Shown here: positions 1 through 64,000 of the stretch, one piece after another
Position numbering within the stretch: the stretch's first letter is position 1
Layout: every line of letters starts with the position of its first letter
Assembly (NCBI GenBank): GCA_030696775.1
Contig: JAUYRN010000012.1
Location: forward strand, 65,426 to 129,425
From: Sulfuricurvum sp.
Lineage (GTDB): Bacteria > Campylobacterota > Campylobacteria > Campylobacterales > Sulfurimonadaceae
DNA: 64,000 bases
Direction of reading: 5' to 3'
Made by a program: the position numbers and the translations under genes
The notes under the pieces: generated by a model
Databases searched by the model: none
What the model was told of the DNA's origin: nothing
What the model saw: the letters and a program-made list of their open reading frames with translations, nothing else

Positions 1-516
1 TATTTGTGATGCTTCTATGGTTGCTTTTTGAGATAAAGCACTGTTTTTAGCCGCCAAAATTCGTGATTCACGTGCATTCCAAAAATCAAAATCGTAATCT
101 AGCATCAATGATGGCTGATACTGTGTATACGTCCCTCCTCCTAATGGTGGAGGAAAAATATGATTTTCACTGAAACGTTGCCGAACTACACTGGCATTAG
201 TAGAGATGTGTGGCAGATTACGAGATTGAACGGATTCAATAATAGTATTTGCTTGGGCATATCGAGCTTCTATACTTTTAAGTGAGGGGGAATTTGTGAG
301 CGCTTCGGAAATAATCCTATTAAGCTGCAAATCGCCGTATCCTTTCCACCAGTCGCTCACAAGCTGTGTTTCATTATCATTACTTACGTCGATGCTTTTT
401 TCTACATCACTATTTACCACTTTTTTTGAAATTACAGCAGCTTTATCAATTTTAGGAATGCAGCCTGTTAGCAATAACAAGGATAAAAAAACGATTAAAA
501 GCGTTTTAGTATTCAT
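1..516 (-). CDS. Efflux outer-membrane lipoprotein (NodT/TolC family), truncated by window start
   Basis: Manual translation from the ATG at 516: MNTKTLLIVFLSLLLLTGC (lipobox LTGC) ... WWKGYGDLQLNRIISEALTNSPSL ... DFDFW, typical of NodT-type OMFs. Start overlaps the MarR stop. Not in the ORF track. Confidence 0.85.
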   Translation of the reverse strand, partial: MNTKTLLIVFLSLLLLTGCIPKIDKAAVISKKVVNSDVEKSIDVSNDNETQLVSDWWKGYGDLQLNRIISEALTNSPSLKSIEARYAQANTIIESVQSRNLPHISTNASVVRQRFSENHIFPPPLGGGTYTQYQPSLMLDYDFDFWNARESRILAAKNSALSQKATIEASQI

Positions 517-950
517 TATAAACCGTTTTTTAGATTTTCATAAATGGTTTGAAGAAGATGTGACATTTCCTCTTTTTGTTCAGAACTAACTCCTTTAAAA
601 GCCCTTTCAATGACTTTCTCTCCCAATGTAATGAGCTCATCTTGGAGGTCCCTCCCTTTCGTAGTAATCGTTACGAGATAAGCTCTTCGATCATTTTCTT
701 TGGGCTCACGCTTTACCAGTCCTTTTAATTCCAATTTATCCAGCATAAGAGTTAGATTAGATTGCTCAAAATAGGTATCTTGGGCCAACTCTTTTTGAGT
801 CAATCGGTCTTTTTCACACAAACGAATGAGTATTACACGCTGTGCATACGATATAGAATAAGGCTTTAGTTCTTTTTCCAATTCATTTTTAAGAATATTT
901 CGTGTTTTAGCGATCATAAAAGCAATCGACTTATCAGATTCAAAACTCAT
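516..950 (-). CDS. MarR-family transcriptional regulator
   Basis: 144 aa winged helix with LTQKELA...LDKLELKGLVKR...DRRA; lies directly upstream of an efflux gene. Confidence 0.93.
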   Translation of the reverse strand: MSFESDKSIAFMIAKTRNILKNELEKELKPYSISYAQRVILIRLCEKDRLTQKELAQDTYFEQSNLTLMLDKLELKGLVKREPKENDRRAYLVTITTKGRDLQDELITLGEKVIERAFKGVSSEQKEEMSHLLQTIYENLKNGL

Positions 951-996
951 GCATTTCCTTTGAAGTAATTATGCAATTCTAAAACGATACTGCTTA

Positions 997-1018
997 AATA
1001 GTTATTATAATAACTATT
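997..1018. promoter_or_regulatory. Perfect 22-bp palindrome AATAGTTATTATAATAACTATT, candidate MarR operator
   Basis: The palindrome is read directly. It lies about 47 bp upstream of marR in the divergent promoter region. The operator role is inferred. Confidence 0.65.
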
Positions 1019-1178
1019 ATGTGTATAATGTTATCTAAAGTCCTAGAAAACAATTAAACTTCGCTTTTATTCAATCTATCACTGCTGGATTAAATAAAAA
1101 TTAGTTAAAACATGCTTCTATATTTTTTATGGACTTAGTTTATAATGATTATAATTTAGAGATTAAAAAAGGAAATTT

Positions 1179-2324
1179 ATGAATACATTTACCTATTACA
1201 ATCCGACACGTATTGAATTTGGTCAAGACAAAGAAAACACGATAGGATCTATGATCGCTGAACAAGGAATCAAACGGCTGCTTCTTGTTTATGGTACCGG
1301 TTCGATCAAGAAAAAAGGGTTATATGACCGTGTTATCGCCAGTTTGATTTCCGCAGGTATTGAATACGAAGAGCTAGACGGTATTGTCAGTAATCCCTTG
1401 CTTTCACGTGTGCAAGATGGAATAACTCTTATTAAATCTAAAAATCTTCAAGCTGTTTTAGGTGTAGGTGGAGGTTCTGTTGTCGATTCGGCCAAAGCGA
1501 TGGCAGCAGGAGCTTTGTACGAGGGTGATGTGTGGGACTTCTTTGTTCAAAAAGCAGCCATTACCCAAGCACTTCCCGTTTATGCCGTAATGACCTTAGC
1601 AGCAACCGCAAGTGAGATGAATGGGAATTCCGTGGTTATGAATGAAACAACAAAACAAAAATATTCTATCGCATCTGTTTTACTTAATCCAAAAATATCG
1701 GTTATCAATCCCGCGCTTATGTCAAGTGTCACAAATGACTATTTGGCCTATTCTGCAGTCGACATCATCGCGCACACTATTGAAGTTTATTTTACAGCCA
1801 CCGATCACCCTCATCTGCAATCCAGATTTGTCGAATCTATTATTAAAACGGTTATTGAAACAACCGAGATTCTTCTTCATGACCCTGAGAACTACAACGC
1901 AAGAGCAGAATTCGCATGGGCATCGACTCAAGCTCTCAATGGGCTTACCTCTTCCGGTACTGCAGGAGGAAATTTTCCAAACCATATGATCGAACATGCT
2001 TTATCGGCTCTTTTTAATATTGCTCATGGGGCAGGACTTTCTATTGTTATCCCCGCTTGGATGAAATGGTACAAAGGAAATAATCTCCCTCAATTTGAAC
2101 GATTAGCAAAAGAAGTTTTTGGATTGCAAACGGCAGACCAGGGAATTGCCGCCCTTGAGCGCTGGTTTCACTCCATTGGAGCACCGATTCGTTTGTCTGA
2201 CGTAAATATACCTCGCCAGAGCATCGATGAATTAGCCCAAAATGCGCATGGTTTGGCGGTTCTTTGGGGAATGGGTGACAGGTACAGTACAGAGACAATT
2301 ATTGATATATTAAAAAAAGCCTAA
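1179..2324 (+). CDS. Iron-containing alcohol dehydrogenase (BdhA/YqhD-like)
   Basis: GGGSVVD and TLAATASE motifs plus the metal-binding His residues (HTIE, NHMIEH, HGAGL). Confidence 0.92.
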   Translation: MNTFTYYNPTRIEFGQDKENTIGSMIAEQGIKRLLLVYGTGSIKKKGLYDRVIASLISAGIEYEELDGIVSNPLLSRVQDGITLIKSKNLQAVLGVGGGSVVDSAKAMAAGALYEGDVWDFFVQKAAITQALPVYAVMTLAATASEMNGNSVVMNETTKQKYSIASVLLNPKISVINPALMSSVTNDYLAYSAVDIIAHTIEVYFTATDHPHLQSRFVESIIKTVIETTEILLHDPENYNARAEFAWASTQALNGLTSSGTAGGNFPNHMIEHALSALFNIAHGAGLSIVIPAWMKWYKGNNLPQFERLAKEVFGLQTADQGIAALERWFHSIGAPIRLSDVNIPRQSIDELAQNAHGLAVLWGMGDRYSTETIIDILKKA

Positions 2325-2347
2325 ACAACAACTGTGTAGAGAGTTAT

Positions 2348-2953
2348 TTACTTATTTTTGTTAGCCGTTACAACAAAAATAGGGTAGCTTTGCGCTTCCT
2401 TTTCAACCGTATAAGCATGATGAAAACGGACATTCACAAAACCTGCTTTTTCCATCAAGTCACGCAATGTATCGCGTTCAAATCCAAAATGATATACTCC
2501 TTCATTTCCATGCGTATGGAAACTTCCATCTTCAGCTTCCAAGTCAGCAAGTGCAACAAATCCATCTCGTTTAAGATGAGAGTAAAATGTCTTAAACAGT
2601 GAAGCAGTATCCTCCACGTGATGCATTGCCATTGAACTAACAATTCCATGGAACTCTTCATCCAGAGGCTCACTGATGATATTTTGACACGCTACTTTTA
2701 CCTGCAGCGTATCACTATTTTTTGCGAGTATTTGTTCAAGCATTTTCTCGGATAAATCAATACCTGTAACCGAGTGGACCATGGGTGCGATTTTAAAACT
2801 CAGTAGTCCCGTTCCCGCACCAAAATCCATAATGTTCATAGTATTGGCTAAAGCAATACGGCTGACAATCGTTTGGAATACACATTGAGCAATATTTTGT
2901 CGTGTGTCTCCTTGATCCCATTGAGCCGCAGCATTATCAAAATGTTTTGACAT
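2348..2953 (-). CDS. Class I SAM-dependent methyltransferase
   Basis: DFGAGTG motif I, GIDLS and SSMAMHHV. Confidence 0.9.
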   Translation of the reverse strand: MSKHFDNAAAQWDQGDTRQNIAQCVFQTIVSRIALANTMNIMDFGAGTGLLSFKIAPMVHSVTGIDLSEKMLEQILAKNSDTLQVKVACQNIISEPLDEEFHGIVSSMAMHHVEDTASLFKTFYSHLKRDGFVALADLEAEDGSFHTHGNEGVYHFGFERDTLRDLMEKAGFVNVRFHHAYTVEKEAQSYPIFVVTANKNK

Positions 2954-2969
2954 CGTGTTCCTTTTTCAA

Positions 2970-3437
2970 TTACATTGCAAATAAAAACAAATAAATACTA
3001 CAACCCATCACCGAAGTAAGGGTTAAAGCTCCAAAAATCCATTTTCCCATACGGCGATGTTTTGCCATACCTTCTATTCCTTCTTTTGTATACGTTTGAT
3101 AGGAGGTGATAATCAGATAAATCCAGCCCCCGACTGCCAATAATGCAATCAAAATATGCACAGCTAAAAAGAGAAGCAAAAAATCATAGGAGACATTTGA
3201 GAGTTTAACGTATTCAACAAAACCGCCGCCAAGTCGAACACCGATTTCAAAGATTAAAACCATGACAACGGTCAATGCCAAAATAACCATTTGTGACTTG
3301 TAATGAAGATCAATACGTCCAACAACTGCTTGACGTATTGAAAAAGCCAATAAAAAAGGCAAAATTGCGAAATATAAGGTGACGATATCCATGTATACAG
3401 CAGCACGCGTCCCTAAAAATCCAGGTTCAAAAAACAT
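2970..3437 (-). CDS. DUF420-like membrane protein
   Basis: Four hydrophobic segments, with HYKSQ, HILIA and HRRMGK His motifs. Start moved to MFFEPG (or 3443); the ORF track starts at 3551. Confidence 0.7.
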   Translation of the reverse strand: MFFEPGFLGTRAAVYMDIVTLYFAILPFLLAFSIRQAVVGRIDLHYKSQMVILALTVVMVLIFEIGVRLGGGFVEYVKLSNVSYDFLLLFLAVHILIALLAVGGWIYLIITSYQTYTKEGIEGMAKHRRMGKWIFGALTLTSVMGCSIYLFLFAM

Positions 3438-3586
3438 TTTCATCCATTGTATTAAAATTATCGCATTATAGGTTAAGAGAGTTTCATAGATAATTAATCT
3501 GAAGAGGCATTTAAGTAATTTTTTATCACTTATAAGGGTACAATACTCCAAATTTCAATATTTAACTTAATAGGAGAGTCTTTTTC

Positions 3587-4528
3587 ATGGATGAAGCAAA
3601 AAACTCAATTTACGACAGAATAATAAATATTCACGATGAGGCGCTCGCCTCATTAAGTGCCAAGCATATCCCTCCTTATCCTGTCCATTACGAAAAACAA
3701 TTTAACCGAATTTTTGAATCGCTTTCTGATCATACACTAAAGACTGCTTTAAATCATGACAGTACTATGGATGATAAAATAAATTCAATTAGCAAATACA
3801 TTGAATTAGCCAAAATAGCAGTAGAAGCATTTTCACAAAGCCATGCCAATATGGCGCTCGTTGCCGCTCAACAAAATAATCTCTTAAGCTCATACGATAT
3901 GAGTAACAATATGAATGAGCAGGCTCGTTTAAATATTATTAATGGCTTAATGGAGCTTAGCACCAATATGAACCAAGAGCTTCAGCGATCAGAAGAAAAA
4001 ATTGTTGATCTTAATGAACGGCTTGATGATGTTTTATTGGATGTCACAACCGATCCTCTGACGCATCTCCTTAATCACCGTAAATATATGGAAGATTTAA
4101 CCAACATACTCTCCAATGGAATGGATAATGAACTTTCCTTTTTATCGTTAATGATTAATGCTGATGACTTCAAAAAAATCAATGATACCTTTGGGCATAC
4201 AGCAGGAGATAAAGTACTGTATTTTTTAGCGCAAACGATCAAAGGAATGGTGCGTGCAGGTGATATTGTTTACCGCTATGGCGGTGATCAATTTGCTGTT
4301 TTGATTAATCGCTGTGATAAAGAAAAAGCACTAAGTGTTGCAGAAAAAATATTGCATAAAGTTGAAAATTCTCATCTTATCTACAGTGGTCAAAGTATTG
4401 AACTTACTGTCAGTATAGGGGCTACAATGCATCAGTCAAGTGATGACATCGATACCATTATTAAACGAACCGATAGTGCTCTTTTGAAAAGTAAACAAAG
4501 TGGAAAAAATAAAATTACGTTAGTATAG
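3587..4528 (+). CDS. GGDEF-domain protein with degenerate active site (GGDQF)
   Basis: TDPLTHLLNHR, NADDFKKIND, GHTAGD and RAGD-x5-GGDQF, after a coiled-coil N-terminus. Confidence 0.9.
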   Translation: MDEAKNSIYDRIINIHDEALASLSAKHIPPYPVHYEKQFNRIFESLSDHTLKTALNHDSTMDDKINSISKYIELAKIAVEAFSQSHANMALVAAQQNNLLSSYDMSNNMNEQARLNIINGLMELSTNMNQELQRSEEKIVDLNERLDDVLLDVTTDPLTHLLNHRKYMEDLTNILSNGMDNELSFLSLMINADDFKKINDTFGHTAGDKVLYFLAQTIKGMVRAGDIVYRYGGDQFAVLINRCDKEKALSVAEKILHKVENSHLIYSGQSIELTVSIGATMHQSSDDIDTIIKRTDSALLKSKQSGKNKITLV

Positions 4529-4576
4529 GTAAAAGTAAGGTTATGCTATAATTTCAAAAAAATTAAAGGCACAACA

Positions 4577-5743
4577 ATGCTAACCGATCGCGTTAATACC
4601 CTATCAGAATCGATTACCATCGCTATTTCAACCTTGGCTCAAGAGCTAAAGGCTCAAGGCAAAGACATCATCAGCTTTTCAGCTGGTGAACCTGACTTTG
4701 ATACTCCTCAAGTCATCAAAGATGCTGCCATTCGTGCAATTAATGAAGGTTTTACCAAATACACTGCAGTTGACGGTATCCCTGCCCTTAAATCTGCTAT
4801 CGCATTAAAGCTAAAACGTGATAATGGCCTTGAGTATAAAGCTGACCAAATTATTGCCAATAATGGCGCAAAACATTCTCTTTACAATCTTTTTGCCTGT
4901 ACTATTCAAGCCGGAGATGAAGTTATTATTCCAGCACCATATTGGGTTACCTATCCTGAATTAGTACAATATTGTGGCGGTACGGTTATTGAGATTATGA
5001 CCGATGATGCCAGCGGTTTTAAAATTACTCCTGAGCAACTTAAAAATGCATTGACACCTAAAACAAAAATGCTTATTTTAACCTCTCCTTCGAATCCTAC
5101 AGGAGCCGTTTATACACGTGATGAGCTTACAGCATTGGGTAAAGTTCTTGAAGGAACAGATATTATTGTTGCCAGCGATGAGATGTATGAAAAACTGATC
5201 TATGACGGTGAATTTGTATCGGCAGCTGCGGTCAGCGATGATATGTTTAAGCGCACCGTTACCATCAATGGGCTGAGTAAATCTGTGGCTATGACTGGAT
5301 GGCGTTTTGGCTATATGGCGGCTGCTAATACCGAAATCATACAAGCAACGAAAAAACTTCAAAGCCAAAGTACGTCAAACATCAATTCTATTACTCAAAA
5401 AGCAGCTATTGTTGGACTTAATGGCGAAGCAGATGCAGACATCGAGACAATGCGTCAAGCATTTATGGCACGACGAGATGAAGCTGTTCGTCTTTTTAAT
5501 GATATTGACGGGCTTTCGGTTCTTTCACCGAATGGAGCATTCTATCTCTTTGTAAACATCAAAAAAATCAGTAATGATTCAATGACTTTTTGTAAAGAGC
5601 TACTTGAAGAACAAGGTATTGCGGTAGTTCCAGGAATCGGTTTTGGTAGTGAAGGGTATTTTCGCTTTAGTTTTGCAACCGATATTGACAGTATACGTGC
5701 AGGAATTAAACGGATTGCTACATTTGTAGATACGAAAAAATAA
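4577..5743 (+). CDS. aspC: PLP-dependent aminotransferase class I/II (aspartate aminotransferase)
   Basis: GEPDFDTP, SPSNPTG, DEMYE and GLSKSVAMTGWRFG (PLP lysine). Confidence 0.92.
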   Translation: MLTDRVNTLSESITIAISTLAQELKAQGKDIISFSAGEPDFDTPQVIKDAAIRAINEGFTKYTAVDGIPALKSAIALKLKRDNGLEYKADQIIANNGAKHSLYNLFACTIQAGDEVIIPAPYWVTYPELVQYCGGTVIEIMTDDASGFKITPEQLKNALTPKTKMLILTSPSNPTGAVYTRDELTALGKVLEGTDIIVASDEMYEKLIYDGEFVSAAAVSDDMFKRTVTINGLSKSVAMTGWRFGYMAAANTEIIQATKKLQSQSTSNINSITQKAAIVGLNGEADADIETMRQAFMARRDEAVRLFNDIDGLSVLSPNGAFYLFVNIKKISNDSMTFCKELLEEQGIAVVPGIGFGSEGYFRFSFATDIDSIRAGIKRIATFVDTKK

Positions 5744-5765
5744 TAGATTTTGAACTTCATTATTA

Positions 5766-5791
5766 GTCATTCCCGTTAATGCAGGAATGAT
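5766..5791. terminator. Hairpin TCATTCC-N10-GGAATGA between convergent genes
   Basis: Inverted repeat read directly, between the aspC stop and the stop of the 73-aa ORF. Confidence 0.5.
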
Positions 5792-5795
5792 TAAC

Positions 5796-6017
5796 TTATT
5801 TTATGCTTTGCAGCGCAGCAATAACTTCATCAAGATTCCCCAACGGAAGATGTACTTTCCACTCTGGATTTTTTGCATCACCTGAAAGTGATATTCCAAT
5901 ACTTGCTACGCTGTCACTGCCTTCACCATATGGGGCATCGATCTTACTGACCGCAATTACCCCTTTTTTAGTCCCGTTCAATGGTATTTCTTTGATAATA
6001 GCTGCAGATGAACTCAT
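5796..6017 (-). CDS. Small hypothetical protein (73 aa)
   Basis: Clean ORF with upstream GGAG and protein-like composition; no family recognised. Confidence 0.65.
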   Translation of the reverse strand: MSSSAAIIKEIPLNGTKKGVIAVSKIDAPYGEGSDSVASIGISLSGDAKNPEWKVHLPLGNLDEVIAALQSIK

Positions 6018-6089
6018 AAATTCTCCTAGTAAAAGTGATATAAATAAGAGTGTATCGGGATTTTTGCTAAAGAAAGCTTAAAAAAAGTC

Positions 6090-6644
6090 TTATTGGTTAG
6101 AGGTTAATGATTCAGAAGGATTTCCATAAATAAATGCGTACATTTTGCGGTAATATCGCTCATTACGTGTACGGTCTGTAGCACTAAAATGATGATATCT
6201 TCCTAAAGTTTCCCAAGAATAGCCAAAACTTTTTACCAAACTAGTAATAATACGATTGGCATGTTCTCGTTCAGTTGCATCCACGAAATATTCAGAAAGA
6301 GTCGTATTAGGATGATATTTATAATTAATTTGATAGGGTCCAAGGTCAAGATTTGTAATTCCGCCATTAATAAGGGCTTGAGTCTGTGATGAACACTCTT
6401 CTGTCGAATTACATCGGATAATATGCCCTTGCACCGCAAAACCTGCCATTTTGGCACGTTGAGCATCTTCCTCGACATTAATACGAATAACATTTGGATT
6501 ACATTGTCCATCTGCTTCTTTTAAACATTCACAATGCTTAATAGCGTCCAAAACGATATCAGGCATACGCACGCCAGATGTATCCATACCCTCACCCATG
6601 AGGTGAGCAGTAAGTATCAATAGCGTACTTAATTTTTTCATCAT
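6090..6644 (-). CDS. Secreted protein, probable lytic transglycosylase (SLT-like)
   Basis: Signal-peptide-like N-terminus. DLGPYQIN resembles the SLT GLMQI motif; AIKHCEC could be the AIxxxES catalytic Glu helix; C-terminal LGRYH. Confidence 0.55.
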   Translation of the reverse strand: MMKKLSTLLILTAHLMGEGMDTSGVRMPDIVLDAIKHCECLKEADGQCNPNVIRINVEEDAQRAKMAGFAVQGHIIRCNSTEECSSQTQALINGGITNLDLGPYQINYKYHPNTTLSEYFVDATEREHANRIITSLVKSFGYSWETLGRYHHFSATDRTRNERYYRKMYAFIYGNPSESLTSNQ

Positions 6645-6656
6645 GACTATCCTGTC

Positions 6657-7607
6657 TTAAGCTTGTAACATTTTAGCTAACTTTGCTTGAAGTTTCAGCC
6701 ATAATTTATGTTCCATAAGTGGAAAGCCGCTGTAGACTCCCCCAATTTTGATACTTTTTGTAACACCCGAGCGTGCAGCTAATGTCGTAAAGGGTGCAAT
6801 AGTGAGATGACCAGCCGTTGCACTTTGCCCGCCCATAACCACATTACGACCCAATGTCGTTGATCCGGCAAGACCCGATTGTGAGACCATAATACAATGT
6901 TCGCCAACAACACAGTTATGACCAATTTGAATAAGATTATCGATTTTACTTCCATGCTTAATGATAGTAGAGCCAAATACTGCACAGTCAATCGTCGTGT
7001 TCGCCCCAATCTCAACATCATCTTCAACTATAACATTACCATTTTGATAGAGTTTAATATGCTCGCCTATCTTGGTATGTGCATACCCAAAACCATCACT
7101 TCCAATAACACTACCCGAATGAATCATTACATTGTTGCCAACAATACAATCACGATACACCGAGACGTTAGGGTAAAGAATAACATTATCCCCTATAACC
7201 GCATCAGTGCCAATGTAAACACCACTCATGATCGTACAATTCGAACCGATACATGCACCATTTTCGATATGTGCAGTTGGATAAATAACACTTCCAGAAC
7301 CAATAATAGGTGCAATGTCGCTGCTGGCAATAGGTTTAGCAAATACTTTTGAGAGTCGCGCTACCATAAGATAAGGTTCATCACTGCACAAAGCTAAAAC
7401 ATTTTTGGGTAATAAATGAACTTTTGATGCAGGAAGAATAACGGCAGATGCCAGAGTTTCCTCTAAATCTTTTTCATATTTAGAATCCGAAAGAAAAGAT
7501 ATTTCTCCTTCACTTGCTTCTTTGAGAGTATTCATTCCCGTAATATTACAATTATGTTCTGATAGAGCATCAAATTCAAGAAGATGAATAATATCGTTAA
7601 GTGTCAT
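6657..7607 (-). CDS. lpxD: UDP-3-O-(3-hydroxyacyl)glucosamine N-acyltransferase
   Basis: Hexapeptide repeats with [15 protein letters not shown] and [11 protein letters not shown]. Confidence 0.96.
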
Positions 7608-8078
7608 TTATCGCTCCATGGCTACTGAGCCGCTTCGAACAATCTCTTTTGGATGAAAACGTTTAATGGCTTCCAAGAAATGTCCTACACGCATAGGCTC
7701 ATCCGCAACCATAACGATAAGCGTATCACTGCCAACATTCACAATCCGACCGTTATAGGCATGTGCTAATGCTTCAATATCTCCCAGAGATTCAGTCAAT
7801 GGAATTTTGACCATTGCCATCTCTTTTTCTACCAAATCTGCATGCTCATATACTTTCAAAACAGGAATAAGTTTATGCAGCTGTTTGATGATTTGTTCAA
7901 CAACTTTGATAGAGCCTGCTGTCACGATGGTAATACGTGAGTATTTAGAATCAGGGATAGGAGCAACCGTAAGGGACTCAATGTTGTATCCGCGTCCTGA
8001 AAAAAGACCTGCTATGCGAGAAAGGACACTCGCCTCATTTAAAACGATAACGGAAATTACGCGTCGTGCTTGTTCCAT
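7608..8078 (-). CDS. ilvN: Acetolactate synthase small subunit
   Basis: ACT domain with LSRIAGLFSGRGYNIESL; coupled to the large subunit. Confidence 0.96.
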   Translation of the reverse strand: MEQARRVISVIVLNEASVLSRIAGLFSGRGYNIESLTVAPIPDSKYSRITIVTAGSIKVVEQIIKQLHKLIPVLKVYEHADLVEKEMAMVKIPLTESLGDIEALAHAYNGRIVNVGSDTLIVMVADEPMRVGHFLEAIKRFHPKEIVRSGSVAMER

Positions 8079-9772
8079 TATTTATCCTTATATTCTAACA
8101 TCATATTGAAGAGTGATCCACCTGCAGGAACCATTGGAAGTACATTCTCAAAGCGTGCAACTACAACGTCGATAAGTGCTACTACATTTTTTTCTACTGC
8201 ATCTTTCAGCGCCGTATCAAACTCTTCTTTGGTCGTTACACGGTAACCGACTCCGCCAAAACTTTCAGCAAGTTTCACAAAATCAGGCTGAATCGAAAGA
8301 TCGGTTGATGAATGGCGTTTGTCGTAAAACATAGTTTGCCATTGACGAACCATTCCCAAGAAATTATTGTTCAAAATAACGTTGATAACGGGCAGATTGT
8401 ATTCAACAGCTGTCATCAATTCTTGAATATTCATCAAGATCGATCCATCACCTGTGATGTTGATACTGACCCGATCCATATCCGCTCGTTTTACTCCGAT
8501 TGCAGCTGGGAAACCATATCCCATAGTCCCTAATCCGCCTGAACTGTTCCATTGGCGCGGACGGCTAAATGGATAGAACTGAGCCGTCCACATTTGGTGC
8601 TGGCCTACATCGGTAGAGATGTTGGCATCATCACCTAAAAGCTGACCTATACGCTGAACAACCCATTGCGGCTTGAGTCGATCACCCTCTTCAGTGTAGG
8701 ACAATGGATGAAGCTTGTTAAAATTCGCAATTGTATTGTGCCATGGGGCATAACGTAATGGATCGACTTGATCTTTTGCTAAGGTCATCATAGATTCGAC
8801 TACATTTTTAACATCTCCAACAATCGGGAAATGAGCATTTACCAACTTAGATATGCTTGCAGGATCAATATCAACATGAATAATCTGTGCATTTTTTGCA
8901 AATTCAGAAAGTTTACCCGTTACACGGTCATCAAAACGAGCGCCCAAACCAATGACCAAATCCGTCTCGGACATCGCCATATTTGCTGCATACGATCCAT
9001 GCATTCCCAACATTGAAATAAGTAACGGATCTGCATGATGAAGCGTTCCTCGTGCCATAAAAGTCTCAACCGCTGGAATTTGAGTCATTTTTGAAAACTC
9101 ACGCACCAGTTCAGCTGCACCCGAGCTGATAACACCGCCACCAAGATAGAGTAAAGGCCGTTTTGCATTGGCTATCGCTTCAACCGCTTTTTTAATTTGA
9201 CGCATATTCCCTTTTACCGTAGGCTTATAGGTCTCAAGCTCTACTTCTTTGGAATAATCAAATAAGGCTATTTGGGCCGTAACATCTTTTGGAATATCGA
9301 CATGCACTGGACCTGGGCGACCGGTACGTGCTAAATAAAATGCTTCTTTGAGGATACGCGCCAAATCCTTGGCATCCGTTACCAAATAGTTATGCTTCGT
9401 ACATGGACGACTGATTCCTACAGCATCGATCTCTTGGAACGCATCTGTACCAATAAGAGACATGGGAACTTGCCCGCTGATTACTACAAGAGGAACAGAA
9501 TCCATATAAGCATCTGCAATACCTGTAATAGCATTGGTAAATCCAGGGCCTGACGTAATCATCGCTACGCCTACTTTCCCTGAAGCCTTTGCATACCCTT
9601 CAGCAGCGTGTACGGCTGCTTGTTCATGACGTGTAAGGACGTGTTGAAACGAACTTTGTTGATAAATTGCATCATAGACGTTCATAATTGCACCGCCTGG
9701 ATAACCGAATATGACTTCGACTTCCTCCGCGATAAGAGCTTCGATAACCATCTGTGCGCCGCTTATTTGCAT
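8078..9772 (-). CDS. ilvB: Acetolactate synthase large subunit
   Basis: FGYPGGA, RHEQAA, TSGPG, DVGQHQMW and the ThDP motif GDGS...NN. Confidence 0.97.
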   Translation of the reverse strand: MQISGAQMVIEALIAEEVEVIFGYPGGAIMNVYDAIYQQSSFQHVLTRHEQAAVHAAEGYAKASGKVGVAMITSGPGFTNAITGIADAYMDSVPLVVISGQVPMSLIGTDAFQEIDAVGISRPCTKHNYLVTDAKDLARILKEAFYLARTGRPGPVHVDIPKDVTAQIALFDYSKEVELETYKPTVKGNMRQIKKAVEAIANAKRPLLYLGGGVISSGAAELVREFSKMTQIPAVETFMARGTLHHADPLLISMLGMHGSYAANMAMSETDLVIGLGARFDDRVTGKLSEFAKNAQIIHVDIDPASISKLVNAHFPIVGDVKNVVESMMTLAKDQVDPLRYAPWHNTIANFNKLHPLSYTEEGDRLKPQWVVQRIGQLLGDDANISTDVGQHQMWTAQFYPFSRPRQWNSSGGLGTMGYGFPAAIGVKRADMDRVSINITGDGSILMNIQELMTAVEYNLPVINVILNNNFLGMVRQWQTMFYDKRHSSTDLSIQPDFVKLAESFGGVGYRVTTKEEFDTALKDAVEKNVVALIDVVVARFENVLPMVPAGGSLFNMMLEYKDK

Positions 9773-9953
9773 GTCGTCTCCTTTACGTAAAATAGGTGTG
9801 AATAATATTAAAAAATTACGAAATTATAAGTGATATTAACTATAAATTACGTTAAATAGCCTATTGGCTTCAGAAAAATAGGTTAAAATTGATATTCATC
9901 AATCTATCACAGAACAAAGAGCGTTAAAATTCTAAAAATTTAAAGGATACTCC

Positions 9954-10358
9954 ATGAAAATGATCTTTTTGACAACTTTAACCACTGCGATATTAAGTGC
10001 AACGGACGGTTATTCTCTCTATAAAAATAATTGTATGAAATGTCATGCAGAGATGATGACGAAAGCGGAGGTTATGAAATCTTTTGGATCCCTAAAGGCA
10101 CCGCCTATGGTGGAAATTTCCAATCGACTCAAAGCCAATATCCATATTGTGGATGAAGACAAAGACGTCAAGCGTCGCGTGGTAATCGCTTTTATCAAAG
10201 ACTATATCGATAATCCAAGCATTCAATACAGTATGTGTGAACCAATGGCATTGGAAAAGTTTGGTGTAATGCCCTCTCTAAAAGGTAAGCTCAATAACAA
10301 ACAAAAAGAAGCGGTTGCTGCGTGGATATATGACCGGTATGAAGGTAAAACGTTTTAA
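9954..10358 (+). CDS. Periplasmic monoheme c-type cytochrome
   Basis: Signal peptide, CMKCH heme motif and distal Met candidates (PPM, GVMP). Confidence 0.85.
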   Translation: MKMIFLTTLTTAILSATDGYSLYKNNCMKCHAEMMTKAEVMKSFGSLKAPPMVEISNRLKANIHIVDEDKDVKRRVVIAFIKDYIDNPSIQYSMCEPMALEKFGVMPSLKGKLNNKQKEAVAAWIYDRYEGKTF

Positions 10359-10359
10359 T

Positions 10360-11259
10360 TTACACTTTTTTTGAATTAAAATACTCCAGCGCGACTCCTT
10401 CGCGCAAGCCGTCGTCGATGACAATGGCATTCTTTAATCCAAGTGCATCAAACATCATCATGACAATGTATATCCCTGCAACAATTAAATGCTCTCTTCC
10501 CACGCCCACATAACGTGATCGCATTGTCTCATCCATTTCAAGTAACTCATCCAATACACGTATACAATCAGAGCGCTTTAAAAAAGTACCATTAATTCGA
10601 TTAGCGTCATACGTTTGATAATCCATTCCCAACAAATAAGCTGCCATGGTAGTTGGAGTACCCGCAGTTAAGACGAGAGTTTTCGGGGTTGAGTCTAAAG
10701 CCAATGATTGAATATAAAAAGCAATATTTTCACGAAATAACTCTAACTCGTAATCCATAATTTCACTGGTTTGTGATTTTTCACTGAGTGTAACAATTCC
10801 CAGAGAAAAGCTTTTTGATACTGATTTATTGTTTGAAACAATGACCACTTCCGTCGAGCCACCGCCAATATCAACCAGTACCAATTCATCACCGCTGATA
10901 TTTAATGAATTAAGACGATTTTGTACTGCCATCAAGGTCAAGCGCGCCTCTTCATCTCCATCAATAATACGAAATTTTATTCCTGTATTCTGATGAATTT
11001 GTTCCAATACTTCACTTGAATTATCGGCCATTCTCATTGCAGCAGTGGTAACAGCAACGACTTCATGATCTGTAAAATTTATCGTTTTTTTAGCCTCCTT
11101 CAAACCGTTTAAAATTCTCTCCAAGGCAAATATACCAATTTTATTGGTTTGATTGAGACCCTCAGCCGTACGAACAATTTTTTCAAAACTTTTTCCCCAA
11201 GACACCCCGTCATACTCAATTACGCGAAGGGTATTAGAACCTAAATCAATAGCAATCAC
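10360..11259 (-). CDS. ppx: Ppx/GppA exopolyphosphatase-family protein
   Basis: AIDLGSN, VDIGGGSTE and GLREG motifs. Start placed at the GTG overlapping the upstream TGA; the ORF track gives 11304. Confidence 0.9.
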   Translation of the reverse strand: MIAIDLGSNTLRVIEYDGVSWGKSFEKIVRTAEGLNQTNKIGIFALERILNGLKEAKKTINFTDHEVVAVTTAAMRMADNSSEVLEQIHQNTGIKFRIIDGDEEARLTLMAVQNRLNSLNISGDELVLVDIGGGSTEVVIVSNNKSVSKSFSLGIVTLSEKSQTSEIMDYELELFRENIAFYIQSLALDSTPKTLVLTAGTPTTMAAYLLGMDYQTYDANRINGTFLKRSDCIRVLDELLEMDETMRSRYVGVGREHLIVAGIYIVMMMFDALGLKNAIVIDDGLREGVALEYFNSKKV

Positions 11260-13388
11260 AACGCTTTTACTGTTATATCGTTGATTAACATAGCCGGTGT
11301 CCATGCTTCTAGGGAACCTTGTTTTAGTAGTGTAAGATCAAGATTCGTTTTATAATCACGTTTGTACAAATTAAAGAAAAAAGTAATGTAATCTTCTACA
11401 CCAAACATCGCTACATAATTACGGATACCATTTTCCAGCTCAACGGATGGAGCATGTGCCCGCAATTTATTCTCCAGTTGAACAGCGTAGGATTGAGAAA
11501 AAACACTTCCCATTGCCTGGTATTTTGCACTGATCGGTAAATAAAACTCAAATTGTTTGCGTAGACCTGAAATTTCACCTTTTAGGGCATAACGCAAGGC
11601 CTGATCAAGTACTTTATTCCAAAATCCTTCTAATTTTTTTGCTTCGGGAGTCTCATAGAGCAATGGATAAGAAACAAGATAGGCAAATGCATTAAGATAA
11701 TTTTCTGAAGCAATCGAATCATAAAATAGATGTTTTACTTTAATTGCCTCTAAAATTTCTTTCGCCTCTTTTGAAAAATCCGGGAAAAAGACCAATACTT
11801 CACAAGCATTTTTTGCAACAATGAGATCATTTTTTTTGTACGCTTGTATTGCCTGTATGTACAACTTGTCGGCATATTCCATAACAATGTTATATTCGGA
11901 AAATTCTTTTAAGAAAGGATGATTCTTTACTAAATTAAAGAATTTAAGAAAATTACGTGATGAAATAACCTTAACAAAATACTCATAGAGCTGTTTCTCA
12001 GCAAAAAGCTGTTGTATCAGAAGTGTTTTATCACTTATACCTCGGTATGAAGCCAATAACGTCCGAGCTTTCTCTTCACCGCCTGGCCCTAAAATAAGTT
12101 CCTGCGCTTTTGCAAACAATTTTTTCCATCGTGATTCCATTTTACGATACGGTTCTGAATCTTGAAAAGAAGTATATTGTCTTGCAATAGAATAAGCTAA
12201 AGGAAGGCGCCCTTCTTGTGCACATGCTTGAAACTGAGCATATTTCTCGTAATCATGAACAATTTGTATAACAAGATTGCTTTTTTGTGGAATACCGATG
12301 AAAAGCTCGAGAAGGAGTTTCGCTTTTGCCTTGTCCCCTTTTTCTAAGAAATAGCGCGCTTTGGCTACCACATCATTCCAAATTTTTTCTACTAATTCAT
12401 ACGGCTTGGAATAAAGAAGCATAGGATTATCGTCTACTAGCAGATAAAAATCTTTATACTGGCGCTGACGCAAAAGACTCATCATCATTTCATCATTACC
12501 GAATAAAGAATAAAATCGAACATTTCCCTCTGTTGTCCCAATAGCCAGACTAAAATTATGTTCTATAATTGCAAGAGAACTGATTTCTTCATTTTCCTTT
12601 ATATATCTCTGCTTGAGTAATTCCATAGATTGCAAATCATACAAACCAACATACCCAAGTTTTGTCCCGACGAAAACAAATCGTTTGTCATGGCTGATAG
12701 TCATTGCTGTAATTTCATCGTTCATTTTTGCTAATCGCTTCAGCATCCTTCCAGAACGAATATCCCAAACGATCAACCCTCCATCTTTCTCAGCAGATAG
12801 CAGACGTATATCCGGTAAAAAAATCATACTTATAATAACACTGCCATGACCTATGAGCTTTAAAGGATTTTTCATTGTTCCAAGATTGACAAGGTTAATG
12901 GTTCTATCAAAACTACCAGTAGCGGCCCACTGTCCGCTATCACTAAAAGCAATTGATGTCACAAAATCAGTATGAGGAGGAAAAGAAAATGCTAGTCGTG
13001 CCGTTTTGATCACCCATACAAATACTTTTCCATCTTGTCCACACGTTATGCAGTATCGACTATTGGGATCTATACCAACTGTCTCGATTTCACCTTGATG
13101 TCGTCCAACTTTATATAAAAGTTCTTTTTTATTAACACTAAACAATGCTGCTTTATTGCTTTTCGGAATGACAGATATGGAATAATCTCCCAAAAGAGAG
13201 ATATCTACAATAGCTCCACTAGTTCGTTCATGATGAATATTACTTTTAAATCCCGCAATAACTTTGTAATCCTCAATGGAGACAATACGCACAGTCGTGT
13301 TAGAATCAATAATTGCGAGTGAGCCATTAGAAAGTGTTTTGATTTGAAGTATTGGCACTTTAATATTAAGTAATTTTACTACTTCCAT
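11256..13388 (-). CDS. WD40-repeat protein with helical C-terminal region (710 aa)
   Basis: GH...WD-like repeats (RHQGEI..VWV, PHTDFV..GSFDRTI, GHGSVI..VWD) in the first ~290 aa, then a helix-rich tail. Confidence 0.85.
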   Translation of the reverse strand: MEVVKLLNIKVPILQIKTLSNGSLAIIDSNTTVRIVSIEDYKVIAGFKSNIHHERTSGAIVDISLLGDYSISVIPKSNKAALFSVNKKELLYKVGRHQGEIETVGIDPNSRYCITCGQDGKVFVWVIKTARLAFSFPPHTDFVTSIAFSDSGQWAATGSFDRTINLVNLGTMKNPLKLIGHGSVIISMIFLPDIRLLSAEKDGGLIVWDIRSGRMLKRLAKMNDEITAMTISHDKRFVFVGTKLGYVGLYDLQSMELLKQRYIKENEEISSLAIIEHNFSLAIGTTEGNVRFYSLFGNDEMMMSLLRQRQYKDFYLLVDDNPMLLYSKPYELVEKIWNDVVAKARYFLEKGDKAKAKLLLELFIGIPQKSNLVIQIVHDYEKYAQFQACAQEGRLPLAYSIARQYTSFQDSEPYRKMESRWKKLFAKAQELILGPGGEEKARTLLASYRGISDKTLLIQQLFAEKQLYEYFVKVISSRNFLKFFNLVKNHPFLKEFSEYNIVMEYADKLYIQAIQAYKKNDLIVAKNACEVLVFFPDFSKEAKEILEAIKVKHLFYDSIASENYLNAFAYLVSYPLLYETPEAKKLEGFWNKVLDQALRYALKGEISGLRKQFEFYLPISAKYQAMGSVFSQSYAVQLENKLRAHAPSVELENGIRNYVAMFGVEDYITFFFNLYKRDYKTNLDLTLLKQGSLEAWTPAMLINDITVKAL

Positions 13389-13398
13389 ATCTTATCCT

Positions 13399-14610
13399 TT
13401 AGTTTTCTTCACTACTTAAATAATGATTTTCATGCAAAGATAAACGAATTTGAGCTTGATGCTCTTCCCCTTTGGTTTCTAAGTGGATGCGAACGTTAGC
13501 GTCACCATAAGCCAATGAAGTTGAGGTACGATCGTATTCAATATGGACAATATTAGCGTTGAGCTCTTGTAACATTCGTGTCAACTGCATCAATGCACCT
13601 GGTTTGTCGATCAGCGTTACGGTGAGTTTCATCTTTCGACCTGATTTAATAAGACCTTTTTCTATAATAATAGAAAGCAACGTGACGTCCATATTGCCGC
13701 CACTAAGGACAATTCCTACTTTTTTACCTTTGAGATGTGGTAATTTATCGTGAAGCAATGCAGCTACTCCTGCAGCTCCTGCTCCCTCAACAACCAATTT
13801 TTGGCGTTCAAGCAAGAACAAAATAGCATTTGCAATCTCTTCATCGTCTACACCAATAATCGTATCCACTGTCTCTAAAATATGCCCCAACGTTAGCGCA
13901 GATGTATCTCGTACTGCAATACCATCCGCAATCGTACGAACACTTAAACTGTCAATGGCTTTTTTGGCTTCAAACGATTCTCTCATCGCCGGAGCGCCCA
14001 TTGCGCTGACACCTATTACTTCGATTGAGGGAGCCATTTGCTTGATACACGATGCCATACCAGAGATCAGTCCCCCTCCACCAACAGGAATGACAATAGC
14101 ATCTAAATCAGGAATAGCGTTTAGCATTTCAAGAGCTATCGTTCCTTGACCTGCCATAACCGATTCATCCGCAAATGGATGGACAAAAATCATTTCATTT
14201 TTTTGGCTATATTCGTATGCATACGCATACGCCTCATCGTAATTTGAGCCTGACAATATAACTTCGGCTCCATAATAGCGAACACCGTTGATTTTTGTAA
14301 GCGGAGTGGATTCCGGCATCACAATAAGTGCATTGATGGCAAAAATTTGGGCTGCCATAGCCACACCTTGTGCATGGTTTCCTGCACTTGCCGTGATTAC
14401 ACCAAGAGAACGCTCATGATCGCTGAGTGAAGCTATTTTATTATAGGCACCCCGTATTTTAAACGCTCCGGTTACTTGCAAATTTTCTTTTTTGAGGTAA
14501 ATCTCGCATCCGCTTTGTTCACTTAGGCGTGGTGCATAGGAAAAAGGGGTTTCATCTACAATCCCGCTTATTCGCTCGTGTGCTGCTACTATCGTTTCTA
14601 AATCGATCAA
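13399..14610 (-). CDS. ilvA: Threonine ammonia-lyase with C-terminal ACT domain
   Basis: ENLQVTGAFKIRG (PLP Lys), SAGNHAQG, PVGGGGL and SGGN. Confidence 0.95.
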   Translation of the reverse strand: MIDLETIVAAHERISGIVDETPFSYAPRLSEQSGCEIYLKKENLQVTGAFKIRGAYNKIASLSDHERSLGVITASAGNHAQGVAMAAQIFAINALIVMPESTPLTKINGVRYYGAEVILSGSNYDEAYAYAYEYSQKNEMIFVHPFADESVMAGQGTIALEMLNAIPDLDAIVIPVGGGGLISGMASCIKQMAPSIEVIGVSAMGAPAMRESFEAKKAIDSLSVRTIADGIAVRDTSALTLGHILETVDTIIGVDDEEIANAILFLLERQKLVVEGAGAAGVAALLHDKLPHLKGKKVGIVLSGGNMDVTLLSIIIEKGLIKSGRKMKLTVTLIDKPGALMQLTRMLQELNANIVHIEYDRTSTSLAYGDANVRIHLETKGEEHQAQIRLSLHENHYLSSEEN

Positions 14611-14619
14611 TGTTTCCCT

Positions 14620-15051
14620 TTAAGCATTAATAAGTCGATGTTCGACCATACTGCAATGATTCTGAACTACTTGCATGCCCGCATCTAGTGCTTTAGCTGC
14701 GGCTTCATTGTTGACAATACCTTTTTGTGCCCAAAAAACTTTTACATCACCTCGTACGATACATGCGTCAGCAACAGCATTAAGAGCGTCAGGCTTTCGA
14801 AAGATATTGACCATATCAACCGCAAATGGGATCTCTTCAAGAGAACGATAGACTTTTTCCCCTAAAATCATCTCTTCTTTTGGGTAGACGGGGATAATGG
14901 TATACCCTGCATTTTTCAGATATTCCGCCACACGATAACTATCTTTGGTTGAATCTGGCGATAAACCCAGTACTGCAATAGTTTTTATCTGCTTAAAAAT
15001 AGCTTTTATTTCTTCATTATTAGCATTAACGGTCGGAAATTCACATTCCAT
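14620..15051 (-). CDS. CoA-binding protein (YccU-like)
   Basis: IAVLGLSP...SYRVAEYL, DMVNIFR and WAQKGI. Confidence 0.9.
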   Translation of the reverse strand: MECEFPTVNANNEEIKAIFKQIKTIAVLGLSPDSTKDSYRVAEYLKNAGYTIIPVYPKEEMILGEKVYRSLEEIPFAVDMVNIFRKPDALNAVADACIVRGDVKVFWAQKGIVNNEAAAKALDAGMQVVQNHCSMVEHRLINA

Positions 15052-15117
15052 AAAATTCTCCTCAAAAATTCTAAATAAACTTTATTATACCCTAACAACG
15101 TCCAGTGTGCAGGAAAA

Positions 15118-16386
15118 TTATAACGTTTTAGCCTCTTCACCCATATAACGCTGTCGTGGTCGAGCAATTTTCATTTCTGGATCATCTTTCAATTCAATCC
15201 ATTGAGCGATCCATCCAACGCAACGACCGATAACAAAAATAATGGTAAACATGGATTGAGGAATTTTTAACGCTGTCAAAATAAGCCCTGAATAAAAATC
15301 GATGTTCGGATACAGTTTTCGTTCTATAAAATAGGAATCATTAAGGGCAATTTCTTCTATTTTTTGGGCGATTTTAAGAAGATTGCTGTCAATTCCCAAA
15401 TCATCTTTGAGTTCATCAAGCAATTTTTTGAGGATTTTTGAGCGCGGATCAAAGTTTTTATAGACACGATGCCCAAAGCCCATAAGCTTAAAATCATCAT
15501 GTGGGTCTTTAGCTCGGGCAATAAATGCATCGACGTTTTCTACGCTTCCAATCATTTCCAGTTGTGCGATAACGGATTCATTCGCTCCGCCGTGTGCTCT
15601 TCCCCAAAGTGCATTTATCCCCGCTGAAAGTGCCGCATACGGGTGTGCTCCCGTCGAAGCCACCGCACGTACTGTTGAAGTAGAGGCATTTTGTTCATGG
15701 TCAGCATGGAGGGTAAAAATCGTATCCAAAGCCCGTATTTCCACATCACGAATTTCAAGATTTTCTCCCGGATACGCACGCATCATGTAGAGAAAATTTT
15801 CGGTAAAAGGGCGTTCAATATCGGGATAAATATAAGGGATACCAAACATTCGTCTATGTGTGAATGCTGCCAATGTAGGAATTTTAGCGATGATCCGTCG
15901 AGCCATCACCTGCGCTTCCTCATCACTAGAGACATTTAGATGTTCAAAATAAAAAGTGGATAGCGCTGAGACTGCCGATGACATCATCGCCATGGGATGC
16001 GCTTTATCGGGAAATGCATCAAAAAGCCGTTTCAATCCTTCGTGCACAAAAGAACGTTTACGAAGTTCGATGTCAAATTCAGCACGCTCTTTCTCATTTG
16101 GAAGTTTGCTGGTCAGGAGAAGATACGCTACATCCAAATAGCTTTTTTTCGTAGCTAAATCACAAATATCATATCCGCGATAACGCAATTCTCCTTTGTC
16201 TCCATCAATGTAGGTAATGGCGGAACTGCAGCTTGCGGTAGAAGTAAACCCAGGGTCGTACGTAAACATCCCTGTCTCTTTATACAAGGATCTTACATCG
16301 ATAACATCAGGTCCCATAGTAGGATTTAAAATGGGAAATTCATAACTTTTGCCGGTTCGATTATCGATAAGAGTAATACTGCTCAT
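15118..16386 (-). CDS. gltA: Citrate synthase (type II)
   Basis: YDPGF, LHADHEQNAST, AHGGANE, MGFGHRVYK and NIDFYSG. Confidence 0.97.
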   Translation of the reverse strand: MSSITLIDNRTGKSYEFPILNPTMGPDVIDVRSLYKETGMFTYDPGFTSTASCSSAITYIDGDKGELRYRGYDICDLATKKSYLDVAYLLLTSKLPNEKERAEFDIELRKRSFVHEGLKRLFDAFPDKAHPMAMMSSAVSALSTFYFEHLNVSSDEEAQVMARRIIAKIPTLAAFTHRRMFGIPYIYPDIERPFTENFLYMMRAYPGENLEIRDVEIRALDTIFTLHADHEQNASTSTVRAVASTGAHPYAALSAGINALWGRAHGGANESVIAQLEMIGSVENVDAFIARAKDPHDDFKLMGFGHRVYKNFDPRSKILKKLLDELKDDLGIDSNLLKIAQKIEEIALNDSYFIERKLYPNIDFYSGLILTALKIPQSMFTIIFVIGRCVGWIAQWIELKDDPEMKIARPRQRYMGEEAKTL

Positions 16387-16459
16387 GTCTTATCCCTAGT
16401 ATAATGAAAATAAATACCTATACTAATACCATCAAGCTTTGCTATCGATAAAAATAATT

Positions 16460-17302
16460 CTAAATTAACTGAATCCCCATCATTTCATCAACCGTAAGCT
16501 CAAAACTAAAAATCTCTAAATCTTCTTTCATGTGCTGTTGCGACGTTGACCCGATCAAAGGGACGATCCTCATTTGAGTCAGGTAACGATATACGATTTG
16601 TGCCGGAGTTTTATCATATTTTTGTGCCAAATCAACGACAGCTTTACTTCCAAGTATGTGAGGATTTGCAGTCAAGCTCCAAAAACTTTGATAAATAATC
16701 CCCTGTTCATCGCACCATTGGCGTAATTCGACATCGTATCCACTCTCGGAATAAAATCGATTTTGCACGACAGATGGCTTCACATCCGCATCAAAATAGA
16801 GTCGTTGCAAGAGTTCCAAATCATAACAGTTGCTAATTCCAAGCTGACGTGCACCGCCACTATGATAAATTGCTTCCATAGCCTTCCATACTTTCAGAAG
16901 ATTGGCATACGGGAAAAGAGGTGAATGCAATACCAGAGAATCGACATAGTCAGTGCCAAGATTACGTTTTGATGCTTCGAAAGAATTTGTTACTTGTATC
17001 TCTAACGGATCCTTGGGATCATAGGGGATACGCTGAGGATCTTGACCTGCGAGAGGGGTAAATTTGGTTTGAATAAACAAATCTTCTCGCATAATACCGT
17101 GATTGCTCAAACGTGCAATCGCCTCACCGACGAGTGATTCTTCATAATGTTTGGGCTGGCATGCTGTATCAATGCCTCGAAATCCATTTAAAACTGCCTG
17201 AACAACCAAATCAGAGGTATGCTCTTTTTTCCATGCTGTACCGTATATAAGGGCTGGCATCTTGACATTTGCATTCGTCATAACGTGAGGGTGGACGTGC
17301 AT
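16460..17302 (-). CDS. Aldo/keto reductase
   Basis: GFRGIDTA, FIQTK, DSLVLHSP and LGISN. Confidence 0.9.
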   Translation of the reverse strand: MHVHPHVMTNANVKMPALIYGTAWKKEHTSDLVVQAVLNGFRGIDTACQPKHYEESLVGEAIARLSNHGIMREDLFIQTKFTPLAGQDPQRIPYDPKDPLEIQVTNSFEASKRNLGTDYVDSLVLHSPLFPYANLLKVWKAMEAIYHSGGARQLGISNCYDLELLQRLYFDADVKPSVVQNRFYSESGYDVELRQWCDEQGIIYQSFWSLTANPHILGSKAVVDLAQKYDKTPAQIVYRYLTQMRIVPLIGSTSQQHMKEDLEIFSFELTVDEMMGIQLI

Positions 17303-17452
17303 AAGTATCTCCTACAAGTTGGAACTTAACCGCAGTATAGTCAATGCAATCTCAGAATTAACTTTGCAACTTTTGTTCTTTATACTCTTCAGAGGAAATT
17401 TAAAAATATCCTATCATGCTATAATGGTGCACTATCATAGCTGGAGGATTGG

Positions 17453-17557
17453 ATGAATACTTATTGGATGTGGTTCAGTATTTTGGCAGTTATATTTCTT
17501 CTGTACAAAGTTGTTTCTCGTAAAACTCCAGACGATGAAAATGAAGATTGCGAATAA
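17453..17557 (+). CDS. Small single-pass membrane protein (34 aa)
   Basis: MNTYWMWFSILAVIFLLYKVVSRKTPDDENEDCE*, with a GGAGGA RBS and an extended -10 TGCTATAAT upstream. Below the ORF-track cutoff. Confidence 0.6.
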   Translation: MNTYWMWFSILAVIFLLYKVVSRKTPDDENEDCE

Positions 17558-17586
17558 AATAAACTTTTAATATAAGGAAACACTCA

Positions 17587-18816
17587 ATGTCATTTTCCAC
17601 ACTCGGTCTCGGAGCTCAAATACAAAATGCGCTCGACGAAAGCAATTATTATGAACCAACAGCTATTCAAAATGAAGTCATACCACTCGTACTGGCTGGG
17701 GATGACATCTTAGCACGTGCGCAGACAGGAAGCGGGAAAAGTGCAAGCTTCGTTTTGCCAATTTTGGAACTTTGGTCAAAAAATATTGGTGAAGGGAAAG
17801 CGAAAATAAAGGCGCTGGTATTGACTCCCACACGTGAGCTGACACTTCAGGTTGCCCAGACTTTCGAAACGTTTGGAACCTACTTGCCAAGAAAGCCAAA
17901 AGTTGTGAGTGTCATCGGCGGAGAAAGCCTTAGCGATCAACTTTTTGCTATTCAAAAAGGGTGTGACATCGTTGTAGCAACCTCAGGTAGATTACTCGAA
18001 GTACTGAAAAAAAAGCAGATGAATCTCTCCCATCTAGAATTTTTTGTTTTGGATGAAGCAGACAAAATGTTGGATCTTGGTTTCGCTGAAGAACTTGAAC
18101 TTATCTTAAAAGAGATTCCGGCTAAACGTCAAAATCTCTTGTTCTCTGCAACTTATCCTCCTAAAATGCAAACCATTGCTTCTCGAATTACCCAAAATCC
18201 GGTAGAAGTGACTCTCGACTATGAAGAGCCTACTGTAGAAAGTATCGTCCAACGGGTTATTGAAGTTAACCATGAAAATCGCGGTCCTCTCCTTCGCAAT
18301 CTTTTAGAAACTGAAAAATGGGAGCAGGTGCTGGTCTTTATGGCGAACAAAAGAGCCACGGACAACATCGCTGCAAAGTTTAAAAAGTATGGCTTTTTAG
18401 CGGAATCATTTCATGGTGATTTGCTCCAAGACGAACGAAATTTTACTTTATCCCAGTTCAAGAGTAAAAAAATTCGTATCCTCTTTGCTACTGATATTGC
18501 TGCACGCGGATTGGACATTGACGACATTAGCTGTGTCATCAATTTTGACCTTCCCCGATCACCTGCTGATTATATCCACCGCATAGGACGTACTGGAAGA
18601 GCCGGAAAATCAGGTATTGCTGTCTCGTTCATTTCCCACGAGGACAAAGATCATTTTTCCCTCATCGAAAAACGATCAGGAATCAAGCTGGAACGAGAGC
18701 AAATAGCGGGTTATGAGCTTACAGGAACAGCTCCAATGAGAGAAAAAGGGCCGGAACCTGTCAAAGGTAAGGGAAAAAGTAAAAAAGATAAGCTTAGAGA
18801 GCAAGCACAGAGATAA
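17587..18816 (+). CDS. DEAD-box RNA helicase (RhlE-like)
   Basis: AQTGSGKS, PTREL, DEAD, SAT, ARGLD and HRIGRTGR. Confidence 0.95.
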   Translation: MSFSTLGLGAQIQNALDESNYYEPTAIQNEVIPLVLAGDDILARAQTGSGKSASFVLPILELWSKNIGEGKAKIKALVLTPTRELTLQVAQTFETFGTYLPRKPKVVSVIGGESLSDQLFAIQKGCDIVVATSGRLLEVLKKKQMNLSHLEFFVLDEADKMLDLGFAEELELILKEIPAKRQNLLFSATYPPKMQTIASRITQNPVEVTLDYEEPTVESIVQRVIEVNHENRGPLLRNLLETEKWEQVLVFMANKRATDNIAAKFKKYGFLAESFHGDLLQDERNFTLSQFKSKKIRILFATDIAARGLDIDDISCVINFDLPRSPADYIHRIGRTGRAGKSGIAVSFISHEDKDHFSLIEKRSGIKLEREQIAGYELTGTAPMREKGPEPVKGKGKSKKDKLREQAQR

Positions 18817-18823
18817 GGGAGTT

Positions 18824-19036
18824 TTAATAACTCCCCTCACCTACCGTGATAACATAGTTGTCATCCACTTCTACAACGCCAAATGAATGTTGGCCACAAA
18901 AGCTTTCATTCATCTCTTGTGCCCATGCTCGTGCGATACGCATAGCATTTTCTTTATCGTCTAATGTTTTAATCTGAGGCATTTGTTTACGTTTTGCGCA
19001 CGCGCATAGTTTTTCAACAACAACATGATGATCCAT
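18824..19036 (-). CDS. Small Cys/His protein, paralogue A
   Basis: 70 aa with CxC and FCGxH; aligns with the adjacent ORF. Confidence 0.75.
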   Translation of the reverse strand: MDHHVVVEKLCACAKRKQMPQIKTLDDKENAMRIARAWAQEMNESFCGQHSFGVVEVDDNYVITVGEGSY

Positions 19037-19045
19037 ATTGTCCCC

Positions 19046-19273
19046 CTATTTACAGCCACAGCCGCCGCCGACCATGCCTATGACAAAATTGTCGTTCACT
19101 TCTACCAGCTGAAACTCATGTTTACCGCAAAAGCTTCCATTCATATAGGCAAGCTTCGTTTCGGCCGCTTCAAATGCAGCATCTTTTGCTTCATAGGTTT
19201 CGATTTGGGAAAGTCCGTCTTTTTTTGCACAACTGCAAAGTTTTTCGATTACAACATGATGTTCCATAGTCAT
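19046..19273 (-). CDS. Small Cys/His protein, paralogue B
   Basis: 75 aa with CxC, FCGxH and a GGGCGCK tail. Confidence 0.75.
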   Translation of the reverse strand: MTMEHHVVIEKLCSCAKKDGLSQIETYEAKDAAFEAAETKLAYMNGSFCGKHEFQLVEVNDNFVIGMVGGGCGCK

Positions 19274-19328
19274 TCTCCAACAGTAATTTGAAGAATTAAT
19301 GCATAATGCATTCTATAATCACCTACAT

Positions 19329-20546
19329 TTAAAACTTTGCATTCGGTATAGGATAGTGTTCGATCACGAAATCGATATCCTTATCTCCTCTGCCGCTTAG
19401 ATTGACCAAAATTGTTTTGTCTTTACCTAATGTTTTTGCAAGTTTCATAGCATAGGCTACTGCGTGTGCTGATTCCAGTGCTGGAATTATTCCCTCTAAT
19501 TGTGAGAGTTTATAAAACGCATCTACGGCTTCATCGTCATTACATAGACCTACTTTTGTTCGTCCGATCTCTTTTAAGTAAGCATGTTCAGGTCCTACAG
19601 ACGGATAATCAATCCCTGAGCCAATCGAATATACAGGTGCAGGATCGCCGTTGGCGTCTTTAAGCATGATAGAATTAAAGCCATGCATTATCCCCTCTTC
19701 TCCATAGGTTAAGGTAGCGGCATGATCTCCTAATGCTTCTCCTCGGCCCAATGGTTCTACCCCATAAAGATTGACAGATGCATCATCGATAAATCCAGCA
19801 AAAATACCCATTGCATTCGATCCTCCACCGACACAAGCGATGACATTATCGGGCAGGTTCCCTTCCATTTCATGAAATTGTTCTTTGGCTTCAAAACCGA
19901 TCACTGACTGAAAATCACGTACCATCATCGGAAACGGATGAGGACCGACGACGGAACCAATGCAGTAAATGGCACTAACCGGATCTTTAACATACGCTTC
20001 GAATGCAGAATCGACTGCTTCTTTGAGTGTTTTAAGTCCATGAGTTGCGGGAACGACACGTGCCCCTAAAATCTTCATCCGTACAACATTGGGATATTCT
20101 TTTGCAATGTCTACTTCTCCCATATGAATCTCACACTCCAGACCAAAATACGCTGCTGCCGTAGCTAATGCAACGCCATGCTGTCCTGCTCCTGTTTCTG
20201 CAATCACTTTTTTCTTACCCAAATGTTTCGCGAGAATAACTTCCGCCATGCAGTGGTTGAGTTTGTGTGCACCTGTATGGTTTAGGTCTTCACGTTTAAG
20301 ATAAATTTTGGCTCCACCGCAGTGTTCGGTGAGATTTTTAGCAAATGAAATAGGAGTAGGACGACCTTGATAGTGTTTTCGAACATATTTTAGCTCTTCA
20401 ATAAATGCCGGTGAGTTTTTTAACTCAGCATACGCTTGGGCAATATCGGCAAACGGCTGCTCTAAGACGGGAGGAATATATGCCCCTCCAAATTTACCGA
20501 AATACCCGTTTTCATCTGGATGTGTTTCTAAGTACGAAGTTCCCAT
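19329..20546 (-). CDS. trpB: Tryptophan synthase beta chain (stand-alone)
   Basis: HTGAHK (PLP Lys), [21 protein letters not shown] and NLSGRGDKD. No trpA adjacent. Confidence 0.92.
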
Positions 20547-20739
20547 ATGTTATTTCCTTTTATTATTTTTAAAATTAACTCATTATAGATAAAAAGTATC
20601 AAACTTAACTTATTTAGCAATACATTTATTGCAATTATTTTTATTTTATATGATTTTATTATCTTAAGGTCTCTGTATCGCAACACTATTTTCTTATTAA
20701 AGTGTATAATATAATCATTAAGAGTAGACAAGGGAATAC

Positions 20740-22320
20740 ATGAATATCAAAGATTTTGAAAGTGTTAAAAGTGCTTTGAAAATTTCGTTTATTTACCTTG
20801 TTTTTGGATTACTTTGGATTTATTTTTCAGATTCTTTTGTAGCAGTAATATCTAAAAATGCTACGGAAATCAACCTTTTACAGAGCTACAAGGGTTGGTT
20901 TTTTATTTTGGCTACCTCTTTTTTCCTTTTTATTTTAAGCCATCGTTATTTTCATAAACGATTTATTGAGTACACGCAGTACATTAGCGAACAAAAAAAG
21001 CATGAAATTAAGATTTTTGAGGCCAAAGAACGATTAGATCGTTTAGCCCACTACGACACCCTTACCAATCTGCCTAATCGTCTCAGTTTAATCGAAAAGC
21101 TACAACTTAAAACATTCGAAATGGAAGATCACCCTTTTGCGCTGTTCTTCCTCGATTTGGATGGCTTCAAAGAAATCAATGATTCCTATGGTCACCGATT
21201 TGGAGATGAACTTTTGATTCGTGTTACCCACTTATTACAGGAAATATTTCCACCTGAAACTTTTATCGTTCGTACCGGAGGTGATGAATTTGTCGTACTG
21301 TTATCGTGTCAAAAAGAGAATAACATAATTGACTTGACTATGAATAGACTGGTAGATATTCTCAATCGACCGCTTCACATCGAAGAAACAGATGTTTATA
21401 TTACAGCAAGTATCGGCATTGCCATGTATCCAAACGATGCAAAAAATTCCGAAGAACTTCTCCAAAAAGCCGATGCTGCTATGTACAATGCAAAAAGAAT
21501 GGGTAAAAATACCTTTAGTTTCTTTACTCAGGATTTGACATTAAAAGCTCTCCAACAGACTACCATAACCACTAATTTAAAAAAGGCACTTCAGAATGGA
21601 GAGTTTAGTCTCCATTACCAACCTCAGATCGATCCTAAAAATCAAAAAATACTCGGCATGGAAGCATTAATACGATGGTTTAGCCCTACCGGTATGATTA
21701 TTCCTTCTCTCTTCATTCCAATAGCAGAAGATACGGGCCTAATTTTAGAAATTGGAGAATTTGTACTTCGTGAGGGGTGTAAAACTGCAACAAGATGGCA
21801 TAAAGAAGGAATATTACAGGGACGTATTGCCATAAATGTTTCAGCACGTCAACTGATCCATCCTAATTTTATTTCTCTATTAGATACCATAAGAGAGGAA
21901 ACACATTGTAATCCAGAGTGGATTGAATTGGAAATAACCGAAAGTTCTATTCTAGAAAAGCCAGAAAAAGTCATTGCTTTATTGTGGGTTATTAAAAGGA
22001 AAGGATTCCATATCTCGATCGATGATTTCGGTACTGGTTACTCTTCCCTTTCCTATCTCAAAAATCTTCCGATTGATAAACTAAAAATCGACATCTCATT
22101 TGTCCGAAATGTGACCCATGAACCCAAAAATCAGATCATCGTTAAAACAATTATTGCGCTGGCTAAAGGGTTAAACATGCAAGTATTAGCAGAAGGGGTA
22201 GAATCACAAGAAGAACTTGAGTTTTTACGTAAGAACGGCATTGACTCGATCCAAGGATACTACTATCATAAACCAATGGCTGCTGCTGCTATGGAAGAGC
22301 TGCTTCGTCGTACACTCTAG
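20740..22320 (+). CDS. Membrane-anchored GGDEF-EAL protein
   Basis: Two N-terminal TM helices; intact GGDEF, EAL and DDFGTGYSSL. Confidence 0.93.
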   Translation: MNIKDFESVKSALKISFIYLVFGLLWIYFSDSFVAVISKNATEINLLQSYKGWFFILATSFFLFILSHRYFHKRFIEYTQYISEQKKHEIKIFEAKERLDRLAHYDTLTNLPNRLSLIEKLQLKTFEMEDHPFALFFLDLDGFKEINDSYGHRFGDELLIRVTHLLQEIFPPETFIVRTGGDEFVVLLSCQKENNIIDLTMNRLVDILNRPLHIEETDVYITASIGIAMYPNDAKNSEELLQKADAAMYNAKRMGKNTFSFFTQDLTLKALQQTTITTNLKKALQNGEFSLHYQPQIDPKNQKILGMEALIRWFSPTGMIIPSLFIPIAEDTGLILEIGEFVLREGCKTATRWHKEGILQGRIAINVSARQLIHPNFISLLDTIREETHCNPEWIELEITESSILEKPEKVIALLWVIKRKGFHISIDDFGTGYSSLSYLKNLPIDKLKIDISFVRNVTHEPKNQIIVKTIIALAKGLNMQVLAEGVESQEELEFLRKNGIDSIQGYYYHKPMAAAAMEELLRRTL

Positions 22321-22322
22321 TT

Positions 22323-22736
22323 TTAGTCGTTCACTTTACCGCGCATCTTTTTGATATTCCCGTGCTTTGTTTTGCTGTCCATCCGTCTTTTTTGTGAATT
22401 TCTCGTCGGTTTGGTTGGTTTGCGCTTTTTCTGAACCGTCATGACACTTTTAATCAGCTCTTTGAGACGCTCTAGCGCTGCTTCTTTATTCTCTTCTTGA
22501 CTTCGGGACTCTTGGGATTTGATGTTGATGATTCCGTCTTTGGTGATCCGATGATCAGTGAGAGCTAAAAGACGTTCTTTATAAAGCTCTGGAAGTGAGG
22601 AAGCGTTGATATCAAAGCGTAAGTGAATCGCTGTCGAGACTTTATTGACATTTTGCCCGCCTGCTCCTTGCGAGCGTATTGCGGTTATTTCGATTTCGGA
22701 GTCGGGAACGGTCAGTGTACTGGATATTTCAAGCAT
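22323..22736 (-). CDS. arfB: Alternative ribosome-rescue peptidyl-tRNA hydrolase ArfB (YaeJ)
   Basis: [14 protein letters not shown] and a basic C-terminal tail. Start placed at MLEIS. Confidence 0.93.
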
Positions 22737-22754
22737 TATTTTGAACAATCATAT

Positions 22755-23618
22755 TTAGGAGTCTTGCTTCTTACGGCTGACGTAGTTTAATATTGCCATC
22801 GAAACAATCAAAATACCGACTCCGCTGATGAGATAGAAAGCATAATTCATGTTACGGATGTCGTCAATCGCTACTTTAAATACGACCATAAGTGATTCGA
22901 TAGAGAGGGCGATGATGATCGAAGTGAGGAATTTGGTGAGGGTTTTGTATTCGCTCCCTTCTTCTAGCGTCAATGAGCGGTAGAAAACTTCCTGTTCCAA
23001 AATCGTTTTTGCTAAATCATAGATTGCAATCGCAAGGGTTATCCCGATAATGGATTTGAAGACATAATGGAGTGTTTCATCTCCGAAATATATCACCGCT
23101 TTTACAAATCCGATCAGTCCATAGATGCCTAAAAATAATGCCAATAAGACTAATCCTCCACCCAACAATGCGTATACCCAAACTGATAGTTTGGAAATGA
23201 GGCGATTGCTGTCGATCAAATGCATTTTAGTCAAGACCGCAACAACATCCAAATCAAATACAGCAATCTTCCCATCAGGATATTTACGTGCAATTGAGAC
23301 TTTTGGCTGACCGCTGTTGGCACAGATATAGGGACTGGAAATATAGTTACCGTTCTCATTAAACTGGATACGGTTGATAAAATATCCTCTATCCGTCCCT
23401 TTCATGCTCATATCATGACTTTTTCTTCGCCACGTTGGGGTAATTTGTTCCCCATTTTCGTCAATCAGATACATATCGCTCAAACAAGGGAGACGTTTAA
23501 AGAAGTTTCGTACCTGTCCATCGTCCAAATCTTGGTGAGGGTTGTCACTGATCGTGGTCAGTAAAAACCCCTCTACTGCTTCTCGGTTATCACGATATAT
23601 CTGCATCATCTGTTTCAT
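22755..23618 (-). CDS. PDC/Cache-like sensor domain plus C-terminal PsiE-like membrane domain
   Basis: Cache-like DRGYF..YISSPYI segment, then four TM helices with IIIALSIESLM. Confidence 0.6.
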   Translation of the reverse strand: MKQMMQIYRDNREAVEGFLLTTISDNPHQDLDDGQVRNFFKRLPCLSDMYLIDENGEQITPTWRRKSHDMSMKGTDRGYFINRIQFNENGNYISSPYICANSGQPKVSIARKYPDGKIAVFDLDVVAVLTKMHLIDSNRLISKLSVWVYALLGGGLVLLALFLGIYGLIGFVKAVIYFGDETLHYVFKSIIGITLAIAIYDLAKTILEQEVFYRSLTLEEGSEYKTLTKFLTSIIIALSIESLMVVFKVAIDDIRNMNYAFYLISGVGILIVSMAILNYVSRKKQDS

Positions 23619-23771
23619 TGGCTATGTTCCGATTTATAAAGTTGTTTAGTGTACCCAAATCGCTTATGTGATGTCAAAAAAATACTAAGTATGCATCATC
23701 TCATTAATATATGTTATTATTAATAATAACATAAAATGTACGACTCAAACTATTTTAGAAAGAGGTGATTT

Positions 23772-24248
23772 ATGACTTATCCAGAACATCTAAAAAAAGA
23801 TTTTGGACAAATAGCTGAAAATATGGGAATCAATATTTTAGAATTGACTGTTGTAAGGATGAGATCAGGCAGTGATGAGCGGCATAAAAATTTAGAGCTT
23901 CTTCAAGGCAGCTGGGATAAAAAGTATCCGTGGATAATTCTTGACGATGAAGATAATATCTATACACTCTCAACGGCTGAATCGCTCACACAGATGGTTC
24001 GATTTTTGACCTCTGCACAGAGTGAAAACTTTAAGCTTAAACTTGAAAAAGTGATTTGGCAGCATCTACCGATCGATTTTAATGACGTATGGGAAGTTGC
24101 CATGGATCGAATACGTACACTTGCGCTAGGCCGTCCTGAGAGTACTGTAGTAAATCTTGATCTGAATTGGCTTCTTAATGAGATCAAACAAAAATATCCA
24201 AATCTTTTTTACCATCTTGACCAAATAATCGCACAGGAAAAAAAATAA
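23772..24248 (+). CDS. DUF2603 family protein
   Basis: FKLKLEKVIWQHLPIDFNDVWEVAMD and IKQKYPNLF match my recollection of this Campylobacterota family. Confidence 0.75.
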   Translation: MTYPEHLKKDFGQIAENMGINILELTVVRMRSGSDERHKNLELLQGSWDKKYPWIILDDEDNIYTLSTAESLTQMVRFLTSAQSENFKLKLEKVIWQHLPIDFNDVWEVAMDRIRTLALGRPESTVVNLDLNWLLNEIKQKYPNLFYHLDQIIAQEKK

Positions 24249-24258
24249 AGAATTTTAT

Positions 24259-24759
24259 ATGATACGTCTTTTCCTAGCCGTTCCAGTACGTCTTTACAAC
24301 TATGAACGAATTAAACAAGAATTTAGCCCACTGCTTGAAGGAAGATGGAGAGAAGAAGATTATCTTCATGCTACGATCGCTTTTTTTGGTCATCAATTTC
24401 AGCAGGATATACTGATCGATAAGCTTTGTGACTTTGATTGGTCATTTAAACCATCCGAATTAACAAAATTCGATTATTTTTCTGCAAGCCGCGTATTTGT
24501 AGCAACAACACAAAACCATACTCTGCAAATTCTTTATGACCGACTTGCACTTTTTCTTGGGCTTGAACCTATTGAATTAAATCCTCATGTCACTATGATA
24601 CGGGTTAAGAAAATCAATGACTCCGATATTTTCACCCATCTCCTCACAAATCCTCCATGTGAAACGATTGGTATTCTTGAATCTAAAATAGCCCTCTACA
24701 AAAGTGTTCTTCACAGTGATGGAGCACACTATGAAATAGTGAAGGAGTGGGCACTATAA
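24259..24759 (+). CDS. thpR: RNA 2',3'-cyclic phosphodiesterase (2H family)
   Basis: MIRLFLA N-terminus and two HxT motifs (HATI, HVTM). Confidence 0.85.
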   Translation: MIRLFLAVPVRLYNYERIKQEFSPLLEGRWREEDYLHATIAFFGHQFQQDILIDKLCDFDWSFKPSELTKFDYFSASRVFVATTQNHTLQILYDRLALFLGLEPIELNPHVTMIRVKKINDSDIFTHLLTNPPCETIGILESKIALYKSVLHSDGAHYEIVKEWAL

Positions 24760-24820
24760 TCATTTTTTATCTTTTTCCATATCACGAAGTAAAAATGGAA
24801 TAAAAATCAAAATACTGACG

Positions 24821-24846
24821 AAGAAAAAGCGTAAAATTTTTACGCT
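24821..24846 (-). terminator. Intrinsic terminator of the lipoyl/ATPase operon
   Basis: AGCGTAAAA/TTTTACGCT stem followed by a T-run on the minus strand. Confidence 0.65.
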
Positions 24847-24867
24847 GAATAAAGATCAATTAAATAA

Positions 24868-27477
24868 TTACCGGCTGCGTTTTTTATTCCAATACCGTAT
24901 TAACACTTTACGAGTCTCTTCTGCCAATAAAACAATCACCGTCACGCCTGTAACTGCCCACCAATAAGCTGGATCAAATGCGGCGGTTCCAAACAGTGTG
25001 CTCAAAGGAGGAAAGAAAATAAGCAAGAGCAAAAGAAGCAATTCGACAACAACACCGATCCAATAATATCCATTTTTCCACCATCCGATTTTCCATAAGG
25101 ATTCTCGAGTGCTTCGGCAAGAAAGACCGTTGGCAATCTGTGCAAAAACGATTGCGGCAAACGTCAGGGTTGTTGCTTGAAGATACAATGGATTAGTCCA
25201 ATCTAACGGTTCTCCATTCCAACCATGAGCTTTGAGATAGATCCAAAAAAGTCCCATCGACAATACCGCAGTAATCATTCCCAAAAAACCAAAAGCACGT
25301 AAATAGACACCAACGTTTAATATCCGTTCTTTTTTACTTCTAGGTCCCTGATTCATTAACCCCTCATGAGGAAGTTCTACCCCCAATGCCAATCCAGGCA
25401 TAATATCCGTCCCCAGATCAATTGCCAAAACAAGCGGAACCGGAAGTGCCAGAGGAAGTCCCATCCAAAAAAAGAAGACATACGGAACCGCTTCAGGAAG
25501 ATTACTGGAGAGCATGTAGGTAATAAAGCGTCGTATGTTTTCATAGACAGTACGCCCCTCTTCTATTCCTTTGACTATCGTTGCAAAATGATCATCCATC
25601 AGCACAGCATCTGCTGATTGTTTTGCCACATCCGTCCCTGATCCCATTGCAATTCCTACATCAGCTTTTTTAAGAGCAGGAGCATCATTAACTCCATCAC
25701 CCGTTACGGCAACCGTGTCTCCCATCTCTTTTAGCAATGTTACAAGATAGAGTTTTTGTTCTGGCGAGACACGTGCAAAGACATGATTATTCCGCAACAG
25801 TCTTTTAATGGCTGAGGGTGGTAATTTATCAAGATATTCCCCCGTTGTTACCTCAGTACTTTTTATAATAATTTTCGCACTCATCCCGATTGCTCCAGCA
25901 GTTAGCGGATGATCTCCCGTAATCATCAGCACTCTGATACCTGCTTTATGGCATAACTCAACGGCTTCTGTAATATCGTCACGTAAAGGATCAACCATCG
26001 CGATAAAACCAATAAAAATCAAAGCACTTTCAGCCTCTTCTCGTGACGTTGGCAATGTGTCGCACTCACGTTTGGCAAAACCGATGACACGATACCCGCA
26101 TGCTGCCATCGTGTCATGTTTTTCCATCAGTTTTTGATATTCATCCTCCAGTATCACTTTCTTCCCATTTTGAGTATAAACCTCATCACACAACTGTAAA
26201 ATTACTTCGGGTGCCCCTTTGCAAAGAACAGAAAAACCTTTTTTATTCGAGTGTACCGTGCTCATCCGTTTGAGATGATAATCAAACGGATAGTCATTCA
26301 CGAGAGGATAGACACTGCGACGTGATTCAATATCGATATAGTTAACCGCAAATTTATAAAGAGCCTGTTCTACAGGATCTCCACTGTTCGCGTCGGCAAG
26401 ATTACATAATAAAGCAGCATCGAGAAGTTCTGGCGAAGGATCTTGTGTCTCATCCTCTGCCCATGCAGCTACTTCCATCTTATTTTGCGTTATTGTTCCT
26501 GTTTTATCAGTTGCAATCACCGTCACAGCACCCAAATTTTCAATAACAGAGAGACCGTTGACCAAAAATCCTTTAGACGCCATCCGCTGCGCACCAAACG
26601 CCAATGCTAAAGTCACAGTCGGTAAAAGTCCCTCCGGTATCAAAGCGACCAAAACTCCCAATGCAAACAAAAAAGTTTTCCACAGCTCAAATCCTCCGGC
26701 TTGGGTTGCGATAAGAATCAAACTCCCTGCAATCACCAACGATGTCAAAGCAATGACTTTGGATATATGGGCAATCTCTTTTTGCAAATGACTCACACCC
26801 GAATCCACCGTTTGGGTCAACGCCGCTATTGTTCCATATCGGCTTTCCTTGCCTGTGGCGAACACCAAACCTCTGGCTTCACCTTTGACAACATACGTTC
26901 CTGAATAGAGGATATTTTTTTTATGATCGCTCTCGAGTGTATCTGCAAAAACCAATTCGCTCTCTCCGGTTAGAGTGCTTTCATTGACCCATACATCGGA
27001 TGCATGAATGATGTACACATCTGCAGGAACCTTATCTCCCTCTTTAAGGATTACAACATCACCAGGGACAAGCTGGGTTGCTAATACCATACGTTCGCTG
27101 CCTTGACGGCATACCATCACTTTTAGGGGAAGCATATTTCGCAAAGCTTCCAAACTTTTTTCGGTGCGATACTCTTGATAAAAACCAAATGCCCCATTCA
27201 AAACGATCACAATGACAATAGCCCATCCGATCGGTAACATATTGGAAGCGGGGTCAAACCAAGCTGCCGCAAAACTGATGGCCGCAGCAGCCCAGAGCAA
27301 AAGAGCAAAAAAATGGGTAAATTGTACTGCTAATTTAAAATACCATGGTCTCGTAGGAATAGAAGGAAGGAGATTCAACCCGTGCTGAAGCTGTCTTCGT
27401 TTGACCTCATCCTCTGTTAAACCCTTATTCGAAGAGCTAAACGTTAAAAATACTTCCGAAAGCGTCATCGAATTCAT
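24868..27477 (-). CDS. Cation-transporting P-type ATPase (type II, IIC-like)
   Basis: TGES, PEGL, DKTGT, KGAPE, MITGDH, GDGVND and IDLGTD. Confidence 0.93.
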   Translation of the reverse strand: MNSMTLSEVFLTFSSSNKGLTEDEVKRRQLQHGLNLLPSIPTRPWYFKLAVQFTHFFALLLWAAAAISFAAAWFDPASNMLPIGWAIVIVIVLNGAFGFYQEYRTEKSLEALRNMLPLKVMVCRQGSERMVLATQLVPGDVVILKEGDKVPADVYIIHASDVWVNESTLTGESELVFADTLESDHKKNILYSGTYVVKGEARGLVFATGKESRYGTIAALTQTVDSGVSHLQKEIAHISKVIALTSLVIAGSLILIATQAGGFELWKTFLFALGVLVALIPEGLLPTVTLALAFGAQRMASKGFLVNGLSVIENLGAVTVIATDKTGTITQNKMEVAAWAEDETQDPSPELLDAALLCNLADANSGDPVEQALYKFAVNYIDIESRRSVYPLVNDYPFDYHLKRMSTVHSNKKGFSVLCKGAPEVILQLCDEVYTQNGKKVILEDEYQKLMEKHDTMAACGYRVIGFAKRECDTLPTSREEAESALIFIGFIAMVDPLRDDITEAVELCHKAGIRVLMITGDHPLTAGAIGMSAKIIIKSTEVTTGEYLDKLPPSAIKRLLRNNHVFARVSPEQKLYLVTLLKEMGDTVAVTGDGVNDAPALKKADVGIAMGSGTDVAKQSADAVLMDDHFATIVKGIEEGRTVYENIRRFITYMLSSNLPEAVPYVFFFWMGLPLALPVPLVLAIDLGTDIMPGLALGVELPHEGLMNQGPRSKKERILNVGVYLRAFGFLGMITAVLSMGLFWIYLKAHGWNGEPLDWTNPLYLQATTLTFAAIVFAQIANGLSCRSTRESLWKIGWWKNGYYWIGVVVELLLLLLLIFFPPLSTLFGTAAFDPAYWWAVTGVTVIVLLAEETRKVLIRYWNKKRSR

Positions 27478-27496
27478 ACATTTACCTCATATTTTT

Positions 27497-28843
27497 TTAT
27501 AAATACCTAAAGATTTCAGAGACACTCGGGTGGACATGGATCATATTTATAATCTCCTTTGAAGTGAGTTTTTTCTCAACTGCCACGACCATTTCATGAA
27601 TTATTTCCGTTGCTTCCGATCCAATGATGCCTACACCTAAAATCACATCGCTCTGTGCACAGACAATCATCTTCACAAATCCGGAATCATCTCCTTTGAT
27701 CTTTGCTTTTGCATTGGCTTTGAAAAAAGCTTTTTTTATCTGTATTGATTTTCCTTGCTCATTTGCTTCTTTTTCACTCAGCCCGCAGCTTGCGATTTGA
27801 GGATTTGAGAAGACAGTGGAAGGATTAATATGGTCGTTGCATTCCGTACCGCCGCTAATGAGGTTACGAGCGGCGATTTTTGCTTCGCAGTATGCAGTAT
27901 GGGCATACGCCGGTGTGTCGATGCAGTCACCTAGTGCATAAATGTTTGGCTGGATGGTTTGAAAGGAATCATTAACACGGATGAAACCTTTGTGAGACAA
28001 TTGTACTCCTGCATTTTCAAGATGAAGTTCTTGGGTATACGGGTCTCGACCGATTGCGCTCAGTACGAGTTCGCACTCAATATCCTCTTCAGTTTGTCCC
28101 TGAACTCTCAATGTTACACTTTCAGTATGCACGTAAACTTTTAAAATCGATGTAGAGGTCATGACAATGATACCGGATTTTTTAAAAGCCCGTACCAAAG
28201 TCTTGGATATGTCTTCATCTTCACCGGAAAGGAGTTGAGTACCACGCGCTATGAGCGTCACATTGACTCCAAAAGAATTAAAAAATGTCGCAAATTCGCA
28301 TCCGATAGCTCCCCCTCCGATTATAACAATCGATTTAGGGAAAGTGGTCAGTTCAAATACCTCACGGCTGGAAAGGATACGTTTACCGTCTAGAGGAAGC
28401 AGTGGCATTTCTCGAACTTTCGCACCTGTAGCGATAATACACTTCTCAAAACCGATTTTCTCACCTGAGACATCAATCGTATGAAAGTCTATAAATGTTG
28501 CTTCGCCATAAAGTGTTTCAACCCCTACTTGATCCAGTAACCAAACTACACCTGAACGCAGCTCATTTTTAAGTGCTATAGTTCTCTCTCGAAGATGCTC
28601 CAAATCCAATCCGTTGACCTGCACGTCCAATCCGCAGTCGGAAAAATAGGAAGCTTTTGACGCATACGAAGCACTCTCCAAATAATTTTTGGTTGAAATA
28701 CACCCCTCATTTAGACACGTTCCCCCGATACGTTCTTTGCTTTTGTCAATCAGCAGGGTTTTTAGCCCTGCACCTCCCAGCTCAATGGCCGCTTCATATC
28801 CTCCTGGTCCTGCTCCGATTACGATTGCGTCATACTGTTTCAT
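27497..28843 (-). CDS. lpdA: Dihydrolipoyl dehydrogenase (E3)
   Basis: GAGPGG, GGTCLNEGC redox disulfide, GGGAIG and HPSVSE. Confidence 0.93.
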   Translation of the reverse strand: MKQYDAIVIGAGPGGYEAAIELGGAGLKTLLIDKSKERIGGTCLNEGCISTKNYLESASYASKASYFSDCGLDVQVNGLDLEHLRERTIALKNELRSGVVWLLDQVGVETLYGEATFIDFHTIDVSGEKIGFEKCIIATGAKVREMPLLPLDGKRILSSREVFELTTFPKSIVIIGGGAIGCEFATFFNSFGVNVTLIARGTQLLSGEDEDISKTLVRAFKKSGIIVMTSTSILKVYVHTESVTLRVQGQTEEDIECELVLSAIGRDPYTQELHLENAGVQLSHKGFIRVNDSFQTIQPNIYALGDCIDTPAYAHTAYCEAKIAARNLISGGTECNDHINPSTVFSNPQIASCGLSEKEANEQGKSIQIKKAFFKANAKAKIKGDDSGFVKMIVCAQSDVILGVGIIGSEATEIIHEMVVAVEKKLTSKEIINMIHVHPSVSEIFRYL

Positions 28844-29697
28844 TTTGTCTCCAAATATTCATGTGCCATATAGCTACTGCGAGTATAAGGCGAGCTTTTG
28901 ATATGCGAAAATCCCATTTCCATACCACGATTCTTGAGATACTCAAACCGTTTTGGCTCCACATACTCTACAACAGCTTCATGTTTATGCGAGGGGGAAA
29001 GATACTGACCGATACTCAAATAGCGACAGCCTGCCTCCCATAAATCTTCCATAAGCCTCAACACCTCATCATCACGCTCACCAAATCCCAGCATTATGCC
29101 GCTTTTGATTGCGATGTCAGGATTCAGAATGTGAAGAGTCCCCAATACACGAAGCGAACATTCATAATCAGAGCCTTTGCGTACATGATAGAGTCTCGGT
29201 ACCGTCTCGATGTTATGTCCGATAATCTCTGCACCGCTATGTACTATACGCTCAAGTGCCAATAGATTTTCTTTCATATCAGGTATCAGCAGCTCTACGA
29301 GAATAGAATCATCCAATGCTTTTATCGCACGAACCGTTTTATAAAAATGATCGGCTCCTCCGTCACTCAAATCATCACGCGTTGAACTGGTAATGACCAC
29401 ATGCCTTAATCCCAGATGTAAAACCGTTTGTGCGACATTCTCAGGTTCATAAGGGTTTAAAGCCAATGGAATTCCTCTGCTGACAGCACAAAAACTGCAA
29501 GCACGCGTACAAATCGTCCCTAAAATCATAAAGCTTGCCACATTTTTACTAAAACACTCACCGATATTAGGACACATCGCCTCTTCACAAATGGTATGAA
29601 CACGTCCTTGTGACAATACTCTCTCCATTGCACTTTGATCGCTCATCTTTATCTTTTTACGAAGCCAAAGTGGTTTATAACTGAGTGCTTTTTCCAT
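28840..29697 (-). CDS. lipA: Lipoyl synthase
   Basis: CEEAMCPNIGEC, CTRACSFC and RSSY. Start adjusted; the ORF track gives 29733. Confidence 0.95.
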   Translation of the reverse strand: MEKALSYKPLWLRKKIKMSDQSAMERVLSQGRVHTICEEAMCPNIGECFSKNVASFMILGTICTRACSFCAVSRGIPLALNPYEPENVAQTVLHLGLRHVVITSSTRDDLSDGGADHFYKTVRAIKALDDSILVELLIPDMKENLLALERIVHSGAEIIGHNIETVPRLYHVRKGSDYECSLRVLGTLHILNPDIAIKSGIMLGFGERDDEVLRLMEDLWEAGCRYLSIGQYLSPSHKHEAVVEYVEPKRFEYLKNRGMEMGFSHIKSSPYTRSSYMAHEYLETK

Positions 29698-30469
29698 GTA
29701 CATTCCAGCTTTCTTGAGTATATTTGTCCGCATTTAATTGCGTGGCGCGTTGCATTTGCAATACAGTTAGAGAATCCGTCACGAGCTCAACAGCAAACGT
29801 TTCACAAAATGATTTTCGTACCAATGTCGAAAGCTCCTCGTACGAGATAAGAGTTCCCAACTTCTCCAACGTTGCCGCCTTGTCCAATCCTGACTCTTCC
29901 AAAAAAAGCGGTTTAAAAAAAGGTTCATCGATTCTCATAGGGATACTTCCGTGCTGGAATACAGCATCTCTCGTATAACGCTGTGCATTTCCTCCCATCT
30001 TTTTTCCCTCGATTACAATATCATAGGGTTCAATTCCTGAAAGACATAGGTTTGAGCGTTGTTCATTGAGCTGAAGATCACACGCAAATCGAGCCTCAAA
30101 TCCTAGCTTTTGATACAAAGCGATGAGAAACTCACACACATAGCGATAATTTTCTTTGACCGCTGTGCCTCTCATCCAACTACGCGGGAGGATGAGAGTG
30201 TATGAGAGATCACCGCCATGGATCAAAATTCCACCGCCACTCATACGCCGAACGCACGAAATATTTTTTGCCCGAATATTTTCAGGATGCAGATTCTCTA
30301 TAAAAGTTGAAAAACGTCCGAGACTCAGTGACTTTTCCCATCCATAAAGTCGAATGATCGGCATATCCCCGTCTTTAAACTCATCTAAAAGAGTTTGATC
30401 TACCGCCATATTCCACGTAGCTTTTCCCATCCCTGTGTCGAGAAAACGCCATGCAGTATGCGTCATCAT
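29675..30469 (-). CDS. Lipoate-protein ligase / octanoyltransferase family (LplA/LipM-like)
   Basis: NMAVD, RRMSGGG..H..D, KKMGGNAQ and QHGSI. Confidence 0.88.
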   Translation of the reverse strand: MMTHTAWRFLDTGMGKATWNMAVDQTLLDEFKDGDMPIIRLYGWEKSLSLGRFSTFIENLHPENIRAKNISCVRRMSGGGILIHGGDLSYTLILPRSWMRGTAVKENYRYVCEFLIALYQKLGFEARFACDLQLNEQRSNLCLSGIEPYDIVIEGKKMGGNAQRYTRDAVFQHGSIPMRIDEPFFKPLFLEESGLDKAATLEKLGTLISYEELSTLVRKSFCETFAVELVTDSLTVLQMQRATQLNADKYTQESWNVHGKSTQL

Positions 30470-30577
30470 GATTGCGTCCTTCTACTTCATTTTTTTATCA
30501 CTAATTTAGACTATACTTTTTTTAATCGCCCTTGATTTTATCAGAGAGAACGAAGTTTTAAATGAGGTAGCTATACG

Positions 30578-32329
30578 ATGAAGAAAAATTGGATCGAAAA
30601 AAATTTGAACGCTTTTTCTATCAAACCAAATTTGATGGAGTACTTCCATGAACGGGAATCTTTCAATTGGGAAAATGTGGCTAAAGAGTTTGATGGACTA
30701 GACTCAGGTGGGCTCAATATCGCGCATGAAGCCATTGACCGCCATGCCAATGGTCCACTTTGCGATAAAGCAGCATTGATATGGCTGGGAGAAAACGGTG
30801 AGAAAAAAATCTATTCTTTTAGCGATATAAAAAAACAAAGCGCCAAATTTGCCAACGTACTCCAATCTCTTGGAATTTCCAAAGGGGAGCGAATATTTAC
30901 CCTCTCTACACGGTTGCCTGAACTTTACATTGCTGCTATTGGAATTCTAAAAAACCGCAGTGTTCTTTGTCCACTTTTTTCCCAATTCGGTCCCGAACCG
31001 ATATTACAACGGATGCAGAGGGGTGATGGCAAAGTTCTTCTGACAACCAAGGCACTTTTTGAAAAAAAAGTCCGTCCTCTGATGAAACAATTGAATGATC
31101 TTCGCTATGTACTCTTGATCGATGCCCAAGAAGATGAGAGTGAACGTATTCTCTCCCTCCCTCGCCTGATGGAAAAAGCCGCTGACTCCTTTACAATACT
31201 TCCCACGGATCCTGAAGATATGTCCTTGCTACACTTCACAAGCGGGACGACGGGTATGCCAAAAGGGGTAGTCCATGTCCACAAAGCACTTTACAATCAC
31301 TGGATGAGCGGTCGGTATGTTCTCGATTTTCATCCTGATGATGTTTACTGGTGCACCGCCGATCCGGGATGGGTGACGGGAACCTCGTATGGGATAATCA
31401 CCCCTTGGCTGCATGGCATTACCAACATCGTCGATGAAGCCGAATTTGATGCCGTGCGATGGTACAGTGTTTTGCAAAATGAGAAAGTCACAGTTTGGTA
31501 TACGGCACCAACAGCGATCAGACGGTTAATGAGACTGAATAATGAACCGACTAAAGAATACGATCTTTCTCATTTACGCCTCATCCAAAGTGTCGGTGAA
31601 CCGCTCAATCCTGAAGCAGTCGTGTGGGGAGTTGAAAAGCTAAAAATGCCGATCCATGATAACTGGTGGCAAACGGAGACAGGCGCAATCATGATAGCCA
31701 ACTTCCTCTCCCAACAAATACGCGCAGGTTCCATGGGACGACCGCTTCCGGGAATCGAAGCATCCATTGTCCATCACAATGATGATGGTACTGTTACGGA
31801 AGTTACCGAACCAAACAAAGAAGGAGAACTCGCACTCAAACCGGAATGGCCCTCCATGTTTCGTAACTATCTTCACGACGATGAACGCTATGCCAAGTGT
31901 TTTGTCGGAGGTTGGTACCTCTCCGGAGATCTCGCATACAAAGATGAAGATGGCTATTTCTGGTTTGTCGGGCGCAGTGATGACATCATAAAAACTTCCG
32001 GTCACATGGTAGGGCCGTTTGAAGTGGAAAGCTGCTTGATGGAACATCCCGCAGTTGCAGAAGCGGGCGTTATCGGTAAACCGGATGCGATGATAGGACA
32101 ATTGGTCAAAGCTTTTGTTTCTTTAAAAACTGGGGTTGAGCCAAGCGAAGAACTTAAACGCGAACTAATCGGATTTGGGCGCAAGAGACTGGGCAGTGCC
32201 GTAGCACCCAAAGAGATAGAATTTACTCCAAACATACCAAAAACACGAAGCGGAAAAATCATGAGGCGTTTACTAAAATCACGAGAAATGGGATTGCCTG
32301 AGGGTGATACCTCCACATTAGAAGATTAA
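30578..32329 (+). CDS. acsA: Acetate--CoA ligase (AMP-forming)
   Basis: [35 protein letters not shown] and TRSGKIMRR. Confidence 0.92.
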
Positions 32330-32340
32330 AAGGAGAAAAA

Positions 32341-33291
32341 ATGGATCTGACTTTAGCAAATGAGTTTTATCGCAAAATGCTTTTAATTCGCCGATTTGAA
32401 GAAAAATGTGTGGAGCTTTACAGCAAAGAAAAAATCAGAGGATTTTTGCATCTGTACATCGGAGAAGAAGCGATTGCCGTGGGTCTTATGCATGCCCTTT
32501 CTCCAGAAGATGCCGTGTTTGCTACCTATCGTGAACATGGACAAGCCCTCGCACGTGGAATAGATCCGAAAAAAATCATGGCTGAAATGTACGGAAAAGT
32601 AGAAGGATGTTCTCGCGGACGAGGTGGTTCCATGCACCTTTTTGATGCTGAAACACGATTTTATGGAGGCAGCGCCATTGTAGCAGGAGGTTTACCGTTA
32701 GCGGTCGGGATGGCACTCTCAGATAAGATGATGAATCGCAACCGAGTCACCGTCTGTATTTTCGGAGATGGTGCTGTTGCAGAGGGAGAATTTCATGAAT
32801 CACTCAATCTTGCTGCTTTATGGCATCTTCCGGTTCTCTTTGTCTGTGAGAATAACCTCTATGCAATGGGAACTGCATTGAAATTCACCGAATCGGAAAC
32901 CAATATTTCTCTCAAAGCAGCTTCATACCGTATCCATTCTCAACAAGTCGATGGTATGGATGTTGAAGCAGTATCAAAATCAGTACAACAAGCAGTATCC
33001 GAGATTCGCTTGGGTAATGGCCCTATGTTTTTCGAATACCTCACCTACCGTTTCCGCGCTCATTCGATGTTCGATGCAGAGCTTTACCGCGACAAAGCAG
33101 AAGTAGAAGAATGGAAGAAAAAAGATCCTCTTATTCTCCTGCATCAACGCTGGAAGGATATTAATATCAATAAATATGAAACTGAAATCGCGGATATTAT
33201 TGATGAAGCAGTGACATTTGCCGAAAACGGCACACTCGAATCTATTGAGGATCTGGAAAAATTTCTTTACTCTGACGAGGTTGCACAATGA
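32341..33291 (+). CDS. pdhA: Pyruvate dehydrogenase E1 alpha subunit
   Basis: [25 protein letters not shown]...ENN and YRFRAHS. Confidence 0.93.
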
Positions 33292-34271
33292 GCTCTATTA
33301 TGACCTATCGAGAAGCGGTACGGCTTGGACTACGAGAAGCTATGGAAAAGGATGAACGCGTTTTTTTAATGGGGGAAGACGTCGGCCACTACGGAGGAAG
33401 TTACGCCGTCAGTATGGGATTCTTGGAAGATTTTGGTCCACAGCGTATTATTGATACACCCTTGTCTGAGTCAGCGTTTACCGGTGCTGGTATCGGTGCT
33501 GCTTTGGGCGGGATGCGTCCCATTGTCGAACTTATGACCGTAAATTTCAGTCTCTTGGCACTTGATCAGATCATGAACAATGCAGCAACCCTTCTTCACA
33601 TGTCGGGGGGTCAGTTTAATGTTCCGCTGGTTATCCGAATGGCAACAGGTGGAGGCAAACAGCTCGCTGCACAACACTCTCATTCGCTGGAAGGGTGGTA
33701 TGCGCATATTCCGGGACTAAAAGTGCTAACCCCTGCAACCATACAAGATGCGCACAATATGATTGGTTTGGCGCTTGCCGATCCTGATCCGGTATTAATT
33801 TTCGAGAGTGCGATGCTTTACAATTCTAAGGGGGTACTGGATACCCAAGCACTTCCTTTGCCTATTGGAAAAGCACGAATACAGCGAGCAGGTAAAGATC
33901 TAACCATTTTAACCTACGGCAGCAGTCTCTTTAAAGCACTTGAGGCTGCAAAAACTCTAATCCCAGAAGGAATTGATGCTGAAGTAATTGATTTGCGTTC
34001 TCTTCGTCCTTTAGATGATGAAACGATAATGAAATCGGTTGCTAAAACTCACCGTGTGCTGATCGTTGATGAGGGGTGGAAATCGGGAAGTATATCAGCA
34101 GAGATTATGGCGCGAATCAACGAACAGGCTTTTTTTGAACTTGATGCTCCGATGGCACGTTTATGCACAGCTGAAATTCCCCTCCCCTATCCCAAACATC
34201 TCGAAGATGCTGCCCTGCCTCATGCGGACAAAATTGTTGCGATGGCAAAAAAACTAATGGAGAAATCATGA
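33288..34271 (+). CDS. pdhB: Pyruvate dehydrogenase E1 beta subunit
   Basis: GEDV, DTPLSE, QHSHS and [13 protein letters not shown] overlap with pdhA. Confidence 0.93.
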
Positions 34272-35344
34272 GCCAATTTGTTATGCCCAGTTTGGGCGCC
34301 GATATGGAATCCGCCATTTTGATGGAATGGCATGTCAAAGAAGGAGATCACGTCACCAAAGGTCAAGTCATTGCAGAGGTTGAAACGAACAAAGGCGTTA
34401 TAGAGATAGAAGTATTCGAAGAGGGATTTGTCGAAAAGATTCTCGTAAAAGAGGAGACGGAATGTAGCGTAGGTACACCACTGGCAATCATCCGAACTGA
34501 GGGAGAAAAACCAATAACCAAAGAAGCTCCCCAAAGCGAACGGATCAAAGTTTCCCCCGCAGCAAGGAAAAAAGCAAAAGAAATGGGTATCGAACTTAGT
34601 TCCTTAGCTGAGGGCACTGGAGAAATCCATCTTTCCCAAATAGAAACAACCTCAAAACCACTTTCCAATACTTCTCAACCAAGTGGTATGCGTCAAGCCA
34701 TAGCTCGCGCTATGAGCCGTTCCAATGCCGAAATTCCCCACTATTATCTCACGACCTCCATCAACATGACACCGGCACTTCACTGGCTCGAAGCACTCAA
34801 TGCTACCAGAGGTATCAAAGAACGGATTCTCCCGGCAGCCTTGCTGATTCGTGCCGTCGTCCTTGCACTAAAAACAGTACCAGAACTCAACGGATTTTGG
34901 GAAAATGATGCTCCAAACATCTCTCCTGCTATTAATCCCGCAATCGCAATAGCCTTACACAAAGAGGGACTGATTACTCCGGCACTTCTTAATGCCGATT
35001 CGATGGGGCTGGATGAGACCATGCATCAACTTGATGATCTTATCACCCGTACCCGTGCTGGAAAACTGCGAAACACAGAAATTACACAGCAAACTATTAC
35101 GATTACCAACCTTGGTGATTTAGGTGTAGAGAGCGTGTTCGGTGTCATCTATCCACCACAGATTGCTCTTGTAGGATTGGGTCGGATTATGGATGCTCCA
35201 TGGGCAGAAGGTGATGCTCTGTGTGTACGTAAAGTGATGAAGGCAACACTTGCCGGTGACCACCGTGCCACAGATGGACGAACCGGAGCCAAATTTCTGG
35301 AAAAACTAAACGATCTATTGCAACACCCACAGGAGCTACTATGA
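34268..35344 (+). CDS. pdhC: Dihydrolipoamide acyltransferase (E2), single lipoyl domain
   Basis: Lipoyl domain ETNKG, E3-binding SPAARKKA and catalytic DHRATDG. Confidence 0.92.
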
Positions 35345-35583
35345 CCCAAGAGCAAATAAAATCCGCCATCATCGAACAAATATTGGAAATTGCCCCTGAT
35401 ATCGATGAAGCGGATATCATCCCCGATAAAAATATTCAACGCTCACTGGAGATCGATTCGTTTGATTTTCTAAAAATATTGATGAATCTAAGTGAAATAC
35501 TAGGCGTTGAGGTTCCCGAATCAGATTATGCGAAAGTGGATACAGTAGATCATATGTGTGCGTATTTTATGGAGCATCGATAA
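35341..35583 (+). CDS. Acyl carrier protein
   Basis: 80 aa and acidic, with LEIDSFD phosphopantetheine Ser motif. ATGA overlap with pdhC. Confidence 0.88.
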   Translation: MTQEQIKSAIIEQILEIAPDIDEADIIPDKNIQRSLEIDSFDFLKILMNLSEILGVEVPESDYAKVDTVDHMCAYFMEHR

Positions 35584-35649
35584 TAAAATCATATTTATCT
35601 CATTAACTTTTGTTACGATAAATAAACTTATATAAATGAAGGAGTTACC

Positions 35650-36081
35650 ATGTCATCAAAACTTATTATCGTAGCTGATCTACAGCGCTTTAAACTCTTT
35701 AGTACCAAAGTGGATCCACTAGGAAGAGAAGCAGTTAAACTCATGGAAGGCAGTGAAAGCCTAGATATTCATCAGCGATTAAGTGAGAAAGTTTCAGATC
35801 AACAGGGTAATTTTAAAGGTGTTGGTGCCAGTGGATCAGGTGAAGATCATAATATAGAACTGGAAGAAGAGCGCCGCCGTATTAAAGATATTGCAGAACA
35901 AATCAATAAAACAATTGAGCAGCATGGACCGCGATCATGGTATTTTGCAGCACCAAAAGCTATCAATAAGCAAATAGTTGAATTACTGAATCCAGCGGTT
36001 AAAATGACTATGATTATGAACCTTCATTCGGATTTCACAAAAATTCCTGATGATCAGGTATTGGAACATTTTACAAAATAA
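35650..36081 (+). CDS. Host attachment family protein (AtsE-like, release-factor-related fold)
   Basis: LIIVAD N-terminus, SDQQG, FAAPK and DFTK, typical of the family. Confidence 0.75.
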   Translation: MSSKLIIVADLQRFKLFSTKVDPLGREAVKLMEGSESLDIHQRLSEKVSDQQGNFKGVGASGSGEDHNIELEEERRRIKDIAEQINKTIEQHGPRSWYFAAPKAINKQIVELLNPAVKMTMIMNLHSDFTKIPDDQVLEHFTK

Positions 36082-36104
36082 CGCAGATAATTAAAGGGGT
36101 CCGA

Positions 36105-37130
36105 ATGTCATCTATAGCATGGCTTTCCAAAAAACTTGACGATGGGAGGATTGCATGTGAAGCATGCAATCAACACTGCAAACTAAGCGAAGGTGAATAC
36201 GGTATTTGCGGGATTCGTAAAGTCGAAAATGGTGAGCTTTATTTACTGACGTACGGACTTGCAGCAGCAGTCAATGTTGATCCGATAGAAAAAAAACCCA
36301 TGTTTAATTTTTTACCCGGTTCAAGCGTCTTTTCGTTTGGAACGGTTGGATGTAATTTTTCCTGCAAATTTTGTCAAAATGCAGATATTTCACAATATCC
36401 GAAAGAACATAATCATGAGATAATCGGACATCCTTTATCTCCACAGCGAGCCGTTGCTAAAGCCCTCGAATATGGGTGTCAAAGCATTGCGTACACGTAC
36501 AATGAACCGGTTGTCTTTTTCGAATACACCTACGATACCGCAAAACTTGCGCATGAAGCAGGTTTAAAAAACATCTACGTCACAAGCGGGTATGAAACGC
36601 ACAAAGCCATCGATACCATAGCCCCTTATTTGGACGGTATGAATATTGATATTAAAGGATATAGCCAGTCTTTTTATAAAGACATCTGCGGTGCATCTCT
36701 CAAACCTGTGCTGGATACGATCGAATATGCCCACAAAAAAGGGATATGGATAGAGACAACGACTCTGCTCATTCCTGGATACAACGATTCGGATGATGAG
36801 ATTCGAGCAATCGCACAATTTCAAGCCAGCCTCGATACCAATATGCCGTGGCACATCAGTGCTTTTCATCCGATGTATAAAATGTTAAATGTTCCTCGTA
36901 CACCCGCGCAAACACTTCGTCGTGCCTATGATATTGGTAAGGACGTCGGATTAAAGTATGTGTATGTTGGAAATATTGACGATGAAGCAAGAGAATCAAC
37001 CTACTGTCCAAAATGCGGAAAACTGGTCATCGATCGTCACGGCCATATCGGGCAGTATGTAACGAACCATTTAGTCAATAATAACCAGTGCCCTTCATGC
37101 AGTTATACACTGCATGGTATTTGGCAATAG
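36105..37130 (+). CDS. amrS: AmmeMemoRadiSam system radical SAM enzyme
   Basis: N-terminal CxxC..C..C, DPIEKKP, GCNFSCKFCQN, YTYNEP and C-terminal CPxC pairs. Confidence 0.92.
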   Translation: MSSIAWLSKKLDDGRIACEACNQHCKLSEGEYGICGIRKVENGELYLLTYGLAAAVNVDPIEKKPMFNFLPGSSVFSFGTVGCNFSCKFCQNADISQYPKEHNHEIIGHPLSPQRAVAKALEYGCQSIAYTYNEPVVFFEYTYDTAKLAHEAGLKNIYVTSGYETHKAIDTIAPYLDGMNIDIKGYSQSFYKDICGASLKPVLDTIEYAHKKGIWIETTTLLIPGYNDSDDEIRAIAQFQASLDTNMPWHISAFHPMYKMLNVPRTPAQTLRRAYDIGKDVGLKYVYVGNIDDEARESTYCPKCGKLVIDRHGHIGQYVTNHLVNNNQCPSCSYTLHGIWQ

Positions 37131-37154
37131 TATCTAACCCTAAAAGGATATAAA

Positions 37155-37493
37155 ATGCATACTCGTAATGATTTAAACCACAAGGTTTTTGAAAAAATTC
37201 TGCTCGCAGATAAGGAGAAGATCATTGCTAATATTGAATCTTTAAAAGCAGAAATCGATGCGCTTGTTATTGAAGATGGGATTAATGATGTTGAAGATCT
37301 GGTCGAATTACAGATCGATAACACTTCAGATCAAGCACTTCTGCATAGGCTTGAAACTGAATTATCCGAAGTCAATGCTGCATTAAATCGTATCCAATCG
37401 GGCGTTTACGGTATATGTGAAAAAACAGCTAAAAAAATCCCCATTGAGCGATTAATAGCCAATCCATCCGCCAGAACCATTGTTCTTGTCTAG
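37155..37493 (+). CDS. TraR/DksA family protein lacking a complete C4 zinc finger
   Basis: Coiled coil with DVED, AALNRI..G.YGIC and IPIERL.A.P; only one Cys. Confidence 0.85.
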   Translation: MHTRNDLNHKVFEKILLADKEKIIANIESLKAEIDALVIEDGINDVEDLVELQIDNTSDQALLHRLETELSEVNAALNRIQSGVYGICEKTAKKIPIERLIANPSARTIVLV

Positions 37494-37518
37494 ACATATA
37501 CGGCAGATTTATACTATT

Positions 37519-38133
37519 ATGAACAGTAATCCAGAACTTATTAATCATCTCATCAGATCAGGTGCTCTTCACTCTACCGCACTGATAAAAGCATTTCGAG
37601 AATGTGACCGTAGTCTTTTTGTCCCAAAAGAACTGAATGATGAAATCTATGGTGATTATCCACTGCCAATCGGTATGGGACAAACTATTTCTTAGCCCAC
37701 AACGGTCGCTATTATGCTGGAACTTTTACAACCACAATCCGGTGAGAAGATTTTAGATATTGGTTCAGGTTCAGGATGGACAACCGCCCTTTTAGCGACA
37801 GCTGTCGGTAAAGATGGATTCGTAGAAGGTATTGAGCGTATTGAATATCTCGTAGAGTATGGACAACAACGTTTAAAAAATGCGAATATTGACAATGCAT
37901 CGATTGAATTGGCAAATCCATCTGTTCTTGGAAAACCTGGTCATCTGTATGACCGCATTCTCGTTTCTGCGAGTGCTATGGATATGCCAATGGAATTATT
38001 GGATCAGCTCAAACCTGATGGAATTCTGGTTATTCCGATTTTAGAGAGCGTTTGGCGTATTACAAAAGCAAGAAACGGTGAAATAAAAAGCTATGAATTG
38101 CCGGGCTTTCGTTTCGTTCCGCTTATCAGATAA
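37519..38133 (+). pseudogene. pcm: Protein-L-isoaspartate O-methyltransferase with in-frame TAG at 37693-37695
   Basis: The ORFs 37480-37695 and 37714-38133 are in one frame and read GQTIS*PTTV..MLELL..ILDIGSGSGW. The stop replaces the Gln of TISQP. Confidence 0.85.
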
Positions 38134-38211
38134 ATTGTCTAAAAAGTAAAAATCATAAGGCTTTGAGGGTTCACCTGATAGTATTATGCATCCTAGATTC
38201 AAAGATACAAC

Positions 38212-38763
38212 ATGAACCCAAAAATAGATGAACTTTTCCATGCAATACGTCTTCTGGAAGAGAACCTGTTAAAAGAAATAGACCAAGAAGAACAGAAACT
38301 TACGCGAGATCTTCTGCTTGCACAAAAAAAGTTTAAAATAAATTTACTTGTATATATCACTCGCGCACCGCTGTTACATCTTTTGACGGCTCCTATTATC
38401 TATGCCGGTATTATTCCCGCATTTATTTTAGAATTTTTCTTGTTTATCTTTCAAATGGTCAATTTTAGGGTTTACAAGATTGCTCCTGTAATCCGAAAGG
38501 ACTATTTTGCCTTTGATCGTGCTGGTTTAGAATTTCTAAATATTATAGAAAAAATCAACTGTTTTTATTGCTCATACTTTAGTGGTCTATTGGCTTATAC
38601 AACTGAAATAGTCGCACGTACAGAACAATTTTGGTGCCCGATTCGACACGCACGTAAACTGCGCTTTCACCATTCCCATTACTTTAAATTTACCCCTTAC
38701 GGAGACGGTGAACGTTATCGTAAAGAACTGCCAAAACTTCGAGATGATCTAAAAGAAAAATGA
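38212..38763 (+). CDS. Hypothetical membrane protein with NCFYC and FWCPIRH motifs
   Basis: 183 aa with a central hydrophobic segment and clustered Cys/His residues. Confidence 0.75.
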   Translation: MNPKIDELFHAIRLLEENLLKEIDQEEQKLTRDLLLAQKKFKINLLVYITRAPLLHLLTAPIIYAGIIPAFILEFFLFIFQMVNFRVYKIAPVIRKDYFAFDRAGLEFLNIIEKINCFYCSYFSGLLAYTTEIVARTEQFWCPIRHARKLRFHHSHYFKFTPYGDGERYRKELPKLRDDLKEK

Positions 38764-38836
38764 TTTATTAGTAACACATTAGTATTTCAACTGTTCTTGT
38801 TTATAATACCGCCCATTAAAATACGAGGTAACTATT

Positions 38837-39076
38837 ATGGATTTAAAACAGCAATTAGTGAACTATGGATGTGGAGCAGAATTTATTGATATTGCGTTGG
38901 GGTATGAACAATTTTATAAACCAGAGCAAGACATCGAAACATTTATTGATTATGTCGAAGAAGCGCATGCAAAAGTCGAAGAAGCTGAGTATGCAGAGAA
39001 TATGGAGAAAGAAATTGTCAATCCCTCTGACCTTACCGAAGCATTTCAAGAATTTGAAGACGAAGAATCACTTTAA
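38837..39076 (+). CDS. Small acidic hypothetical protein
   Basis: 79 aa with an upstream GAGG RBS and a TATAAT -10. Confidence 0.6.
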   Translation: MDLKQQLVNYGCGAEFIDIALGYEQFYKPEQDIETFIDYVEEAHAKVEEAEYAENMEKEIVNPSDLTEAFQEFEDEESL

Positions 39077-39261
39077 GATAACGGTGTCGTCTGAACCACA
39101 GAATACAGTTCGTCTTTGAGAGTGTTGAGATGTTTGATAACATTATCACGTCGTGTTTCATCCATCTCGAAATGCTGTTCGATTGAGTCGTAGATTCGAT
39201 CAATACTTGCGTAGATTTCAACCATAAGCTGCTCTTTTATCTTTTCGTGTACGTCTGCCAT
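39073..39261 (-). CDS. Small hypothetical protein
   Basis: 62-aa helical ORF with an upstream GAGG; convergent with the previous gene. Confidence 0.6.
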   Translation of the reverse strand: MADVHEKIKEQLMVEIYASIDRIYDSIEQHFEMDETRRDNVIKHLNTLKDELYSVVQTTPLS

Positions 39262-39307
39262 AAATTTTCCTCTTTGTTTGACTCAACATTCCTAAGAATA
39301 TTCAACC

Positions 39308-39331
39308 AAAAAATCTCTGCCGGAGCAGAGA
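39308..39331 (-). terminator. Intrinsic terminator after nifK
   Basis: TCTCTGC-CGGA-GCAGAGA stem with a T-run on the minus strand. Confidence 0.7.
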
Positions 39332-39374
39332 ATGACGAGAATCAATGAAATTTTGTCCCAAAAGGGACTAAGGT

Positions 39375-40919
39375 TTAGCGTATAAGGTCGAAGAAATAGT
39401 CGGTTGTTGCGATACCTTTGGTATCTTCATCCAACTGGTCAAGAACTTTGTTCGTGATCCAAGTAAGAAGGTTCAAAGCCCCATCGTACCCGCTGATAGA
39501 GTAACGGTGAAGGTGGTGACGGTCGAAGATTGGGAATCCGATGTAGATCAACGGAGTACCAGTATCGCGCATCAACTCTTTACCATAGCTGTTACCGATC
39601 ATGAAATCGACAGGCTCAGTGAAGAGAAGTGAACGCATTGCCCACAAGTCTTTACCAGCCCATACATTCAAACTGTCTTTTGCAGGAGACGTATCGAGCA
39701 TTGCTCTCATCTCTGCTTCCCAACCGTTTGGTGCATTGTGGCAAAGAACGTGAGTAGGCTCAGCACCCATCTCTAACAAGAATGATACTGCACCGATTAG
39801 GAAGTCAGGATCACCCCAGATAGCGAATTTTTTACCGTGCATGTACGGATAGCTGTCTTGCATAGCATCAACTAAACGGCCGCGCTCGATTTTTAGTTTT
39901 GATGGAACTTCTGTCCCTGTCAATTCTGCAAGTTTCATAACAAATTCATCTGTCCCTTTAAGACCGACTGGGTTAGAGAATCCACCTGCATGTTTCCAAC
40001 GTTTTTCGACCATTTTCATGGTTTTAACGGTAGCGTATTTTTGTAAAGAGATCGTTGCACTTGAATTGATACAATCTTTTGCATCATCCAATTTTGTTCC
40101 GCCTTGGAACATTTCGTATTGACCTGCTGGCATATCCCACTGATCAGAGTGGTCTCCCAACATAATATAGTCAGTTCCGAATGCTTCTACGATACTTTTT
40201 ACCGAACGAAGGCTTCCGATGTACGTTTCAAAACCAGGAATGATGTTGATACGTTGTTTCGTTTCGCCTTTGTTTCCTTCTGTAAGCTGTGACATGATAC
40301 CGTGCATCATGTTATCATATCCAGTAATATGACTTCCAACGAATGATGGAGTATGCGCATAAGGGATTGGATAATCAGAAGCAAGGTATTCGCCGCCGTC
40401 TTCTTCTTTTGCTGCAATGATAAACGCCATCAAGTCGTCACCGATTACTTCTGCCATACATGTGGTAGAAACAGCGATCATTTTAGGTTTATAAACAGCA
40501 GCACAGTTTTTAAGACCCTCTTTCATATTTACCAATCCACCAAATACTGCAGCATCTTCAGTCATAGAATCCGATACACATGGTGTAGGCTCTTTGAAGT
40601 GACGAGTAAAGTATGAACGGAAATACGCAACACATCCATGTGAACCATGAACGTAAGGCATAGTACCTTCAAATCCGAGTGCAACCATAACCGCACCAAG
40701 TGGTTGGCATGCTTTAGCAGGATTAACAGTAATAGCTTCCCTGGCAAGGTTTTTCTCACGGTAATCCCATGATTTAGTCCACTCAGCAATCTCTTCTACT
40801 TTCGCAGGATTAACAGCGAGCATGGACGACTCAAATTGTTTTTTGTTTTTAAGTACTTCTTGATACTCAGGTCGTTTAAACAGGTCTTTCCCGTTGACGA
40901 TTTTTTCTACTTCTTGCAT
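39375..40919 (-). CDS. nifK: Nitrogenase MoFe protein beta chain
   Basis: P-cluster Cys in KACQPLG, SHGCVAY and TTCMAE. Start MQEVEK has an AAGGA RBS. Confidence 0.97.
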   Translation of the reverse strand: MQEVEKIVNGKDLFKRPEYQEVLKNKKQFESSMLAVNPAKVEEIAEWTKSWDYREKNLAREAITVNPAKACQPLGAVMVALGFEGTMPYVHGSHGCVAYFRSYFTRHFKEPTPCVSDSMTEDAAVFGGLVNMKEGLKNCAAVYKPKMIAVSTTCMAEVIGDDLMAFIIAAKEEDGGEYLASDYPIPYAHTPSFVGSHITGYDNMMHGIMSQLTEGNKGETKQRINIIPGFETYIGSLRSVKSIVEAFGTDYIMLGDHSDQWDMPAGQYEMFQGGTKLDDAKDCINSSATISLQKYATVKTMKMVEKRWKHAGGFSNPVGLKGTDEFVMKLAELTGTEVPSKLKIERGRLVDAMQDSYPYMHGKKFAIWGDPDFLIGAVSFLLEMGAEPTHVLCHNAPNGWEAEMRAMLDTSPAKDSLNVWAGKDLWAMRSLLFTEPVDFMIGNSYGKELMRDTGTPLIYIGFPIFDRHHLHRYSISGYDGALNLLTWITNKVLDQLDEDTKGIATTDYFFDLIR

Positions 40920-41070
40920 TGTGTTTTCCTTGGTATAGACAATTTTCTGCCTCATACGAGGCAAGGAATTTTCAAAGCGCCAAAAGCGCAAGGGCCTTCT
41001 GCGAGAGCCAACTCAGTGTGTTTAATGCATCTGAGCTAGACTTTGCTCGCTCAGCTTAGGAAAAAAGGCT

Positions 41071-42537
41071 TCAGCCTTCTTTCTCCCATGGTGCTTTTGA
41101 ATGTGCCCATACAGGAGAATTGATCGCAAGATCCATATCCTGGGCGAAAATAGCGAATCCATCGTACCCGTGGTAAGGTCCGCTGTAATCCCATGAGTGC
41201 ATTTGACGGTATGGGAGACCCATTTTTTGGAATACATACTTCTCTTTGATCCCAGAAGCTACAAGATCTGGTTGAAGTTTTTTAACAAATGCTTCAAGCT
41301 CATACTCGTTAACGTCATCATAGATAACAGTTGAACGGAAGATCTCTTCTTTAGTACGTTTGTAGTCATCATCATGAGCGAACTCATATCCTGTTCCGAT
41401 TACTTCCATACCCAAATCTTCATATGCTCCGATAACGTGACGAGGACGAAGACCGCCGACGAACAACATAACCGTTTTACCTTCAAGACGTGGCTTATAT
41501 TTTGCGATAACCGCATCGATCATCGGTTGATATTTAGCGATAACTTCTTCACATTTTTTCTGAACACTTTCGTCAAAGAACGCCGCGATTTTACGGAGTG
41601 ATTTGATGGTTTGTGACGGTCCGAAGAAGTTGTACTCGATCCAAGGAATCCCGTACTCTTTTTCCATGTGACGGCTGATATAGTTCATTGAACGGTAGCA
41701 GTGAAGCAAGTTCAATTTTACTTTTGGTGTCAATGCCATCTCTTTAAGAGTTGCATCTCCTGACCATTGTGCAACAACACGAAGGCCCATTTCTTCCAAA
41801 AGGATACGGCTTGACCATGCGTCACCACCGATGTTATAGTCACCGATAATTGCTACGTCATACTCAGTCGTTTCAACATCGCTTGTATTAACATTTACTT
41901 TACCATCAAAGATAAAGTCACGTACTGTGTCATTTGCAATGTGGTGCCCAAGACTTTGCGAAACTCCACGGAAACCTTCACAGTTAACAGGAACGATAAC
42001 TTTATCAAGCTCTTTTGCTTTAACACGTGCTACTGCACCGATATCATCCCCGATCAAACCGATTGGACATTCTGATTGGACAGTGATACCATTATTAAGA
42101 GGGAAAAGTACTTCGATTTCATCGATACATTTACCCAATTTTTTATCTCCGCCGAAAACGATGTTGTTCTCTTGGAAATCCGAGCTAAAGTTCATCGTTA
42201 CAAACGTATCAACACCCGTTACACCGATGTAATAGTTACGACGACCTGCACGGCTATATTGACCGCATCCGATTGGTCCGTGACTGATGTGGATCATATC
42301 TTTGACAGGACCCCATACAACCCCTTTAGAACCTGCATAAGCACAACCGCGTTGGCTCATAACACCGGGAACGGTTTTTTTGTTTGAACGGACATCGCCG
42401 CACGTTTTTTGATTTTCATCATTTGGAGATCCGACACCTAAATGTTTTTCACGGTTTTTCGCCGCTTTTTCAGGATACGCTTTTAAGATCTCTTCAATGG
42501 CCGCTTTTTGTTTGGCTTCTAGTGATTCTGGTCCCAT
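41071..42537 (-). CDS. nifD: Nitrogenase MoFe protein alpha chain
   Basis: P-cluster [14 protein letters not shown] and SECPIG; FeMoco ligands LHCYRSM and MHSWDY. Confidence 0.98.
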
Positions 42538-42551
42538 AATACACCTCTTCC

Positions 42552-42911
42552 TTACGCGACTTCGATACGGAATTGTTCCATATTATCGAGGTTATGACAC
42601 AATTTCATTGTCTCATCGTCTGCTGCATCAACGCGTTTTGAGATTTCTGACATTTGGTAACGATTCATATAAATCATGTACTTTTGTACTCTGTCTGGAT
42701 TCTCTTCTTTGAAATAATGAACCATTGCACGGAACAAGAATGTATCTTTATTCGTGTAGCTCAACCATTCTTTATCTCTCTCTTTAGTGCCCATCAAAAG
42801 TTTAATCTCTTTAACGTCACTGATATCAACATCGGCAATTTTTTCTGCAACTAATTCGTCTGGAATATGATTCCCCATTGAAGCTGGGAAGTGAAAACCT
42901 AATACAAACAT
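42552..42911 (-). CDS. Hypothetical protein between nifH and nifD (119 aa)
   Basis: Clean ORF with an AAGGAGA RBS, same strand as nifHDK; no family recognised. Confidence 0.8.
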
Positions 42912-43013
42912 CTAATCTCCTTTTTCTGTTGTTTTCTTTTCATTATTAACAAGATGTTATTGGTCATTTGCATGACAGCCATTGAAGATTCCTCAAAAGA
43001 GGAACCGTTTTCT

Positions 43014-43937
<924 letters not shown>

Positions 43938-43963
43938 TTATTTTTGAACTTCACTGAGGTAGA

Positions 43964-43980
43964 TGCAAAGGATGTTCTAA
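43964..43980 (-). promoter_or_regulatory. Sigma54-like -24/-12 element upstream of nifH (TTAGAACATCCTTTGCA)
   Basis: AG-N10-GC spacing, with GC about 37 nt before the ATG. The same motif occurs at four other nif units. Confidence 0.65.
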
Positions 43981-44179
43981 GGTTTTTTGAACATTTATCG
44001 AAACAACCATGACAAAGCTACGACAATGAAACAAAATTGTAGGAATAGGTGATGCAGGGGTGATCTTTTTTAAATTTACGACATTTTTCCAATTTAAAAT
44101 CCAAACTGATTAAAAATTAGACTGCTAATCTCCTAATAAATGATCTTAAATGGCTACACTTCCTTAAAAAGGGGCTGAT

Positions 44180-44737
44180 ATGACCAATAAAGAAAAATTT
44201 ATCCATAATATGCATCAAGCCAGAACCGCACACATACGCTGGGTCAATGCAATCAAGCTCCTGGTATCCGGTATTGATGTTGATGAGAAACAAATCACAC
44301 TGGATGCAACCCATTCACAATTTGGTTTATGGTATTACAATGAAGCGATGCTTTTCAGCCTAGGATCAAGCCGATTGGTACTTGAAGAGATCGAAAACTA
44401 TCTAATGGAGCTTCATGATAAATACACGAAAATCTATCCTATCTATTATGGAAGTCGCAAACGCAATCTTCTAAGTGAACTTTTAGGAGGAAGATCACGT
44501 GCCAGCGCACATGAAATCGAACTTTCCCAACGATTTTATGAAGAGATCATCCAGCTCTCGGATAAACTCAAACATAAACTTCGTATTTTTGAAGCACAAC
44601 TGATGAGTTTGTCTGAAGAAAAGTTTGATGAATTAAGCAGTTTTACACAAAACGAGGAATTAACGTCTGAAGCAATAGAAATTGAAACTGCTTCTGAAAA
44701 TGAGGGAGCTTATCATTATGGAGCACGGGGGAGATAA
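44180..44737 (+). CDS. Stand-alone CZB-like domain protein
   Basis: AHIRWV, D..H.QFGLWY and LHDKY pattern; the Zn-binding Cys position is Ser. Confidence 0.7.
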   Translation: MTNKEKFIHNMHQARTAHIRWVNAIKLLVSGIDVDEKQITLDATHSQFGLWYYNEAMLFSLGSSRLVLEEIENYLMELHDKYTKIYPIYYGSRKRNLLSELLGGRSRASAHEIELSQRFYEEIIQLSDKLKHKLRIFEAQLMSLSEEKFDELSSFTQNEELTSEAIEIETASENEGAYHYGARGR

Positions 44738-45177
44738 TACATCAGCCCCATATTGCTCGTCTTAAATCCAAAAGTTTGATAAAAAGCAATCGCCGAATCA
44801 TTTCGTCTATCAGCACCTAATGTAATACGTCCATATCCAAGAGTATTTGCAGTATCAATCATAGAACCAAGAAGTAAACGACCAACACCGATTCTGCGAA
44901 ACTCGTTGGAAACAATCATGTCTTCGATCAACCCAACACGTTCACCCATCGCAGTCGAAACAAGTCCTTGCATGGAGATCATACCGATTACCTGCCCGGA
45001 AATTTCTGCAACCAAAACAAGGCAGTTTTTGCTTTCCAGTAAGAGTTCTAAACCCTGCATTTGTTTCTCAATGTCAATAATAAAATCATCTTCGATAAGA
45101 AATAGCTCTGCCAGTAGCCCCGCCATAACACTAACATCATCATAACAAGCATCTCGTATTTTAATGTCAGCGCCCAC
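44716..45177 (-). CDS. GNAT N-acetyltransferase
   Basis: IVSNEFRRIGVGRLL and AIAFYQTFGF. Confidence 0.88.
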   Translation of the reverse strand: MGADIKIRDACYDDVSVMAGLLAELFLIEDDFIIDIEKQMQGLELLLESKNCLVLVAEISGQVIGMISMQGLVSTAMGERVGLIEDMIVSNEFRRIGVGRLLLGSMIDTANTLGYGRITLGADRRNDSAIAFYQTFGFKTSNMGLMYYLPRAP

Positions 45178-45445
45178 TTTTCATTCTCTCTAGGATTTCG
45201 CCCAGTTTATCATTGCGTAATTGAATGAGTCGATCGATTTCATCGTAATCAAATTTCCCAGTATAAGCCATATCAAAGATTCTGAGAAGGGCTGCACGAC
45301 AGCAGCTCTTGTCACACTCTGTGACGAGTTTCTTGGCTTTTTTATAAGGTAGTGAGGTGTCTTGAAAGATCTTGATAGCATCGGCAACACTCTTGCCTCC
45401 GCATTCGCATATTTCGTGGACTAAAACCTCTTCTTTCGTAGGCAT
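45167..45445 (-). CDS. Small Cys-rich protein, possibly BFD-like [2Fe-2S]
   Basis: ICECGG ... CDKSCC in a nif context. Confidence 0.55.
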   Translation of the reverse strand: MPTKEEVLVHEICECGGKSVADAIKIFQDTSLPYKKAKKLVTECDKSCCRAALLRIFDMAYTGKFDYDEIDRLIQLRNDKLGEILERMKSGR

Positions 45446-45456
45446 GACAACATCCC

Positions 45457-45654
45457 TTAAAGAGAATGCTCTGCTTTATACGCATTTGCCTTTTCGACAG
45501 CAACGTAAAGCTTTTCAGCCAGTTCAGGCATTTTTACATGATTACTCCAAACCGTATCTTCAACAATGTCATGAATCTCAGAGGCAACTTCGATTGCCAA
45601 GCGTTTAAGTTTTGCCAACTCTTTTCTTTGTTCTTGTTCGGTCATTTCCGACAT
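45457..45654 (-). CDS. Rop-like / CCE_0567 family nif-associated protein
   Basis: Two-helix protein with an IHDIVED motif resembling the family LHDLxED. Confidence 0.65.
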   Translation of the reverse strand: MSEMTEQEQRKELAKLKRLAIEVASEIHDIVEDTVWSNHVKMPELAEKLYVAVEKANAYKAEHSL

Positions 45655-45747
45655 AATCAATCCTTTTTTTATTTAATTTTACACACTTAAACGAGCAAAG
45701 CCCGTTTAAGTGGCAAGGACAAGTTTGTCCTTTGCAATCCCCTAAAG

Positions 45748-45972
45748 TTAGGCTACACGTATCTCAATGTTTCGGGCTTGATCTTTTCCCAGTGCAATCA
45801 ATCTTTGACCGATTTGGACTTGGACACTGCTTTTAAACAAACCATAGCGTTTTACGCACACGGTAGCATTAGGGCACAGTCCCATATCACAAAGATGCTG
45901 CTTTAGATCATCACTCAAATCTATAGAAAGGACTTTGCATTTTTCATTCACACAACTTTCAAGCAGGTTCAT
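45748..45972 (-). CDS. feoA: FeoA family protein
   Basis: 74 aa with LCDMGL.P...V.V.R.G and IALGK..A..I.I. No feoB nearby. Confidence 0.85.
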   Translation of the reverse strand: MNLLESCVNEKCKVLSIDLSDDLKQHLCDMGLCPNATVCVKRYGLFKSSVQVQIGQRLIALGKDQARNIEIRVA

Positions 45973-46069
45973 GGAATAATCCTTTCAAAAATTCTGCCCC
46001 CAAAGGGGCAAGCTTTAGTGCCATAGCGGCAAGCGTAGGGGCAGGTGTTTTACTCCTGCCTCGTTCAAA

Positions 46070-46897
46070 TTAAAGTGAAAATGCGTAGATATTTTCAAAT
46101 TTGACAGCATGAGCTTCACCATACGACATGTGGATAAACGTCCCTTTTTGCTGAAAGTGGTATTTCTCGTACAATTCAACGGCTTTTGTATTTCCCATCG
46201 GAACATCGGCAAGTACTTTTTTAAGCCCTCTAAAATACAAAACTCCCTGCATCATCTTCTCTGCTTCATCTTCAAACCCCTCACGGCATTGCCATGGTCC
46301 GAGATAGACACCGCGTGCATTAATAACACTGGAGTGTTGGAATGAATTTGGAAGTGCAAATTTCAGTGAGCTGTTCCGTTCCATCTCATCGAGCATAAAT
46401 CCCATACGATTCTCACCAAATGTCTCAAAATCGATTTTACGAATCATCGCATCGAAATTTCCACCGTCAAGCTCTTTGGCCTGAGCATTCGTAAAACTAA
46501 AAGGGGGAACTTTTCCGACATTGAGAAAGCGCCCTACTTCCATAACCGCTTTAAAACCACTCTGCTCAAAAAAAGTCTTAAGCTGAGGATTAGCATGGAG
46601 GTAGAGAGAGGGATGTTCCTCTTTTAAAACACCAAAGAGGGTATTAAAAAGCCGTCGTCCAATCCCTTGTTTTTGATAGGTTGGTTTGACCATAAAATAT
46701 TTTATCATCGCTGAGGATTCAAACTCGATTGCCATGACTGCACCAACAAGCACTCCCTCATCGTAGGCACCATAACACAAATGAGGAGCATGCATCATCA
46801 TGAGTTTGACATGGTATCCATCCAGCAGCCAACCCGTCTCTTCGGCAATTTTAATCAAATCAGGAACATCAACGAACTTTATCCACCCTATATACAT
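46070..46897 (-). CDS. GNAT acetyltransferase (YitH-like two-domain)
   Basis: VKPTYQKQGIGRRLF and a second degenerate GNAT half; coupled to nifV. Confidence 0.8.
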   Translation of the reverse strand: MYIGWIKFVDVPDLIKIAEETGWLLDGYHVKLMMMHAPHLCYGAYDEGVLVGAVMAIEFESSAMIKYFMVKPTYQKQGIGRRLFNTLFGVLKEEHPSLYLHANPQLKTFFEQSGFKAVMEVGRFLNVGKVPPFSFTNAQAKELDGGNFDAMIRKIDFETFGENRMGFMLDEMERNSSLKFALPNSFQHSSVINARGVYLGPWQCREGFEDEAEKMMQGVLYFRGLKKVLADVPMGNTKAVELYEKYHFQQKGTFIHMSYGEAHAVKFENIYAFSL

Positions 46898-48003
46898 GCT
46901 GCATCCTGATAGAGAGATTTAAGTTCGAATACATCCAAAACGCGTTTACGTGAAGTAACAATCTCTCGGATTTTTGGAAGAAGCTCGCTTAATATGCTGT
47001 TATCTGCACTGATACCCATACGCTTTAAATGGTAGCGTATTGTTGCACTGCCAGAGTGTTTACCGATGGGATACGAACTTTCTAGTCCGACTTCTGAAGC
47101 TTGATAAGGCTCATACGCGCTAGAATCTTTCATCATACCGCTTGCATGAATGCCGCTCTCATGGGCGAAAATATGTTCACCCACGACAGGAGCATTGGAT
47201 GCAAGCGTCATATTCGCTGCACCCGCAACTGTACCTACTAAATTTCGAATAAGGAGTGGATCGATGGGACGTGCCTCACCATATAGATGTTTCAATGCCA
47301 TGAGAATCTGTTCAAATGAAGCATTTCCTGCCCTCTCACCTAATCCCATTACCGTAGTATTCATACTAATTGCCCCTGCATCAATTCCGCTAAGAGCATT
47401 TGCATTGGCGAGTCCAAAATCGTTATGAGTGTGCATTTCAATCGGGAGGAGATTTAAATTCGTCAACGATTTGACCGCTTTATACGTTTGTATAGGTGTC
47501 ATAATACCGATCGTATCGCAATAGCGGAAACGCTGTGCTCCACATTCACGGGAAAGCTCCATAACATCTTTAATAAACTCAAAACTGCCTCGTGAGCTGT
47601 CTTCACCGCCTATGCAGACAAACAATCCTTCGCGAGTGGCAGCAGTGACAACTCGTTCGAGTTCGTTTAATACTTTGATTTTACTTCCACCGAATTTTAT
47701 ATCGATCAAAAGATCCGAAATAGGAATGGATAAATCAACCGCTCCAATACCACACGAAAGGGATGCGTCAAGATCTTCCATTTTCATCCGATTCCACGTC
47801 ATCATTCGAGCGCGTAAGCCTAGAGATAAAAGTGCTTTTATATCCTCACGCTCTTTGACACCCATTGCCGCAATACCGATTTCGAGTTCATCCGCTCCGC
47901 ACGCATCCAATAATGTTGCGATACGGATTTTTTCCTCGGTATTGAATGCGACGTAAGCGGCTTGCTCGCCGTCACGCAATGTTGTGTCATTTATGAGTGC
48001 CAT
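46888..48003 (-). CDS. nifV: Homocitrate synthase
   Basis: INDTTLRDGEQ, HTHNDFG, GLGERAGN, HESGIH and GKHSG; downstream of nifB. The true start is MALIND. Confidence 0.92.
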   Translation of the reverse strand: MALINDTTLRDGEQAAYVAFNTEEKIRIATLLDACGADELEIGIAAMGVKEREDIKALLSLGLRARMMTWNRMKMEDLDASLSCGIGAVDLSIPISDLLIDIKFGGSKIKVLNELERVVTAATREGLFVCIGGEDSSRGSFEFIKDVMELSRECGAQRFRYCDTIGIMTPIQTYKAVKSLTNLNLLPIEMHTHNDFGLANANALSGIDAGAISMNTTVMGLGERAGNASFEQILMALKHLYGEARPIDPLLIRNLVGTVAGAANMTLASNAPVVGEHIFAHESGIHASGMMKDSSAYEPYQASEVGLESSYPIGKHSGSATIRYHLKRMGISADNSILSELLPKIREIVTSRKRVLDVFELKSLYQDAACI

Positions 48004-48017
48004 AATAGGTTCCTTCC

Positions 48018-48092
48018 CGTCATCCTCGGGCTTGACCCGGGGATCCATCTTCATTAATGCATAGCTGGATTCCCGCCTTCGCTGGAATGACG
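48018..48092. repeat. CGTC-tagged REP-like palindromic dyad
   Basis: CGTCATCCTCGGGCTTGACCCGGGGATCCA on plus and CGTCATTCCAGCGAAGGCGGGAATCCAG on minus. Each is self-complementary and they lie head-to-head in the nifB-nifV spacer. Confidence 0.75.
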
Positions 48093-48097
48093 ATGTA

Positions 48098-49513
48098 TTA
48101 GTTAACTTCCGCGTTTTCATCCACACCGAAATATTTACGTGACGCTTTGAGGACTGAAATCTCGATTGGCTCATAGGCATAGCTTTGATCCGCCACAATT
48201 CCGGCCGCTTTGAGATCATCTTGTGGACATCCGCCGATTTTAGCCGTCAAAACCATCTGTACATCTTTAAGTTTCTCTAAAATCGGAGCAAGCGGATTCG
48301 TCCCATCAGGACCTGCACAGTATTCTGCATCGACTTTACGGTGATGGATAAATCGAATCCCTTTGTCCCCCGCTTCATAAATCAAGAACTCTTTAACACT
48401 TCCAAAGTGCATGTTAATCATCCCCTCGCCCGCAGTCGTAACCGCAACGAGAATCGTCACACCGTTGGAACTGAGCTCTTCTTTTTCTTTTCGGACACGA
48501 TCATTTGCACGGTCGAGGAAGAATCGGAACTCTTCGATCTTAGCCTGAGCTTCTTGACGCGCTTCGAGGTCGTATTTAATTTGCAGTTCATCGAAACTCA
48601 ACCCTGCAAAGGTATCTTTCGTAAACTCTCCGCCACGGTCTTCACCGATAAGTCCTACGGCATCCGCACGACACTGACGGCAGTGCTGCATCAGTTTCAT
48701 ATCATGACCGCACGCTTCTTGCGCTGCCATTTGCTCTTGGTCAGTTGCACTAGGTACGCCATCAAGGGCAAATTTGGTTCCGAACTCAGGCTCTGAGAGG
48801 ATCGGCATAATGTTATGTAAAAATACCCCAATCTCTTTGAGTTTACGTGATACTTCCGGTAGATGCTGATCGTTAATACCTGGGATCAAAACTGAATTTG
48901 CTTTGATCAAAATCCCTTTTTCGACACATTTACGCATCCCCTCTAGCTGATTTGCCAAGAGTATTTTTGATGCCTCTTTTCCATAGATACGTTTATTGTC
49001 ATGAAAAATCCACGGATAAATCAAACTTCCGATCTCGCCCGTCTCATCAACGCTGTTGATCGTAACGGTAATGTGATCGATGTTGTATTCGACCATCTCA
49101 TCAACAAAGTTTGGTAATTCCAATCCGTTTGTAGAAAGACACAATTTTAAATCCGGTGCAAATTCGCGCACCATACCAAATGTTTCAAATGTCTTTTTAG
49201 GATTTGCCAACGCATCACCTGGCCCTGCAATCCCAAGTACGCTCATACGTTGCACTTCTCCGCCGACGAACATAACTTTCTTCGCCGCTTCCACAGGCGA
49301 GAGGCGTTCAGATGTTACACCCGGACGTGACTCATTCGAACAGTCGTATTTTCGATTACAGTAATTGCATTGGATATTACACGCAGGGGCAACAGCTACG
49401 TGAATACGCGCATAGTGGTGGTGAGCACCTTCTGAATAGCATGGATGATTGTGGATCTTTTCCTTAATATCATCGGGCATAAAAGCTTCGGTTCCAGTTG
49501 ATGAACAGCTCAT
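48098..49513 (-). CDS. nifB: FeMo-cofactor biosynthesis radical SAM protein with C-terminal NifX-like domain
   Basis: HPCY, CNIQCNYC, ESRPG, GIAGPGD, CRQCRADA and a C-terminal HFG. Confidence 0.97.
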   Translation of the reverse strand: MSCSSTGTEAFMPDDIKEKIHNHPCYSEGAHHHYARIHVAVAPACNIQCNYCNRKYDCSNESRPGVTSERLSPVEAAKKVMFVGGEVQRMSVLGIAGPGDALANPKKTFETFGMVREFAPDLKLCLSTNGLELPNFVDEMVEYNIDHITVTINSVDETGEIGSLIYPWIFHDNKRIYGKEASKILLANQLEGMRKCVEKGILIKANSVLIPGINDQHLPEVSRKLKEIGVFLHNIMPILSEPEFGTKFALDGVPSATDQEQMAAQEACGHDMKLMQHCRQCRADAVGLIGEDRGGEFTKDTFAGLSFDELQIKYDLEARQEAQAKIEEFRFFLDRANDRVRKEKEELSSNGVTILVAVTTAGEGMINMHFGSVKEFLIYEAGDKGIRFIHHRKVDAEYCAGPDGTNPLAPILEKLKDVQMVLTAKIGGCPQDDLKAAGIVADQSYAYEPIEISVLKASRKYFGVDENAEVN

Positions 49514-49587
49514 AGTATCTCCTTGTTATTATCATTTTTCAATGATCTTGCCTCATCCGGTGCCAATCATTATCTGAAATCCAGTTA

Positions 49588-49604
49588 TGCAAATAGCGTT
49601 CTTA
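49588..49604 (-). promoter_or_regulatory. Sigma54-like element upstream of nifB (TAAGAACGCTATTTGCA)
   Basis: AG-N10-GC spacing, read directly. Confidence 0.6.
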
Positions 49605-49642
49605 TCGATTAGGAAGTAATCGGGGTGGAATCGTGACAATTT

Positions 49643-49658
49643 TGTATTTATCCAAACA
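49643..49658. promoter_or_regulatory. TGT-N10-ACA NifA-type upstream activator site
   Basis: TGTATTTATCCAAACA, flanked by the inverted pair GTGACAA (49633-49639) / TTGTCAC (49665-49671), midway between two divergent -24/-12 elements. Confidence 0.5.
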
Positions 49659-49700
49659 AAGCCGTTGTCACCTTTTCAAAACTCTATAGATAATGTATGC

Positions 49701-49716
49701 AAGAACAAGAGTTGCA
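49701..49716 (+). promoter_or_regulatory. Sigma54-like element upstream of the NifX-like gene (AAGAACAAGAGTTGCA)
   Basis: AG-N10-GC, with GC about 30 nt before the ATG. Confidence 0.62.
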
Positions 49717-49744
49717 ATAGTTAGGTCAATACAAGGAGCTGACA

Positions 49745-50188
49745 ATGATTGTTGCTATACCGATAGATGCATTCAAGCGTGTCTACCACTACAATCCATG
49801 TAGCGCAACGATGTTCGCACTGTATGAACTTACAGGAGAACGCAACGATATTCGCTATCGACATATAGACTCCAAACTTAACCCTTGGAAGAAATGTGAA
49901 GGTGAGATGGTGTGCGACCCAAAGATGAAAGAAAGCAGCTGTGACACAGATAAGAGCCGTGATCCTCACCACATCAGTGAGCACTATGCCCTTCTCGAAG
50001 TCATCGGCAAATGTGACTATCTTATCACAGGTCAATATTGTCTCAATACCTTTTATGCAATGCGCAATGTCGGAATCAAAATCCATAAGATTCCTCCCTT
50101 TATGAAAACGACCCACGAAGCGATGAACCATTTTATTATAGGAGTCGAAATTGCAGATAGTCTACAACACATCCACGCTGTATCTTGA
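49745..50188 (+). CDS. NifB/NifX-like cofactor-binding family protein with Cys-rich insert
   Basis: MIVAIP N-terminus, FALY strand, CDYLITG and GIKIH; divergent from nifB. Confidence 0.6.
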   Translation: MIVAIPIDAFKRVYHYNPCSATMFALYELTGERNDIRYRHIDSKLNPWKKCEGEMVCDPKMKESSCDTDKSRDPHHISEHYALLEVIGKCDYLITGQYCLNTFYAMRNVGIKIHKIPPFMKTTHEAMNHFIIGVEIADSLQHIHAVS

Positions 50189-50657
50189 AGATATGCCTCT
50201 CGATGTCGGTTATGCCTCTGAAAAAGTGAGCCTTAAAAACCACAAAGATGAGACATTTACCATCGGAGGACAAAACGGATTTACCCAGCTCATATTTTCG
50301 ACCCCTTTTATAAATGATGTGCTTCTAGCACAGTTGGAAGAGATCGATACCTTGTTAGGCCTTAATGCACTGCAAGGTATTACGAAAGCTCTTGTCGTTG
50401 CCAATGGCCAACATGAATTGCCTACACTCGAAGAGTGGTTAAGCGGATATGATCATGATGAGGCTTACGGGGATTATTACGGTGTTCGACTTTCTAATAA
50501 AGAACTTGCCAAATCGCTATTTATTATCTCCAAAGATGGAGCAATCTTCTACCACGAGATTCTCAGTGATTTAAATGCACCATTTAGTATTGACAAAGCA
50601 CTTGCAAAGATCGTCGCTGCCAATAGCTGTTACACAGGTAAAGGGTGTCATGGGTAA
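50151..50657 (+). CDS. Tpx (thiol peroxidase)-like protein without peroxidatic Cys
   Basis: Aligns with Tpx (VGY..V.L, QLIFSTP, YGV, LAKSLFII) but lacks the DTxVC motif. TTG start with a GGAG RBS. Confidence 0.65.
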   Translation: MQIVYNTSTLYLEDMPLDVGYASEKVSLKNHKDETFTIGGQNGFTQLIFSTPFINDVLLAQLEEIDTLLGLNALQGITKALVVANGQHELPTLEEWLSGYDHDEAYGDYYGVRLSNKELAKSLFIISKDGAIFYHEILSDLNAPFSIDKALAKIVAANSCYTGKGCHG

Positions 50658-50693
50658 GTTTTTTTGTGGTAAAATCAAGGCAAGCTATTTGAT

Positions 50694-50757
50694 CCCATTT
50701 TCCCTGAGCTCGTCGAAGGGTAAGAAGTTCATGGTTCGACTGGTTCATCACGAACGG
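50694..50757. repeat. Degenerate REP-like element (CCCTGAGCTCGTCGAAGGG ... GGTTCGACTGGTTCATCACGAACGG)
   Basis: Partly complementary halves (GTCGAA/TTCGAC) that resemble an intergenic repeat family I recall from other bacteria. Family assignment is unverified. Confidence 0.45.
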
Positions 50758-50773
50758 AAAAAAGGTAATTTGA

Positions 50774-53272
50774 ATGGCAATAATAATTCAACCGAATATG
50801 CGACTTGAAGACGTCGAATTTTACAAATATCTACAATCTATCACAAGCCCTTTTCTATCAAATATCGAATCTATAGTTCAAGAAAAAACTATTGTTTTAG
50901 CTAATGAAATTCCAAAAGTTTTTGATACCTATACAATACACGACATAAACCATTCCCTCAGAATTCTTCAACATTGCTACTGTTTAGTTCAGGATAAAAT
51001 AACAGAGATGAATGAACTAGACATCGTCATCCTTTTCTATTCTGCAATACTGCATGACATTGGTATGGCTGTAAGCACAGAAGAGTTAGAACAAATCAAA
51101 ACACAGGGATACAACTATAACGGACTAAAATTTTCTGCAATGCTCCATCAGCGAAATAATGATGAAAAAATTGCGATGCAAGATTTTATCCGAACAATTC
51201 ACGCAGACAGAGCCAATAATTATGTCTTGAATGAACAAAAGAGTAAATATTTACTTCCTTATCAGGAATTTGCAGATTTTCGAGCAGAAGTAGGTAAGGT
51301 TTGCGCATCACATGGTAAAGACTTCTTATGGATTCTAAAAAACCTCTCCAGTGAAACGCTTAAAGGAACCTATAAATTCAATTTACAATTTTGCTCATTT
51401 TTATTGAGATTAGGTGATCTTCTGGACTTTGATAGCAACAGAACACCACCTGTCTTGTATAAGATGATTGAACCTACTGGATATGGAAAAGCTGAATGGC
51501 AACAGCATTTTATGATCAAAAATTTCCAAAAAATCATAGAAAATGAGTCAAAACAAAAAACGATTACTATCATTGGTGAGTCTGATAATCCAAAAATTCA
51601 TAGAAAATTCTTGATGTATCTTAAATGGATTGAAAATGAGGTCGCATCCGTTATTAATGCATTGAAAAAAATGCCGTTATCCTATCAACTCAATTTAAAC
51701 CCTTTTTTGGAGGTCAATATTACGACTTCCAGCTACACCTTCTCCGACAAAAAACTATCAATAGATTATCAGGCCATCACCAAACTTTTGATGGGTGAAA
51801 AAATTTATGGTGACAAAAAACTCGCCCTTAGAGAAATGATTCAAAATTCAATAGATGCGTGTAAACTCAGAAAAGAATTTGAAGATTACAAAAAGCAATA
51901 TGGAGATGAAGAATTCACTGCTTCAATCAAAATAATCATCAATCGTGAAGCGGGCTATGTTGCTATAAAAGACAACGGTATGGGAATGACTATGGATATA
52001 GTCAACAACTATTTTTTAAATATAGGGAAATCCTACTATACCTCGGAATCATTTTTATTAGAAGAGTATAGTTATAAACCGATCGGAAATTTCGGTATCG
52101 GATTTTTAGCCTGTTTTATGCTATCTGATGAAATAAAAATCAGGACAAGGCATATTGATTCAGAGAATAAAATTTCTATTTCATTGGAAAAAGAGAGTGA
52201 ATATATCACACTCCATGAAGAACAAGATGTCCAGTTTGACGGAACAGAAATACTATTTAACTACAGTTCATTTATGAATGAATTTGACAATGATATTGAT
52301 AAATTAAACAAATTTTTAATTCCTCTATTTCTAATCGATGATTTTTCTATTAAAGTTGTTGATGTAGGCGAAAAACAAACTTATGAACTAAAAAATACTT
52401 TATCGCTAAATTCTCAAGACTTGAAACCTAATGAACATATTTTACCTCTTACAGAGTTTTTAAATGGGATTGATGGAAGTATAATTGTCAGATATTATGA
52501 TAGATACATTGATGATTTAACTGATATCACGGAAAAAGAAACTTATTATGTTTATAATAATTTGCGTTTAGAAAAAATAAACTCATCATATAATTTAAGT
52601 GAACTATATCATGATGGTGCATTTTATTTTATAGAGATTCCAATTATTACTTATCAGGATAGAGAGAATTATGATAAATATGCAGAAGCTTTAGATGATG
52701 ACTTAGATAATGTTATTGACAAACTTTCAGAAAATTCTGATTGGATTACTATTTTTTACGATCCAAAAGAAGTAAAAAATATTACCGAAGGCTTTATTGA
52801 CATTGAAATAGATAATATTATGAACAATATTTCATTTAAAGATTTACTCCCATTTGGTCAGGATCAAATATTACCTACAAAAGTATATTTACATCAAACA
52901 AAAGCTCATTTGCAAAAAAATAGATATTTACCTTATGGGAATCGAGAAACAAGATTTTATTACTTTTTTAATAAAGAAGTGAAAACCTATTTAAGAAATA
53001 TTTTAATAAGTGATTTTAAACTTCGTCCTGAGAATTTAGCAGATATATTTACAATTGAAGATTATAAAATCAATGTTATTAACAGAGATATTATTCCATC
53101 TATTTCAAGAAACAATTTTGATCAAAAAACAAATGACAAATTAACTTACGCTTTAACAAAAGCCATACATTTGTCTGCATTAAAATATATAAATTTAGAT
53201 GATACGAAGAAAGCTTTATTAAAAAGTTTTATAGACGAGTATTTTAGTGAAGTGACAAATTTAGAATCATAG
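50774..53272 (+). CDS. HD-domain + HSP90-like GHKL ATPase fusion (832 aa), probable conflict/defence protein
   Basis: YTIHDINH..RI, LHDIGM and LRLGDLLD (HD domain); LREMIQNSIDA, DNGMGM and GNFGIGF (HATPase N, G1 and G2 boxes); AT-rich variable C-terminus. Confidence 0.85.
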   Translation: MAIIIQPNMRLEDVEFYKYLQSITSPFLSNIESIVQEKTIVLANEIPKVFDTYTIHDINHSLRILQHCYCLVQDKITEMNELDIVILFYSAILHDIGMAVSTEELEQIKTQGYNYNGLKFSAMLHQRNNDEKIAMQDFIRTIHADRANNYVLNEQKSKYLLPYQEFADFRAEVGKVCASHGKDFLWILKNLSSETLKGTYKFNLQFCSFLLRLGDLLDFDSNRTPPVLYKMIEPTGYGKAEWQQHFMIKNFQKIIENESKQKTITIIGESDNPKIHRKFLMYLKWIENEVASVINALKKMPLSYQLNLNPFLEVNITTSSYTFSDKKLSIDYQAITKLLMGEKIYGDKKLALREMIQNSIDACKLRKEFEDYKKQYGDEEFTASIKIIINREAGYVAIKDNGMGMTMDIVNNYFLNIGKSYYTSESFLLEEYSYKPIGNFGIGFLACFMLSDEIKIRTRHIDSENKISISLEKESEYITLHEEQDVQFDGTEILFNYSSFMNEFDNDIDKLNKFLIPLFLIDDFSIKVVDVGEKQTYELKNTLSLNSQDLKPNEHILPLTEFLNGIDGSIIVRYYDRYIDDLTDITEKETYYVYNNLRLEKINSSYNLSELYHDGAFYFIEIPIITYQDRENYDKYAEALDDDLDNVIDKLSENSDWITIFYDPKEVKNITEGFIDIEIDNIMNNISFKDLLPFGQDQILPTKVYLHQTKAHLQKNRYLPYGNRETRFYYFFNKEVKTYLRNILISDFKLRPENLADIFTIEDYKINVINRDIIPSISRNNFDQKTNDKLTYALTKAIHLSALKYINLDDTKKALLKSFIDEYFSEVTNLES

Positions 53273-53373
53273 GGTTGGAGTAAATTCGAACCAATATTAA
53301 ACATTTTTGTCTCTTCTCACCCCATTCTCTCCAAAATCCTACAAAATAAGATAATTTTACTCCTATTTCCAAC

Positions 53374-53389
53374 AAGAACGCAAAATGCA
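53374..53389 (+). promoter_or_regulatory. Sigma54-like element upstream of SIR2-clpP-clpX (AAGAACGCAAAATGCA)
   Basis: AG-N10-GC, with GC about 34 nt before the ATG. Confidence 0.58.
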
Positions 53390-53421
53390 ATATTCCATTC
53401 AAAGTTCCAAAAGGGATCACG

Positions 53422-54252
53422 ATGGACACACAAATCGAAACAATAAAAAAAGAATTACGCAATCAAACCACCATTCCCTACTTCGGATTGGGTGTCTTTG
53501 AGGGGATCATGACAAAAGAGGGAGAAGCCGTTCCTCATGACAGTGATTCGCTGATTTTGGCGATGAATGGCGGGCGGGCTATGGCTCCACGCCTCATGTT
53601 TGAGTACTCACGTGCGGCGATGCATTTGGAACAGCGTCGCGGTGTCGAGTACATGACACAGCTTATGAATCATATCTATACCAAACCATTCGAGCCGACA
53701 CCATTGCACAAAGCGATCATTGATATGTCACCACGCTACATCGTTGATACCAATCGCGACACGAAGTTTCAAGAACTTTTAGCGTTTACTCCGCATTGTC
53801 TCATCATTGGTAAATCACGCATCATGGGTGATTTAAACCGCTATGAAACGTATGAATACGATGTTGAGAATCAGAAATATTTTCTCGTAGATGATGAGGT
53901 GCTAGAGAGTGCGGAAAAAATCCTCTTCAAACCGATGGGCTCACCGTTACCTAATCCAACCTTTGTCATCTCCGATGCCGATTACGTAGATTGGCTTACC
54001 GAAGCGATGGGAGGATTTGCCGTGCCAAAAGTACTAAAAACCTACCGTAAAGCAAAAAAATATCTCTTTTTAGGCACATCTTTCGGTCACGATACCGATC
54101 GGATGGTGGCTAACGAGCTTAGCTTTGATTTGGAGGGTGGATATGTCATCACCGATCAAGAGCTGGGGAAAAAAGAGAAAAAGTTTATCGAGAAACACAA
54201 TATTGAAGTGATTCCTATGTCACTTCAAGAATTTATCCAAGCATTCATTTAA
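53422..54252 (+). CDS. SIR2-like family protein (nif-associated type)
   Basis: IPYFGLGV, IVDTNRD, LFKPMGS, ISDADYV and YLFLG, the SIR2_2 pattern. Confidence 0.75.
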   Translation: MDTQIETIKKELRNQTTIPYFGLGVFEGIMTKEGEAVPHDSDSLILAMNGGRAMAPRLMFEYSRAAMHLEQRRGVEYMTQLMNHIYTKPFEPTPLHKAIIDMSPRYIVDTNRDTKFQELLAFTPHCLIIGKSRIMGDLNRYETYEYDVENQKYFLVDDEVLESAEKILFKPMGSPLPNPTFVISDADYVDWLTEAMGGFAVPKVLKTYRKAKKYLFLGTSFGHDTDRMVANELSFDLEGGYVITDQELGKKEKKFIEKHNIEVIPMSLQEFIQAFI

Positions 54253-54263
54253 AGGAGATAATC

Positions 54264-54857
54264 ATGCCTTACTTACCTACAGTTAAAGATGTTTCGCCTC
54301 GCGGAGAGCGTTATTTCGATTTGTTTTCCAAACTTTTAGGCGATCGTGTCATCGTTATCACCGAAGCAATTGATGATCACATGATGGGGATTATCGTTTC
54401 TCAACTGCTGTATCTGGAAGCGATGGATTCCGAAGAACCGATTCATGTTTACATCAGTTCACCGGGTGGTTCAGTGATGAGTGGATTAGCCATATTAGAT
54501 ACTATGAACTTAATCAATGCCCCCGTGCATACCTATGCCATGGGGATGGTAGCATCGATGGCGGCGGTGTTATTTACCTGTGGGGAAAAAGGGCATCGTT
54601 ATATGCTCCCTAATGCAGAAGTGATGATTCATCAGCCATTGGGCGGCTATTCGGGTCAAGCAAGCGACATTGAGATTCATACGAAACATATCCTCAATCT
54701 CAAACGCCGTTTGTATGTGATCCTCGCTGAGGCGACGGGGAAAAGTGCCAAAGTGATCGAAAAAGAATCCGACCGCGACAACTACATGGAAGCCAAAGAA
54801 GCAATCGAGTTTGGCTTAGCGGATACGATTTTGACTAAATTCAGTGCGAAGGATTGA
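54264..54857 (+). CDS. clpP: ATP-dependent Clp protease proteolytic subunit
   Basis: YISSPGG, ASMA (Ser), MIHQP (His) and RDNYM (Asp). Confidence 0.95.
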   Translation: MPYLPTVKDVSPRGERYFDLFSKLLGDRVIVITEAIDDHMMGIIVSQLLYLEAMDSEEPIHVYISSPGGSVMSGLAILDTMNLINAPVHTYAMGMVASMAAVLFTCGEKGHRYMLPNAEVMIHQPLGGYSGQASDIEIHTKHILNLKRRLYVILAEATGKSAKVIEKESDRDNYMEAKEAIEFGLADTILTKFSAKD

Positions 54858-54860
54858 GTG

Positions 54861-56075
54861 ATGAATACTGAAAAAAACTGCTCATTTTGCGGACGACCAC
54901 AGCGTGAAGTGAAAAAAATGTTCTCCTCGGAGACAACCCATATTTGTAACGAGTGTATCACAACTTGTTCAGCAATACTTCAAAAGGAAGTACGCTACGA
55001 GCAACGCTCCGAAATGCAGCAACAGCTCCCTATTCCCGAAAAGATCGTGGAGTTTTTAGACAAATACATCATTGGTCAAGTGGATGCGAAAAAAGTCCTT
55101 GCCGTTGCATTGTACAACCACTACAAACGCATTGAAAACCCGATTTACAATAATGTTGAGTTGGAAAAAAGCAATATTCTCCTCGTAGGGCCTACGGGAA
55201 GCGGTAAAACATTACTTGCCAAATCGCTTTCAAAAATCATGCAAGTTCCGTTTGCCGTTGCTGATGCAACAGCACTCACCGAAGCTGGATACGTAGGGGA
55301 AGACGTCGAAAGCATCCTCTCTCGTCTCCTTGCCGCAGCCAACTATGACATCGAGCTCGCACAACGAGGAATCATCTACATCGACGAGATCGATAAAATC
55401 GCCCGCAAGTCAGAATCTTCTACTATGGGACGTGATGTTTCCGGTGAAGGGGTACAACAAGGGTTACTCAAAATTCTTGAAGGGGCAGAAGTGTACGTCC
55501 CAGTCAAAGGGAGCCGTAAAAACTCCACCACCGAAACGGTATTATTCAATACTACTCACGTCCTCTTCGTCTGTGGCGGTGCGTTTGTTGGTCTTGTACC
55601 CGATACCCATACTAAAAAGTCAAATAAAGTCGGATTTAGTAAAAGTACGGCAGAAACCGTCGTTAAACCTAAAAAGATCGATGCCAAAGCGCTCGTCCAT
55701 TACGGGATCATCCCTGAGTTTATCGGGCGTATCCCCGTCGTTGCACAGCTGACCGAGCTTACCAAAGAGCAAATGGTGCAAATCCTCCAAGAACCGGACA
55801 ATGCTCTTATCAAACAATTTCAAGCGCTGTTTGATATGGACGGTATCGAGCTAAACTTCGAAGCCAAAGCCCTCGATGCCGTTGCCCAAAAAGCAATCGA
55901 CCGTGGTGTAGGCGCACGCGGATTACGCAGTATTATCGAAGAAGCGATGCTGCCGTTGCAATTTAGCTGCCCATCGAAAAAGAATCTACAAAGCCTCACC
56001 ATCACTGAAGCGGTGATCGAAGACCCAACCAATGAACCGATTTACGTATACAAAGAAGAACAAGCCCAAGGGTAA
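54861..56075 (+). CDS. clpX: ATP-dependent Clp protease ATP-binding subunit
   Basis: CSFC..CNEC Zn finger, [26 protein letters not shown], a VGF loop and GARGLR. Confidence 0.96.
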
Positions 56076-56110
56076 GCTTCTGCATCATTACCGTAGAGAA
56101 TTTACTCTTT

Positions 56111-56137
56111 TGTATGCTTTGTCTGTCAAAGTATACA
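56111..56137 (+). terminator. Hairpin after clpX
   Basis: TGTATGCTTTG / CAAAGTATACA stem with one G-U pair. Confidence 0.45.
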
Positions 56138-56225
56138 ATTACGCTCAATCTTAAGGGTAGCCAGTTAATATGTATAAGCTTATTATGATCAATAAGTAAT
56201 AAGTTTATACAACAGGGAAATACCT

Positions 56226-59200
56226 ATGACAGTAATAACAGAGAATGCTCAGACAGACCAATTCTCTGAAACGAACAATACAATTGATCCTTACGATACT
56301 GATACCCAATTAAATTTTCCCATTGTAGGCATAGGCGCTTCCGCTGGAGGTTTAGCGGCTTTTGAGGCGTTCTTTTCAGGTTTGCCCGCTAATGTTGATT
56401 CTGAAATGGCGTATGTGCTCGTTCAGCATCTTTCTCCCGAGCATAAAAGTATACTGACAGAGCTCATCAGCCACTATACCAGTATGAAAGTTTTCGAAGT
56501 TGAAGATGGTATGGCGGTACAGCCCAATTGTGTTTATGTCATTCCACCCGGTCAGGATATGGCTATTTTAAATGGAATTCTGCAACTTTTTGAGCCTACT
56601 GAACTGCATGGTCATCGTTTACCCATTAATTATTTTTTTCGTTCTTTGGCACAAGATCAGGCACAAAAAGCTATCGCTATCATCTTGACAGGTACTGGCA
56701 GTGATGGAACATTAGGAATACAAGCCATTAAGGCAGAAGGTGGAATGGTGATGGCTCAAAGCCTCAATTCTGCTGAGTACGATGGAATGCCTAGCAGTGC
56801 CATCGCAACAGGACTTGTGGATTACGAACTTTCGCCCTCTGAAATGCCCCTCAAACTGATAGACTATGTGACCCATGCGTTTGGAACTCCGCCACGCACT
56901 CCCACCTCTCCAACATTGCAGTATGAAAATTCGCTCAAGAAAATTTTTATCCTTCTTCGTGCCCAAACCGGTCATGATTTTTCCCTCTATAAACCCAGTA
57001 CCATTTATCGTCGTATTGAACGACGCATGGTGGTTCACCAAATTGATGAGATAGGCAAATACGTTAAATATTTACAAAATACACCGACCGAGATAGTAGC
57101 ATTGTTTCGTGACTTGTTAATTGGTGTCACCAATTTTTTCCGTGACCCAGAAGCATTTAAGCTACTTGAAGAATATATCATTCCCAAACTTTTTATCGCT
57201 AAACCCGAAGGAAGTGTCATTCGAATTTGGTCGACGGGATGTTCTACGGGCGAAGAAGCGTACTCCATAGCAATACTTTTGTCAGAGTATATGGAAGCCA
57301 TGAAATTGCACCATGTGGTTCAGATCTTTGCTACGGACATCGATGCTCAAGCAATAGCAAAAGCACGTACTGGGCTATTTTCATCCAGTATATCAACTGA
57401 AGTTACAGCAGAACGACTGGGACGTTTTTTTACAGCTGAGCCCGATGGCAGTATGTATCGAATCCATAAAAATATTCGTGATATGCTGATTTTTTCAGAA
57501 CATAATATTATTAAAGATCCTCCCTTCTCTAGGCTGGACCTCATTTCCTGCCGCAATCTTCTCATTTATATGGGGTCAGAGTTGCAAAAAAAACTTTTTC
57601 CATTATTTCATTATGCACTTAATTCCAATGGTATCCTTTTTTTAGGCACCTCCGAATGCATCGGCGATTTTACCGACCTATTTTCGGTAATGGATCGAAA
57701 AGCAAAAATATACCAACGAAAAGAACAGCTCTATGGAGTAAAACGGACAAATATAAAACAGCTCCTTCCCTCGATAAGCACCATTCGCACGGTCATTTCT
57801 CAGCCAGCAGGAAAGCTCTCTGAGCGGAAACTACCCCTTCGCGAGCTAACCGAGCAGGCACTCTTACAACAAATTGCACCCTCTGGAGCACTTGTTAATA
57901 TAAAAGGTGACATTCTCTACCTTTATGGGCGTATGGGAATGTATCTGGAATTACCTGTGGGTGAAACCAGCAGTATTAATATTCTAAAAATGGCGCGTGA
58001 AGGTTTACAGCGTGATTTAACGATTGCTTTGCATAAAGCCGTCTCCTCAAAAGAGATTATTCGCTACTCTAGTTTGAGCATCAATGTTAATGGCCATTTC
58101 AATACCATCAATCTCACCATCCGACCAGTAGTGATTTCTGTCGATCCTACGGTAACACCTGAGTCTCCTTTGTACTTGATTATTCTTGAAGAAGTACCGC
58201 TGACAGAGGTACAAAGAGCTCAAAAAAAGGCTCTCCAAACATTATCACAAGAAGATGGATCAAATCAAGAAGAGCATTTTAGTATTGAGCTATTGAAAAA
58301 AGAGTTGTGGGCGAAAGAAGAATATCTTCAAATTGCCAATGAAGAGATGGAAAGCTCCAATGAAAAACTGAAATCCTCAAACGAAGAGATGCAATCCATA
58401 AACGAAGAGTTACAATCGACCAATGAAGAGCTTGAAACGTCGAAAGAAGAGTTACAATCCGCGAATGAAGAGTTGGCAACCGTTAATATCGAACTGCAAA
58501 CCAAAGTCTCTGATTTATCCCTTGCCAATAATGATATGAACAATTTACTCGCAGGAACGGGTGTGGGTACGGTTTTTGTGGATCACCAACTGCGTATTCT
58601 CCGTTTCACTCCCGAAGCTAAAATGATAATCAACCTTATATCCGGTGATGAGGGAAGACCTGTTTCTCATATTGTTTCCAACTTAATCGGCTATATTAAC
58701 CTAGTGGATGATGTGCAGGCGGTGCTGGATACCTTGATGCCAAAAGAGTTGGATGTCCAAACAGTGATTGGTAAATGGTACACGATGCGTATCCTCCCCT
58801 ACCGAACGATTGACAACGTCATTGAGGGTGCTGTCATTACTTTTATAGACAATACCGCCCGTAAAGATGCCGAAGCCGCACTCTATAAAGCAGGAACGCT
58901 GCAAAGAGCTATTTTTAACAGTACTAATTTTTCCAGTATTGCTACCGATAAAAAGGGCGTTATTCAAATTTTTAACGTTGGTGCAGAGAAAATGTTAGGC
59001 TATGCAGCCACGGAGGTGATGAACAAAATCACACCGGCTGATATTTCTGATCCGACAGAAATCATCCAGAGGGCTGAAAGTTTAAGTTTGGAATTCAACA
59101 CACCCATAGCCCCAGGCTTTGAAGCGTTGGTGTTCAAAGCTTCCCGTGAGATCGAGGATATATATGAGCTTACGTATGTTCGTAAAGATGGCAGTCGCTT

Positions 59201-59699
59201 TCCGGCAGTCGTTTCTGTGACGGCTTTACGTGACGATAAAGAGAAGATTATCGGCTACTTACTCATCGGTACAGACAATACGGCTCGCAAAGAAGCAGCA
59301 GAAGCACAGCTCAAAGTTAATGAGTTGCTTCGTTTAGCCGTAGTTGTACGTGATGCGCATGATGCCATTACCGTTCAAAGCTTGGATGGTACGATTCTTG
59401 CCTGGAATCCCGGAGCCGTGAGAATGTATGGTTGGAGTGAAGAGGAAGCACTAAAAATGAATGTACGCGACCGCATACCAAAAGCGCTCCAAGAAGAAGC
59501 GCTAGTGCGAGTACATCAGTTGAGCCAAGCTGAAGTCTTGGAGCCATTATTTACACAACGAATGAGAAAAGACGCTCAAACAGTAGAAGTCTGGCTGACG
59601 GCTACTGCTTTAGTAAATGAAAGCGGTAATATCTATGCAGTAGCCACCACAGAACGGATGATTGAATCAAAAATCAATATGAAGAGAGTAACCTCATGA
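56226..59699 (+). CDS. CheB methylesterase-CheR methyltransferase-PAS fusion (1157 aa)
   Basis: CheB S/H/D (GASAGG, VQHL, TGSDG); CheR VTNFFRD and GCSTGEE; a long coiled coil; three C-terminal PAS/PAC modules; no kinase domain. Confidence 0.93.
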   Translation: MTVITENAQTDQFSETNNTIDPYDTDTQLNFPIVGIGASAGGLAAFEAFFSGLPANVDSEMAYVLVQHLSPEHKSILTELISHYTSMKVFEVEDGMAVQPNCVYVIPPGQDMAILNGILQLFEPTELHGHRLPINYFFRSLAQDQAQKAIAIILTGTGSDGTLGIQAIKAEGGMVMAQSLNSAEYDGMPSSAIATGLVDYELSPSEMPLKLIDYVTHAFGTPPRTPTSPTLQYENSLKKIFILLRAQTGHDFSLYKPSTIYRRIERRMVVHQIDEIGKYVKYLQNTPTEIVALFRDLLIGVTNFFRDPEAFKLLEEYIIPKLFIAKPEGSVIRIWSTGCSTGEEAYSIAILLSEYMEAMKLHHVVQIFATDIDAQAIAKARTGLFSSSISTEVTAERLGRFFTAEPDGSMYRIHKNIRDMLIFSEHNIIKDPPFSRLDLISCRNLLIYMGSELQKKLFPLFHYALNSNGILFLGTSECIGDFTDLFSVMDRKAKIYQRKEQLYGVKRTNIKQLLPSISTIRTVISQPAGKLSERKLPLRELTEQALLQQIAPSGALVNIKGDILYLYGRMGMYLELPVGETSSINILKMAREGLQRDLTIALHKAVSSKEIIRYSSLSINVNGHFNTINLTIRPVVISVDPTVTPESPLYLIILEEVPLTEVQRAQKKALQTLSQEDGSNQEEHFSIELLKKELWAKEEYLQIANEEMESSNEKLKSSNEEMQSINEELQSTNEELETSKEELQSANEELATVNIELQTKVSDLSLANNDMNNLLAGTGVGTVFVDHQLRILRFTPEAKMIINLISGDEGRPVSHIVSNLIGYINLVDDVQAVLDTLMPKELDVQTVIGKWYTMRILPYRTIDNVIEGAVITFIDNTARKDAEAALYKAGTLQRAIFNSTNFSSIATDKKGVIQIFNVGAEKMLGYAATEVMNKITPADISDPTEIIQRAESLSLEFNTPIAPGFEALVFKASREIEDIYELTYVRKDGSRFPAVVSVTALRDDKEKIIGYLLIGTDNTARKEAAEAQLKVNELLRLAVVVRDAHDAITVQSLDGTILAWNPGAVRMYGWSEEEALKMNVRDRIPKALQEEALVRVHQLSQAEVLEPLFTQRMRKDAQTVEVWLTATALVNESGNIYAVATTERMIESKINMKRVTS

Positions 59700-61603
59700 T
59701 TGTCGATGAAAATTTTGATGGTGTAGAAATTCTTCCAAAAAATTTACGTTTGCAAGCCGAAAGAATCGCTTGCGAAAACATGGATGAGTCACGAGAAGAC
59801 TTAGAAAAAATGTTGCCCGAAGAAATCGGACGTATACTGCATGAATTACGTGTTCATCAAATCGAATTGGAAATGCAAAACGAGGAATTACGTCAAACGC
59901 AAATAGAGCTTGATGCCCAACGTGAGCGTTATTTTGATCTCTATGATCTGGCTCCGGTAGGCTATTGTACTCTCTCCGAGGCGGGATTAATATTAGAAGC
60001 TAACTTAACCGCTGCTGTACTGCTTGGGGTTAGCCGAAATAATCTAGTTGGGCGGCTCATGTCTAAATTTGTCCACAAAGAAGATCAAAACAACTACTAT
60101 CTGTACCGTAAAAAATTCTTTAAATCGGATGAAAAATTCTCTTTTGAATTACGTTTGCTTCGTGAAAATAATCCACCCTTTTGGGCGCATCTAGTAACGA
60201 TTGCTGCAAAAAATAGTGATAATATTTCCGTCGTTCGGCTAGTAATGAGCGATATTACCGAAAAAAAGCTATACGAAAATGAGTTAAACCGAATTGCCCA
60301 GTATGATGCACTGACCAATCTTCCCAATCGTGTACTGCTATCCGATCGCCTCAGTCAAGGGATGGCTCAGTCCCAACGTCATGGACTCCCTTTGGGCGTT
60401 GTTTATCTCGACTTAGATGGATTTAAAGAAGTCAATGATACTCATGGTCATGAAGTAGGCGATCATGTCCTCATTACCCTCTCCAATCAAATGAAACAAA
60501 CACTTCGAGAGGGGGATACCATTGCTCGAATAGGAGGAGATGAGTTCGTTATACTTTTGCTTGATTTGAATACTATCGAAGATGCTATTCCTATGATTAT
60601 CCGTCTTTTAGAGGCAACCTCCAAGCCATTAAATGTCGATGATCTATTATTGCAGATCACTGCAAGTCTAGGGGTAACTTTTTACCCGCAAGCTCAAAAA
60701 ATAGATACAGATTTACTCTTACGTCAAGCAGATCAAGCAATGTATCAAGCCAAATTAGCCGGCAGAAATCGCTATCATGTTTTTGATACACAGCAAGACA
60801 CACTTCTTCGAGAAAGATATGAATTTATAGAAAATATGCATAAAGCAATGCAATTATCTGAATTTCTCCTCTATTATCAGCCAAAAGTCAATATGAAAAC
60901 AGGAGTTGTTATTGGAGTAGAGGCGCTGATTCGATGGCAACATCCCAAAAATGGTCTCTTACCACCAGCTCTATTTTTACCTATGATTGAAGATCATCCA
61001 CTCTCTATTGAACTAGGAGAGTGGGTCATCAATGCGGCCTTAACCCAAATGGAACGTTGGCATCACGAGGGAGTCGATGTTCACATAAGCGTTAATGTTA
61101 GTGCTCGACAGCTTCAAGAAGATAATTTTGTCAACCGTTTACAGGAGATTTTAGCGTTACATCCGGACATTAATCCTGCTTATTTAGAGCTTGAAGTGTT
61201 AGAAACCAGTAAGCTAGAAGACATGACCCGAATCTCTAAAATTATTCAATCGTGCCGAGAGTTCGAAGTATTATTTTCGCTTGATGATTTTGGTACCGGT
61301 TATTCTTCTCTCACGTATCTCCAGCAGTTACCCATCGCCACGATAAAAATTGATCAAAGCTTTATTCGCGATATGTTTAATAATCCCAATGATATTGCAA
61401 TCTTATCAGGGATTATCAGCCTTGCTCATGCATTTCATTTGAATATAATCGCTGAGGGGGTAGAAACCATAGCGCACGGAGAACTGTTATTACAAATGGG
61501 ATGTGAATGTGCACAAGGCTACGCCATCGCTCGCCCAATGCCAGCACATGAGTTTCCTGGCTGGTTAGCTACTTGGTGTTCATACTCAGAGTGGATCAAA
61601 TAG
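59696..61603 (+). CDS. PAS-GGDEF-EAL protein
   Basis: HQIELEMQNEEL coil, PAS, intact GGDEF and EAL. ATGA overlap with the CheB/CheR gene. Confidence 0.93.
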   Translation: MIVDENFDGVEILPKNLRLQAERIACENMDESREDLEKMLPEEIGRILHELRVHQIELEMQNEELRQTQIELDAQRERYFDLYDLAPVGYCTLSEAGLILEANLTAAVLLGVSRNNLVGRLMSKFVHKEDQNNYYLYRKKFFKSDEKFSFELRLLRENNPPFWAHLVTIAAKNSDNISVVRLVMSDITEKKLYENELNRIAQYDALTNLPNRVLLSDRLSQGMAQSQRHGLPLGVVYLDLDGFKEVNDTHGHEVGDHVLITLSNQMKQTLREGDTIARIGGDEFVILLLDLNTIEDAIPMIIRLLEATSKPLNVDDLLLQITASLGVTFYPQAQKIDTDLLLRQADQAMYQAKLAGRNRYHVFDTQQDTLLRERYEFIENMHKAMQLSEFLLYYQPKVNMKTGVVIGVEALIRWQHPKNGLLPPALFLPMIEDHPLSIELGEWVINAALTQMERWHHEGVDVHISVNVSARQLQEDNFVNRLQEILALHPDINPAYLELEVLETSKLEDMTRISKIIQSCREFEVLFSLDDFGTGYSSLTYLQQLPIATIKIDQSFIRDMFNNPNDIAILSGIISLAHAFHLNIIAEGVETIAHGELLLQMGCECAQGYAIARPMPAHEFPGWLATWCSYSEWIK

Positions 61604-61617
61604 AGTGACCTTCCTTC

Positions 61618-61633
61618 TCGAACAAATCTTGCA
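61618..61633 (+). promoter_or_regulatory. Sigma54-like element upstream of nifS (TCGAACAAATCTTGCA)
   Basis: CG-N10-GC, with GC about 37 nt before the ATG. Confidence 0.58.
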
Positions 61634-61659
61634 TTAGTCCTTATAATAACGACACATGA

Positions 61660-62853
<1,194 letters not shown>

Positions 62854-62871
62854 TTCACTCAGAGACTAGCC

Positions 62872-64000
62872 CTATTTGCATAACAGTTCAAAAAACTCTT
62901 TTGCAGGTAGTGGCGGGCTTTTGTAATACCCTTGATACATTGTGCATCCACGCTCTTTTAAAAATTCAATCTGCTCGACACGCTCTGTACCCTCCGCTAA
63001 AATCTGAAAACCAAGTGCTGTCCCCATAGCGATAATGGCCGTAACAATCGCCATATCATCTGCATCAAACGGAAGATCATCCACAAAACTTTTATCAATT
63101 TTTAAAACATCAATCGGAAATCGCTTCAGATAGGAGAGTGACGAGTATCCAGTTCCGAAGTCATCAATGGCAAGTCGTATCCCCTGTGCACGAAGCATAT
63201 GAAGCATTGCCACCGTCTCCTCTTCCCTTTGCATAAGAGCGCTTTCTGTAAGTTCAAGCTCGAGCTTATCTGCCGGATATCCTGATTTTTTAAGAGCTGA
63301 TTCAACCATTGCCGGAATATTTTGGTGGCGTACTTGATGAGCAGATAGATTGACTGCAAGTGTCAGTCGATATCCAGCGTCTAGCCAAATTTTTCCCTGT
63401 CGGCATGTCTCATTCAGTACCCATTCACCAATAGCGCTAATGAGTCCCGTCTCCTCAGCAATCGGGATAAACAAACTTGGAAAAATCATACCTTTCTCAG
63501 GATTGTTCCATCGGACCAGAGCTTCAGCACCAACAATTTTCCCCGTTGCAATATGAACTTGCGGCTGATAATAAACTTCGAATTCATTGTTCTCAACTGC
63601 GCGACGTAAACATGTCTCATATTCAATCCGCTGACGTGCTGAATCGGTCAATTCATCGGTATAGTAGCGATAAATACCTCGCCCCTCCCCTTTCGCTTTA
63701 TACAAAGCTGCATCAGCATGCTGAAGTAACTCAGAAGCACTCTCTCCATGATCAGGAAAAAGAACAATCCCGGCACTCATCCCGATATGCACTACTGCGC
63801 CGCCGATCAGTTTATAGGGAGCATTCTGTGCATCGATCATTTCTTTTGCGATCCGACCTGCATCTTCGGGACGATTAAGATGTTCCAAGACAATAGCAAA
63901 CTCATCTCCGCCCAAACGGCTGATAATATCTCCATCGCGTAATCTCACATCAAACCGCTGTGCTACTTGCTGAAGCAGCTCATCTCCTGCTGCATGCCCG
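62872..64000 (-). CDS. GGDEF-EAL protein, 5' part outside window
   Basis: The frame stays open past 63948 to the window edge (GHAAGDELL...). GGDEF, EAL and DDFGTGYSSL are intact. Confidence 0.92.
   Translation of the reverse strand, partial: GHAAGDELLQQVAQRFDVRLRDGDIISRLGGDEFAIVLEHLNRPEDAGRIAKEMIDAQNAPYKLIGGAVVHIGMSAGIVLFPDHGESASELLQHADAALYKAKGEGRGIYRYYTDELTDSARQRIEYETCLRRAVENNEFEVYYQPQVHIATGKIVGAEALVRWNNPEKGMIFPSLFIPIAEETGLISAIGEWVLNETCRQGKIWLDAGYRLTLAVNLSAHQVRHQNIPAMVESALKKSGYPADKLELELTESALMQREEETVAMLHMLRAQGIRLAIDDFGTGYSSLSYLKRFPIDVLKIDKSFVDDLPFDADDMAIVTAIIAMGTALGFQILAEGTERVEQIEFLKERGCTMYQGYYKSPPLPAKEFFELLCK

Follow-up and report, generated by a model that had tools for sequence, protein, structure and literature searches.

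In the window, the 64,000-nucleotide stretch of Sulfuricurvum sp. DNA that was analysed, two operons diverge from a spacer of 108 bp (30470–30577). The plus-strand unit (30578–35583) comprises acsA, encoding a short-type AMP-forming acetate-activating enzyme (30578–32329), pdhA, encoding a ThDP-binding E1alpha (32341–33291), pdhB, encoding E1beta (33288–34271), the gene for an E2 dihydrolipoamide acyltransferase (34268–35344) and that for a dedicated acyl carrier protein (ACP) of 80 aa (35341–35583). On the minus strand, the spacer borders an lplA-like gene coding for a catalytic domain only (29675–30469), followed by lipA for a radical SAM lipoyl synthase (28840–29733) and, as the last gene of the operon, lpdA for dihydrolipoyl dehydrogenase (E3; 27497–28843). 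ATGA was read at 33288, 34268 and 35341, i.e., at the pdhA/pdhB, pdhB/E2 and E2/ACP junctions, so that the start of each gene overlaps the stop of the preceding one and the ACP is translationally coupled to E2. The coordinates and overlaps that an earlier note had given for this DNA matched the ORF calls exactly, and its divergent lplA-like/lipA/lpdA operon, placed across a spacer of about 110 bp, was confirmed. The lipA and lpdA genes overlap by the same four bases (4 nt), and lplA-like and lipA by 59 nt as called; the true overlap is probably about 20–30 nt if lipA starts at an internal MEKALSYKPLWLRKK. The spacer is partly conserved in close relatives (CATTTTTTTATCA...ACTATACT, plus AAGTTTTAAATGAGG immediately before the acs start), and promoter-like matches within it did not exceed chance expectation. 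The GC content of the block (0.43–0.46) lay within the ordinary range of the window. Neither a PPTase nor a ketosynthase was found in the block or in the neighbours examined (22–42 kb), which include a recurrent one on the minus strand, a P-type cation ATPase (24868–27477; Pfam Cation_ATPase_N, E1-E2_ATPase and Cation_ATPase_C).

Catalytic motifs were intact in all enzymes of both operons. PdhA scored 428 bits against TIGR03182 (cut-off 394), with its GDG-X-NN ThDP motif beginning at residue 142, and PdhB scored 406 bits against NF006667 (cut-off 321), its nearest solved structure being human mitochondrial PDH E1beta (293 bits). E2 consists of a single lipoyl, a peripheral subunit-binding and a catalytic domain (Pfam PF00364, PF02817 and PF00198), the last with the motif DHRATDG; its lipoyl-lysine motif is a non-canonical ETNKG, and related E2 copies generally carry T-x-K-G/A where DKA is usual. 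LpdA, with the CLNEGC redox disulfide and an HxxxxE motif, reached 442.5 bits against TIGR01350 (cut-off 408.8), and LipA, with CX4CX5C, CX3CX2C and RSSY, 312 bits against TIGR00510 (cut-off 310). The LplA-like protein matched PF21948 (6.8e-30), while all NCBIfam ligase models fell far under their cut-offs; it bears the motifs RRMSGGG and KKMGGNA, consists of the catalytic domain without LplB or a C-terminal accessory domain, and has the LplA catalytic subunit of Thermoplasma acidophilum (2ars) as its nearest solved structure. In Sulfurimonas baltica, the LplA-like protein and LipA are fused into one protein of 540 aa. AcsA scored 918 bits against NF003313 (the short Bacillus/archaeal acetate-CoA ligase; cut-off 729) and 560 bits against AcsA of PDB entry 9g79 (572 aa), which we take to be the Bacillus subtilis protein, and it keeps both the acetate-gating DNWWQTETG motif and the lysine of PKTRSGK. 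Judging from these matches, the plus-strand unit encodes a PDH-like complex of the mitochondrial/alphaproteobacterial type (alpha2beta2 E1), together with an AMP-forming ligase specific for acetate and an ACP of its own.

The ACP scored 32 bits against PF00550 and fell under every NCBIfam ACP cut-off, which makes it a divergent ACP. It is acidic (pI 4.2), and its AlphaFold model (pLDDT 94.6) predicts a fold of four helices, the second of which carries Ser40 at its N-terminus. Identity to the 120 best-scoring homologues, which came from sequenced genomes and environmental assemblies and were nearly all labelled Campylobacterota, ranged from 68 to 98%, and a NIQRSLEIDSFDFL stretch was invariant, as was the LEIDSFDFL motif containing Ser40; by this measure, purifying selection on the ACP is strong. 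In 81 of the 83 ACP-anchored loci, the gene immediately preceding the ACP encoded E2, and the 4-nt E2/ACP overlap was kept in Desulfotalea, Cupriavidus, Streptomyces, Sinorhizobium, Burkholderia, Ralstonia and Leisingera. In two loci (L045 and L049), E1 had been replaced by another E1 lineage (42–44% identity) and moved downstream, and acs-E2-ACP were still contiguous; on this evidence of gene order, the ACP is linked to the enzymes that use pantetheine. Furthermore, the ACP was present in every plasmid E1beta record checked from the clade of PdhB. The earlier note's view of the ACP as a conserved, coupled operon member was thus borne out, and the loss of the ACP from homologous operons, which that note had regarded as evidence against its reading, was not what we found. 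Metatranscriptome contigs covered both divergent operons, and one of them spanned E1beta, E2 and ACP.

Taken across genomes, the gene order indicates that acsA-E1alpha-E1beta-E2-ACP is a discrete and strongly conserved five-gene cassette. It was found in nine or more bacterial phyla, frequently on a plasmid, with hosts among the Campylobacterota, Thermodesulfobacteriota, Alpha-, Beta- and Gammaproteobacteria, Actinomycetota, Chloroflexota, Acidobacteriota, Planctomycetota and Verrucomicrobiota. PdhB was 62–72% identical to the cassette copies of other phyla, and the identities of plasmid-borne E1beta proteins were bimodal, with 32 records at 62–72% and all others at or below 51.5%. The location of the cassette on conjugative plasmids, together with a cassette tree that conflicts with the species tree and scrambles the phyla, indicates that it is horizontally mobile, as had been suspected. 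The description of the module as imported held only in part: it moves across phyla, but within Campylobacterota its copies group in a single clade and seem to have been resident for a long time.

Campylobacterota use ferredoxin-dependent oxidoreductases and largely lack lipoate enzymes; their cassette has gained its own lpdA, lipoyl synthase and LplA-type enzyme, with which the complex could be assembled without help from the host. Of the 41 Campylobacterota cassettes with sufficient flanking sequence, 35 had an lpdA homologue next to them; the 23 cassettes from other phyla had none there, nor did any of these 23 have an lplA-like or octanoyltransferase gene or lipA. The self-contained character ascribed to the block therefore applies to the Campylobacterota version. 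In line with the earlier statement that no experimental characterisation was known, the literature searched contained no paper on the cassette. The combination of a PDH-type complex with a small ACP and an enzyme that activates acetate seems not to have been studied; beyond the earlier note, the unit proved to be a five-gene cassette that spans many phyla and recurs in low-oxygen/stress gene islands.

These islands were apparent in isolates of Rhodococcus, Streptomyces, Leisingera, Sinorhizobium and Burkholderia, in which the cassette was flanked by genes for universal stress protein, Hsp20, ppsA and a pfkB-family kinase, as well as nitroreductase, pncB, CBS, GAF-kinase/response-regulator and P-type ATPase genes. 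Near the Campylobacterota cassettes, the recurrent genes were those for Hsp20 and the P-type ATPase alone. Homologues of the latter lay near the cassette in 14 loci, and it was almost unexpressed in the metatranscriptome where the cassette is expressed. From the gene neighbourhoods of the other phyla, we infer that the cassette may handle acetyl units in low-oxygen or growth-arrest survival.

The block is the Campylobacterota version of this mobile cassette; on balance, we tentatively propose that its ACP takes acetyl from E2 and/or AcsA, a reading to which we give somewhat less than an even chance. E1 would decarboxylate pyruvate and acetylate the lipoyl arm of E2, whose catalytic domain would hand the acetyl group to the dedicated holo-ACP, on its 4'-phosphopantetheine, either in place of CoA or in addition to it; AcsA would form or cleave that acetyl-thioester via acetyl-AMP, and the ACP would serve as a private, protein-bound CoA surrogate common to two pantetheine-using enzymes. 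Such routing from E2 or AcsA to an ACP is plausible by analogy with QncN/QncL/QncM and SclQ1-4, in which a C2 acyl unit is delivered on an ACP by E1-like proteins working with an E2-like lipoyl/acyltransferase protein. It is also in line with the intact motifs and the family scores above curated cut-offs, with the conservation of the unit across genera and its cohesion under E1 exchange, and with the transcript coverage of both operons.

AcsA bears on this proposal in both directions. At the equivalent of Salmonella Arg526, a residue that stabilises the CoA-thioester-forming conformation of Acs (PMC10455477), each of the 59 cassette copies had Met or Leu, a loss that favours the use of the ACP; Arg is kept in the 9g79 AcsA and in canonical paralogues. 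However, the same change to Leu or Met occurred in many short Acs-like proteins that are more distantly related, and is therefore not diagnostic of ACP use. Salmonella R584 makes contact with the 3'-phosphate of CoA; its equivalent here was Arg or Lys, which suggests that AcsA may still bind CoA. A canonical long Acs lay directly upstream of the cassette in two loci (L032 and L059), and this coexistence indicates that the cassette AcsA is not redundant with the ordinary enzyme, which again favours the proposal. Against transfer to the ACP, no acetyl-ACP consumer was evident: neither a ketosynthase nor an acyltransferase, thioesterase or PPTase was found in or beside the cassette in the neighbourhoods examined, in any phylum. 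Likewise, the C-terminus and catalytic motif of E2 are canonical, as would fit a conventional core that uses CoA, and a protein of 9 kDa may have difficulty entering the inner CoA site of such a core. The low-oxygen context, moreover, is drawn from other phyla, and DosR-box matches upstream of acsA were at chance level.

Several of these points would also fit a rather unlikely alternative, in which E2 and AcsA use free CoA to supply acetyl-CoA from pyruvate and acetate, and the ACP, not acylated by them, is a regulatory or structural partner or is loaded by the host for storage-lipid/PHA synthesis in growth arrest. All four enzymes have the scores of genuine PDH and Acs proteins and carry CoA-type catalytic motifs, the R584-equivalent contact is retained and a consumer of acetyl-ACP is absent; in addition, the low-oxygen lxa locus carries PHA-synthesis genes alongside the acetate-handling ackA and pta, and storage polymers as electron sinks under low oxygen are a general idea of the same paper (lxa paper). 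Ordinary acetyl-CoA supply nevertheless leaves unexplained why a strictly conserved, coupled and divergent ACP is kept in bacteria that all have a host AcpP, why acs-E2-ACP stay together when E1 is exchanged, and why a canonical Acs can stand beside the cassette.

The substrate range of E1 is not readable from sequence, and the complex might instead cleave acetoin or another 2-oxo compound or alpha-hydroxyketone, with AcsA recovering acetate from the released aldehyde and the ACP carrying the acyl half. Acetoin dehydrogenase operons may include a lipoate synthase of their own (acoS in Pelobacter), Bacillus acsA adjoins acetoin-utilisation genes, and an alcohol dehydrogenase adjoins the cassette in Streptomyces. 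We consider this improbable, given that E1alpha passed the PDH equivalog cut-off of TIGR03182, E1beta was nearest to the human PDH subunit, E2 matched the acetoin-type model PRK14875 in the lipoyl domain only, and no conserved aldehyde dehydrogenase or acoR-type regulator was present in the neighbourhoods examined.

Finally, the ACP might donate octanoate for lipoylation of E2, as the earlier note had also proposed, with the LplA-like protein acting like LipM to move octanoate to the T-x-K-G domain before LipA inserts sulfur. The accessory domain absent from the LplA-like protein is the one that ligases require for adenylation, no LplB lies nearby, LipM-type transferases have been described as derived from ligases of this kind (PMC10332631), and the lipoyl motif of E2 is non-canonical. 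This role is nonetheless highly improbable, since the ACP is equally conserved in the 23 cassettes of other phyla that lack octanoyltransferase and lipA, four Campylobacterota cassettes with enough flank have the ACP without adjacent lipoylation genes, the addition on the Desulfotalea plasmid is a full-length salvage ligase rather than a transferase, and, since the acetate-size WW (Trp) gate of AcsA is retained, the block has nothing that could produce octanoate or load it. With lipoylation genes and E3 added only in Campylobacterota, donating octanoate is probably not the main role of the ACP.

With regard to known systems, the complex resembles the mitochondrial/alphaproteobacterial PDH complex in its E1alpha, E1beta and E3 family matches and in the domain composition of E2 with its DHRxxDG motif. 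It differs in that ordinary PDH operons have neither an ACP coupled to E2 nor a leading acsA, in its separate E1beta clade, in T-x-K-G/A replacing DKA and, outside Campylobacterota, in lacking its own E3. AcsA shares the cut-off, WW gate and catalytic/acetylated Lys of short-type AMP-forming acetyl-CoA synthetases (NF003313, 9g79) and differs from 9g79 at the R526 position and in its constant operon linkage to E1, E2 and ACP. The acetoin dehydrogenase operon of Pelobacter carbinolicus has its own lipoyl synthase and E3, as does the Campylobacterota version, but its E1/E2 lineage is different, and we know of no ACP or AcsA reported there. The make-up of mycobacterial DosR clusters and of the Burkholderia cenocepacia lxa locus matches that of the cassette neighbours on the plasmids of the five genera named above, including class II ribonucleotide reductase; the text of the two papers, on M. 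smegmatis and on strain J2315, mentions no such cassette, and the J2315 lxa locus has ackA and pta in its place. In its parts, the cassette resembles the actinomycete C2-loading systems QncN/QncL/QncM (quinocarcin), NapB/C/D and SclQ1-4 (scleric acid), with the same four components: ThDP E1alpha-like, E1beta-like, an E2-like lipoyl and acyltransferase protein, and a small ACP on which the C2 unit ends. Their E1 is transketolase-like and converts ketose phosphate to glycolicacyl/hydroxyethyl-ACP, and they belong to biosynthetic NRPS clusters that include a PPTase as well as a downstream condensation partner, whereas the cassette, without NRPS, PKS or PPTase, has a PDH-type E1, lies in stress islands and brings its own AcsA.

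The block consists of two divergent operons separated by a 108-bp spacer (30470–30577). On the plus strand, acs (30578–32329), the E1α gene (32341–33291), the E1β gene (33288–34271), the E2 gene (34268–35344) and a gene for an acyl carrier protein (ACP) of 80 aa (35341–35583) follow one another, and on the minus strand lie the lplA-like gene (29675–30469), lipA (28840–29733) and lpdA (27497–28843). This is the layout described in an earlier note on this DNA, and the ORF list returned identical positions, with ATGA sequences at the junctions at 33288, 34268 and 35341 and a likewise overlap between lipA and lpdA on the opposite strand. Promoter and terminator scans across the block gave no more matches than expected by chance.

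In family scans, the lpdA, lipA, acs, E1α and E1β products scored above curated equivalog or subfamily cut-offs. In particular, E1α reached 427.6 against the PDH equivalog TIGR03182 (cut-off 393.85), with its ThDP motif GDG...NN beginning at residue 142, and E1β, which is of the transketolase pyrimidine-binding plus C-terminal domain type and has human mitochondrial PDH E1β as its nearest solved structure, reached 405.6 against NF006667 (cut-off 321). The E2 protein comprises lipoyl (PF00364), peripheral subunit-binding (PF02817) and catalytic (PF00198) domains, with an intact catalytic DHRATDG and an atypical lipoyl motif, ETNKG; its score of 227 against TIGR01349 fell under the equivalog cut-off of 445, likely because the protein is short (358 aa) and has a single lipoyl domain. 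By these criteria for E1α, E1β and E2, the block is predicted to encode a complex like pyruvate dehydrogenase of the heterotetrameric-E1 type, whose usual reaction would be that of pyruvate to acetyl-CoA. As for the minus-strand operon, the Lpd motifs CLNEGC and HxxxxE are intact, and LipA (312.3 against TIGR00510, cut-off 310.25) carries both Fe-S cluster motifs, CX4CX5C and CX3CX2C, and RSSY, beginning at residues 49, 75 and 285. The LplA-like protein is a catalytic domain alone, closest among solved structures to the Thermoplasma LplA catalytic subunit; it lacks a ligase accessory domain, whether LplB or C-terminal, and scored far under all ligase-model cut-offs. In Sulfurimonas baltica (L001, 3335–4957), one protein of 540 aa combines an LplA-like domain with LipA by fusion, whereas the window and most relatives have separate yet overlapping genes for them; the NCBIfam model NF053790 represents another, longer LplA-LipA fusion.

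The ACP matched PF00550 (PP-binding), and its best NCBIfam score was 38 bits against cut-offs of at least 65, which places it in no named family (AcpP, AcpM, DltC or others) and marks it, as far as sequence comparison can tell, as a separate ACP lineage. Its AlphaFold model (pLDDT 94.6) is a four-helix bundle with helices at residues 3–17, 40–54, 60–66 and 69–79, in which Ser40 of the IDSFDF motif opens helix II; the motif is invariant, and the serine is so across phyla. Among the best 120 matches listed, homologues in Sulfuricurvum, Sulfurimonas and Sulfurovum showed 68–98% identity. Since no phosphopantetheinyl transferase (PPTase) is encoded in the block, the host AcpS would be needed for the predicted 4'-phosphopantetheinylation.

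Conservation of the ACP was assessed by a profile scan with one genome per species, which yielded 80 loci, and the window proteins were mapped onto these and subsequently onto plasmid loci too. Sequence reached 1.3 kb or more beyond the ACP on its 5' side in 83 loci, and in 81 of them E2 was found directly 5' of the ACP, the two exceptions being an Arcobacteraceae and a Caldilineaceae locus (L046 and L076). In the former, a MAG (9609–10243), the intact ACP is preceded solely by a 131-aa C-terminal E2 remnant, which together with unrelated genes upstream identifies a decayed cassette. The complete acs-E1α-E1β-E2-ACP block was present in 50 Campylobacterota loci and also in loci labelled Desulfobacter, Akkermansia (Verrucomicrobiota), Vicinamibacterales, Solibacteraceae, Chloroflexota/Caldilinea, Rhodocyclaceae/Azoarcus, Halomonas, Pirellulaceae and a deltaproteobacterium; the locus in the complete genome of S. 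baltica is the same as that of the window.

For the reverse test, the window E1β protein was searched against 72,556 plasmids. Identities were bimodal, with 32 records at 62–72% and the next at 51.5% or lower. The ACP search had also recovered 27 of these 32 cassette-type records; the other five were four Leisingera aquaemixtae plasmids and one unannotated Streptomyces plasmid, and when the latter and one of the four from Leisingera were checked by hand, both had an ACP right after E2. This co-recovery indicates a one-to-one pairing of the ACP with cassette-type E1 within this data set, and together with the adjacency to E2 it bears out the earlier claim that the ACP is a real member of the operon. 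Ten of the eleven plasmid loci inspected were annotated, with acsA, pdhA, E1 beta, E2 and an 'acyl carrier protein' or 'phosphopantetheine-binding protein', and a 4-nt overlap between E2 and ACP was usual. Plasmid hosts included Desulfotalea psychrophila, Burkholderia savannae and Sinorhizobium fredii, these three plasmids being conjugative, as well as Cupriavidus, Ralstonia, Leisingera, Rhodococcus and Streptomyces. A DNA-level plasmid search with the E2-ACP region gave short matches only, whereas the protein-level search succeeded.

In a neighbour-joining tree built from concatenated Acs, E1α and E1β, the Campylobacterota copies formed a single clade. Nested within it was a 5.9-kb contig of Desulfobacter latus AcRS2 (L052; 76–79% identity in Acs and E1β), which represents either a recent transfer or a contaminating contig. 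Several groupings ran against the species tree, namely Rhodococcus with Ralstonia and Burkholderia, Halomonas with Rhodocyclaceae, and Desulfotalea with Solibacteraceae. Such mixing of phyla, along with the plasmid locations, supports a transferable module. The proposal that the window copy is an import calls for qualification, given the single Campylobacterota clade, and composition offered no sign of a recent import, the GC content of the block being ordinary for this window. The Campylobacterota cassette looks like an old acquisition with mostly vertical inheritance. The finding is real and more general than first described: a mobile acsA-pdhAB-E2-ACP cassette is spread over many phyla, and in Campylobacterota genes for E3 and lipoylation have been added to it. 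Our search of the literature on Sulfurimonas and Sulfuricurvum, PDH, ACP, acetyl-ACP, DosR and lxa found no published work on it, in agreement with the earlier remark that no experimental characterisation was known. Whether or not acetyl is transferred to the ACP, the cassette stands as a clearly delimited, mobile set of genes that has so far gone unstudied, and Cupriavidus, Burkholderia, Rhodococcus, Streptomyces, Sinorhizobium and Halomonas are tractable carriers in which a possible role in anoxic persistence is testable.

Close relatives of the locus were present in a wastewater metatranscriptome. The two operons were each covered by contigs, with word depths around 10–20, contig depth being a rough measure, and a single contig of 1,707 nt ran from E1β through E2 and ACP; the adjacent ATPase gene was near zero, and was well covered by the DNA library of the same study. 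This coverage indicates that the cassette and the lipoylation/E3 operon are transcribed in situ.

Other genes lie close to the window cassette. A 143-aa Host_attach/baeRF family 12 protein (PF10116, PF18856) is encoded immediately 3' of the ACP (35650–36081, plus strand), a position conserved in about 11 close relatives. An AmmeMemoRadiSam radical SAM gene (36105–37130, plus strand; 381 bits against TIGR04337), of a kind that recurs beside Campylobacterota cassettes, has counterparts near the cassette in 27 loci (L024, L034–L037, L041, L042, L046 and L047 among them), often directly 3' of the ACP; no AMMECR1 or Memo partner was identified beside it in the window. The protein-L-isoaspartate O-methyltransferase gene at 37519–38133 (plus strand) contains an in-frame TAG at 37693–37695 in place of the conserved Gln of GQTISQP, the S. 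baltica homologue being intact at 203 aa, and is interrupted either by a nonsense mutation (pseudogene) or by a sequence error. About 4 kb downstream of the cassette lie two adjacent nitrogenase component 1-type genes, nifK/nifD-like (39375–42537, minus strand; PF00148, with DUF3364 in the first).

The cassette AcsA is a short-type AMP-forming acetyl-CoA synthetase by family score (917.9 bits against NF003313, cut-off 729), matched the 572-aa AcsA of PDB 9g79 with 560 bits, and retains both DNWWQTETG, its acetate-size gate, and the catalytic A10 lysine of PKTRSGK. The equivalent of Salmonella Arg526 is Met or Leu in every cassette AcsA, while Arg is retained at this position in the 9g79 enzyme and in canonical paralogues. 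Three conserved Arg residues, R191, R526 and R584, serve the CoA/thioester step in the Salmonella enzyme; R526 stabilises the thioester-forming conformation, and its substitution cripples the CoA step (PMC10455477). R584, which contacts the 3'-phosphate of CoA, has an Arg or Lys equivalent in cassette AcsA; the R191 region is unalignable in short-type enzymes. The replacement of Arg526 was considered as a signature of ACP use and rejected: it is universal in the cassette, yet a search of 1.8 billion representative proteins also turned up Leu or Met at this position in many short Acs-like proteins that are more distantly related. It may thus serve as a lead, and is not diagnostic. At two loci (L032, L059), a canonical long Acs is encoded immediately 5' of the cassette AcsA, which argues that the latter is not simply the acetyl-CoA synthetase of the cell.

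With regard to the role of the ACP, three Sulfurovum-type variants (L045, L049 and L051) were informative. Their E1 is of a different lineage (42–44% identity) and is placed after the ACP, and the acs-E2-ACP run remains contiguous despite this swap. The order is acs-E2-ACP-E1α'-E1β' (7014–13597 in L045 and 7017–13435 in L049; likewise in L051), and the rearranged cassettes of L049 and L051 are followed by a second E2, which is of the ordinary kind and has a DKA lipoyl motif. What stays attached to the ACP is the pair of enzymes whose normal reaction partner is the pantetheine thiol of CoA. In the best-supported mechanism, which we favour tentatively and at somewhat short of even confidence, the ACP phosphopantetheine would accept acetyl and so be an acceptor common to E2 and AcsA. 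No acetyl-ACP consumer or PPTase accompanied the cassette at any locus examined, which counts against this idea. The main rival, in which the module supplies acetyl-CoA in the ordinary way and the ACP is an accessory, is in keeping with the PDH and Acs family scores of the enzymes and has the canonical Acs of L032 and L059 to account for; we consider it possible, on balance rather unlikely.

The surroundings of the cassette bear on a bolder proposal. In isolates, its neighbours are universal stress proteins, Hsp20, PEP synthase, a pfkB-family kinase, an AAA ATPase, nitroreductase, nicotinate phosphoribosyltransferase, CBS, DUF1876 and DUF2267 proteins, class II ribonucleotide reductase and FtsH, together with a Crp/Fnr regulator or a GAF kinase with response regulator, and a P-type ATPase; a universal stress protein and/or Hsp20 lies within about 10 kb in 7 of the 10 annotated plasmid loci. 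Only two such island-type genes recurred in Campylobacterota, Hsp20 (7 loci) and the P-type ATPase (13 loci and the window, at 24868–27477). These isolate neighbourhoods resemble in gene make-up two known low-oxygen islands, the pair of mycobacterial DosR clusters, which also hold hydrogenase, P-type ATPase and PEP synthase (PMC2799521), and the lxa locus of Burkholderia cenocepacia, which holds ackA and pta-like genes; the published account of the lxa locus lists ackA and pta and does not list this gene set (PMC3721108). Counts of DosR boxes 5' of acsA in Rhodococcus and Streptomyces were not above shuffled controls, with two suggestive palindromes only, upstream of Streptomyces acsA, so that gene content is all that points to a low-oxygen link. 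In all-against-all clustering of flanking ORFs outside Campylobacterota, the five genes only were conserved, bar the hydrogenase genes of Caldilineae (Chloroflexota). There (L066, L071, L073, L075 and L076), the ACP is followed by an Fe-S protein, an NAD-binding oxidoreductase and a NiFe-hydrogenase large subunit, and L076 has the ACP and hydrogenase set without upstream acs, E1 and E2, a multi-rhodanese protein being found instead. The 270-aa ORFs 3' of the ACP in Halomonas and S. baltica, considered as a shared gene, were unrelated to each other. Just 5' of the cassette in two Halomonas genomes (H. rhizosphaerae L081, 213–4475, minus strand, and L077), a 1,420-aa TIR-STAND NTPase-WD40 protein of defence-like architecture is encoded.

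On this proposal, the ACP would be a protein-bound CoA substitute shuttling acetyl between E2 and a reversed AcsA (acetyl-S-ACP + AMP + PPi -> acetate + ATP), giving CoA-independent substrate-level phosphorylation from pyruvate to acetate in a self-contained module horizontally acquired for oxygen limitation or growth arrest. We regard this as highly doubtful; if true, it would parallel the lxa locus with its ackA and pta, and likewise the AMP-using PEP synthase often found beside the cassette.

The octanoyl-donor role that the earlier note had suggested for the ACP can be weighed against the distribution of the lipoylation genes. Campylobacterota largely lack lipoate enzymes. Among 41 Campylobacterota cassettes with sufficient flank, lplA-like, lipA and lpdA were divergent and upstream, as in the window, in 29 loci, appended after the ACP in 6, partial in 2 and missing from 4. 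All three were absent from the 23 complete cassettes outside this phylum, with the partial exception of a Desulfotalea cassette carrying a full-length salvage ligase. The description of a self-contained module is thus upheld for Campylobacterota, and the pattern fits a cassette that borrows E3 and lipoylation from hosts with lipoate enzymes and brings its own in Campylobacterota, where the recruitment of E3, LipA and an LplA-type enzyme to the locus shows how a lipoate-dependent complex can be hosted by a lineage without such enzymes. The ACP is retained with or without a lipoyl-attaching enzyme, and nothing in the cassette is able to load octanoate, which argues against an ACP that is mainly an octanoyl donor for E2 lipoylation and leaves this as one of the less likely readings. 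An E1 substrate other than pyruvate is less likely as well, the E1 subunits being of the PDH type by family score. Within the lplA/acs spacers, a palindrome, GTTTCATAAGGAAAC, is common to seven loci (L008, L009, L011, L020, L025, L033 and L056) and is a possible operator; it is missing from the window spacer, and no convincing common motif, either an FNR/CRP-like box or another shared operator, emerged from the Campylobacterota spacers.

The favoured reading, in which the ACP is an acetyl acceptor for E2 and AcsA, has a biochemical precedent in actinomycete natural-product clusters. In QncN/L/M and SclQ1-4, an E2-like lipoyl/acyltransferase hands a C2 acyl unit to an ACP, and the cassette resembles the Qnc, Nap and Scl systems in architecture, encoding E1-like proteins together with such an E2-like enzyme and an ACP. 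It differs from them in its surroundings, since no NRPS/PKS genes, no PPTase and no condensation partner for the ACP-bound unit adjoined the cassette in the window, the 80 genome and MAG loci, S. baltica or the 11 plasmid loci. Should acetyl indeed pass from E2 or AcsA to the ACP, the complex would be the first known of the PDH type in primary metabolism to yield a protein-bound thioester rather than acetyl-CoA, and it would link the natural-product Qnc and Scl systems to a widespread metabolic module.

Follow-up and report, generated by a model that had tools for sequence, protein, structure and literature searches.

The window analysed here is a stretch of 64,000 nucleotides from the genome of a Sulfuricurvum sp. 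(contig JAUYRN010000012.1), in which the structural genes of a molybdenum nitrogenase lie on the minus strand and an additional gene, referred to here as gene X, is found between nifH and nifD. The features of this operon are as follows.

43964..43979, minus strand: TAGAAC-N5-TTTGCA, a sigma-54-like element of the -24/-12 type, about 50 nt before the start codon of nifH
43014..43928, minus strand: nifH (Fe protein, 304 aa), which leads the operon; E = 1e-133 to solved NifH
43638..43667, minus strand: 9-aa beta-hairpin insertion of NifH, at about residues 88-97, seen as a gap relative to solved NifH in the alignment
42989..43004, minus strand: short hairpin lacking a T-run, just past the stop codon of nifH; z = -0.7 for the fold of the region, not significant
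42917..42921, minus strand: AGGAG Shine-Dalgarno sequence of gene X, 5 nt before its ATG, from reading the sequence
42552..42911, minus strand: gene X, a 119-aa open reading frame with an ATG start, from direct reading of the sequence and the list of open reading frames
42552-42554, minus strand: TAA stop codon of gene X, from reading the sequence
42538..42551, minus strand: 14-nt spacer between gene X and nifD, GGAAGAGGTGTATT, which holds the nifD ribosome-binding site; from the sequence
41071..42537, minus strand: nifD (MoFe protein alpha chain, 488 aa), directly downstream of gene X, with its ATG at 42537
39375..40919, minus strand: nifK (MoFe protein beta chain), with an ATG start placed by orthologue alignment, sequence and frame arithmetic
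39314..39331, minus strand: terminator-like hairpin with a T-run after nifK, at the end of the unit, where the RNA depth falls in runs X2 and X3

The gap between the end of nifH and the start of gene X measures 102 nt. The 14-nt spacing between gene X and nifD is identical in about 40 Sulfuricurvum loci, and it is about 10-15 nt in Wolinella and Lebetimonas; when the distance is counted from the last codon of X to the nifD start, the value of 18 corresponds to the stop codon plus 14 nt plus 1. An earlier, sequence-only reading of this DNA had described a 119-aa frame with a strong ribosome-binding site, 14 nt from nifD, and its coordinates, the AGGAG and the spacing are borne out here, with the addition of the strand, which it did not state. 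The GC content at third codon positions of gene X (0.375) resembles that of nifH (0.354) and nifD (0.368), and horizontal acquisition of X on compositional grounds was therefore rejected.

The start of nifK is most likely the ATG at 40919 (MQEVEKIVNG...) and not the TTG at 40991 given by the ORF finder, because the orthologues align only from residue 21-25 of the ORF-finder version (39375-40991) onwards. The resulting nifD-nifK spacer (40920-41070) is 151 nt long, contains many short inverted repeats and is shared by this strain with a small number of sister strains; in most Sulfuricurvum loci and in the run contigs, position 40919 is joined straight to 41071, with 4 nt between nifD and nifK. 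The spacer is single-copy in the window and has no Rfam match, as is the case for the whole 38.5-45 kb region of the window searched against Rfam, and it may have arisen by insertion of a small element or may encode a regulatory RNA.

Regarding the transcription of the operon, the sigma-54-like element is conserved at -50 of nifH in the Sulfuricurvum loci, and similar GGAAC-N5-TTGCA elements are found in some other genera. In the window, its -24 dinucleotide is AG instead of GG and the match, taken alone, is not significant; we regard it as a candidate operon promoter. A promoter belonging to X itself was considered and rejected, given that none of the 91 nifH-X spacers contains a sigma-54-like motif and that the hairpin following nifH lacks a T-run; judged by its sequence, this hairpin would be an intercistronic stem-loop rather than a terminator. 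In the cDNA runs X2 and X3, the depth over nifH-X-nifD-nifK reaches hundreds to thousands, compared with less than 35 in the flanks, which represents 10-100 times the flanking values with sharp edges at the operon ends; this contig-based depth is crude, and related strains inflate it over the conserved nifH and nifD. Five separate metatranscriptomes yielded contigs over X, some of these contigs spanning X into nifH (42870-43164, 42649-43122 and 42901-43086) and others spanning X into nifD (42461-42675 and 42431-42581). Being assembler contigs with 85-99% identity to the window, they inform on presence and co-transcription, not on stoichiometry. Gene X is thus co-transcribed with nifH and nifD and is carried by the same mRNA as the nitrogenase subunits.

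Further genes accompany the operon. Upstream of nifH, on the minus strand at 44716-45660 in the window, and also at L001:4972-6938 and L004:4494-6548, lies a conserved trio formed by a Rop-like protein (PF05082), a Cys-rich protein of about 90 aa without Pfam match (45167-45445 in the window) and a GNAT acetyltransferase. The latter is a stand-alone protein of 153 aa in the window; in Lebetimonas and in a Helicobacteraceae MAG it occurs as a fusion with leucine-rich repeats (about 500 aa). The trio includes further uncharacterised nif-linked genes of the Campylobacterota. Divergent from nifH, on the plus strand at 44180-44737, a 185-aa protein shows a weak match to CZB, the chemoreceptor zinc-binding domain, with E = 4e-5, which is under the Pfam cutoff.

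The distribution of the X family was determined at several levels of sensitivity. A word-indexed search recovered 59 close relatives with 50-92% identity and lengths of 115-126 aa, while a broader profile gathered 399 clusters (about 400, at 90% identity). The exhaustive search of 1.84 billion cluster representatives with the X-family HMM returned 22 proteins only; the family is closed, with no detectable relatives. In a scan of one genome per species, relatives of X were found in 111 stretches; the 80 loci examined all come from Campylobacterota or from bins with plainly loose labels. All named members are "hypothetical protein" from Campylobacterota, and their carriers include Sulfuricurvum, Sulfurimonas, Sulfurovaceae, Sulfurospirillum tamanense, Arcobacter, Halarcobacter anaerophilus, Campylobacteraceae, Wolinella succinogenes and Lebetimonas. 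Nine family members (P0036, P0040, P0042, P0043, P0045, P0047, P0048, P0050 and P0053) bear the JGI/IMG label "phosphopentomutase". This identity was rejected for X, as no profile or structure search backs the name, and the label looks like a propagated mis-annotation.

The order nifH-X-nifD, on the same strand, was found in every locus in which both flanks are present (84 loci in the main tally), and it is kept in the most divergent members despite a different arrangement of the remaining nif cluster. A search starting from NifD, combined with its genomic context, gave the same picture, with an X homologue of about 120 aa in the slot of Wolinella succinogenes, Sulfurospirillum barnesii and Arcobacter sp. 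FWKO B. X was absent from none of the approximately 100 Campylobacterota clusters examined, and it is kept alike in strict anaerobes (the thermophile Lebetimonas, and Wolinella) and in microaerophilic sulfur oxidisers. By contrast, in the nearest two clusters from outside the Campylobacterota (Sessilibacter and an unnamed contig), nifH is followed directly by nifD, without X. No homologue away from the nifH-nifD slot was found in the HMM search of 1.84 billion proteins or among the 399 clusters, and the slot is occupied by a single gene, not by a pair of the nifI1/nifI2 type, in the window and in all loci. The homology and neighbourhood survey that had been suggested for the nif clusters of this phylum thus yielded no X homologue unlinked from nif. 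X is lineage-specific to the Campylobacterota and dedicated to nitrogenase. Of the earlier proposal of a lineage-specific nitrogenase regulator, chaperone or maturation factor, the lineage specificity and the dedication to nitrogenase hold on the basis of distribution, synteny and co-transcription, and the roles it listed are weighed below.

Two irregularities were observed among these loci. In a Lebetimonas assembly (L003:8396-9880) and in the Helicobacteraceae MAG (L004:8666-10141), the nifD call is split into two or three pieces, which reflects either a frameshift or an assembly error, and gene X is intact upstream of the fragmented nifD in both. The Sulfuricurvum sp. STA_65 MAG contains two nifH-X-nifDK loci (L014 and L015), on separate contigs and with unlike nifD-nifK spacing, which corresponds either to a true duplication or to a strain mixture in the bin.

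The protein encoded by X is conserved from Met1 onwards, where it begins with the motif MFxxGxxFPAxxGN; a second conserved motif, TN(K/R)YQ, is located at the start of helix 3. Among 58 diverse members, the residues M1, F2, G5, F8, A10, G13, Y85 and Q86 are invariant. The X of the window contains both family motifs, MFxxGxxFPAxxGN and (T)N(K/R)YQ, and the length range of the family is 115-128 aa. The median dN/dS among Sulfuricurvum orthologues is 0.097 for X, compared with 0.057 for nifH and 0.054 for nifD, and X is under strong purifying selection across the Campylobacterota. The AlphaFold2 predictions reached a pLDDT of 88.8 with 21 sequences and of 91.1 with 58 sequences, with a pTM of 0.83-0.84. 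The structure prediction proposed for X alone produced a confident alpha/beta fold with five strands, which is reproduced with the two alignments. The modelled elements are, in the first half, strand (2-7), helix (18-25), strand (36-40), strand (48-52) and helix (58-68) and, in the second half, helix (81-94), helix (99-108) and strand (114-118). Four independent grounds, namely conservation, selection, structure and transcription, establish that X is a genuine gene, well beyond a chance open reading frame.

The protein is mildly acidic (pI 4.5-5.7), and no conserved set of Cys or His residues was found in the 58 diverse members; the sole widespread cysteine is C105 (97%), which is replaced by Ala in P0063 and P0065. 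The lack of conserved Cys and His argues against X carrying an Fe-S cluster or binding FeMo-co, and a metal cofactor in X seems unlikely on this sequence evidence. An Fe-S or redox protein resembling FeSII was rejected for the same lack of a conserved Cys set, and Pfam gave no Fer2 match.

No characterised Nif accessory family was recovered for X in Pfam, NCBIfam, the PDB or Foldseek, in agreement with the expectation of the sequence-only reading. At a threshold of E <= 10, Pfam-A and NCBIfam gave nothing better than E = 0.06, and the chance matches (Mso1, Ras_bdg_2 and RpoA2) are all far under the cutoffs; the PDB sequence search returned only a chance stretch of Cas13a. There was no match in Pfam to AnfG_VnfG (PF03139), none in Pfam or NCBIfam to the NafY/NifY/NifX models (PF02579 and PF16844) or to a NifM-type rotamase, and none at E <= 10 to the models of NifW, NifZ, NifT, CowN and the Rop-like family (DUF683). 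As controls, the precomputed Pfam matches pick out the genuine NifX and NafY of neighbouring loci, and the NifW, NifZ, NifT and Rop-like members of the nif neighbourhood are identified too. Membership in the PII/NifI family (PF00543) was likewise rejected: no P-II match appeared in Pfam or NCBIfam at E <= 10, and hhalign against E. coli GlnB, whose sequence was entered by hand, gave a probability of 0.1%. These searches confirm the previous remark that X has no PII T-loop or B-loop signature, and the X models show no loop as long as a T-loop connecting strands 2 and 3.

With regard to structure, Foldseek returned nothing at E <= 1e-3, whether the two models were compared with the PDB or the first model was compared with BFVD. 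PII structures are absent from the PDB matches listed for both models, and V- or Fe-nitrogenase structures and parvulin are absent from the matches listed. The recurring match is the distal N-terminal subdomain of P. aeruginosa DapD (PDB 3R5A-D), with a TM-score of 0.45-0.47, E about 0.01 and 16% identity over about 92 aligned columns. This subdomain consists of a four-stranded antiparallel sheet with flanking helices and contributes no part of the active site (PMC3281039), and X resembles it in having an antiparallel sheet flanked by helices. A function for X was not read from this likeness, since the TM-score is below 0.5 and the subdomain, part of an enzyme of lysine biosynthesis, is non-catalytic and of unknown role (PMC3281039).

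The comparison of the flanking nitrogenase proteins revealed a second feature of this lineage, the hairpin insertion in NifH, which is the most informative correlate of X and was missed in the sequence-only reading. The distance between the DSTRLIL and SGGPEPG motifs is 54 residues in 80 X loci (+9) and 57 residues in 9 X loci (+12), compared with 45 residues in 2 outgroups without X. The insertion is therefore present in 89 of the 89 measurable X loci, a tally that leaves out 2 loci whose contig truncates NifH, and in 0 of the 2 outgroups. The +12 form occurs in Wolinella, Sulfurospirillum and Arcobacter, and the NifH of the window has the +9 form. The inserted segment follows the pattern (I/L/M)F-x-P-x(3-6)-GG(W/Y), varies among sub-clades and is located immediately ahead of the strand that runs to the cluster-ligand loop; both displayed alignments to solved NifH are gapped at this site, and in A. 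vinelandii NifH the equivalent turn lies at about residues 79-82. No comparable clade-specific indel was seen in the alignment of NifD. X and the remodelled surface hairpin of NifH are thus two shared derived characters of one nitrogenase lineage; their co-occurrence goes back to one evolutionary event at the base of the clade, so that coincidence is possible. In the A. vinelandii Fe protein, the turn into which the hairpin is inserted presumably faces away from the MoFe-docking and cluster face. Binding at this site would then involve no obvious gating of electron transfer, and the contact would modulate the Fe protein instead of sterically blocking its docking. In the literature searched, we found no mention of the NifH insertion or of gene X, a scope that falls short of proving gene X unknown.

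The position of X invites comparison with several known systems. In methanogens, clostridia and Chlorobi, the place between nifH and nifD is occupied by nifI1/nifI2, whose products are cytoplasmic proteins of about 105-130 aa that lack metal clusters and bind NifDK. X is similarly small, probably has no metal cluster and is encoded between nifH and nifD in the structural operon. It could accordingly be a functional analogue of the NifI1/NifI2 switch-off system without being a member of it, blocking the encounter of NifH with NifDK upon a nitrogen or energy signal. Apart from the shared slot, this possibility gains from the fact that PII-type or DraT/DraG genes were not called in the Campylobacterota nif loci examined, and from our reading of the model, in which the first 80 residues follow the beta-alpha-beta-beta-alpha-beta order of PII. 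Nevertheless, X is not PII by profile (no Pfam match at E <= 10; hhalign 0.1% against the hand-entered GlnB sequence), by motif (no T-loop, B-loop or obvious ligand-binding motif) or by fold search (no PII among the Foldseek matches listed); it is a single gene as opposed to a pair, and it belongs to a Group I-type cluster (NifK with the DUF3364 N-terminal extension) restricted to the Campylobacterota. In addition, a conditional regulator should vanish in some lineages, and 0 of about 100 clusters lack X. We consider this analogy improbable. Much the same low standing is given to the idea that the MoFe protein permanently includes X as an extra subunit bound to NifD, like AnfG/VnfG, the delta subunit of the Fe-only and V nitrogenases and a stoichiometric partner of their D subunit. 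The similar size (about 115-130 aa), the location as an extra gene inside the structural operon and close to nifD, and the universal retention of X agree with it. However, X has no match to the AnfG_VnfG profile, its model is alpha/beta and not all-helical, it lies between H and D instead of between D and K, it accompanies a Mo-nitrogenase, and the alignment of NifD shows no clade-specific surface change.

A more serious alternative, although still an unlikely one, is that X acts transiently in the maturation or assembly of the MoFe protein, in the role that NafY/NifY (the gamma protein) or NifW/NifZ play elsewhere: it would hold apo-NifDK open or stable until the insertion of FeMo-co or the P-cluster and then depart. 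NafY/NifY and NifX are accessory proteins of nif operons that bind apo-NifDK, and the Campylobacterota clusters seen have nifX, DUF269, nifW and nifZ, while a DIMCO_N protein of the NafY/NifY type is absent from the loci examined, leaving a gap that X could fill. The gammaproteobacterial outgroup does have a DIMCO_N protein, after nifK and nifT, and the published synteny string of S. barnesii/A. nitrofigilis is also without nifY and nifM (PMC11773926). The tight coupling of X to nifD, by the 14-nt spacer in Sulfuricurvum and about 10-15 nt in Wolinella and Lebetimonas, and its universal retention would suit an essential maturation step as well. On the other hand, X has no likeness in sequence or fold to NafY, NifY, NifX, NifW or NifZ, including the DIMCO_N and Nitro_FeMo-Co domains, nor does it have the conserved His or Cys with which a cluster or cofactor would be held; many diazotrophs manage without NafY, and the clade-specific feature is present in NifH and absent in NifD. 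Finally, it is hardly credible that the function of X is not specific to nitrogenase, the gene being a hitch-hiker in the operon, or that X is not a functional protein. The lack of a recognisable domain in Pfam and NCBIfam is what would speak for this, but linkage and selection already contradict such a view: X is never outside the nifH-nifD slot, its dN/dS is 0.097, its fold is confident and it is transcribed with nifH and nifD.

The reading that we prefer, with a probability of roughly 0.5, is that X is an obligate accessory protein that binds nitrogenase, as suggested by its linkage, its constraint and its co-occurrence with the altered NifH. An obligate partner is favoured over a conditional regulator because X is retained in every cluster examined, across lifestyles. 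In mechanistic terms, X would be a soluble alpha/beta protein of about 120 aa, without metal or nucleotide cofactor, encoded by an integral cistron of nifH-X-nifD-nifK, that arose or became fixed together with the 9-12-residue hairpin extension of NifH, with which it may be causally linked. It would bind nitrogenase by protein-protein contact through the MFxxGxxFPAxxGN and TN(K/R)YQ motifs. Its likeliest target would be the modified Fe protein, or alternatively the pair formed by the Fe protein and the MoFe protein; the Fe protein is favoured as the primary partner because NifH has the only clade-specific structural change found in the enzyme. X would then stabilise the enzyme or gate its activity, acting as an auxiliary subunit or dedicated stabiliser and not as a conditional, signal-sensing switch.

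Known proteins offer partial precedents for such an obligate partner. FeSII (Shethna protein II) of Azotobacter is a small protein that binds both nitrogenase components and confers conformational protection, and it can be taken as a model for a cofactor-independent clamp role of X; FeSII itself, unlike X, belongs to the 2Fe-2S ferredoxins, has four Cys ligands and is encoded outside the nifHDK operon. NifM, the Fe-protein-specific PPIase of Gammaproteobacteria, contains a parvulin rotamase domain and provides a precedent for an accessory protein that is restricted to one lineage and on which the NifH of that clade depends, although it is larger than X, which has no such domain. As a counterpoint, membership in the structural operon also fits transient chaperones, an example being nifY of the Klebsiella nifHDKTY operon.

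A specific contact between X and the hairpin extension of NifH is a tentative refinement of the obligate-partner reading, and we would not rely on it. Bolder and less probable still is the proposal that the Mo-nitrogenase of the Campylobacterota constitutes a structurally distinct sub-class, with X as an obligate stoichiometric component docked on the hairpin extension of NifH. Such an Fe protein/MoFe protein system of three gene products would differ from the canonical two-component Mo-nitrogenase, and in it X may gate the Fe-protein cycle or else act as a tether or protective clamp.

The Mo-nitrogenase is among the most intensively studied enzymes, and its structural operon is usually written nifHDK. 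To our knowledge, the only widely recognised genes between nifH and nifD are the PII-like nifI1/nifI2. Our results indicate that a third, unrelated gene fills this slot across the Campylobacterota, the phylum that dominates dark, sulfidic and hydrothermal diazotrophy, together with an altered Fe protein. Gene X has been public since the sequence of Wolinella succinogenes, yet it is annotated only as "hypothetical", and a synteny survey from 2025 wrote the cluster of S. barnesii/A. nitrofigilis as nifVBHDKTAENXXaFWZQ, without gene X (PMC11773926). It represents an unnamed, phylum-wide family embedded in the nif operon, more general than could be seen from a single sequence, and it is probably an unrecognised partner of nitrogenase. 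If X is needed for activity, the expression or engineering of nitrogenases of the Campylobacterota type would fail without it, X would be usable as a marker of diazotrophy in Campylobacterota genomes, and the genetically tractable Wolinella and Sulfurospirillum would allow direct tests of a new way of partnering or regulating the Fe protein.

Follow-up and report, generated by a model that had tools for sequence, protein, structure and literature searches.

We analysed a window of DNA from Sulfuricurvum (Sulfurimonadaceae, Campylobacterota), the whole stretch spanning 64 kb, and found that a promoter-like element recurs upstream of nifH, nifB, a 147-aa ORF, SIR2-clpPX, a pair of genes for small Cys-rich proteins, and an aldo-keto reductase gene. 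These elements bear hallmarks of -24/-12 promoters, including a fixed G at -24 and TGC at -14 to -12, spaced exactly as in sigma-54 promoters. The original prediction placed elements before nifH, nifB, the 147-aa ORF, SIR2 and nifS; all five were confirmed in position and strand, and the spacing between the GC, counted from its C, and the ATG (37, 76, 30, 34 and 37 nt, respectively) agrees with what it described. GAAC-N5-WTGCA occurs seven times in the window against 1.48 expected, a count reached by none of 100 dinucleotide shuffles, and GAAY-N5-WTGCA occurs 14 times against 4.24 expected, with a maximum of nine among the shuffles. The occurrence of the motif is non-random. Eight of the 14 relaxed matches are intergenic, on the right strand, and located 25-76 nt 5' of an ORF start; one exact match, at 7418, falls within lpxD. 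Three additional sites in promoter position, at 17365, 19300 and 44041, had not been predicted.

The promoter of nifH, which precedes nifH-orf119-nifD-nifK (TTAGAACATCCTTTGCA, 43964..43980, minus strand), has A at -25, G at -24, and GC at -13/-12, with a predicted +1 at ~43953. TAGAAY-N5-WTGCA is present in all Sulfuricurvum nifH upstream regions compared, with variable spacer letters, and nifH of Arcobacteraceae, Sulfurovum and Sulfurospirillum has the canonical TGGAAC or CGGAAC at the equivalent position. In RNA-labelled runs, contig ends at 43954/43955 correspond to the first strain SNP, that is, to a graph branch in a strain mixture, which confounds them as a marker of the transcription start, and one variant contig extends to 43979. 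Divergent from nifH, the sole GG-type site in the window (AGGAATAGGTGATGCA, 44041..44056, plus strand) is a canonical -24/-12 element directed toward a 185-aa ORF (44180-44737) with a weak CZB-domain match. The -24 and -12 blocks of this family are kept while the spacer varies, with GG in L012, L065 and L017 and AG in L018 and L021.

A second divergent pair comprises the nifB(-nifV...) promoter (TAAGAACGCTATTTGCA, 49588..49604, minus strand, predicted +1 ~49577) and the promoter of the 147-aa ORF, which is followed by a 168-aa ORF (AAGAACAAGAGTTGCA, 49701..49716, plus strand, predicted +1 ~49727). AAGAAC or TAGAAC-N5-TTGCA lies 5' of nifB in L006, L009, L015, L019, L023 and L027, and the counterpart at the 147-aa ORF reads (A/G)AGAAC-N5-TTGCA in L006, L009 and L027 and AAGAAC-N5-ATGCA in L015. 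The names NifX-like and Tpx-like initially given to these two ORFs find no Pfam support, their lone match being a sub-threshold NCBIfam thiol peroxidase. The promoter of SIR2_2-clpP-clpX (AAGAACGCAAAATGCA, 53374..53389, plus strand, predicted +1 ~53400) is kept in L009 (AAGAATGTAAAATGCA) and in L027 (AAGAACGCAAAATGCA, without the 3-kb insert). It is not present in L001, L002 and L006; in these, the start codon of SIR2 overlaps the preceding stop codon. Other genera also have SIR2(-clpP) in the regulon, with TAAGAACTTCCTTTGCA in Sulfurimonas L019 and AAGGAACAACTCTTGCA in Arcobacter L040, which supports the proposed assignment of SIR2-clpPX to the nif regulon.

Among the additional sites, TAGAATGCATTATGCA (19300..19315, minus strand, predicted +1 ~19289) lies 27 nt 5' of a 75-aa Cys-rich ORF (19046-19273) that has a tandem 70-aa paralogue (18824-19036). 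Orthologues of this small protein are found 3' of nifK in L007, L008, L015, L020, L026, L027 and L174, all behind AGAAY-N5-ATGCA; in L011 its promoter has GGAAC. The site AAGAACAAAAGTTGCA (17365..17380, minus strand, predicted +1 ~17354) lies 63 nt 5' of an aldo-keto reductase gene (16460-17302) followed by citrate synthase, shares 15 of 16 bases with the 147-aa ORF promoter, and has TATACT after it. Nif-type promoters precede aldo-keto reductases in many other Campylobacterota nif islands; those enzymes differ from the one at 16460-17302, to which tblastn gave no match.

Two of the predicted sites fared less well. The element 5' of nifS, which encodes an epsilon-type NifS (TCGAACAAATCTTGCA, 61618..61633, plus strand), has C at -25, as does the promoter of nifE in Sulfurimonas L174 and L183. 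We consider its role as a nif promoter doubtful because a perfect TATAAT (61642-61647) follows it, so that a sigma-70 reading would fit the region equally well, and conservation was not seen, the only comparator (L090) being identical in sequence. A weaker sixth element had been proposed before the Rop-like gene. The sequence exists, but G is missing from -24 and the element makes up the loop within a 10-bp hairpin (CACTTAAACG-GGCTTTGCT-CGTTTAAGTG, 45684..45712, minus strand) between feoA and the Rop-like gene; judged by its sequence, it is not a promoter. Better elements, TGAAT or TGAAC-N5-TTGCA, are found 5' of the Rop-like gene in L006, L007 and L009.

Comparison across Campylobacterota places these elements in a family-wide pattern. 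The nif promoters of ~25 Sulfurimonadaceae species read AGAAY-N5-WTGCA, while in Arcobacteraceae, Sulfurovum and Sulfurospirillum their orthologues read GGAAC-N5-WTGCA at the equivalent position. Since the same genes in sister families have canonical GG promoters at the same position, we conclude that the elements are, as predicted, -24/-12 (sigma-54-type) promoters, with A at -25 throughout the family. The systematic loss of the -25 G was likewise borne out: among 87 unique class 1 (Sulfurimonadaceae) sites, -25 is A in 63 (~72%), G in 11, C in eight and T in five, and -11 is A in 79, whereas among 54 class 2 sites -25 is G in 43 and -11 is A in 47. G and A are exchanged at several orthologous promoters (nifH of L016 and L025, the small protein of L011, and the 44041 family), and the aldo-keto reductase promoter beside rpoN in L171, L175 and L182 has GG; therefore, A at -25 is a preference and not a rule. 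A G at -25 is normally near-essential for sigma-54 binding, and function with A thus needs explaining.

Flagellar promoters of Campylobacter and Helicobacter (TTGGAAC-N5-TTGCTT) share the GAAC core and spacing with the nif elements, and this box is used for flgE and fliK, including in Sulfuricurvum, where it reads TGGAAY-N5-TTGCTT and keeps GG, as it does at fliK and flgE of RIFRC-1. Therefore, the variant is not shared by all sigma-54 promoters of the genus. In flgE promoters, -25 is G and -11 is T in 63 of 65 cases each, in contrast to A at both positions in nif promoters; site choice favoured these bases where flgE had multiple candidates, and the raw sequences give the same picture. At -25, nifH has A in 10/10 species and flagellar promoters G in 9/9 (Fisher p = 1.1e-5). 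Sulfuricurvum flagellar loci totalling 79.5 kb contain no AG-type and 17 GG/TTGCT-type sites, compared with seven and none in the window, and the AG (nif) and GG (flagellar) classes do not mix in the sampled loci. The activator families also differ, with FlgR on the flagellar side and a NifA-like protein on the nif side. Flagellar RpoN and FlgRS are missing in Arcobacter (PMC9321776).

The reading that we consider probable is that the elements are activator-dependent sigma-54 promoters of the Sulfuricurvum nif regulon, probably served by a nif sigma-54 encoded outside the window, and that A at -25 and -11 may help to separate regulons. It had been suggested that a nif-dedicated RpoN paralogue with altered specificity could account for the variant. 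The first part of this idea stood, in that nif-linked rpoN paralogues exist in Campylobacterota, including Sulfurimonas: they occur in related nif islands of class 2, of Sulfurimonas type (L174, L183-188), and in L171-177, L182 and L190. Altered specificity found no such support, given the G/A interchange, the GG promoter within the cluster, and the observation that the T-to-S change in the RpoN box (RRT to RRS), also present in L178 with its GG nif promoters, does not track the -25 variant. The same observations fit a less likely explanation, namely that a single sigma-54 serves both regulons, with A at -25 conferring weak binding and tight dependence on the NifA-like activator but no discrimination, and with the nif-linked rpoN of relatives redundant or absent here. 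Consistent with it, neither rpoN nor nifA is found in the window, no copy of either gene was traced to this species, and no Sulfuricurvum locus examined has rpoN within 10 kb of nifD. However, mere weakening, for which any base other than G would do, does not account for an A kept over many operons and ~25 species, rpoN is adjacent in every readable Sulfurimonadaceae-type nifEN or NifU-AKR-NifT island, and AG-type sites are missing from the flagellar loci.

Related nif islands also encode a NifA-like activator (GAF, AAA+ and HTH domains, with the loop GAFTDA), and candidate enhancers to which it may bind have the form ACAWWTTTGT, with five matches in the window against 1.5 expected, three of which sit 40-70 nt 5' of -24 boxes. 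Candidates lie between the nifH and 185-aa ORF promoters (ACAATTTTGT, 44031..44040), between the nifB and 147-aa ORF promoters (ACAATTTTGT, 49636..49645), and 64 nt 5' of the SIR2 promoter (ACATTTTTGT, 53301..53310, common to L009); none was found at the aldo-keto reductase and small-protein sites. The second overlaps 49643-49658, the one place in these regions where a canonical TGT-N10-ACA occurs. ACAAWTTTGT(C) is kept in all Sulfuricurvum nifH upstream regions, GTGACAATTTTGT is common to L001, L002, L006, L009 and L027 at the nifB/147-aa ORF region, and AACATTTTTGT also lies 5' of the nif-linked rpoN in L171, L175 and L182. We regard it as improbable that the motif instead belongs to a sigma-70-type promoter or is bound as an operator by a different regulator responding to nitrogen or redox state. 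The missing -25 G and the TATAAT and TATACT after the nifS and 17365 sites point that way, but the element is asymmetric with fixed spacing, keeps the sigma-54 contact bases around a free spacer, and aligns with canonical GG-N10-GC promoters of sister families, and the related nif islands contain NifA-like activator and rpoN genes. Chance similarity in A+T-rich intergenic DNA, despite the short motif and two unconvincing exact matches of seven (lpxD and nifS), is ruled out for the nifH, nifB, 147-aa ORF and SIR2 sites by the shuffles, by conservation across species while spacers vary, and by the absence from flagellar loci of the same genus.

The promoters described here resemble those that NifA and sigma-54 use at nif genes in Proteobacteria, which have TGGCAC-N5-TTGCW and a TGT-N10-ACA enhancer and share the exact -24/-12 spacing at nifH, nifB, nifE and nifU, and the NifA homologue of related islands is 36-40% identical to alphaproteobacterial NifA. 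In contrast to Proteobacteria, -25 is A and the -24 box AGAAY, ACAWWTTTGT elements 40-70 bp upstream are the candidate enhancers, with TGT-N10-ACA seen once only, and the contact loop of the activator is GAFTDA instead of GAFTGA. Duplicated rpoN genes are known from Rhizobium etli (rpoN2), Bradyrhizobium, Ralstonia and Xanthomonas, with the second copy tied to nitrogen fixation, and R. etli rpoN2 is itself NifA/sigma-54 dependent. In L183, rpoN lies behind CTAGAAT-N5-ATGCA, which by analogy suggests a similar dependence; to our knowledge, no altered -24 consensus has been reported for the systems with duplicated rpoN. The -24 element is read by R455 and R456, and engineered R456H/L/Y changes in the RpoN box can retarget its dinucleotide, keeping a nif pathway insulated from the sigma-54 of the host (PMC12096077). 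Those variants alter the second base (GG to GA, GT or GC), whereas the natural variant alters the first (GG to AG) with both arginines kept (RRS/RRT).

In the mechanism we propose, the NifA-like activator would bind ACAWWTTTGT 40-70 bp upstream and drive open-complex formation by a holoenzyme that probably contains a sigma-54 paralogue dedicated to nif, whose gene would lie outside the window. Cereibacter (Rhodobacter) sphaeroides has nif- and flagellum-dedicated sigma-54s, RpoN1 with NifA and RpoN2 with FleQ, whose promoter discrimination involves the -11 base and the pairing with the cognate EBP (PMC11999139); here, a -11 difference coexists with nif-linked rpoN in relatives. The present case concerns a different phylum, involves an extra -25 difference not described there, and has its candidate nif-dedicated paralogues in related genomes. 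The family-specific A at -25 and the phylum-wide A at -11 may help to separate the nif from the flagellar sigma-54 regulon, in a manner that would resemble RpoN1/NifA and RpoN2/FleQ of C. sphaeroides.

We show that the nif promoters of this Sulfuricurvum stretch share an element that keeps sigma-54 spacing but not the G at -25, and that A at this position is a solid, family-wide observation. The five elements originally predicted before nifH, nifB, the 147-aa ORF, SIR2-clpP-clpX and nifS all occur at exactly the predicted coordinates and strands. GAAC-N5-WTGCA is found 7 times in the window against 1.48 expected, a count reached in 0 of 100 shuffles, and the relaxed GAAY-N5-WTGCA is found 14 times against 4.2 expected, with eight of the 14 matches being intergenic, on the correct strand and 25-76 nt before a start codon. 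Three extra sites were identified: AAGAACAAAAGTTGCA (17365-17380, minus), 5' of an aldo-keto reductase (AKR)/citrate synthase pair; TAGAATGCATTATGCA (19300-19315, minus), 5' of two tandem small Cys-rich genes; and AGGAATAGGTGATGCA (44041-44056, plus), a canonical GG element divergent from nifH and facing a 185-aa ORF. A weaker sixth element, also predicted, did not hold up: it has no -24 G, and between feoA and the Rop-like gene it serves as the loop of a 10-bp hairpin. At the eight sites of the window, the -25 base is A in six, C in one and G in one, and the -24 G is invariant; at all sites of the form xGAAY-N5-WTGCA, GC stands at -13/-12, exactly 10 nt past the -25/-24 dinucleotide. With the exception of the 44041 element, the sites carry the GC but not the GG of a sigma-54 promoter, and this departure from the textbook GG at -25 is the finding itself.

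The window comes from a Sulfuricurvum (Sulfurimonadaceae, Campylobacterota): it encodes the same NifH as the MAG GCA_049303035.1, and its NifD is 94-98% identical to those of Sulfuricurvum MAGs. On the minus strand lie nifK (39375-40991), nifD (41071-42537), a conserved 119-aa ORF (42552-42911) and nifH (43014-43928), with the 185-aa ORF, which has a weak CZB-domain match, divergent from nifH. The 119-aa ORF has no Pfam or NCBIfam family and is kept at the nifH-nifD position in essentially all fetched Campylobacterota nif loci (33-94% identity); its identification as a PII/NifI protein was ruled out. A minus-strand block follows, comprising a GNAT gene, a 92-aa ORF, the Rop-like gene, feoA, another GNAT gene, nifV and nifB (48098-49513). 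The longest nifV ORF (46888-48219, minus; 443 aa) shares ~120 nt with the 3' end of nifB, and since nifV is called in relatives as a 371-aa form (5996-7111 in locus L001), the true start is probably internal. The 147-aa and then the 168-aa ORF are divergent from nifB. Downstream of SIR2_2 (53422-54252), clpP and clpX, two same-strand genes encoding a 1157-aa CheB-CheR-PAS fusion protein (56226-59699, plus) and a GGDEF-EAL protein (59696-61603, plus) lie between the nif block and an epsilon-type nifS (61669-62853); there is no nif-type promoter 5' of either.

To place the -25 base in a phylogenetic context, 80 nifD loci were fetched, one genome per species, and their nifH upstream DNA was compared. 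In Sulfuricurvum and Sulfurimonas-like genomes (class 1, Sulfurimonadaceae), the nifH element reads AAAACCnTAGAAY-N5-WTGCA, with a free spacer and a fixed A-G...TGC frame, the only exceptions being L016 and L025, which have GGGAAY. In Sulfurovum, Arcobacteraceae and Sulfurospirillum (class 2), nifH has a canonical TGGAAC or CGGAAC-N5-ATGCA, with one AG exception (A at -25, G at -24) in L044, and the promoters of nifH, nifX-like, SIR2, NifU and small-protein genes read TGGAAC/CGGAAC-N5-WTGCA. Because these canonical elements lie at an equal distance from the ATG, the AG element corresponds in position to an ordinary sigma-54 promoter. Together with a spacing that is constant across species while the spacer sequence varies, this argues for the predicted identity of the elements as -24/-12 promoters. 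A scan of all loci with -25, -23 and -11 left free, counting unique promoter-position sites, gave A 63, G 11, C 8 and T 5 at -25 in class 1 (n=87), and G in 43 of 54 sites in class 2. The class 1 sites precede nifH, nifB, the 147-aa ORF, SIR2, the small Cys-rich protein, NifU, PII-like, Tpx-like and feoA genes; those of class 2 precede nifH, nifE, nifX-like genes, aldo-keto reductase, SIR2, ferredoxin and NifU. Since G and A are exchanged at orthologous promoters (the 44041 family, L011, L016 and L025), A at -25 is a strong preference rather than an absolute requirement.

The original prediction also raised the question of whether the variant sets nif apart from flagellar promoters. The N-terminus of Campylobacter jejuni FlgE (PDB 5jxl) was used to scan metagenome contigs for flgE loci, and nearly all upstream regions carry TGGAAY or TGGCAC-N5-TTGCTT. 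A Sulfuricurvum group (L118, L129, L134, L137, L145, L146, L149 and L155) was recognized by protein search, which replaced tetranucleotide similarity, a measure that was too weak and GC-content-driven to assign the genus; FlgE of L155 is 96% identical to NCBI proteins named Sulfuricurvum sp., and the flgE locus of Candidatus Sulfuricurvum RIFRC-1 (CP003920) falls in this group. GG together with a -11 T is seen in seven of the eight metagenomic promoters, L155 being an off-spacing exception, and likewise in the fliK and flgE promoters of RIFRC-1. In 79.5 kb of Sulfuricurvum flagellar loci there are 0 copies of AGAAY-N5-WTGCA and 17 of GGNAY-N5-TTGCT, 10 of them in promoter position; the window has 7 of the former, 6 in promoter position, and 0 of the latter, and these reciprocal counts place the AG variant at nif but not at flagellar sigma-54 promoters in the DNA sampled. 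The window has no flagellar genes and lacks the TGGAAY-N5-TTGCTT that precedes class II flagellar genes in Campylobacterota. Within Sulfuricurvum, the -25 base is A at nifH in 10/10 species versus G in 9/9 flagellar promoters (Fisher p = 1.1e-5), and phylum-wide the -11 base is A at 79/87 (class 1) and 47/54 (class 2) nif sites and T in 63/65 flgE promoters, the flgE counts coming from a pick among alternative candidates that favoured -25 G and -11 T and with which the raw flgE sequences agree. The two classes are thus separable at -11 and, within Sulfuricurvum, at -25 (A versus G), as a correlation only.

We also searched for transcription starts. This nifH was found in four wastewater runs labelled RNA-Seq. 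In the RNA-labelled runs X26-X28, high-depth contigs stop at 43954/43955, one to two bases off the predicted +1 (43953). However, this base is where the strains first differ, which makes the assembly graph branch, and the reading of these ends as a transcription start was rejected: a variant contig with a depth of 160-198 runs on to 43979, and depth falls upstream of 43954/43955 where strain divergence exceeds the mapping threshold. Depth over the nifB/147-aa region is flat, low and at background in the RNA-labelled runs.

Our analysis bears on which genes belong to the nif regulon. The predicted membership of SIR2-clpP-clpX is supported by conservation of the promoter in L009 and L027, and by nif-type promoters in Sulfurimonas L019 (AAGAAC before SIR2-clpP) and Arcobacter L040 (GGAAC before a SIR2 homologue adjoining nifA); in L001, L002 and L006, SIR2 is fused to the operon upstream. 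Azotobacter vinelandii is known to have a nif-linked clpX. The possibility that the SIR2 promoter arrived with foreign DNA, raised by comparison of the window with L001, was ruled out, as L027 has the promoter without the insert and L009 also has the promoter. The insert itself (50414-53300) is strain-variable, has a GC content of 0.32-0.36, separates the 168-aa ORF from the SIR2 promoter, substitutes for the 3'-terminal part of the 168/171-aa gene and is not in L001, L002, L006 or L027. Its low-GC gene (50774-53272) encodes an 832-aa protein with HD-CE and HATPase_c_3 domains and weak matches to BbrUII/HgiDII-type restriction enzymes; a role as a defence gene was set aside, PADLOC giving just a weak match to a type II REase model. 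For the 147- and 168-aa ORFs, regulon membership is supported, but their 'NifX/Tpx-like' names were not confirmed. The predicted nifS site is doubtful, since a perfect TATAAT (61642-61647) offers a sigma-70 alternative, although its -25 C recurs at Sulfurimonas nifE promoters.

Several smaller features accompany these promoters. The tandem ~70-aa Cys-rich paralogues (19046-19273 and 18824-19036, both minus) share M(E/D)HHVV(I/V)EKLC(S/A)CAK...FCG.H and belong to no Pfam family; in other Sulfurimonadaceae the gene lies 3' of nifK or 5' of nifE, with a nif-type promoter in every case. Upstream of feoA, a conserved intergenic element (~45975-46035, minus), GCCGCTA(T/A)GGCACTAAAGCTTGCCCC-loop-GGGGCAG, has a hairpin and TGGCAC-N6-TTGC, one base off sigma-54 spacing; it also precedes a flavodoxin gene (7439) in L188, so that it is common to this Sulfuricurvum and a GC-rich distant relative. 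ACAWWTTTGT, observed 5 times in the window against 1.5 expected, has three copies 40-70 bp before the nifH/185-aa, nifB/147-aa and SIR2 promoters, is conserved upstream of nifH and nifB in Sulfuricurvum, and resembles AACATTTTTGT before rpoN of L171, L175 and L182; it is a candidate activator-bound element. The classical upstream activator sequence of proteobacterial NifA regulons, TGT-N10-ACA, occurs in one copy (49643-49658), with none before nifH, SIR2, AKR, the small protein or nifS. In Sulfurospirillum-like loci, the palindrome TTACATGTAA recurs before nif promoters (nifH and AKR of L178/L179, L055, L061 and L041), which suggests an enhancer different from that of Sulfuricurvum.

The original prediction raised the possibility of a nif-dedicated RpoN paralogue. 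Nif-linked rpoN genes do occur in the islands of relatives, including Sulfurimonas, but neither rpoN nor a sigma-54 activator gene is present within the 64-kb window, and our searches linked no rpoN to the species of the window. Extension past the window ends in search of rpoN, nifA or flagellar genes met a contig end on the left and yielded a 1.7-kb contig on the right. A NifA-like protein (GAF, Sigma54_activat, HTH_8), 36-40% identical to alphaproteobacterial NifA, is encoded in the nif islands of L018 (class 1; 5921-7558) and of L037, L039, L040 (16274-17839) and L048 (class 2), and its sigma-54 contact loop reads GAFTDA in place of GAFTGA with both promoter classes, the one hint that sigma-54 paralogues might each require a cognate activator. 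In class 2, rpoN lies directly 5' of nifH in ten loci (L033, L034, L037, L039, L040 at 6102-7349, L042, L052, L054, L058 and L062), with the RpoN box MVRRTITKYRK (KRTITKYR in L058). Flagellar RpoN is reported in all flagellated non-Arcobacter Campylobacterota and is reported to have been lost in Arcobacter together with FlgRS and FliA (PMC9321776); the rpoN of Arcobacter nif islands is nif-dedicated. Class 1-type copies were traced from representatives of a whole-library search and a further homologue search. Sulfurimonas sp. L174 has the order nifE-nifN-nifX-DUF269-flavodoxin-nifW-nifZ-fdx-rpoN, and L183-187 and L188 have the same nifE...fdx-rpoN module followed by NifU-AKR-FAD-NifT. A third lineage, rpoN-AKR-FAD-NifT (L171-177, L182 and L190; GC 0.43-0.49), includes one contig whose run series also yielded window-like contigs; RpoN of the L171/L175 lineage has no Sigma54_AID (region I) match in Pfam. 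The nif island of L178 also has rpoN, and across Campylobacterota the nif-island rpoN genes form at least four divergent lineages of about 44-62% mutual identity. The module of AKR (~365 aa), a succinate dehydrogenase/aspartate oxidase-like FAD-binding protein (~550 aa) and NifT also recurs beside rpoN or nifA in Campylobacterota nif islands (L018, L040, L048, L171-178, L182-188 and L190).

The nif promoters of L174, L183 and L188 are of the AG type, or CG at nifE, and the CTAGAAT-N5-ATGCA preceding L183 rpoN suggests positive autoregulation. In the RpoN box of the class 1 nif-linked copies, RRS replaces the RRT of other RpoNs, and this substitution was considered as the cause of the -25 A. 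It was rejected because RpoNs of L178 (RRSVTKYR) and of L171, L175 and L182 (RRSITKYR) go with GG promoters, at nifH and AKR in the former and at AKR in the latter. In published engineering work, the -24 dinucleotide is recognized by sigma-54 residues R455/R456, and substitutions at R456 alter which second base is read (PMC12096077); both arginines are kept in the nif-linked RpoNs examined.

The system described here works like known NifA/sigma-54 nif promoters, with the difference that GG at -25 is not kept. Where nif islands have dedicated rpoN copies, it also resembles the split between RpoN1/NifA and RpoN2/FleQ in Cereibacter sphaeroides, whose specificity comes from the -11 base and activator pairing (PMC11999139); here, too, the promoter classes are distinct at this sigma-contacted base, as a correlation. 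Our literature search did not find sigma-54 nif promoters, nif-linked rpoN or the AG variant described in Campylobacterota. We infer that this genome probably has a dedicated sigma-54 and that the -25 A may have a discriminating role. It is tempting, if speculative and on balance rather unlikely, to hypothesize that Sulfurimonadaceae have a natural orthogonal sigma-54 system, in which a nif-dedicated and partly self-driven RpoN paralogue, with a GAFTDA NifA, would read AGAAY-N5-WTGCA and be insulated through -25 and -11 from flagellar RpoN/FlgR acting on TGGAAY-N5-TTGCTT.

The -24 GG is treated as near-invariant in sigma-54 promoters and is built into most prediction tools, so that in Sulfurimonadaceae, sulfur oxidisers abundant in the environment, the nif regulon of a whole family would be overlooked or wrongly assigned. 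The Campylobacterota nif regulon is widened by our results to members that were not expected: the SIR2_2-ClpP-ClpX module, small Cys-rich proteins, aldo-keto reductases and the conserved 119-aa nifH-nifD gene. Finally, the split between AG nif and GG flagellar promoters in one genus, coupled with nif-linked rpoN, points to components for orthogonal sigma-54 expression systems and provides a natural test case for the separation of two sigma-54 regulons.

Follow-up and report, generated by a model that had tools for sequence, protein, structure and literature searches.

In one Sulfuricurvum lineage, the nif cluster has acquired a self-contained one-gene cassette at the junction of the Tpx-like and SIR2-like genes, a conclusion that is strongly supported by the comparisons below. 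Its single ORF encodes an 832-amino-acid (aa) protein in which an HD-CE phosphohydrolase domain precedes an HSP90-type GHKL ATPase. We judge it probable that the product is an HD-CE + HSP90 immune protein with an ATP switch and an HD effector. What is new here is the exact insertion borders, an invariant arginine (R779), and a fast-evolving C-terminal region. All positions refer to the window, the whole 64,000-nucleotide stretch that was analyzed, and the coordinates of the features are collected in Table 1.

Table 1. Positions of the cassette, its coding features, and the native flanking elements in the window
Feature	Position	Strand	Evidence or remark
Tpx-like, native upstream gene	50151..50657	+	conserved in ~35 Sulfuricurvum loci; weak thiol-peroxidase matches
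Inserted cassette, 2,635 bp (leader, one ORF, and a 25-nt tail)	50663..53297	+	empty-site comparison
Cassette leader, 111 nt	50663..50773	+	conserved in locus L158
HD-CE + HSP90-like ATPase ORF	50774..53272	+	832 aa
HD-CE phosphohydrolase domain, aa 50-290	50921..51643	+	Pfam PF24391, E=4e-49
HSP90-type GHKL ATPase N-domain, aa 327-506	51752..52291	+	HtpG/HSP90 N-domain match
C-terminal region, aa 507-832, GC3 0.14	52292..53269	+	full-length fold match to HSP90 structures
R779 codon (motif S-R-N)	53108..53110	+	R779 invariant, 115/115 representatives
AAGAAC-N6-TGCAA motif, native spacer before SIR2-like gene	53374..53390	+	second copy at 49701-49717
SIR2_2-like, native downstream gene	53422..54252	+	88-99% identical in all insert-free relatives

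A one-gene insertion in the nif cluster

The gene order in the window is nifB/orf147/Tpx-like, then the HD-CE + HSP90 gene, then SIR2-like/clpP/clpX. The ORF was recovered exactly as the first-pass annotation had described it; gene callers pick an alternative start at 50798, which yields an 824-aa form. In a different metagenome (run X2), one contig passes straight from 50662 to 53298, which places the insert at 50663-53297. Homology with the empty-site locus L006 stops at 50659 and restarts at 53301, and in runs X2 and X3 the depth is 140 to 460 over the flanks versus 0 to 5 over the insert. None of the ~35 syntenic nif loci of Sulfuricurvum has the gene, and the nif loci of Sulfurovum and Sulfurospirillum that keep Tpx-like/SIR2-like/clpX lack it as well. 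In 11 of the Sulfuricurvum loci, SIR2-like follows Tpx-like directly, the two genes abutting or overlapping. The insertion is strain specific.

Base composition also sets the gene apart. Its GC content is 0.294 versus 0.415 ± 0.032 in the 46 other window ORFs (z=-3.7), the lowest of all window ORFs, and both GC and GC3 are foreign. The A/T richness noted at first pass, said to be strongest toward the 3' end, is confirmed by a final third with a GC of 0.243 and a GC3 of 0.14. The low GC of the cassette suggests an Arcobacter-like, low-GC member of the Campylobacterota as the donor.

The leader contains an extended -10-like element, TGGTAAAAT, at 50667-50675 and is a putative promoter. At locus L158, a 79%-identical copy with the same leader adjoins a HepT/MNT toxin-antitoxin pair, and DNA homology to the cassette runs over 50663-53274 at 81%. 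This recurrence of the leader-plus-ORF unit in an unrelated context, together with the empty sites and the aberrant GC, strongly supports the horizontal acquisition that had been proposed. An upstream "degenerate REP-like repeat," also proposed, was not reproduced: the stretch 50655-50775 occurs only once in the window, is not repeated in any of 170 loci compared, and corresponds to the leader that the cassette shares with the L158 copy. No Rfam match, structured RNA, or riboswitch was found in the leader (fold versus shuffles, z=-0.44). The cassette is chromosomal and has no mobility or partner gene aboard. Its ends showed no terminal inverted repeats, clear target duplication, recombinase, or tRNA, and transposon or integron-like ends were rejected for want of inverted repeats, a recombinase, and a clear target duplication.

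Catalytic domains

Both N-terminal assignments of the first-pass annotation, an HD phosphohydrolase and a GHKL/HSP90-like ATPase, are borne out. The HD-CE profile PF24391 scores 168.1 bits against a gathering cutoff of 27, with 261 of its 263 positions matched. For the ATPase, Pfam HATPase_c_3 is matched at aa 351-475 (E=3e-11), the HtpG N-domain at E=3e-24, and, again by sequence, HSP90 N-domains in the PDB at E~1e-13. Among 115 diverse representatives, the HD residues H56, H60, H94, D95, H143, H180, D215, and D218 are kept in 114 to 115, the pair H94-D95 lying within the LHDIGM motif, and E354, N358, D361, D400, G402, G404, G441, G443, and T491 of the ATPase are invariant. All HD and GHKL catalytic residues of the 832-aa protein are intact. 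When the HD-CE model was compared with solved structures and a substrate was sought from solved relatives, only generic HD similarity was found.

C-terminal region

The C-terminal ~300 aa, which could not be assigned at first pass, indeed gave no sequence-family match for aa ~507-832 in domain families or in profile searches against the PDB, and a profile search detected no similarity to HSP90 at the sequence level. The AlphaFold2 model of the whole protein (mean pLDDT 85) aligns with HtpG, GRP94, and TRAP1 over 520 to 590 columns, with E down to 5e-13, and its best fold matches are full-length HSP90 structures. Searched alone by fold, the C-terminal domain gave weak, sub-threshold matches (best E=0.24), all of them to GHKL transducer-bearing proteins, including the GyrB/ParE and MORC2/3 transducers. 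On the model, aa 507-832 are probably an HSP90 middle/transducer-like region. No separate C-terminal dimerization domain was identified in the 832-aa protein, and distant family members have no other C-terminal sensor domain known to Pfam. The length of the region is conserved across the whole family.

R779 is invariant amid an otherwise variable C-terminal region. The HSP90 middle domain supplies a catalytic-loop Arg, and by analogy R779 is a candidate for an "arginine finger" that the transducer lends to the ATPase. Identity to the closest relatives is 93 to 94% in the HD and 94 to 96% in the GHKL domain, and only 49 to 71% over aa 506-690. Values of dN/dS are 0.32 and 0.21 for the C-terminal part versus 0.07 and 0.03 for HD and GHKL, and related reads from other runs cover the HD-GHKL part and not 52446-53180. 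The raised dS in the C-terminal part may come from recombination rather than from diversifying selection. The idea of a divergent C terminus acting as the sensor thus holds in one respect, as this is the fastest-evolving part of the protein (dN/dS 0.2 to 0.3 versus 0.03 to 0.07). It does not hold in another, as the family-wide length, the HSP90-middle-like fold alignment, and the invariant R779 show that the region is no foreign add-on.

Family distribution and genomic neighborhoods

The HD-CE + HSP90 architecture is shared by at least 2,386 clusters (50% identity, E<=1e-30), which occur in Campylobacterota, Bacteroidota, Firmicutes, and gut bacteria. At 33 of 34 non-redundant loci, the gene has a lower GC content than the DNA on either side (p=6e-10). 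BLAST clustering of the +/-2 neighbors at 37 non-redundant loci gave no conserved partner, in agreement with the single-gene nature first claimed.

In our survey, a listing of neighbor genes without a matched control set, homologues often adjoin BrxC of BREX (E=0), LmuB of Lamassu (3e-107), PifA (1e-87), PDC-S06 (to 4e-271), restriction genes, or toxin-antitoxin pairs, and further neighbors are DRT reverse transcriptases, AriA/PtuA-like ATPases, N6_Mtase, ResIII, Schlafen, and nSTAND3. One homologue shares an integrase island with a gene for an OLD-type ATPase-TOPRIM protein, another amid recombinases, Fic-MazE, and RE_ScaI, and others near IS21 or Tn7-like genes. One clade lies within Bacteroidota conjugative elements, between topoisomerase/DUF3945 and coupling protein/relaxase genes, and relaxase, ParA/ParB, and integrase genes recur as neighbors. 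The window copy and its two nearest long-contig relatives (P0008 and P0013) stand by themselves in housekeeping surroundings; the window locus is no defense island.

A single-protein scan of viral contigs for homologues found nothing, and a profile scan found only three full-length copies among 2.9 million contigs; a phage origin was rejected on these scans. No PADLOC v2 model covers the 832-aa protein, whose sole match is a weak one to REase_II over the GHKL core (E=1.6e-5, aa 383-479). The defense role put forward at first pass finds support by association only, in the 33 of 34 GC-poorer loci and in the defense-gene and mobile-element neighbors, and is weakened by the missing PADLOC model and the solitary copies.

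Relation to known systems

HD-CE + HSP90 was reportedly predicted computationally as a single-protein immune system by Nicastro et al. in 2023, a prediction that is said to assign HD-CE to nucleotide targeting. Judged by its sequence, the 832-aa protein is a further member of this predicted family. It has the two signature domains of the predicted systems in the same order, likewise in a single gene, and its homologues are mobile and in many cases, though not in all, lie in defense neighborhoods; there is no architectural difference, and the window copy differs in being solitary in a nif cluster, outside defense islands. "CE" denotes conflict effector, with Nicastro et al. 2023 (Nucleic Acids Res 51:11479) cited as the source (PMC12871103). 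Our literature search found no experimental evidence for any member of the HD-CE + HSP90 family and no paper naming HD-CE, PF24391, or an HD+HSP90 defense protein.

With HSP90/HtpG, the protein has in common the ATPase fold and the motifs ExxxN, DxGxG, GxxGxG, and GT; its best sequence and fold matches reach into the middle domain, and the S-R-N loop with its invariant Arg recalls the catalytic-loop Arg of HSP90. It differs in its N-terminal HD domain and in a C-terminal region without detectable HSP90 sequence similarity. Against the HtpG equivalogs NF003555 and NF010683 (NCBIfam), it scores 85.3 bits versus a cutoff of 371 and 83.8 versus 455, with alignments confined to the first ~180 profile positions.

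A GHKL ATPase and a hydrolytic effector are likewise joined in one polypeptide in VcSduA and in the GHKL-type restriction enzymes BbrUII/HgiDII. VcSduA combines GHKL with a Shedu nuclease, and both ATPase and effector residues are needed for defense (PMC12137116). The effector is a C-terminal PD-(D/E)xK nuclease in the VcSduA type, whereas the 832-aa protein has an N-terminal HD-CE and a GHKL domain of the HSP90 subtype. Its score against BbrUII/HgiDII (NF050001) is 38.6 bits versus a cutoff of 550 (E=5e-10), over ~100 GHKL-core residues.

Calcineurin-CE, a sister "CE" class, has been shown to deplete dNTPs after trigger sensing in PUA-Calcineurin-CE-HAD (PMC12871103). Like this system and the dGTPase/dCTP deaminase effectors, the 832-aa protein could bring about a collapse of the nucleotide pools, through a phosphoesterase predicted to be a "conflict effector." It differs from PUA-Calcineurin-CE-HAD in having an HD rather than a calcineurin fold, an HSP90-like ATPase rather than a PUA sensor, and no partner phosphatase, and the PADLOC dNTPase models do not match it.

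Proposed function and alternatives

In the reading we favor, the HSP90-type GHKL module would be an ATP-driven switch, in which the N-domain binds ATP and the transducer-like C-terminal region contributes R779. The fast-evolving C-terminal surface would recognize a protein or a nucleic acid derived from the invader, in a manner resembling client binding by the HSP90 middle domain. A conformational or oligomeric change would then unleash the N-terminal HD-CE as a metal-dependent phosphohydrolase, and degradation of nucleotides (less likely, of nucleic acid) would halt phage replication, possibly at a cost to host growth. We infer the defense role, the trigger, the substrate, and a dimeric clamp. 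A more specific and, taken as a whole, doubtful version turns an HSP90-type chaperone module into an innate immune receptor: a phage protein would be captured as a "client" on a hypervariable surface like that of the middle domain, R779-aided ATP closure would license nucleotide destruction by HD-CE, the promoter-plus-ORF cassette would travel without a recombinase, and operon read-through could tie it to nitrogen-fixing conditions.

Alternatively, and in our estimate rather unlikely, the cassette is cargo that benefits mobile elements and not the host: it may exclude or compete with rival plasmids or conjugative elements, or it may be a toxic module that, in the manner of addiction, stabilizes the DNA on which it lies. 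An anti-phage role would then be secondary or absent. The clade inside Bacteroidota conjugative elements would fit, as would copies amid recombinases, IS21, Tn7-like genes, and toxin-antitoxin pairs, the recurring relaxase, ParA/ParB, and integrase neighbors, and the three full-length copies on contigs classed as viral. The cassette in the window, however, is chromosomal and lacks a mobility or partner gene, no antitoxin-like partner is conserved, and many relatives adjoin classical anti-phage systems. Since mobile elements commonly carry true defense genes, a mobile context does not tell the cargo reading from the defense reading. We also think it unlikely that the effector is a nuclease, with GHKL clamping or scanning DNA in the manner of MORC/paraMORC, MutL, or restriction enzymes and HD cutting invader DNA or RNA like the Cas3 HD. 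Restriction enzymes are the closest non-chaperone GHKL matches (BbrUII/HgiDII and PADLOC REase_II), the weak C-terminal fold matches include the GyrB/ParE and MORC2/3 transducers, and HD-CE has many conserved basic residues, R63, R140, R212, R223, K253, R277, and K278 among them. On the other side, HSP90 proper, rather than MutL, MORC, or topoisomerases, gives the best matches by sequence and by fold, the PADLOC Cas3-HD model does not match the protein, a domain search found no recognizable DNA-binding domain, and the 2023 prediction reportedly places HD-CE in nucleotide targeting.

Very improbable is a housekeeping or nif protein, that is, a chaperone of the HtpG kind whose HD domain is regulatory (say, a phosphodiesterase of cyclic nucleotides or alarmones) and which serves nitrogenase maturation or stress signaling. 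Its attractions are the site within the nif cluster, near clpP/clpX and Tpx-like, the HSP90-like ATPase, and, across the H..HD motif, a weak similarity to PDEase_I (E=0.003; PDE9A, E=0.04). This reading is effectively refuted by synteny, the gene being missing at all other Sulfuricurvum nif loci examined and also in Sulfurovum and Sulfurospirillum. The foreign GC and GC3, a score of 85 bits against the HtpG equivalog cutoff of 371, and relatives in unrelated contexts (Bacteroidota, Paenibacillus, and gut bacteria) likewise speak against it.

If the immune prediction is true, the HD-CE + HSP90 family would constitute a single-protein immune system of wide occurrence, with at least 2,386 clusters, in which a chaperone-type ATPase is the sensor or switch and an HD hydrolase the effector, a design of which our literature search found no experimentally characterized example. 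With alleles that bear the insertion, alleles that lack it, and borders known exactly, the locus amounts to a clean natural experiment, and it offers functional handles in H94/D95, E354, R779, and the fast-evolving C-terminal region, which could be swapped and may determine specificity.

Native neighbors and flanking motif

The SIR2-like gene is native, nif linked, and outside the element; its GC is normal. A two-gene system of the acquired gene with adjacent SIR2-like was considered and rejected, as SIR2-like is kept at 88 to 99% identity in insert-free relatives. For annotation, the acquired ORF should not count as nitrogen fixation, nor its SIR2-like neighbor as defense.

The first-pass annotation had placed the gene between two motif-driven units with no such motif of its own, and this proved accurate: AAGAAC-N5-6-TGCAA occurs at 49701 and 53374 and is absent from the cassette's own leader. 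The spacer before SIR2-like is also present in the empty-site locus L006. The canonical sigma-54 consensus, TGGCAC-N5-TTGCW, shows no enrichment in the window, and AAGAAC-N5-6-TGCAA has three window copies versus 0.31 expected.

An AT-rich cassette in the nif cluster

The HD-HSP90 gene is an uninterrupted ORF encoding 832 aa; other gene callers start it at an ATG at 50798 (824 aa), and the longer N-terminus is also present in homologues P0007, P0008, P0010, and P0012 in the alignment of relatives. No other gene in the window is as AT-rich: its GC content is 0.294 versus 0.415 +/- 0.032 in the other 46 ORFs (z = -3.7), dropping in the last third to GC 0.243 and GC3 0.14, which confirms the AT-richness seen in the first-pass annotation.

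To place the gene among relatives, 67 related loci were retrieved. The window NifB is 100% identical to that of several Sulfuricurvum metagenome-assembled genomes, and about 35 Sulfuricurvum loci share the gene order GNAT-nifV-nifB-orf147-Tpx-like-SIR2-like-clpP-clpX; tblastn finds the HD-HSP90 gene in none of them. Tpx-like is indeed directly followed by SIR2-like in relatives, the two abutting or overlapping by a few bases in 11 loci (L004, L005, L007, L008, L014, L018, L027, L030, L033, L034, and L035). In relative L006, which has a 133-nt spacer between these genes as in the window, homology stops at 50659 and restarts at 53301, while a contig from run X2, a different groundwater metagenome, joins 50662 straight to 53298, skipping 2,635 nt. 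An independent copy, P0004 (79% amino acid identity), lies on contig L158 beside a HepT/MNT (HEPN-nucleotidyltransferase) toxin-antitoxin pair (L158:137-765), and over 50663 to 53274, which takes in the 111-nt leader plus the ORF, the window and L158 are 81% identical in DNA. As these three lines agree, the mobile unit is 50663 to 53297. The flanks reach depth 140 to 460 in metagenome runs X2 and X3, and the insert 0 to 5; the dominant populations there thus lack it. The cassette is recently acquired and self-contained, and the empty sites, the X2 join, and the leader-plus-ORF copy in L158 uphold the earlier proposal of horizontal acquisition. No terminal inverted repeats, convincing target duplication, recombinase, or tRNA were found.

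The leader starts with TGGTAAAAT, which resembles an extended -10 element and is a putative promoter. The degenerate REP-like repeat previously described upstream of the gene could not be recovered: a second copy of the upstream 120 nt is absent from both the window and 170 fetched loci, and their folding is no better than that of shuffled sequence. A leader stretch of 31 to 34 nt with hairpin GTTCGACTGGTTCATCACGAAC recurs in three other metagenomes on short high-depth contigs (up to 145 to 287) whose flanks differ. The window and the fetched loci hold no second copy of it; elsewhere, in other genomes, it could be a dispersed short element.

At the Tpx-like/SIR2-like junction (window 50657/53422), cargo differs by strain in L003, L009, L011-L013, L015, L036, and L060, comprising DUF3050; a PAS protein; PLDc_N-SHOCT with CorA and MscS; a ParE toxin with a transglutaminase fragment; or heme oxygenase with phytochrome-HD-GYP. 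This makes the junction a variable, recombination-prone spot in the nif cluster, not a dedicated defence hotspot. SIR2-like was considered as a partner of the insert and rejected: it is native, being 88 to 99% identical in Sulfuricurvum strains without the HD-HSP90 gene, and is linked to Tpx-like and clpX beside nif genes in Sulfurovum and Sulfurospirillum too.

Features of the locus and rates of evolution by protein region (window coordinates unless marked aa; amino acid identity against closest relatives; dN/dS against the L158 copy)
Feature	Position	Strand	aa identity	dN/dS
AAGAAC-N5-6-TGCAA	17364-17380	-		
AAGAAC-N5-6-TGCAA	49701-49717	+		
AAGAAC-N5-6-TGCAA	53374-53390	+		
nifB/orf147 junction	49514-49745			
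orf147	49745-50188	+		
Tpx-like	50151-50657	+		
Tpx-like/SIR2_2-like/ClpX unit	50151-56075			
Leader stretch with hairpin	50727-50760			
HD-HSP90 ORF	50774-53272	+		
HD			93-94%	0.07
GHKL			94-96%	0.03
C-terminal part, proximal	aa 506-690		49-71%	0.32
C-terminal part, distal	aa 691-832		60-81%	0.21
SIR2-like	53422-54252	+		

Domain architecture and conservation

Pfam assigns residues 50 to 290 to HD-CE (PF24391; E = 4e-49, 168 bits, cut-off 27) and 351 to 475 to HATPase_c_3, residues 327 to 506 align to the first 180 HtpG positions in NCBIfam, and HSP90 N-domains are the top PDB sequence matches (E about 1e-13). The HD plus GHKL/HSP90-like architecture read from the sequence earlier is thus corroborated. 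Residues ~507 to 832 have no assignment in Pfam, NCBIfam, or PDB profile searches. Conservation was scored in alignments of 34 relatives and of 115 representatives (50% identity clusters). In both, H56, H60, H94, D95, H143, H180, D215, and D218 of HD and E354, N358, D361, D400, G402, G404, G441, G443, and T491 of GHKL are invariant or nearly so. R779, in the motif S-R-N, is invariant in 115/115 representatives inside an otherwise poorly conserved C-terminal region. Both the HD-CE hydrolase and the HSP90-type ATPase are intact, followed by a fast-evolving C-terminal region with this one invariant arginine.

With a mean pLDDT of 85, the AlphaFold2 model is confident. Among PDB folds it best matches HSP90s, full-length or NTD-middle (HtpG, GRP94, and TRAP1; E down to 5e-13), over 520 to 590 columns, well past the N-domain. 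Modelled alone (pLDDT 86), the C-terminal 328 residues have no significant PDB fold match (best E = 0.24), and the weak top matches are nearly all transducer-bearing GHKL proteins (ParE/GyrB, HtpG, Hsp90, TRAP1, and MORC2/3). The HSP90 ATPase site is completed by a middle-domain arginine in an L-S-R-E loop, a part played in GyrB and MutL by a transducer lysine. Given this precedent and the invariance of R779, residues ~507 to 832 are probably a divergent HSP90 middle/transducer-like region. The first-pass annotation had suggested that the divergent C-terminus may act as the sensor; the region is fast-evolving and variable, but is better described as middle/transducer-like.

dS is also raised in the C-terminal part (about 1.0 to 1.4 versus 0.57 to 0.68 elsewhere in the gene), so recombinational exchange may contribute to its divergence. 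Reads of related copies (>=90% likeness) from other metagenomes span the HD-GHKL part and miss 52446 to 53180, and distant family members retain the HD-CE and GHKL core followed by ~400 Pfam-dark residues. A conserved enzymatic core with a variable C-terminus is the pattern that would be expected of a specificity or sensing surface.

Family and genomic company

A scan of 1.84 billion representatives gave at least 2,386 family clusters at E <= 1e-30, most ~830 aa with an end-to-end profile match. Arcobacteraceae, many Bacteroidota, Paenibacillus, and gut bacteria are among the named hosts, and contigs classified as viral carry only three full-length copies. The family gene is GC-poorer than its flanks in 33/34 non-redundant metagenomic loci (mean -6.3 points; Wilcoxon p = 6e-10). 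The protein is not represented among the PADLOC v2 models. Among 117 immediate neighbours (+/-2 genes) at 37 non-redundant loci, PADLOC and Pfam identified PDC-S06 (to 4e-271), LmuB (3e-107), BrxC (E = 0), PifA (1e-87; standing for 35 gut loci), Ppl-like, AriA-like, and PtuA-like ATPases, DRT reverse transcriptases, N6_Mtase, ResIII, Schlafen/AlbA_2, and nSTAND3, together with integrases, relaxases, and ParA/ParB. P0014 sits in an integrase-bounded island directly downstream of an RNase_T gene and an OLD-type ATPase-TOPRIM, P0071 in a Paenibacillus island with recombinases, AAA+S8 peptidase, Fic-MazE, IS21, TnsA/WYL, and RE_ScaI, and P0017 within a Bacteroidota conjugative element. P0008 and P0013, like the window copy, are solitary among housekeeping genes, and no conserved neighbour was found across family loci. 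The family is mobile, AT-rich, and in the company of defence systems and mobile elements, an association with defence that looks strong but is only semi-quantitative.

Predicted function

A 2023 study by Nicastro and colleagues reportedly names Calcineurin-CE, HD-CE, and PRTase-CE and is said to describe systems whose modules related to HSP90 and HSP70 work as switches analogous to STAND NTPases and are coupled to CE effectors. CE stands for "conflict effector" in a 2026 preprint on PUA-Calcineurin-CE-HAD (PMC12871103), which credits Nicastro, Burroughs, Iyer, and Aravind (Nucleic Acids Res 2023;51:11479) with the nomenclature and with the prediction that CE effectors target nucleotides. The sister class Calcineurin-CE experimentally depletes dNTPs after trigger sensing (PMC12871103). 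Our literature search found no experimental work on HD-CE or any HD+HSP90 protein; VcSduA offers a partial experimental parallel, its GHKL ATPase being joined to a Shedu nuclease and its defence activity needing both ATPase and nuclease residues (PMC12137116).

A defence role is a well-founded prediction. The HSP90-like module would act as an ATP-dependent switch whose variable surface senses an invader component, and activation would free HD-CE to degrade nucleotides (less likely nucleic acids), blocking phage replication. The HD part has generic HD-superfamily similarity to solved structures (Ddi2/3 and PDE9A), so its substrate is not readable from homology; a nuclease effector is quite unlikely in place of a nucleotide hydrolase. 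The integrases, relaxases, and conjugative element around family members would suit a gene serving competition or stabilisation of mobile elements, a reading we consider unlikely; many relatives adjoin known anti-phage systems. Its position among nif genes could suggest a nif-related chaperone or regulator, which is highly improbable, being effectively excluded by synteny and composition. The predicted defence protein adds to a kind already predicted by computation and is not a new one; its value lies in the defined minimal cassette, the clean insertion/empty-site pair, and particular residues and domain swaps by which the computational prediction can be tested.

Other features of the nif cluster

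The sequence AAGAAC-N5-6-TGCAA, probably the "nif motif" of the first-pass annotation, has 3 copies in the window versus 0.31 expected by chance; the canonical TGGCAC-N5-TTGCW consensus shows no enrichment there. The copy at 49701 precedes orf147/Tpx-like, that at 53374 precedes SIR2-like, and none lies in the HD-HSP90 gene's own upstream region, which agrees with the description of a gene between two motif-driven units. For nif-linked units the motif could serve as a degenerate sigma-54-type -24/-12 promoter.

The Tpx-like/SIR2_2-like/ClpX unit, with ClpP added in Sulfuricurvum, is nif-linked across genera, with identities of 27 to 29% for Tpx-like, 45 to 49% for SIR2_2-like, and 63 to 66% for ClpX in L045 and L049 (Sulfurovum) and L057 (Sulfurospirillum). 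The gene orf147, which overlaps the listed TTG start of Tpx-like, is in all Sulfuricurvum nif loci (56 to 99% identity) and has no match in Pfam or NCBIfam. The nifB/orf147 junction is a second variable one, with 2 to 5 kb of extra DNA in many relatives (L016, L018-L021, L023, L024, L027, L031, L032, L036, L037, L062, and L065). On the - strand, the listed nifV ORF (46888-48219) shares ~120 nt with nifB (48098-49513). Its N-terminal extension is long and poorly conserved, relatives matching just 82 to 84% of the ORF; the true nifV start is probably further downstream.
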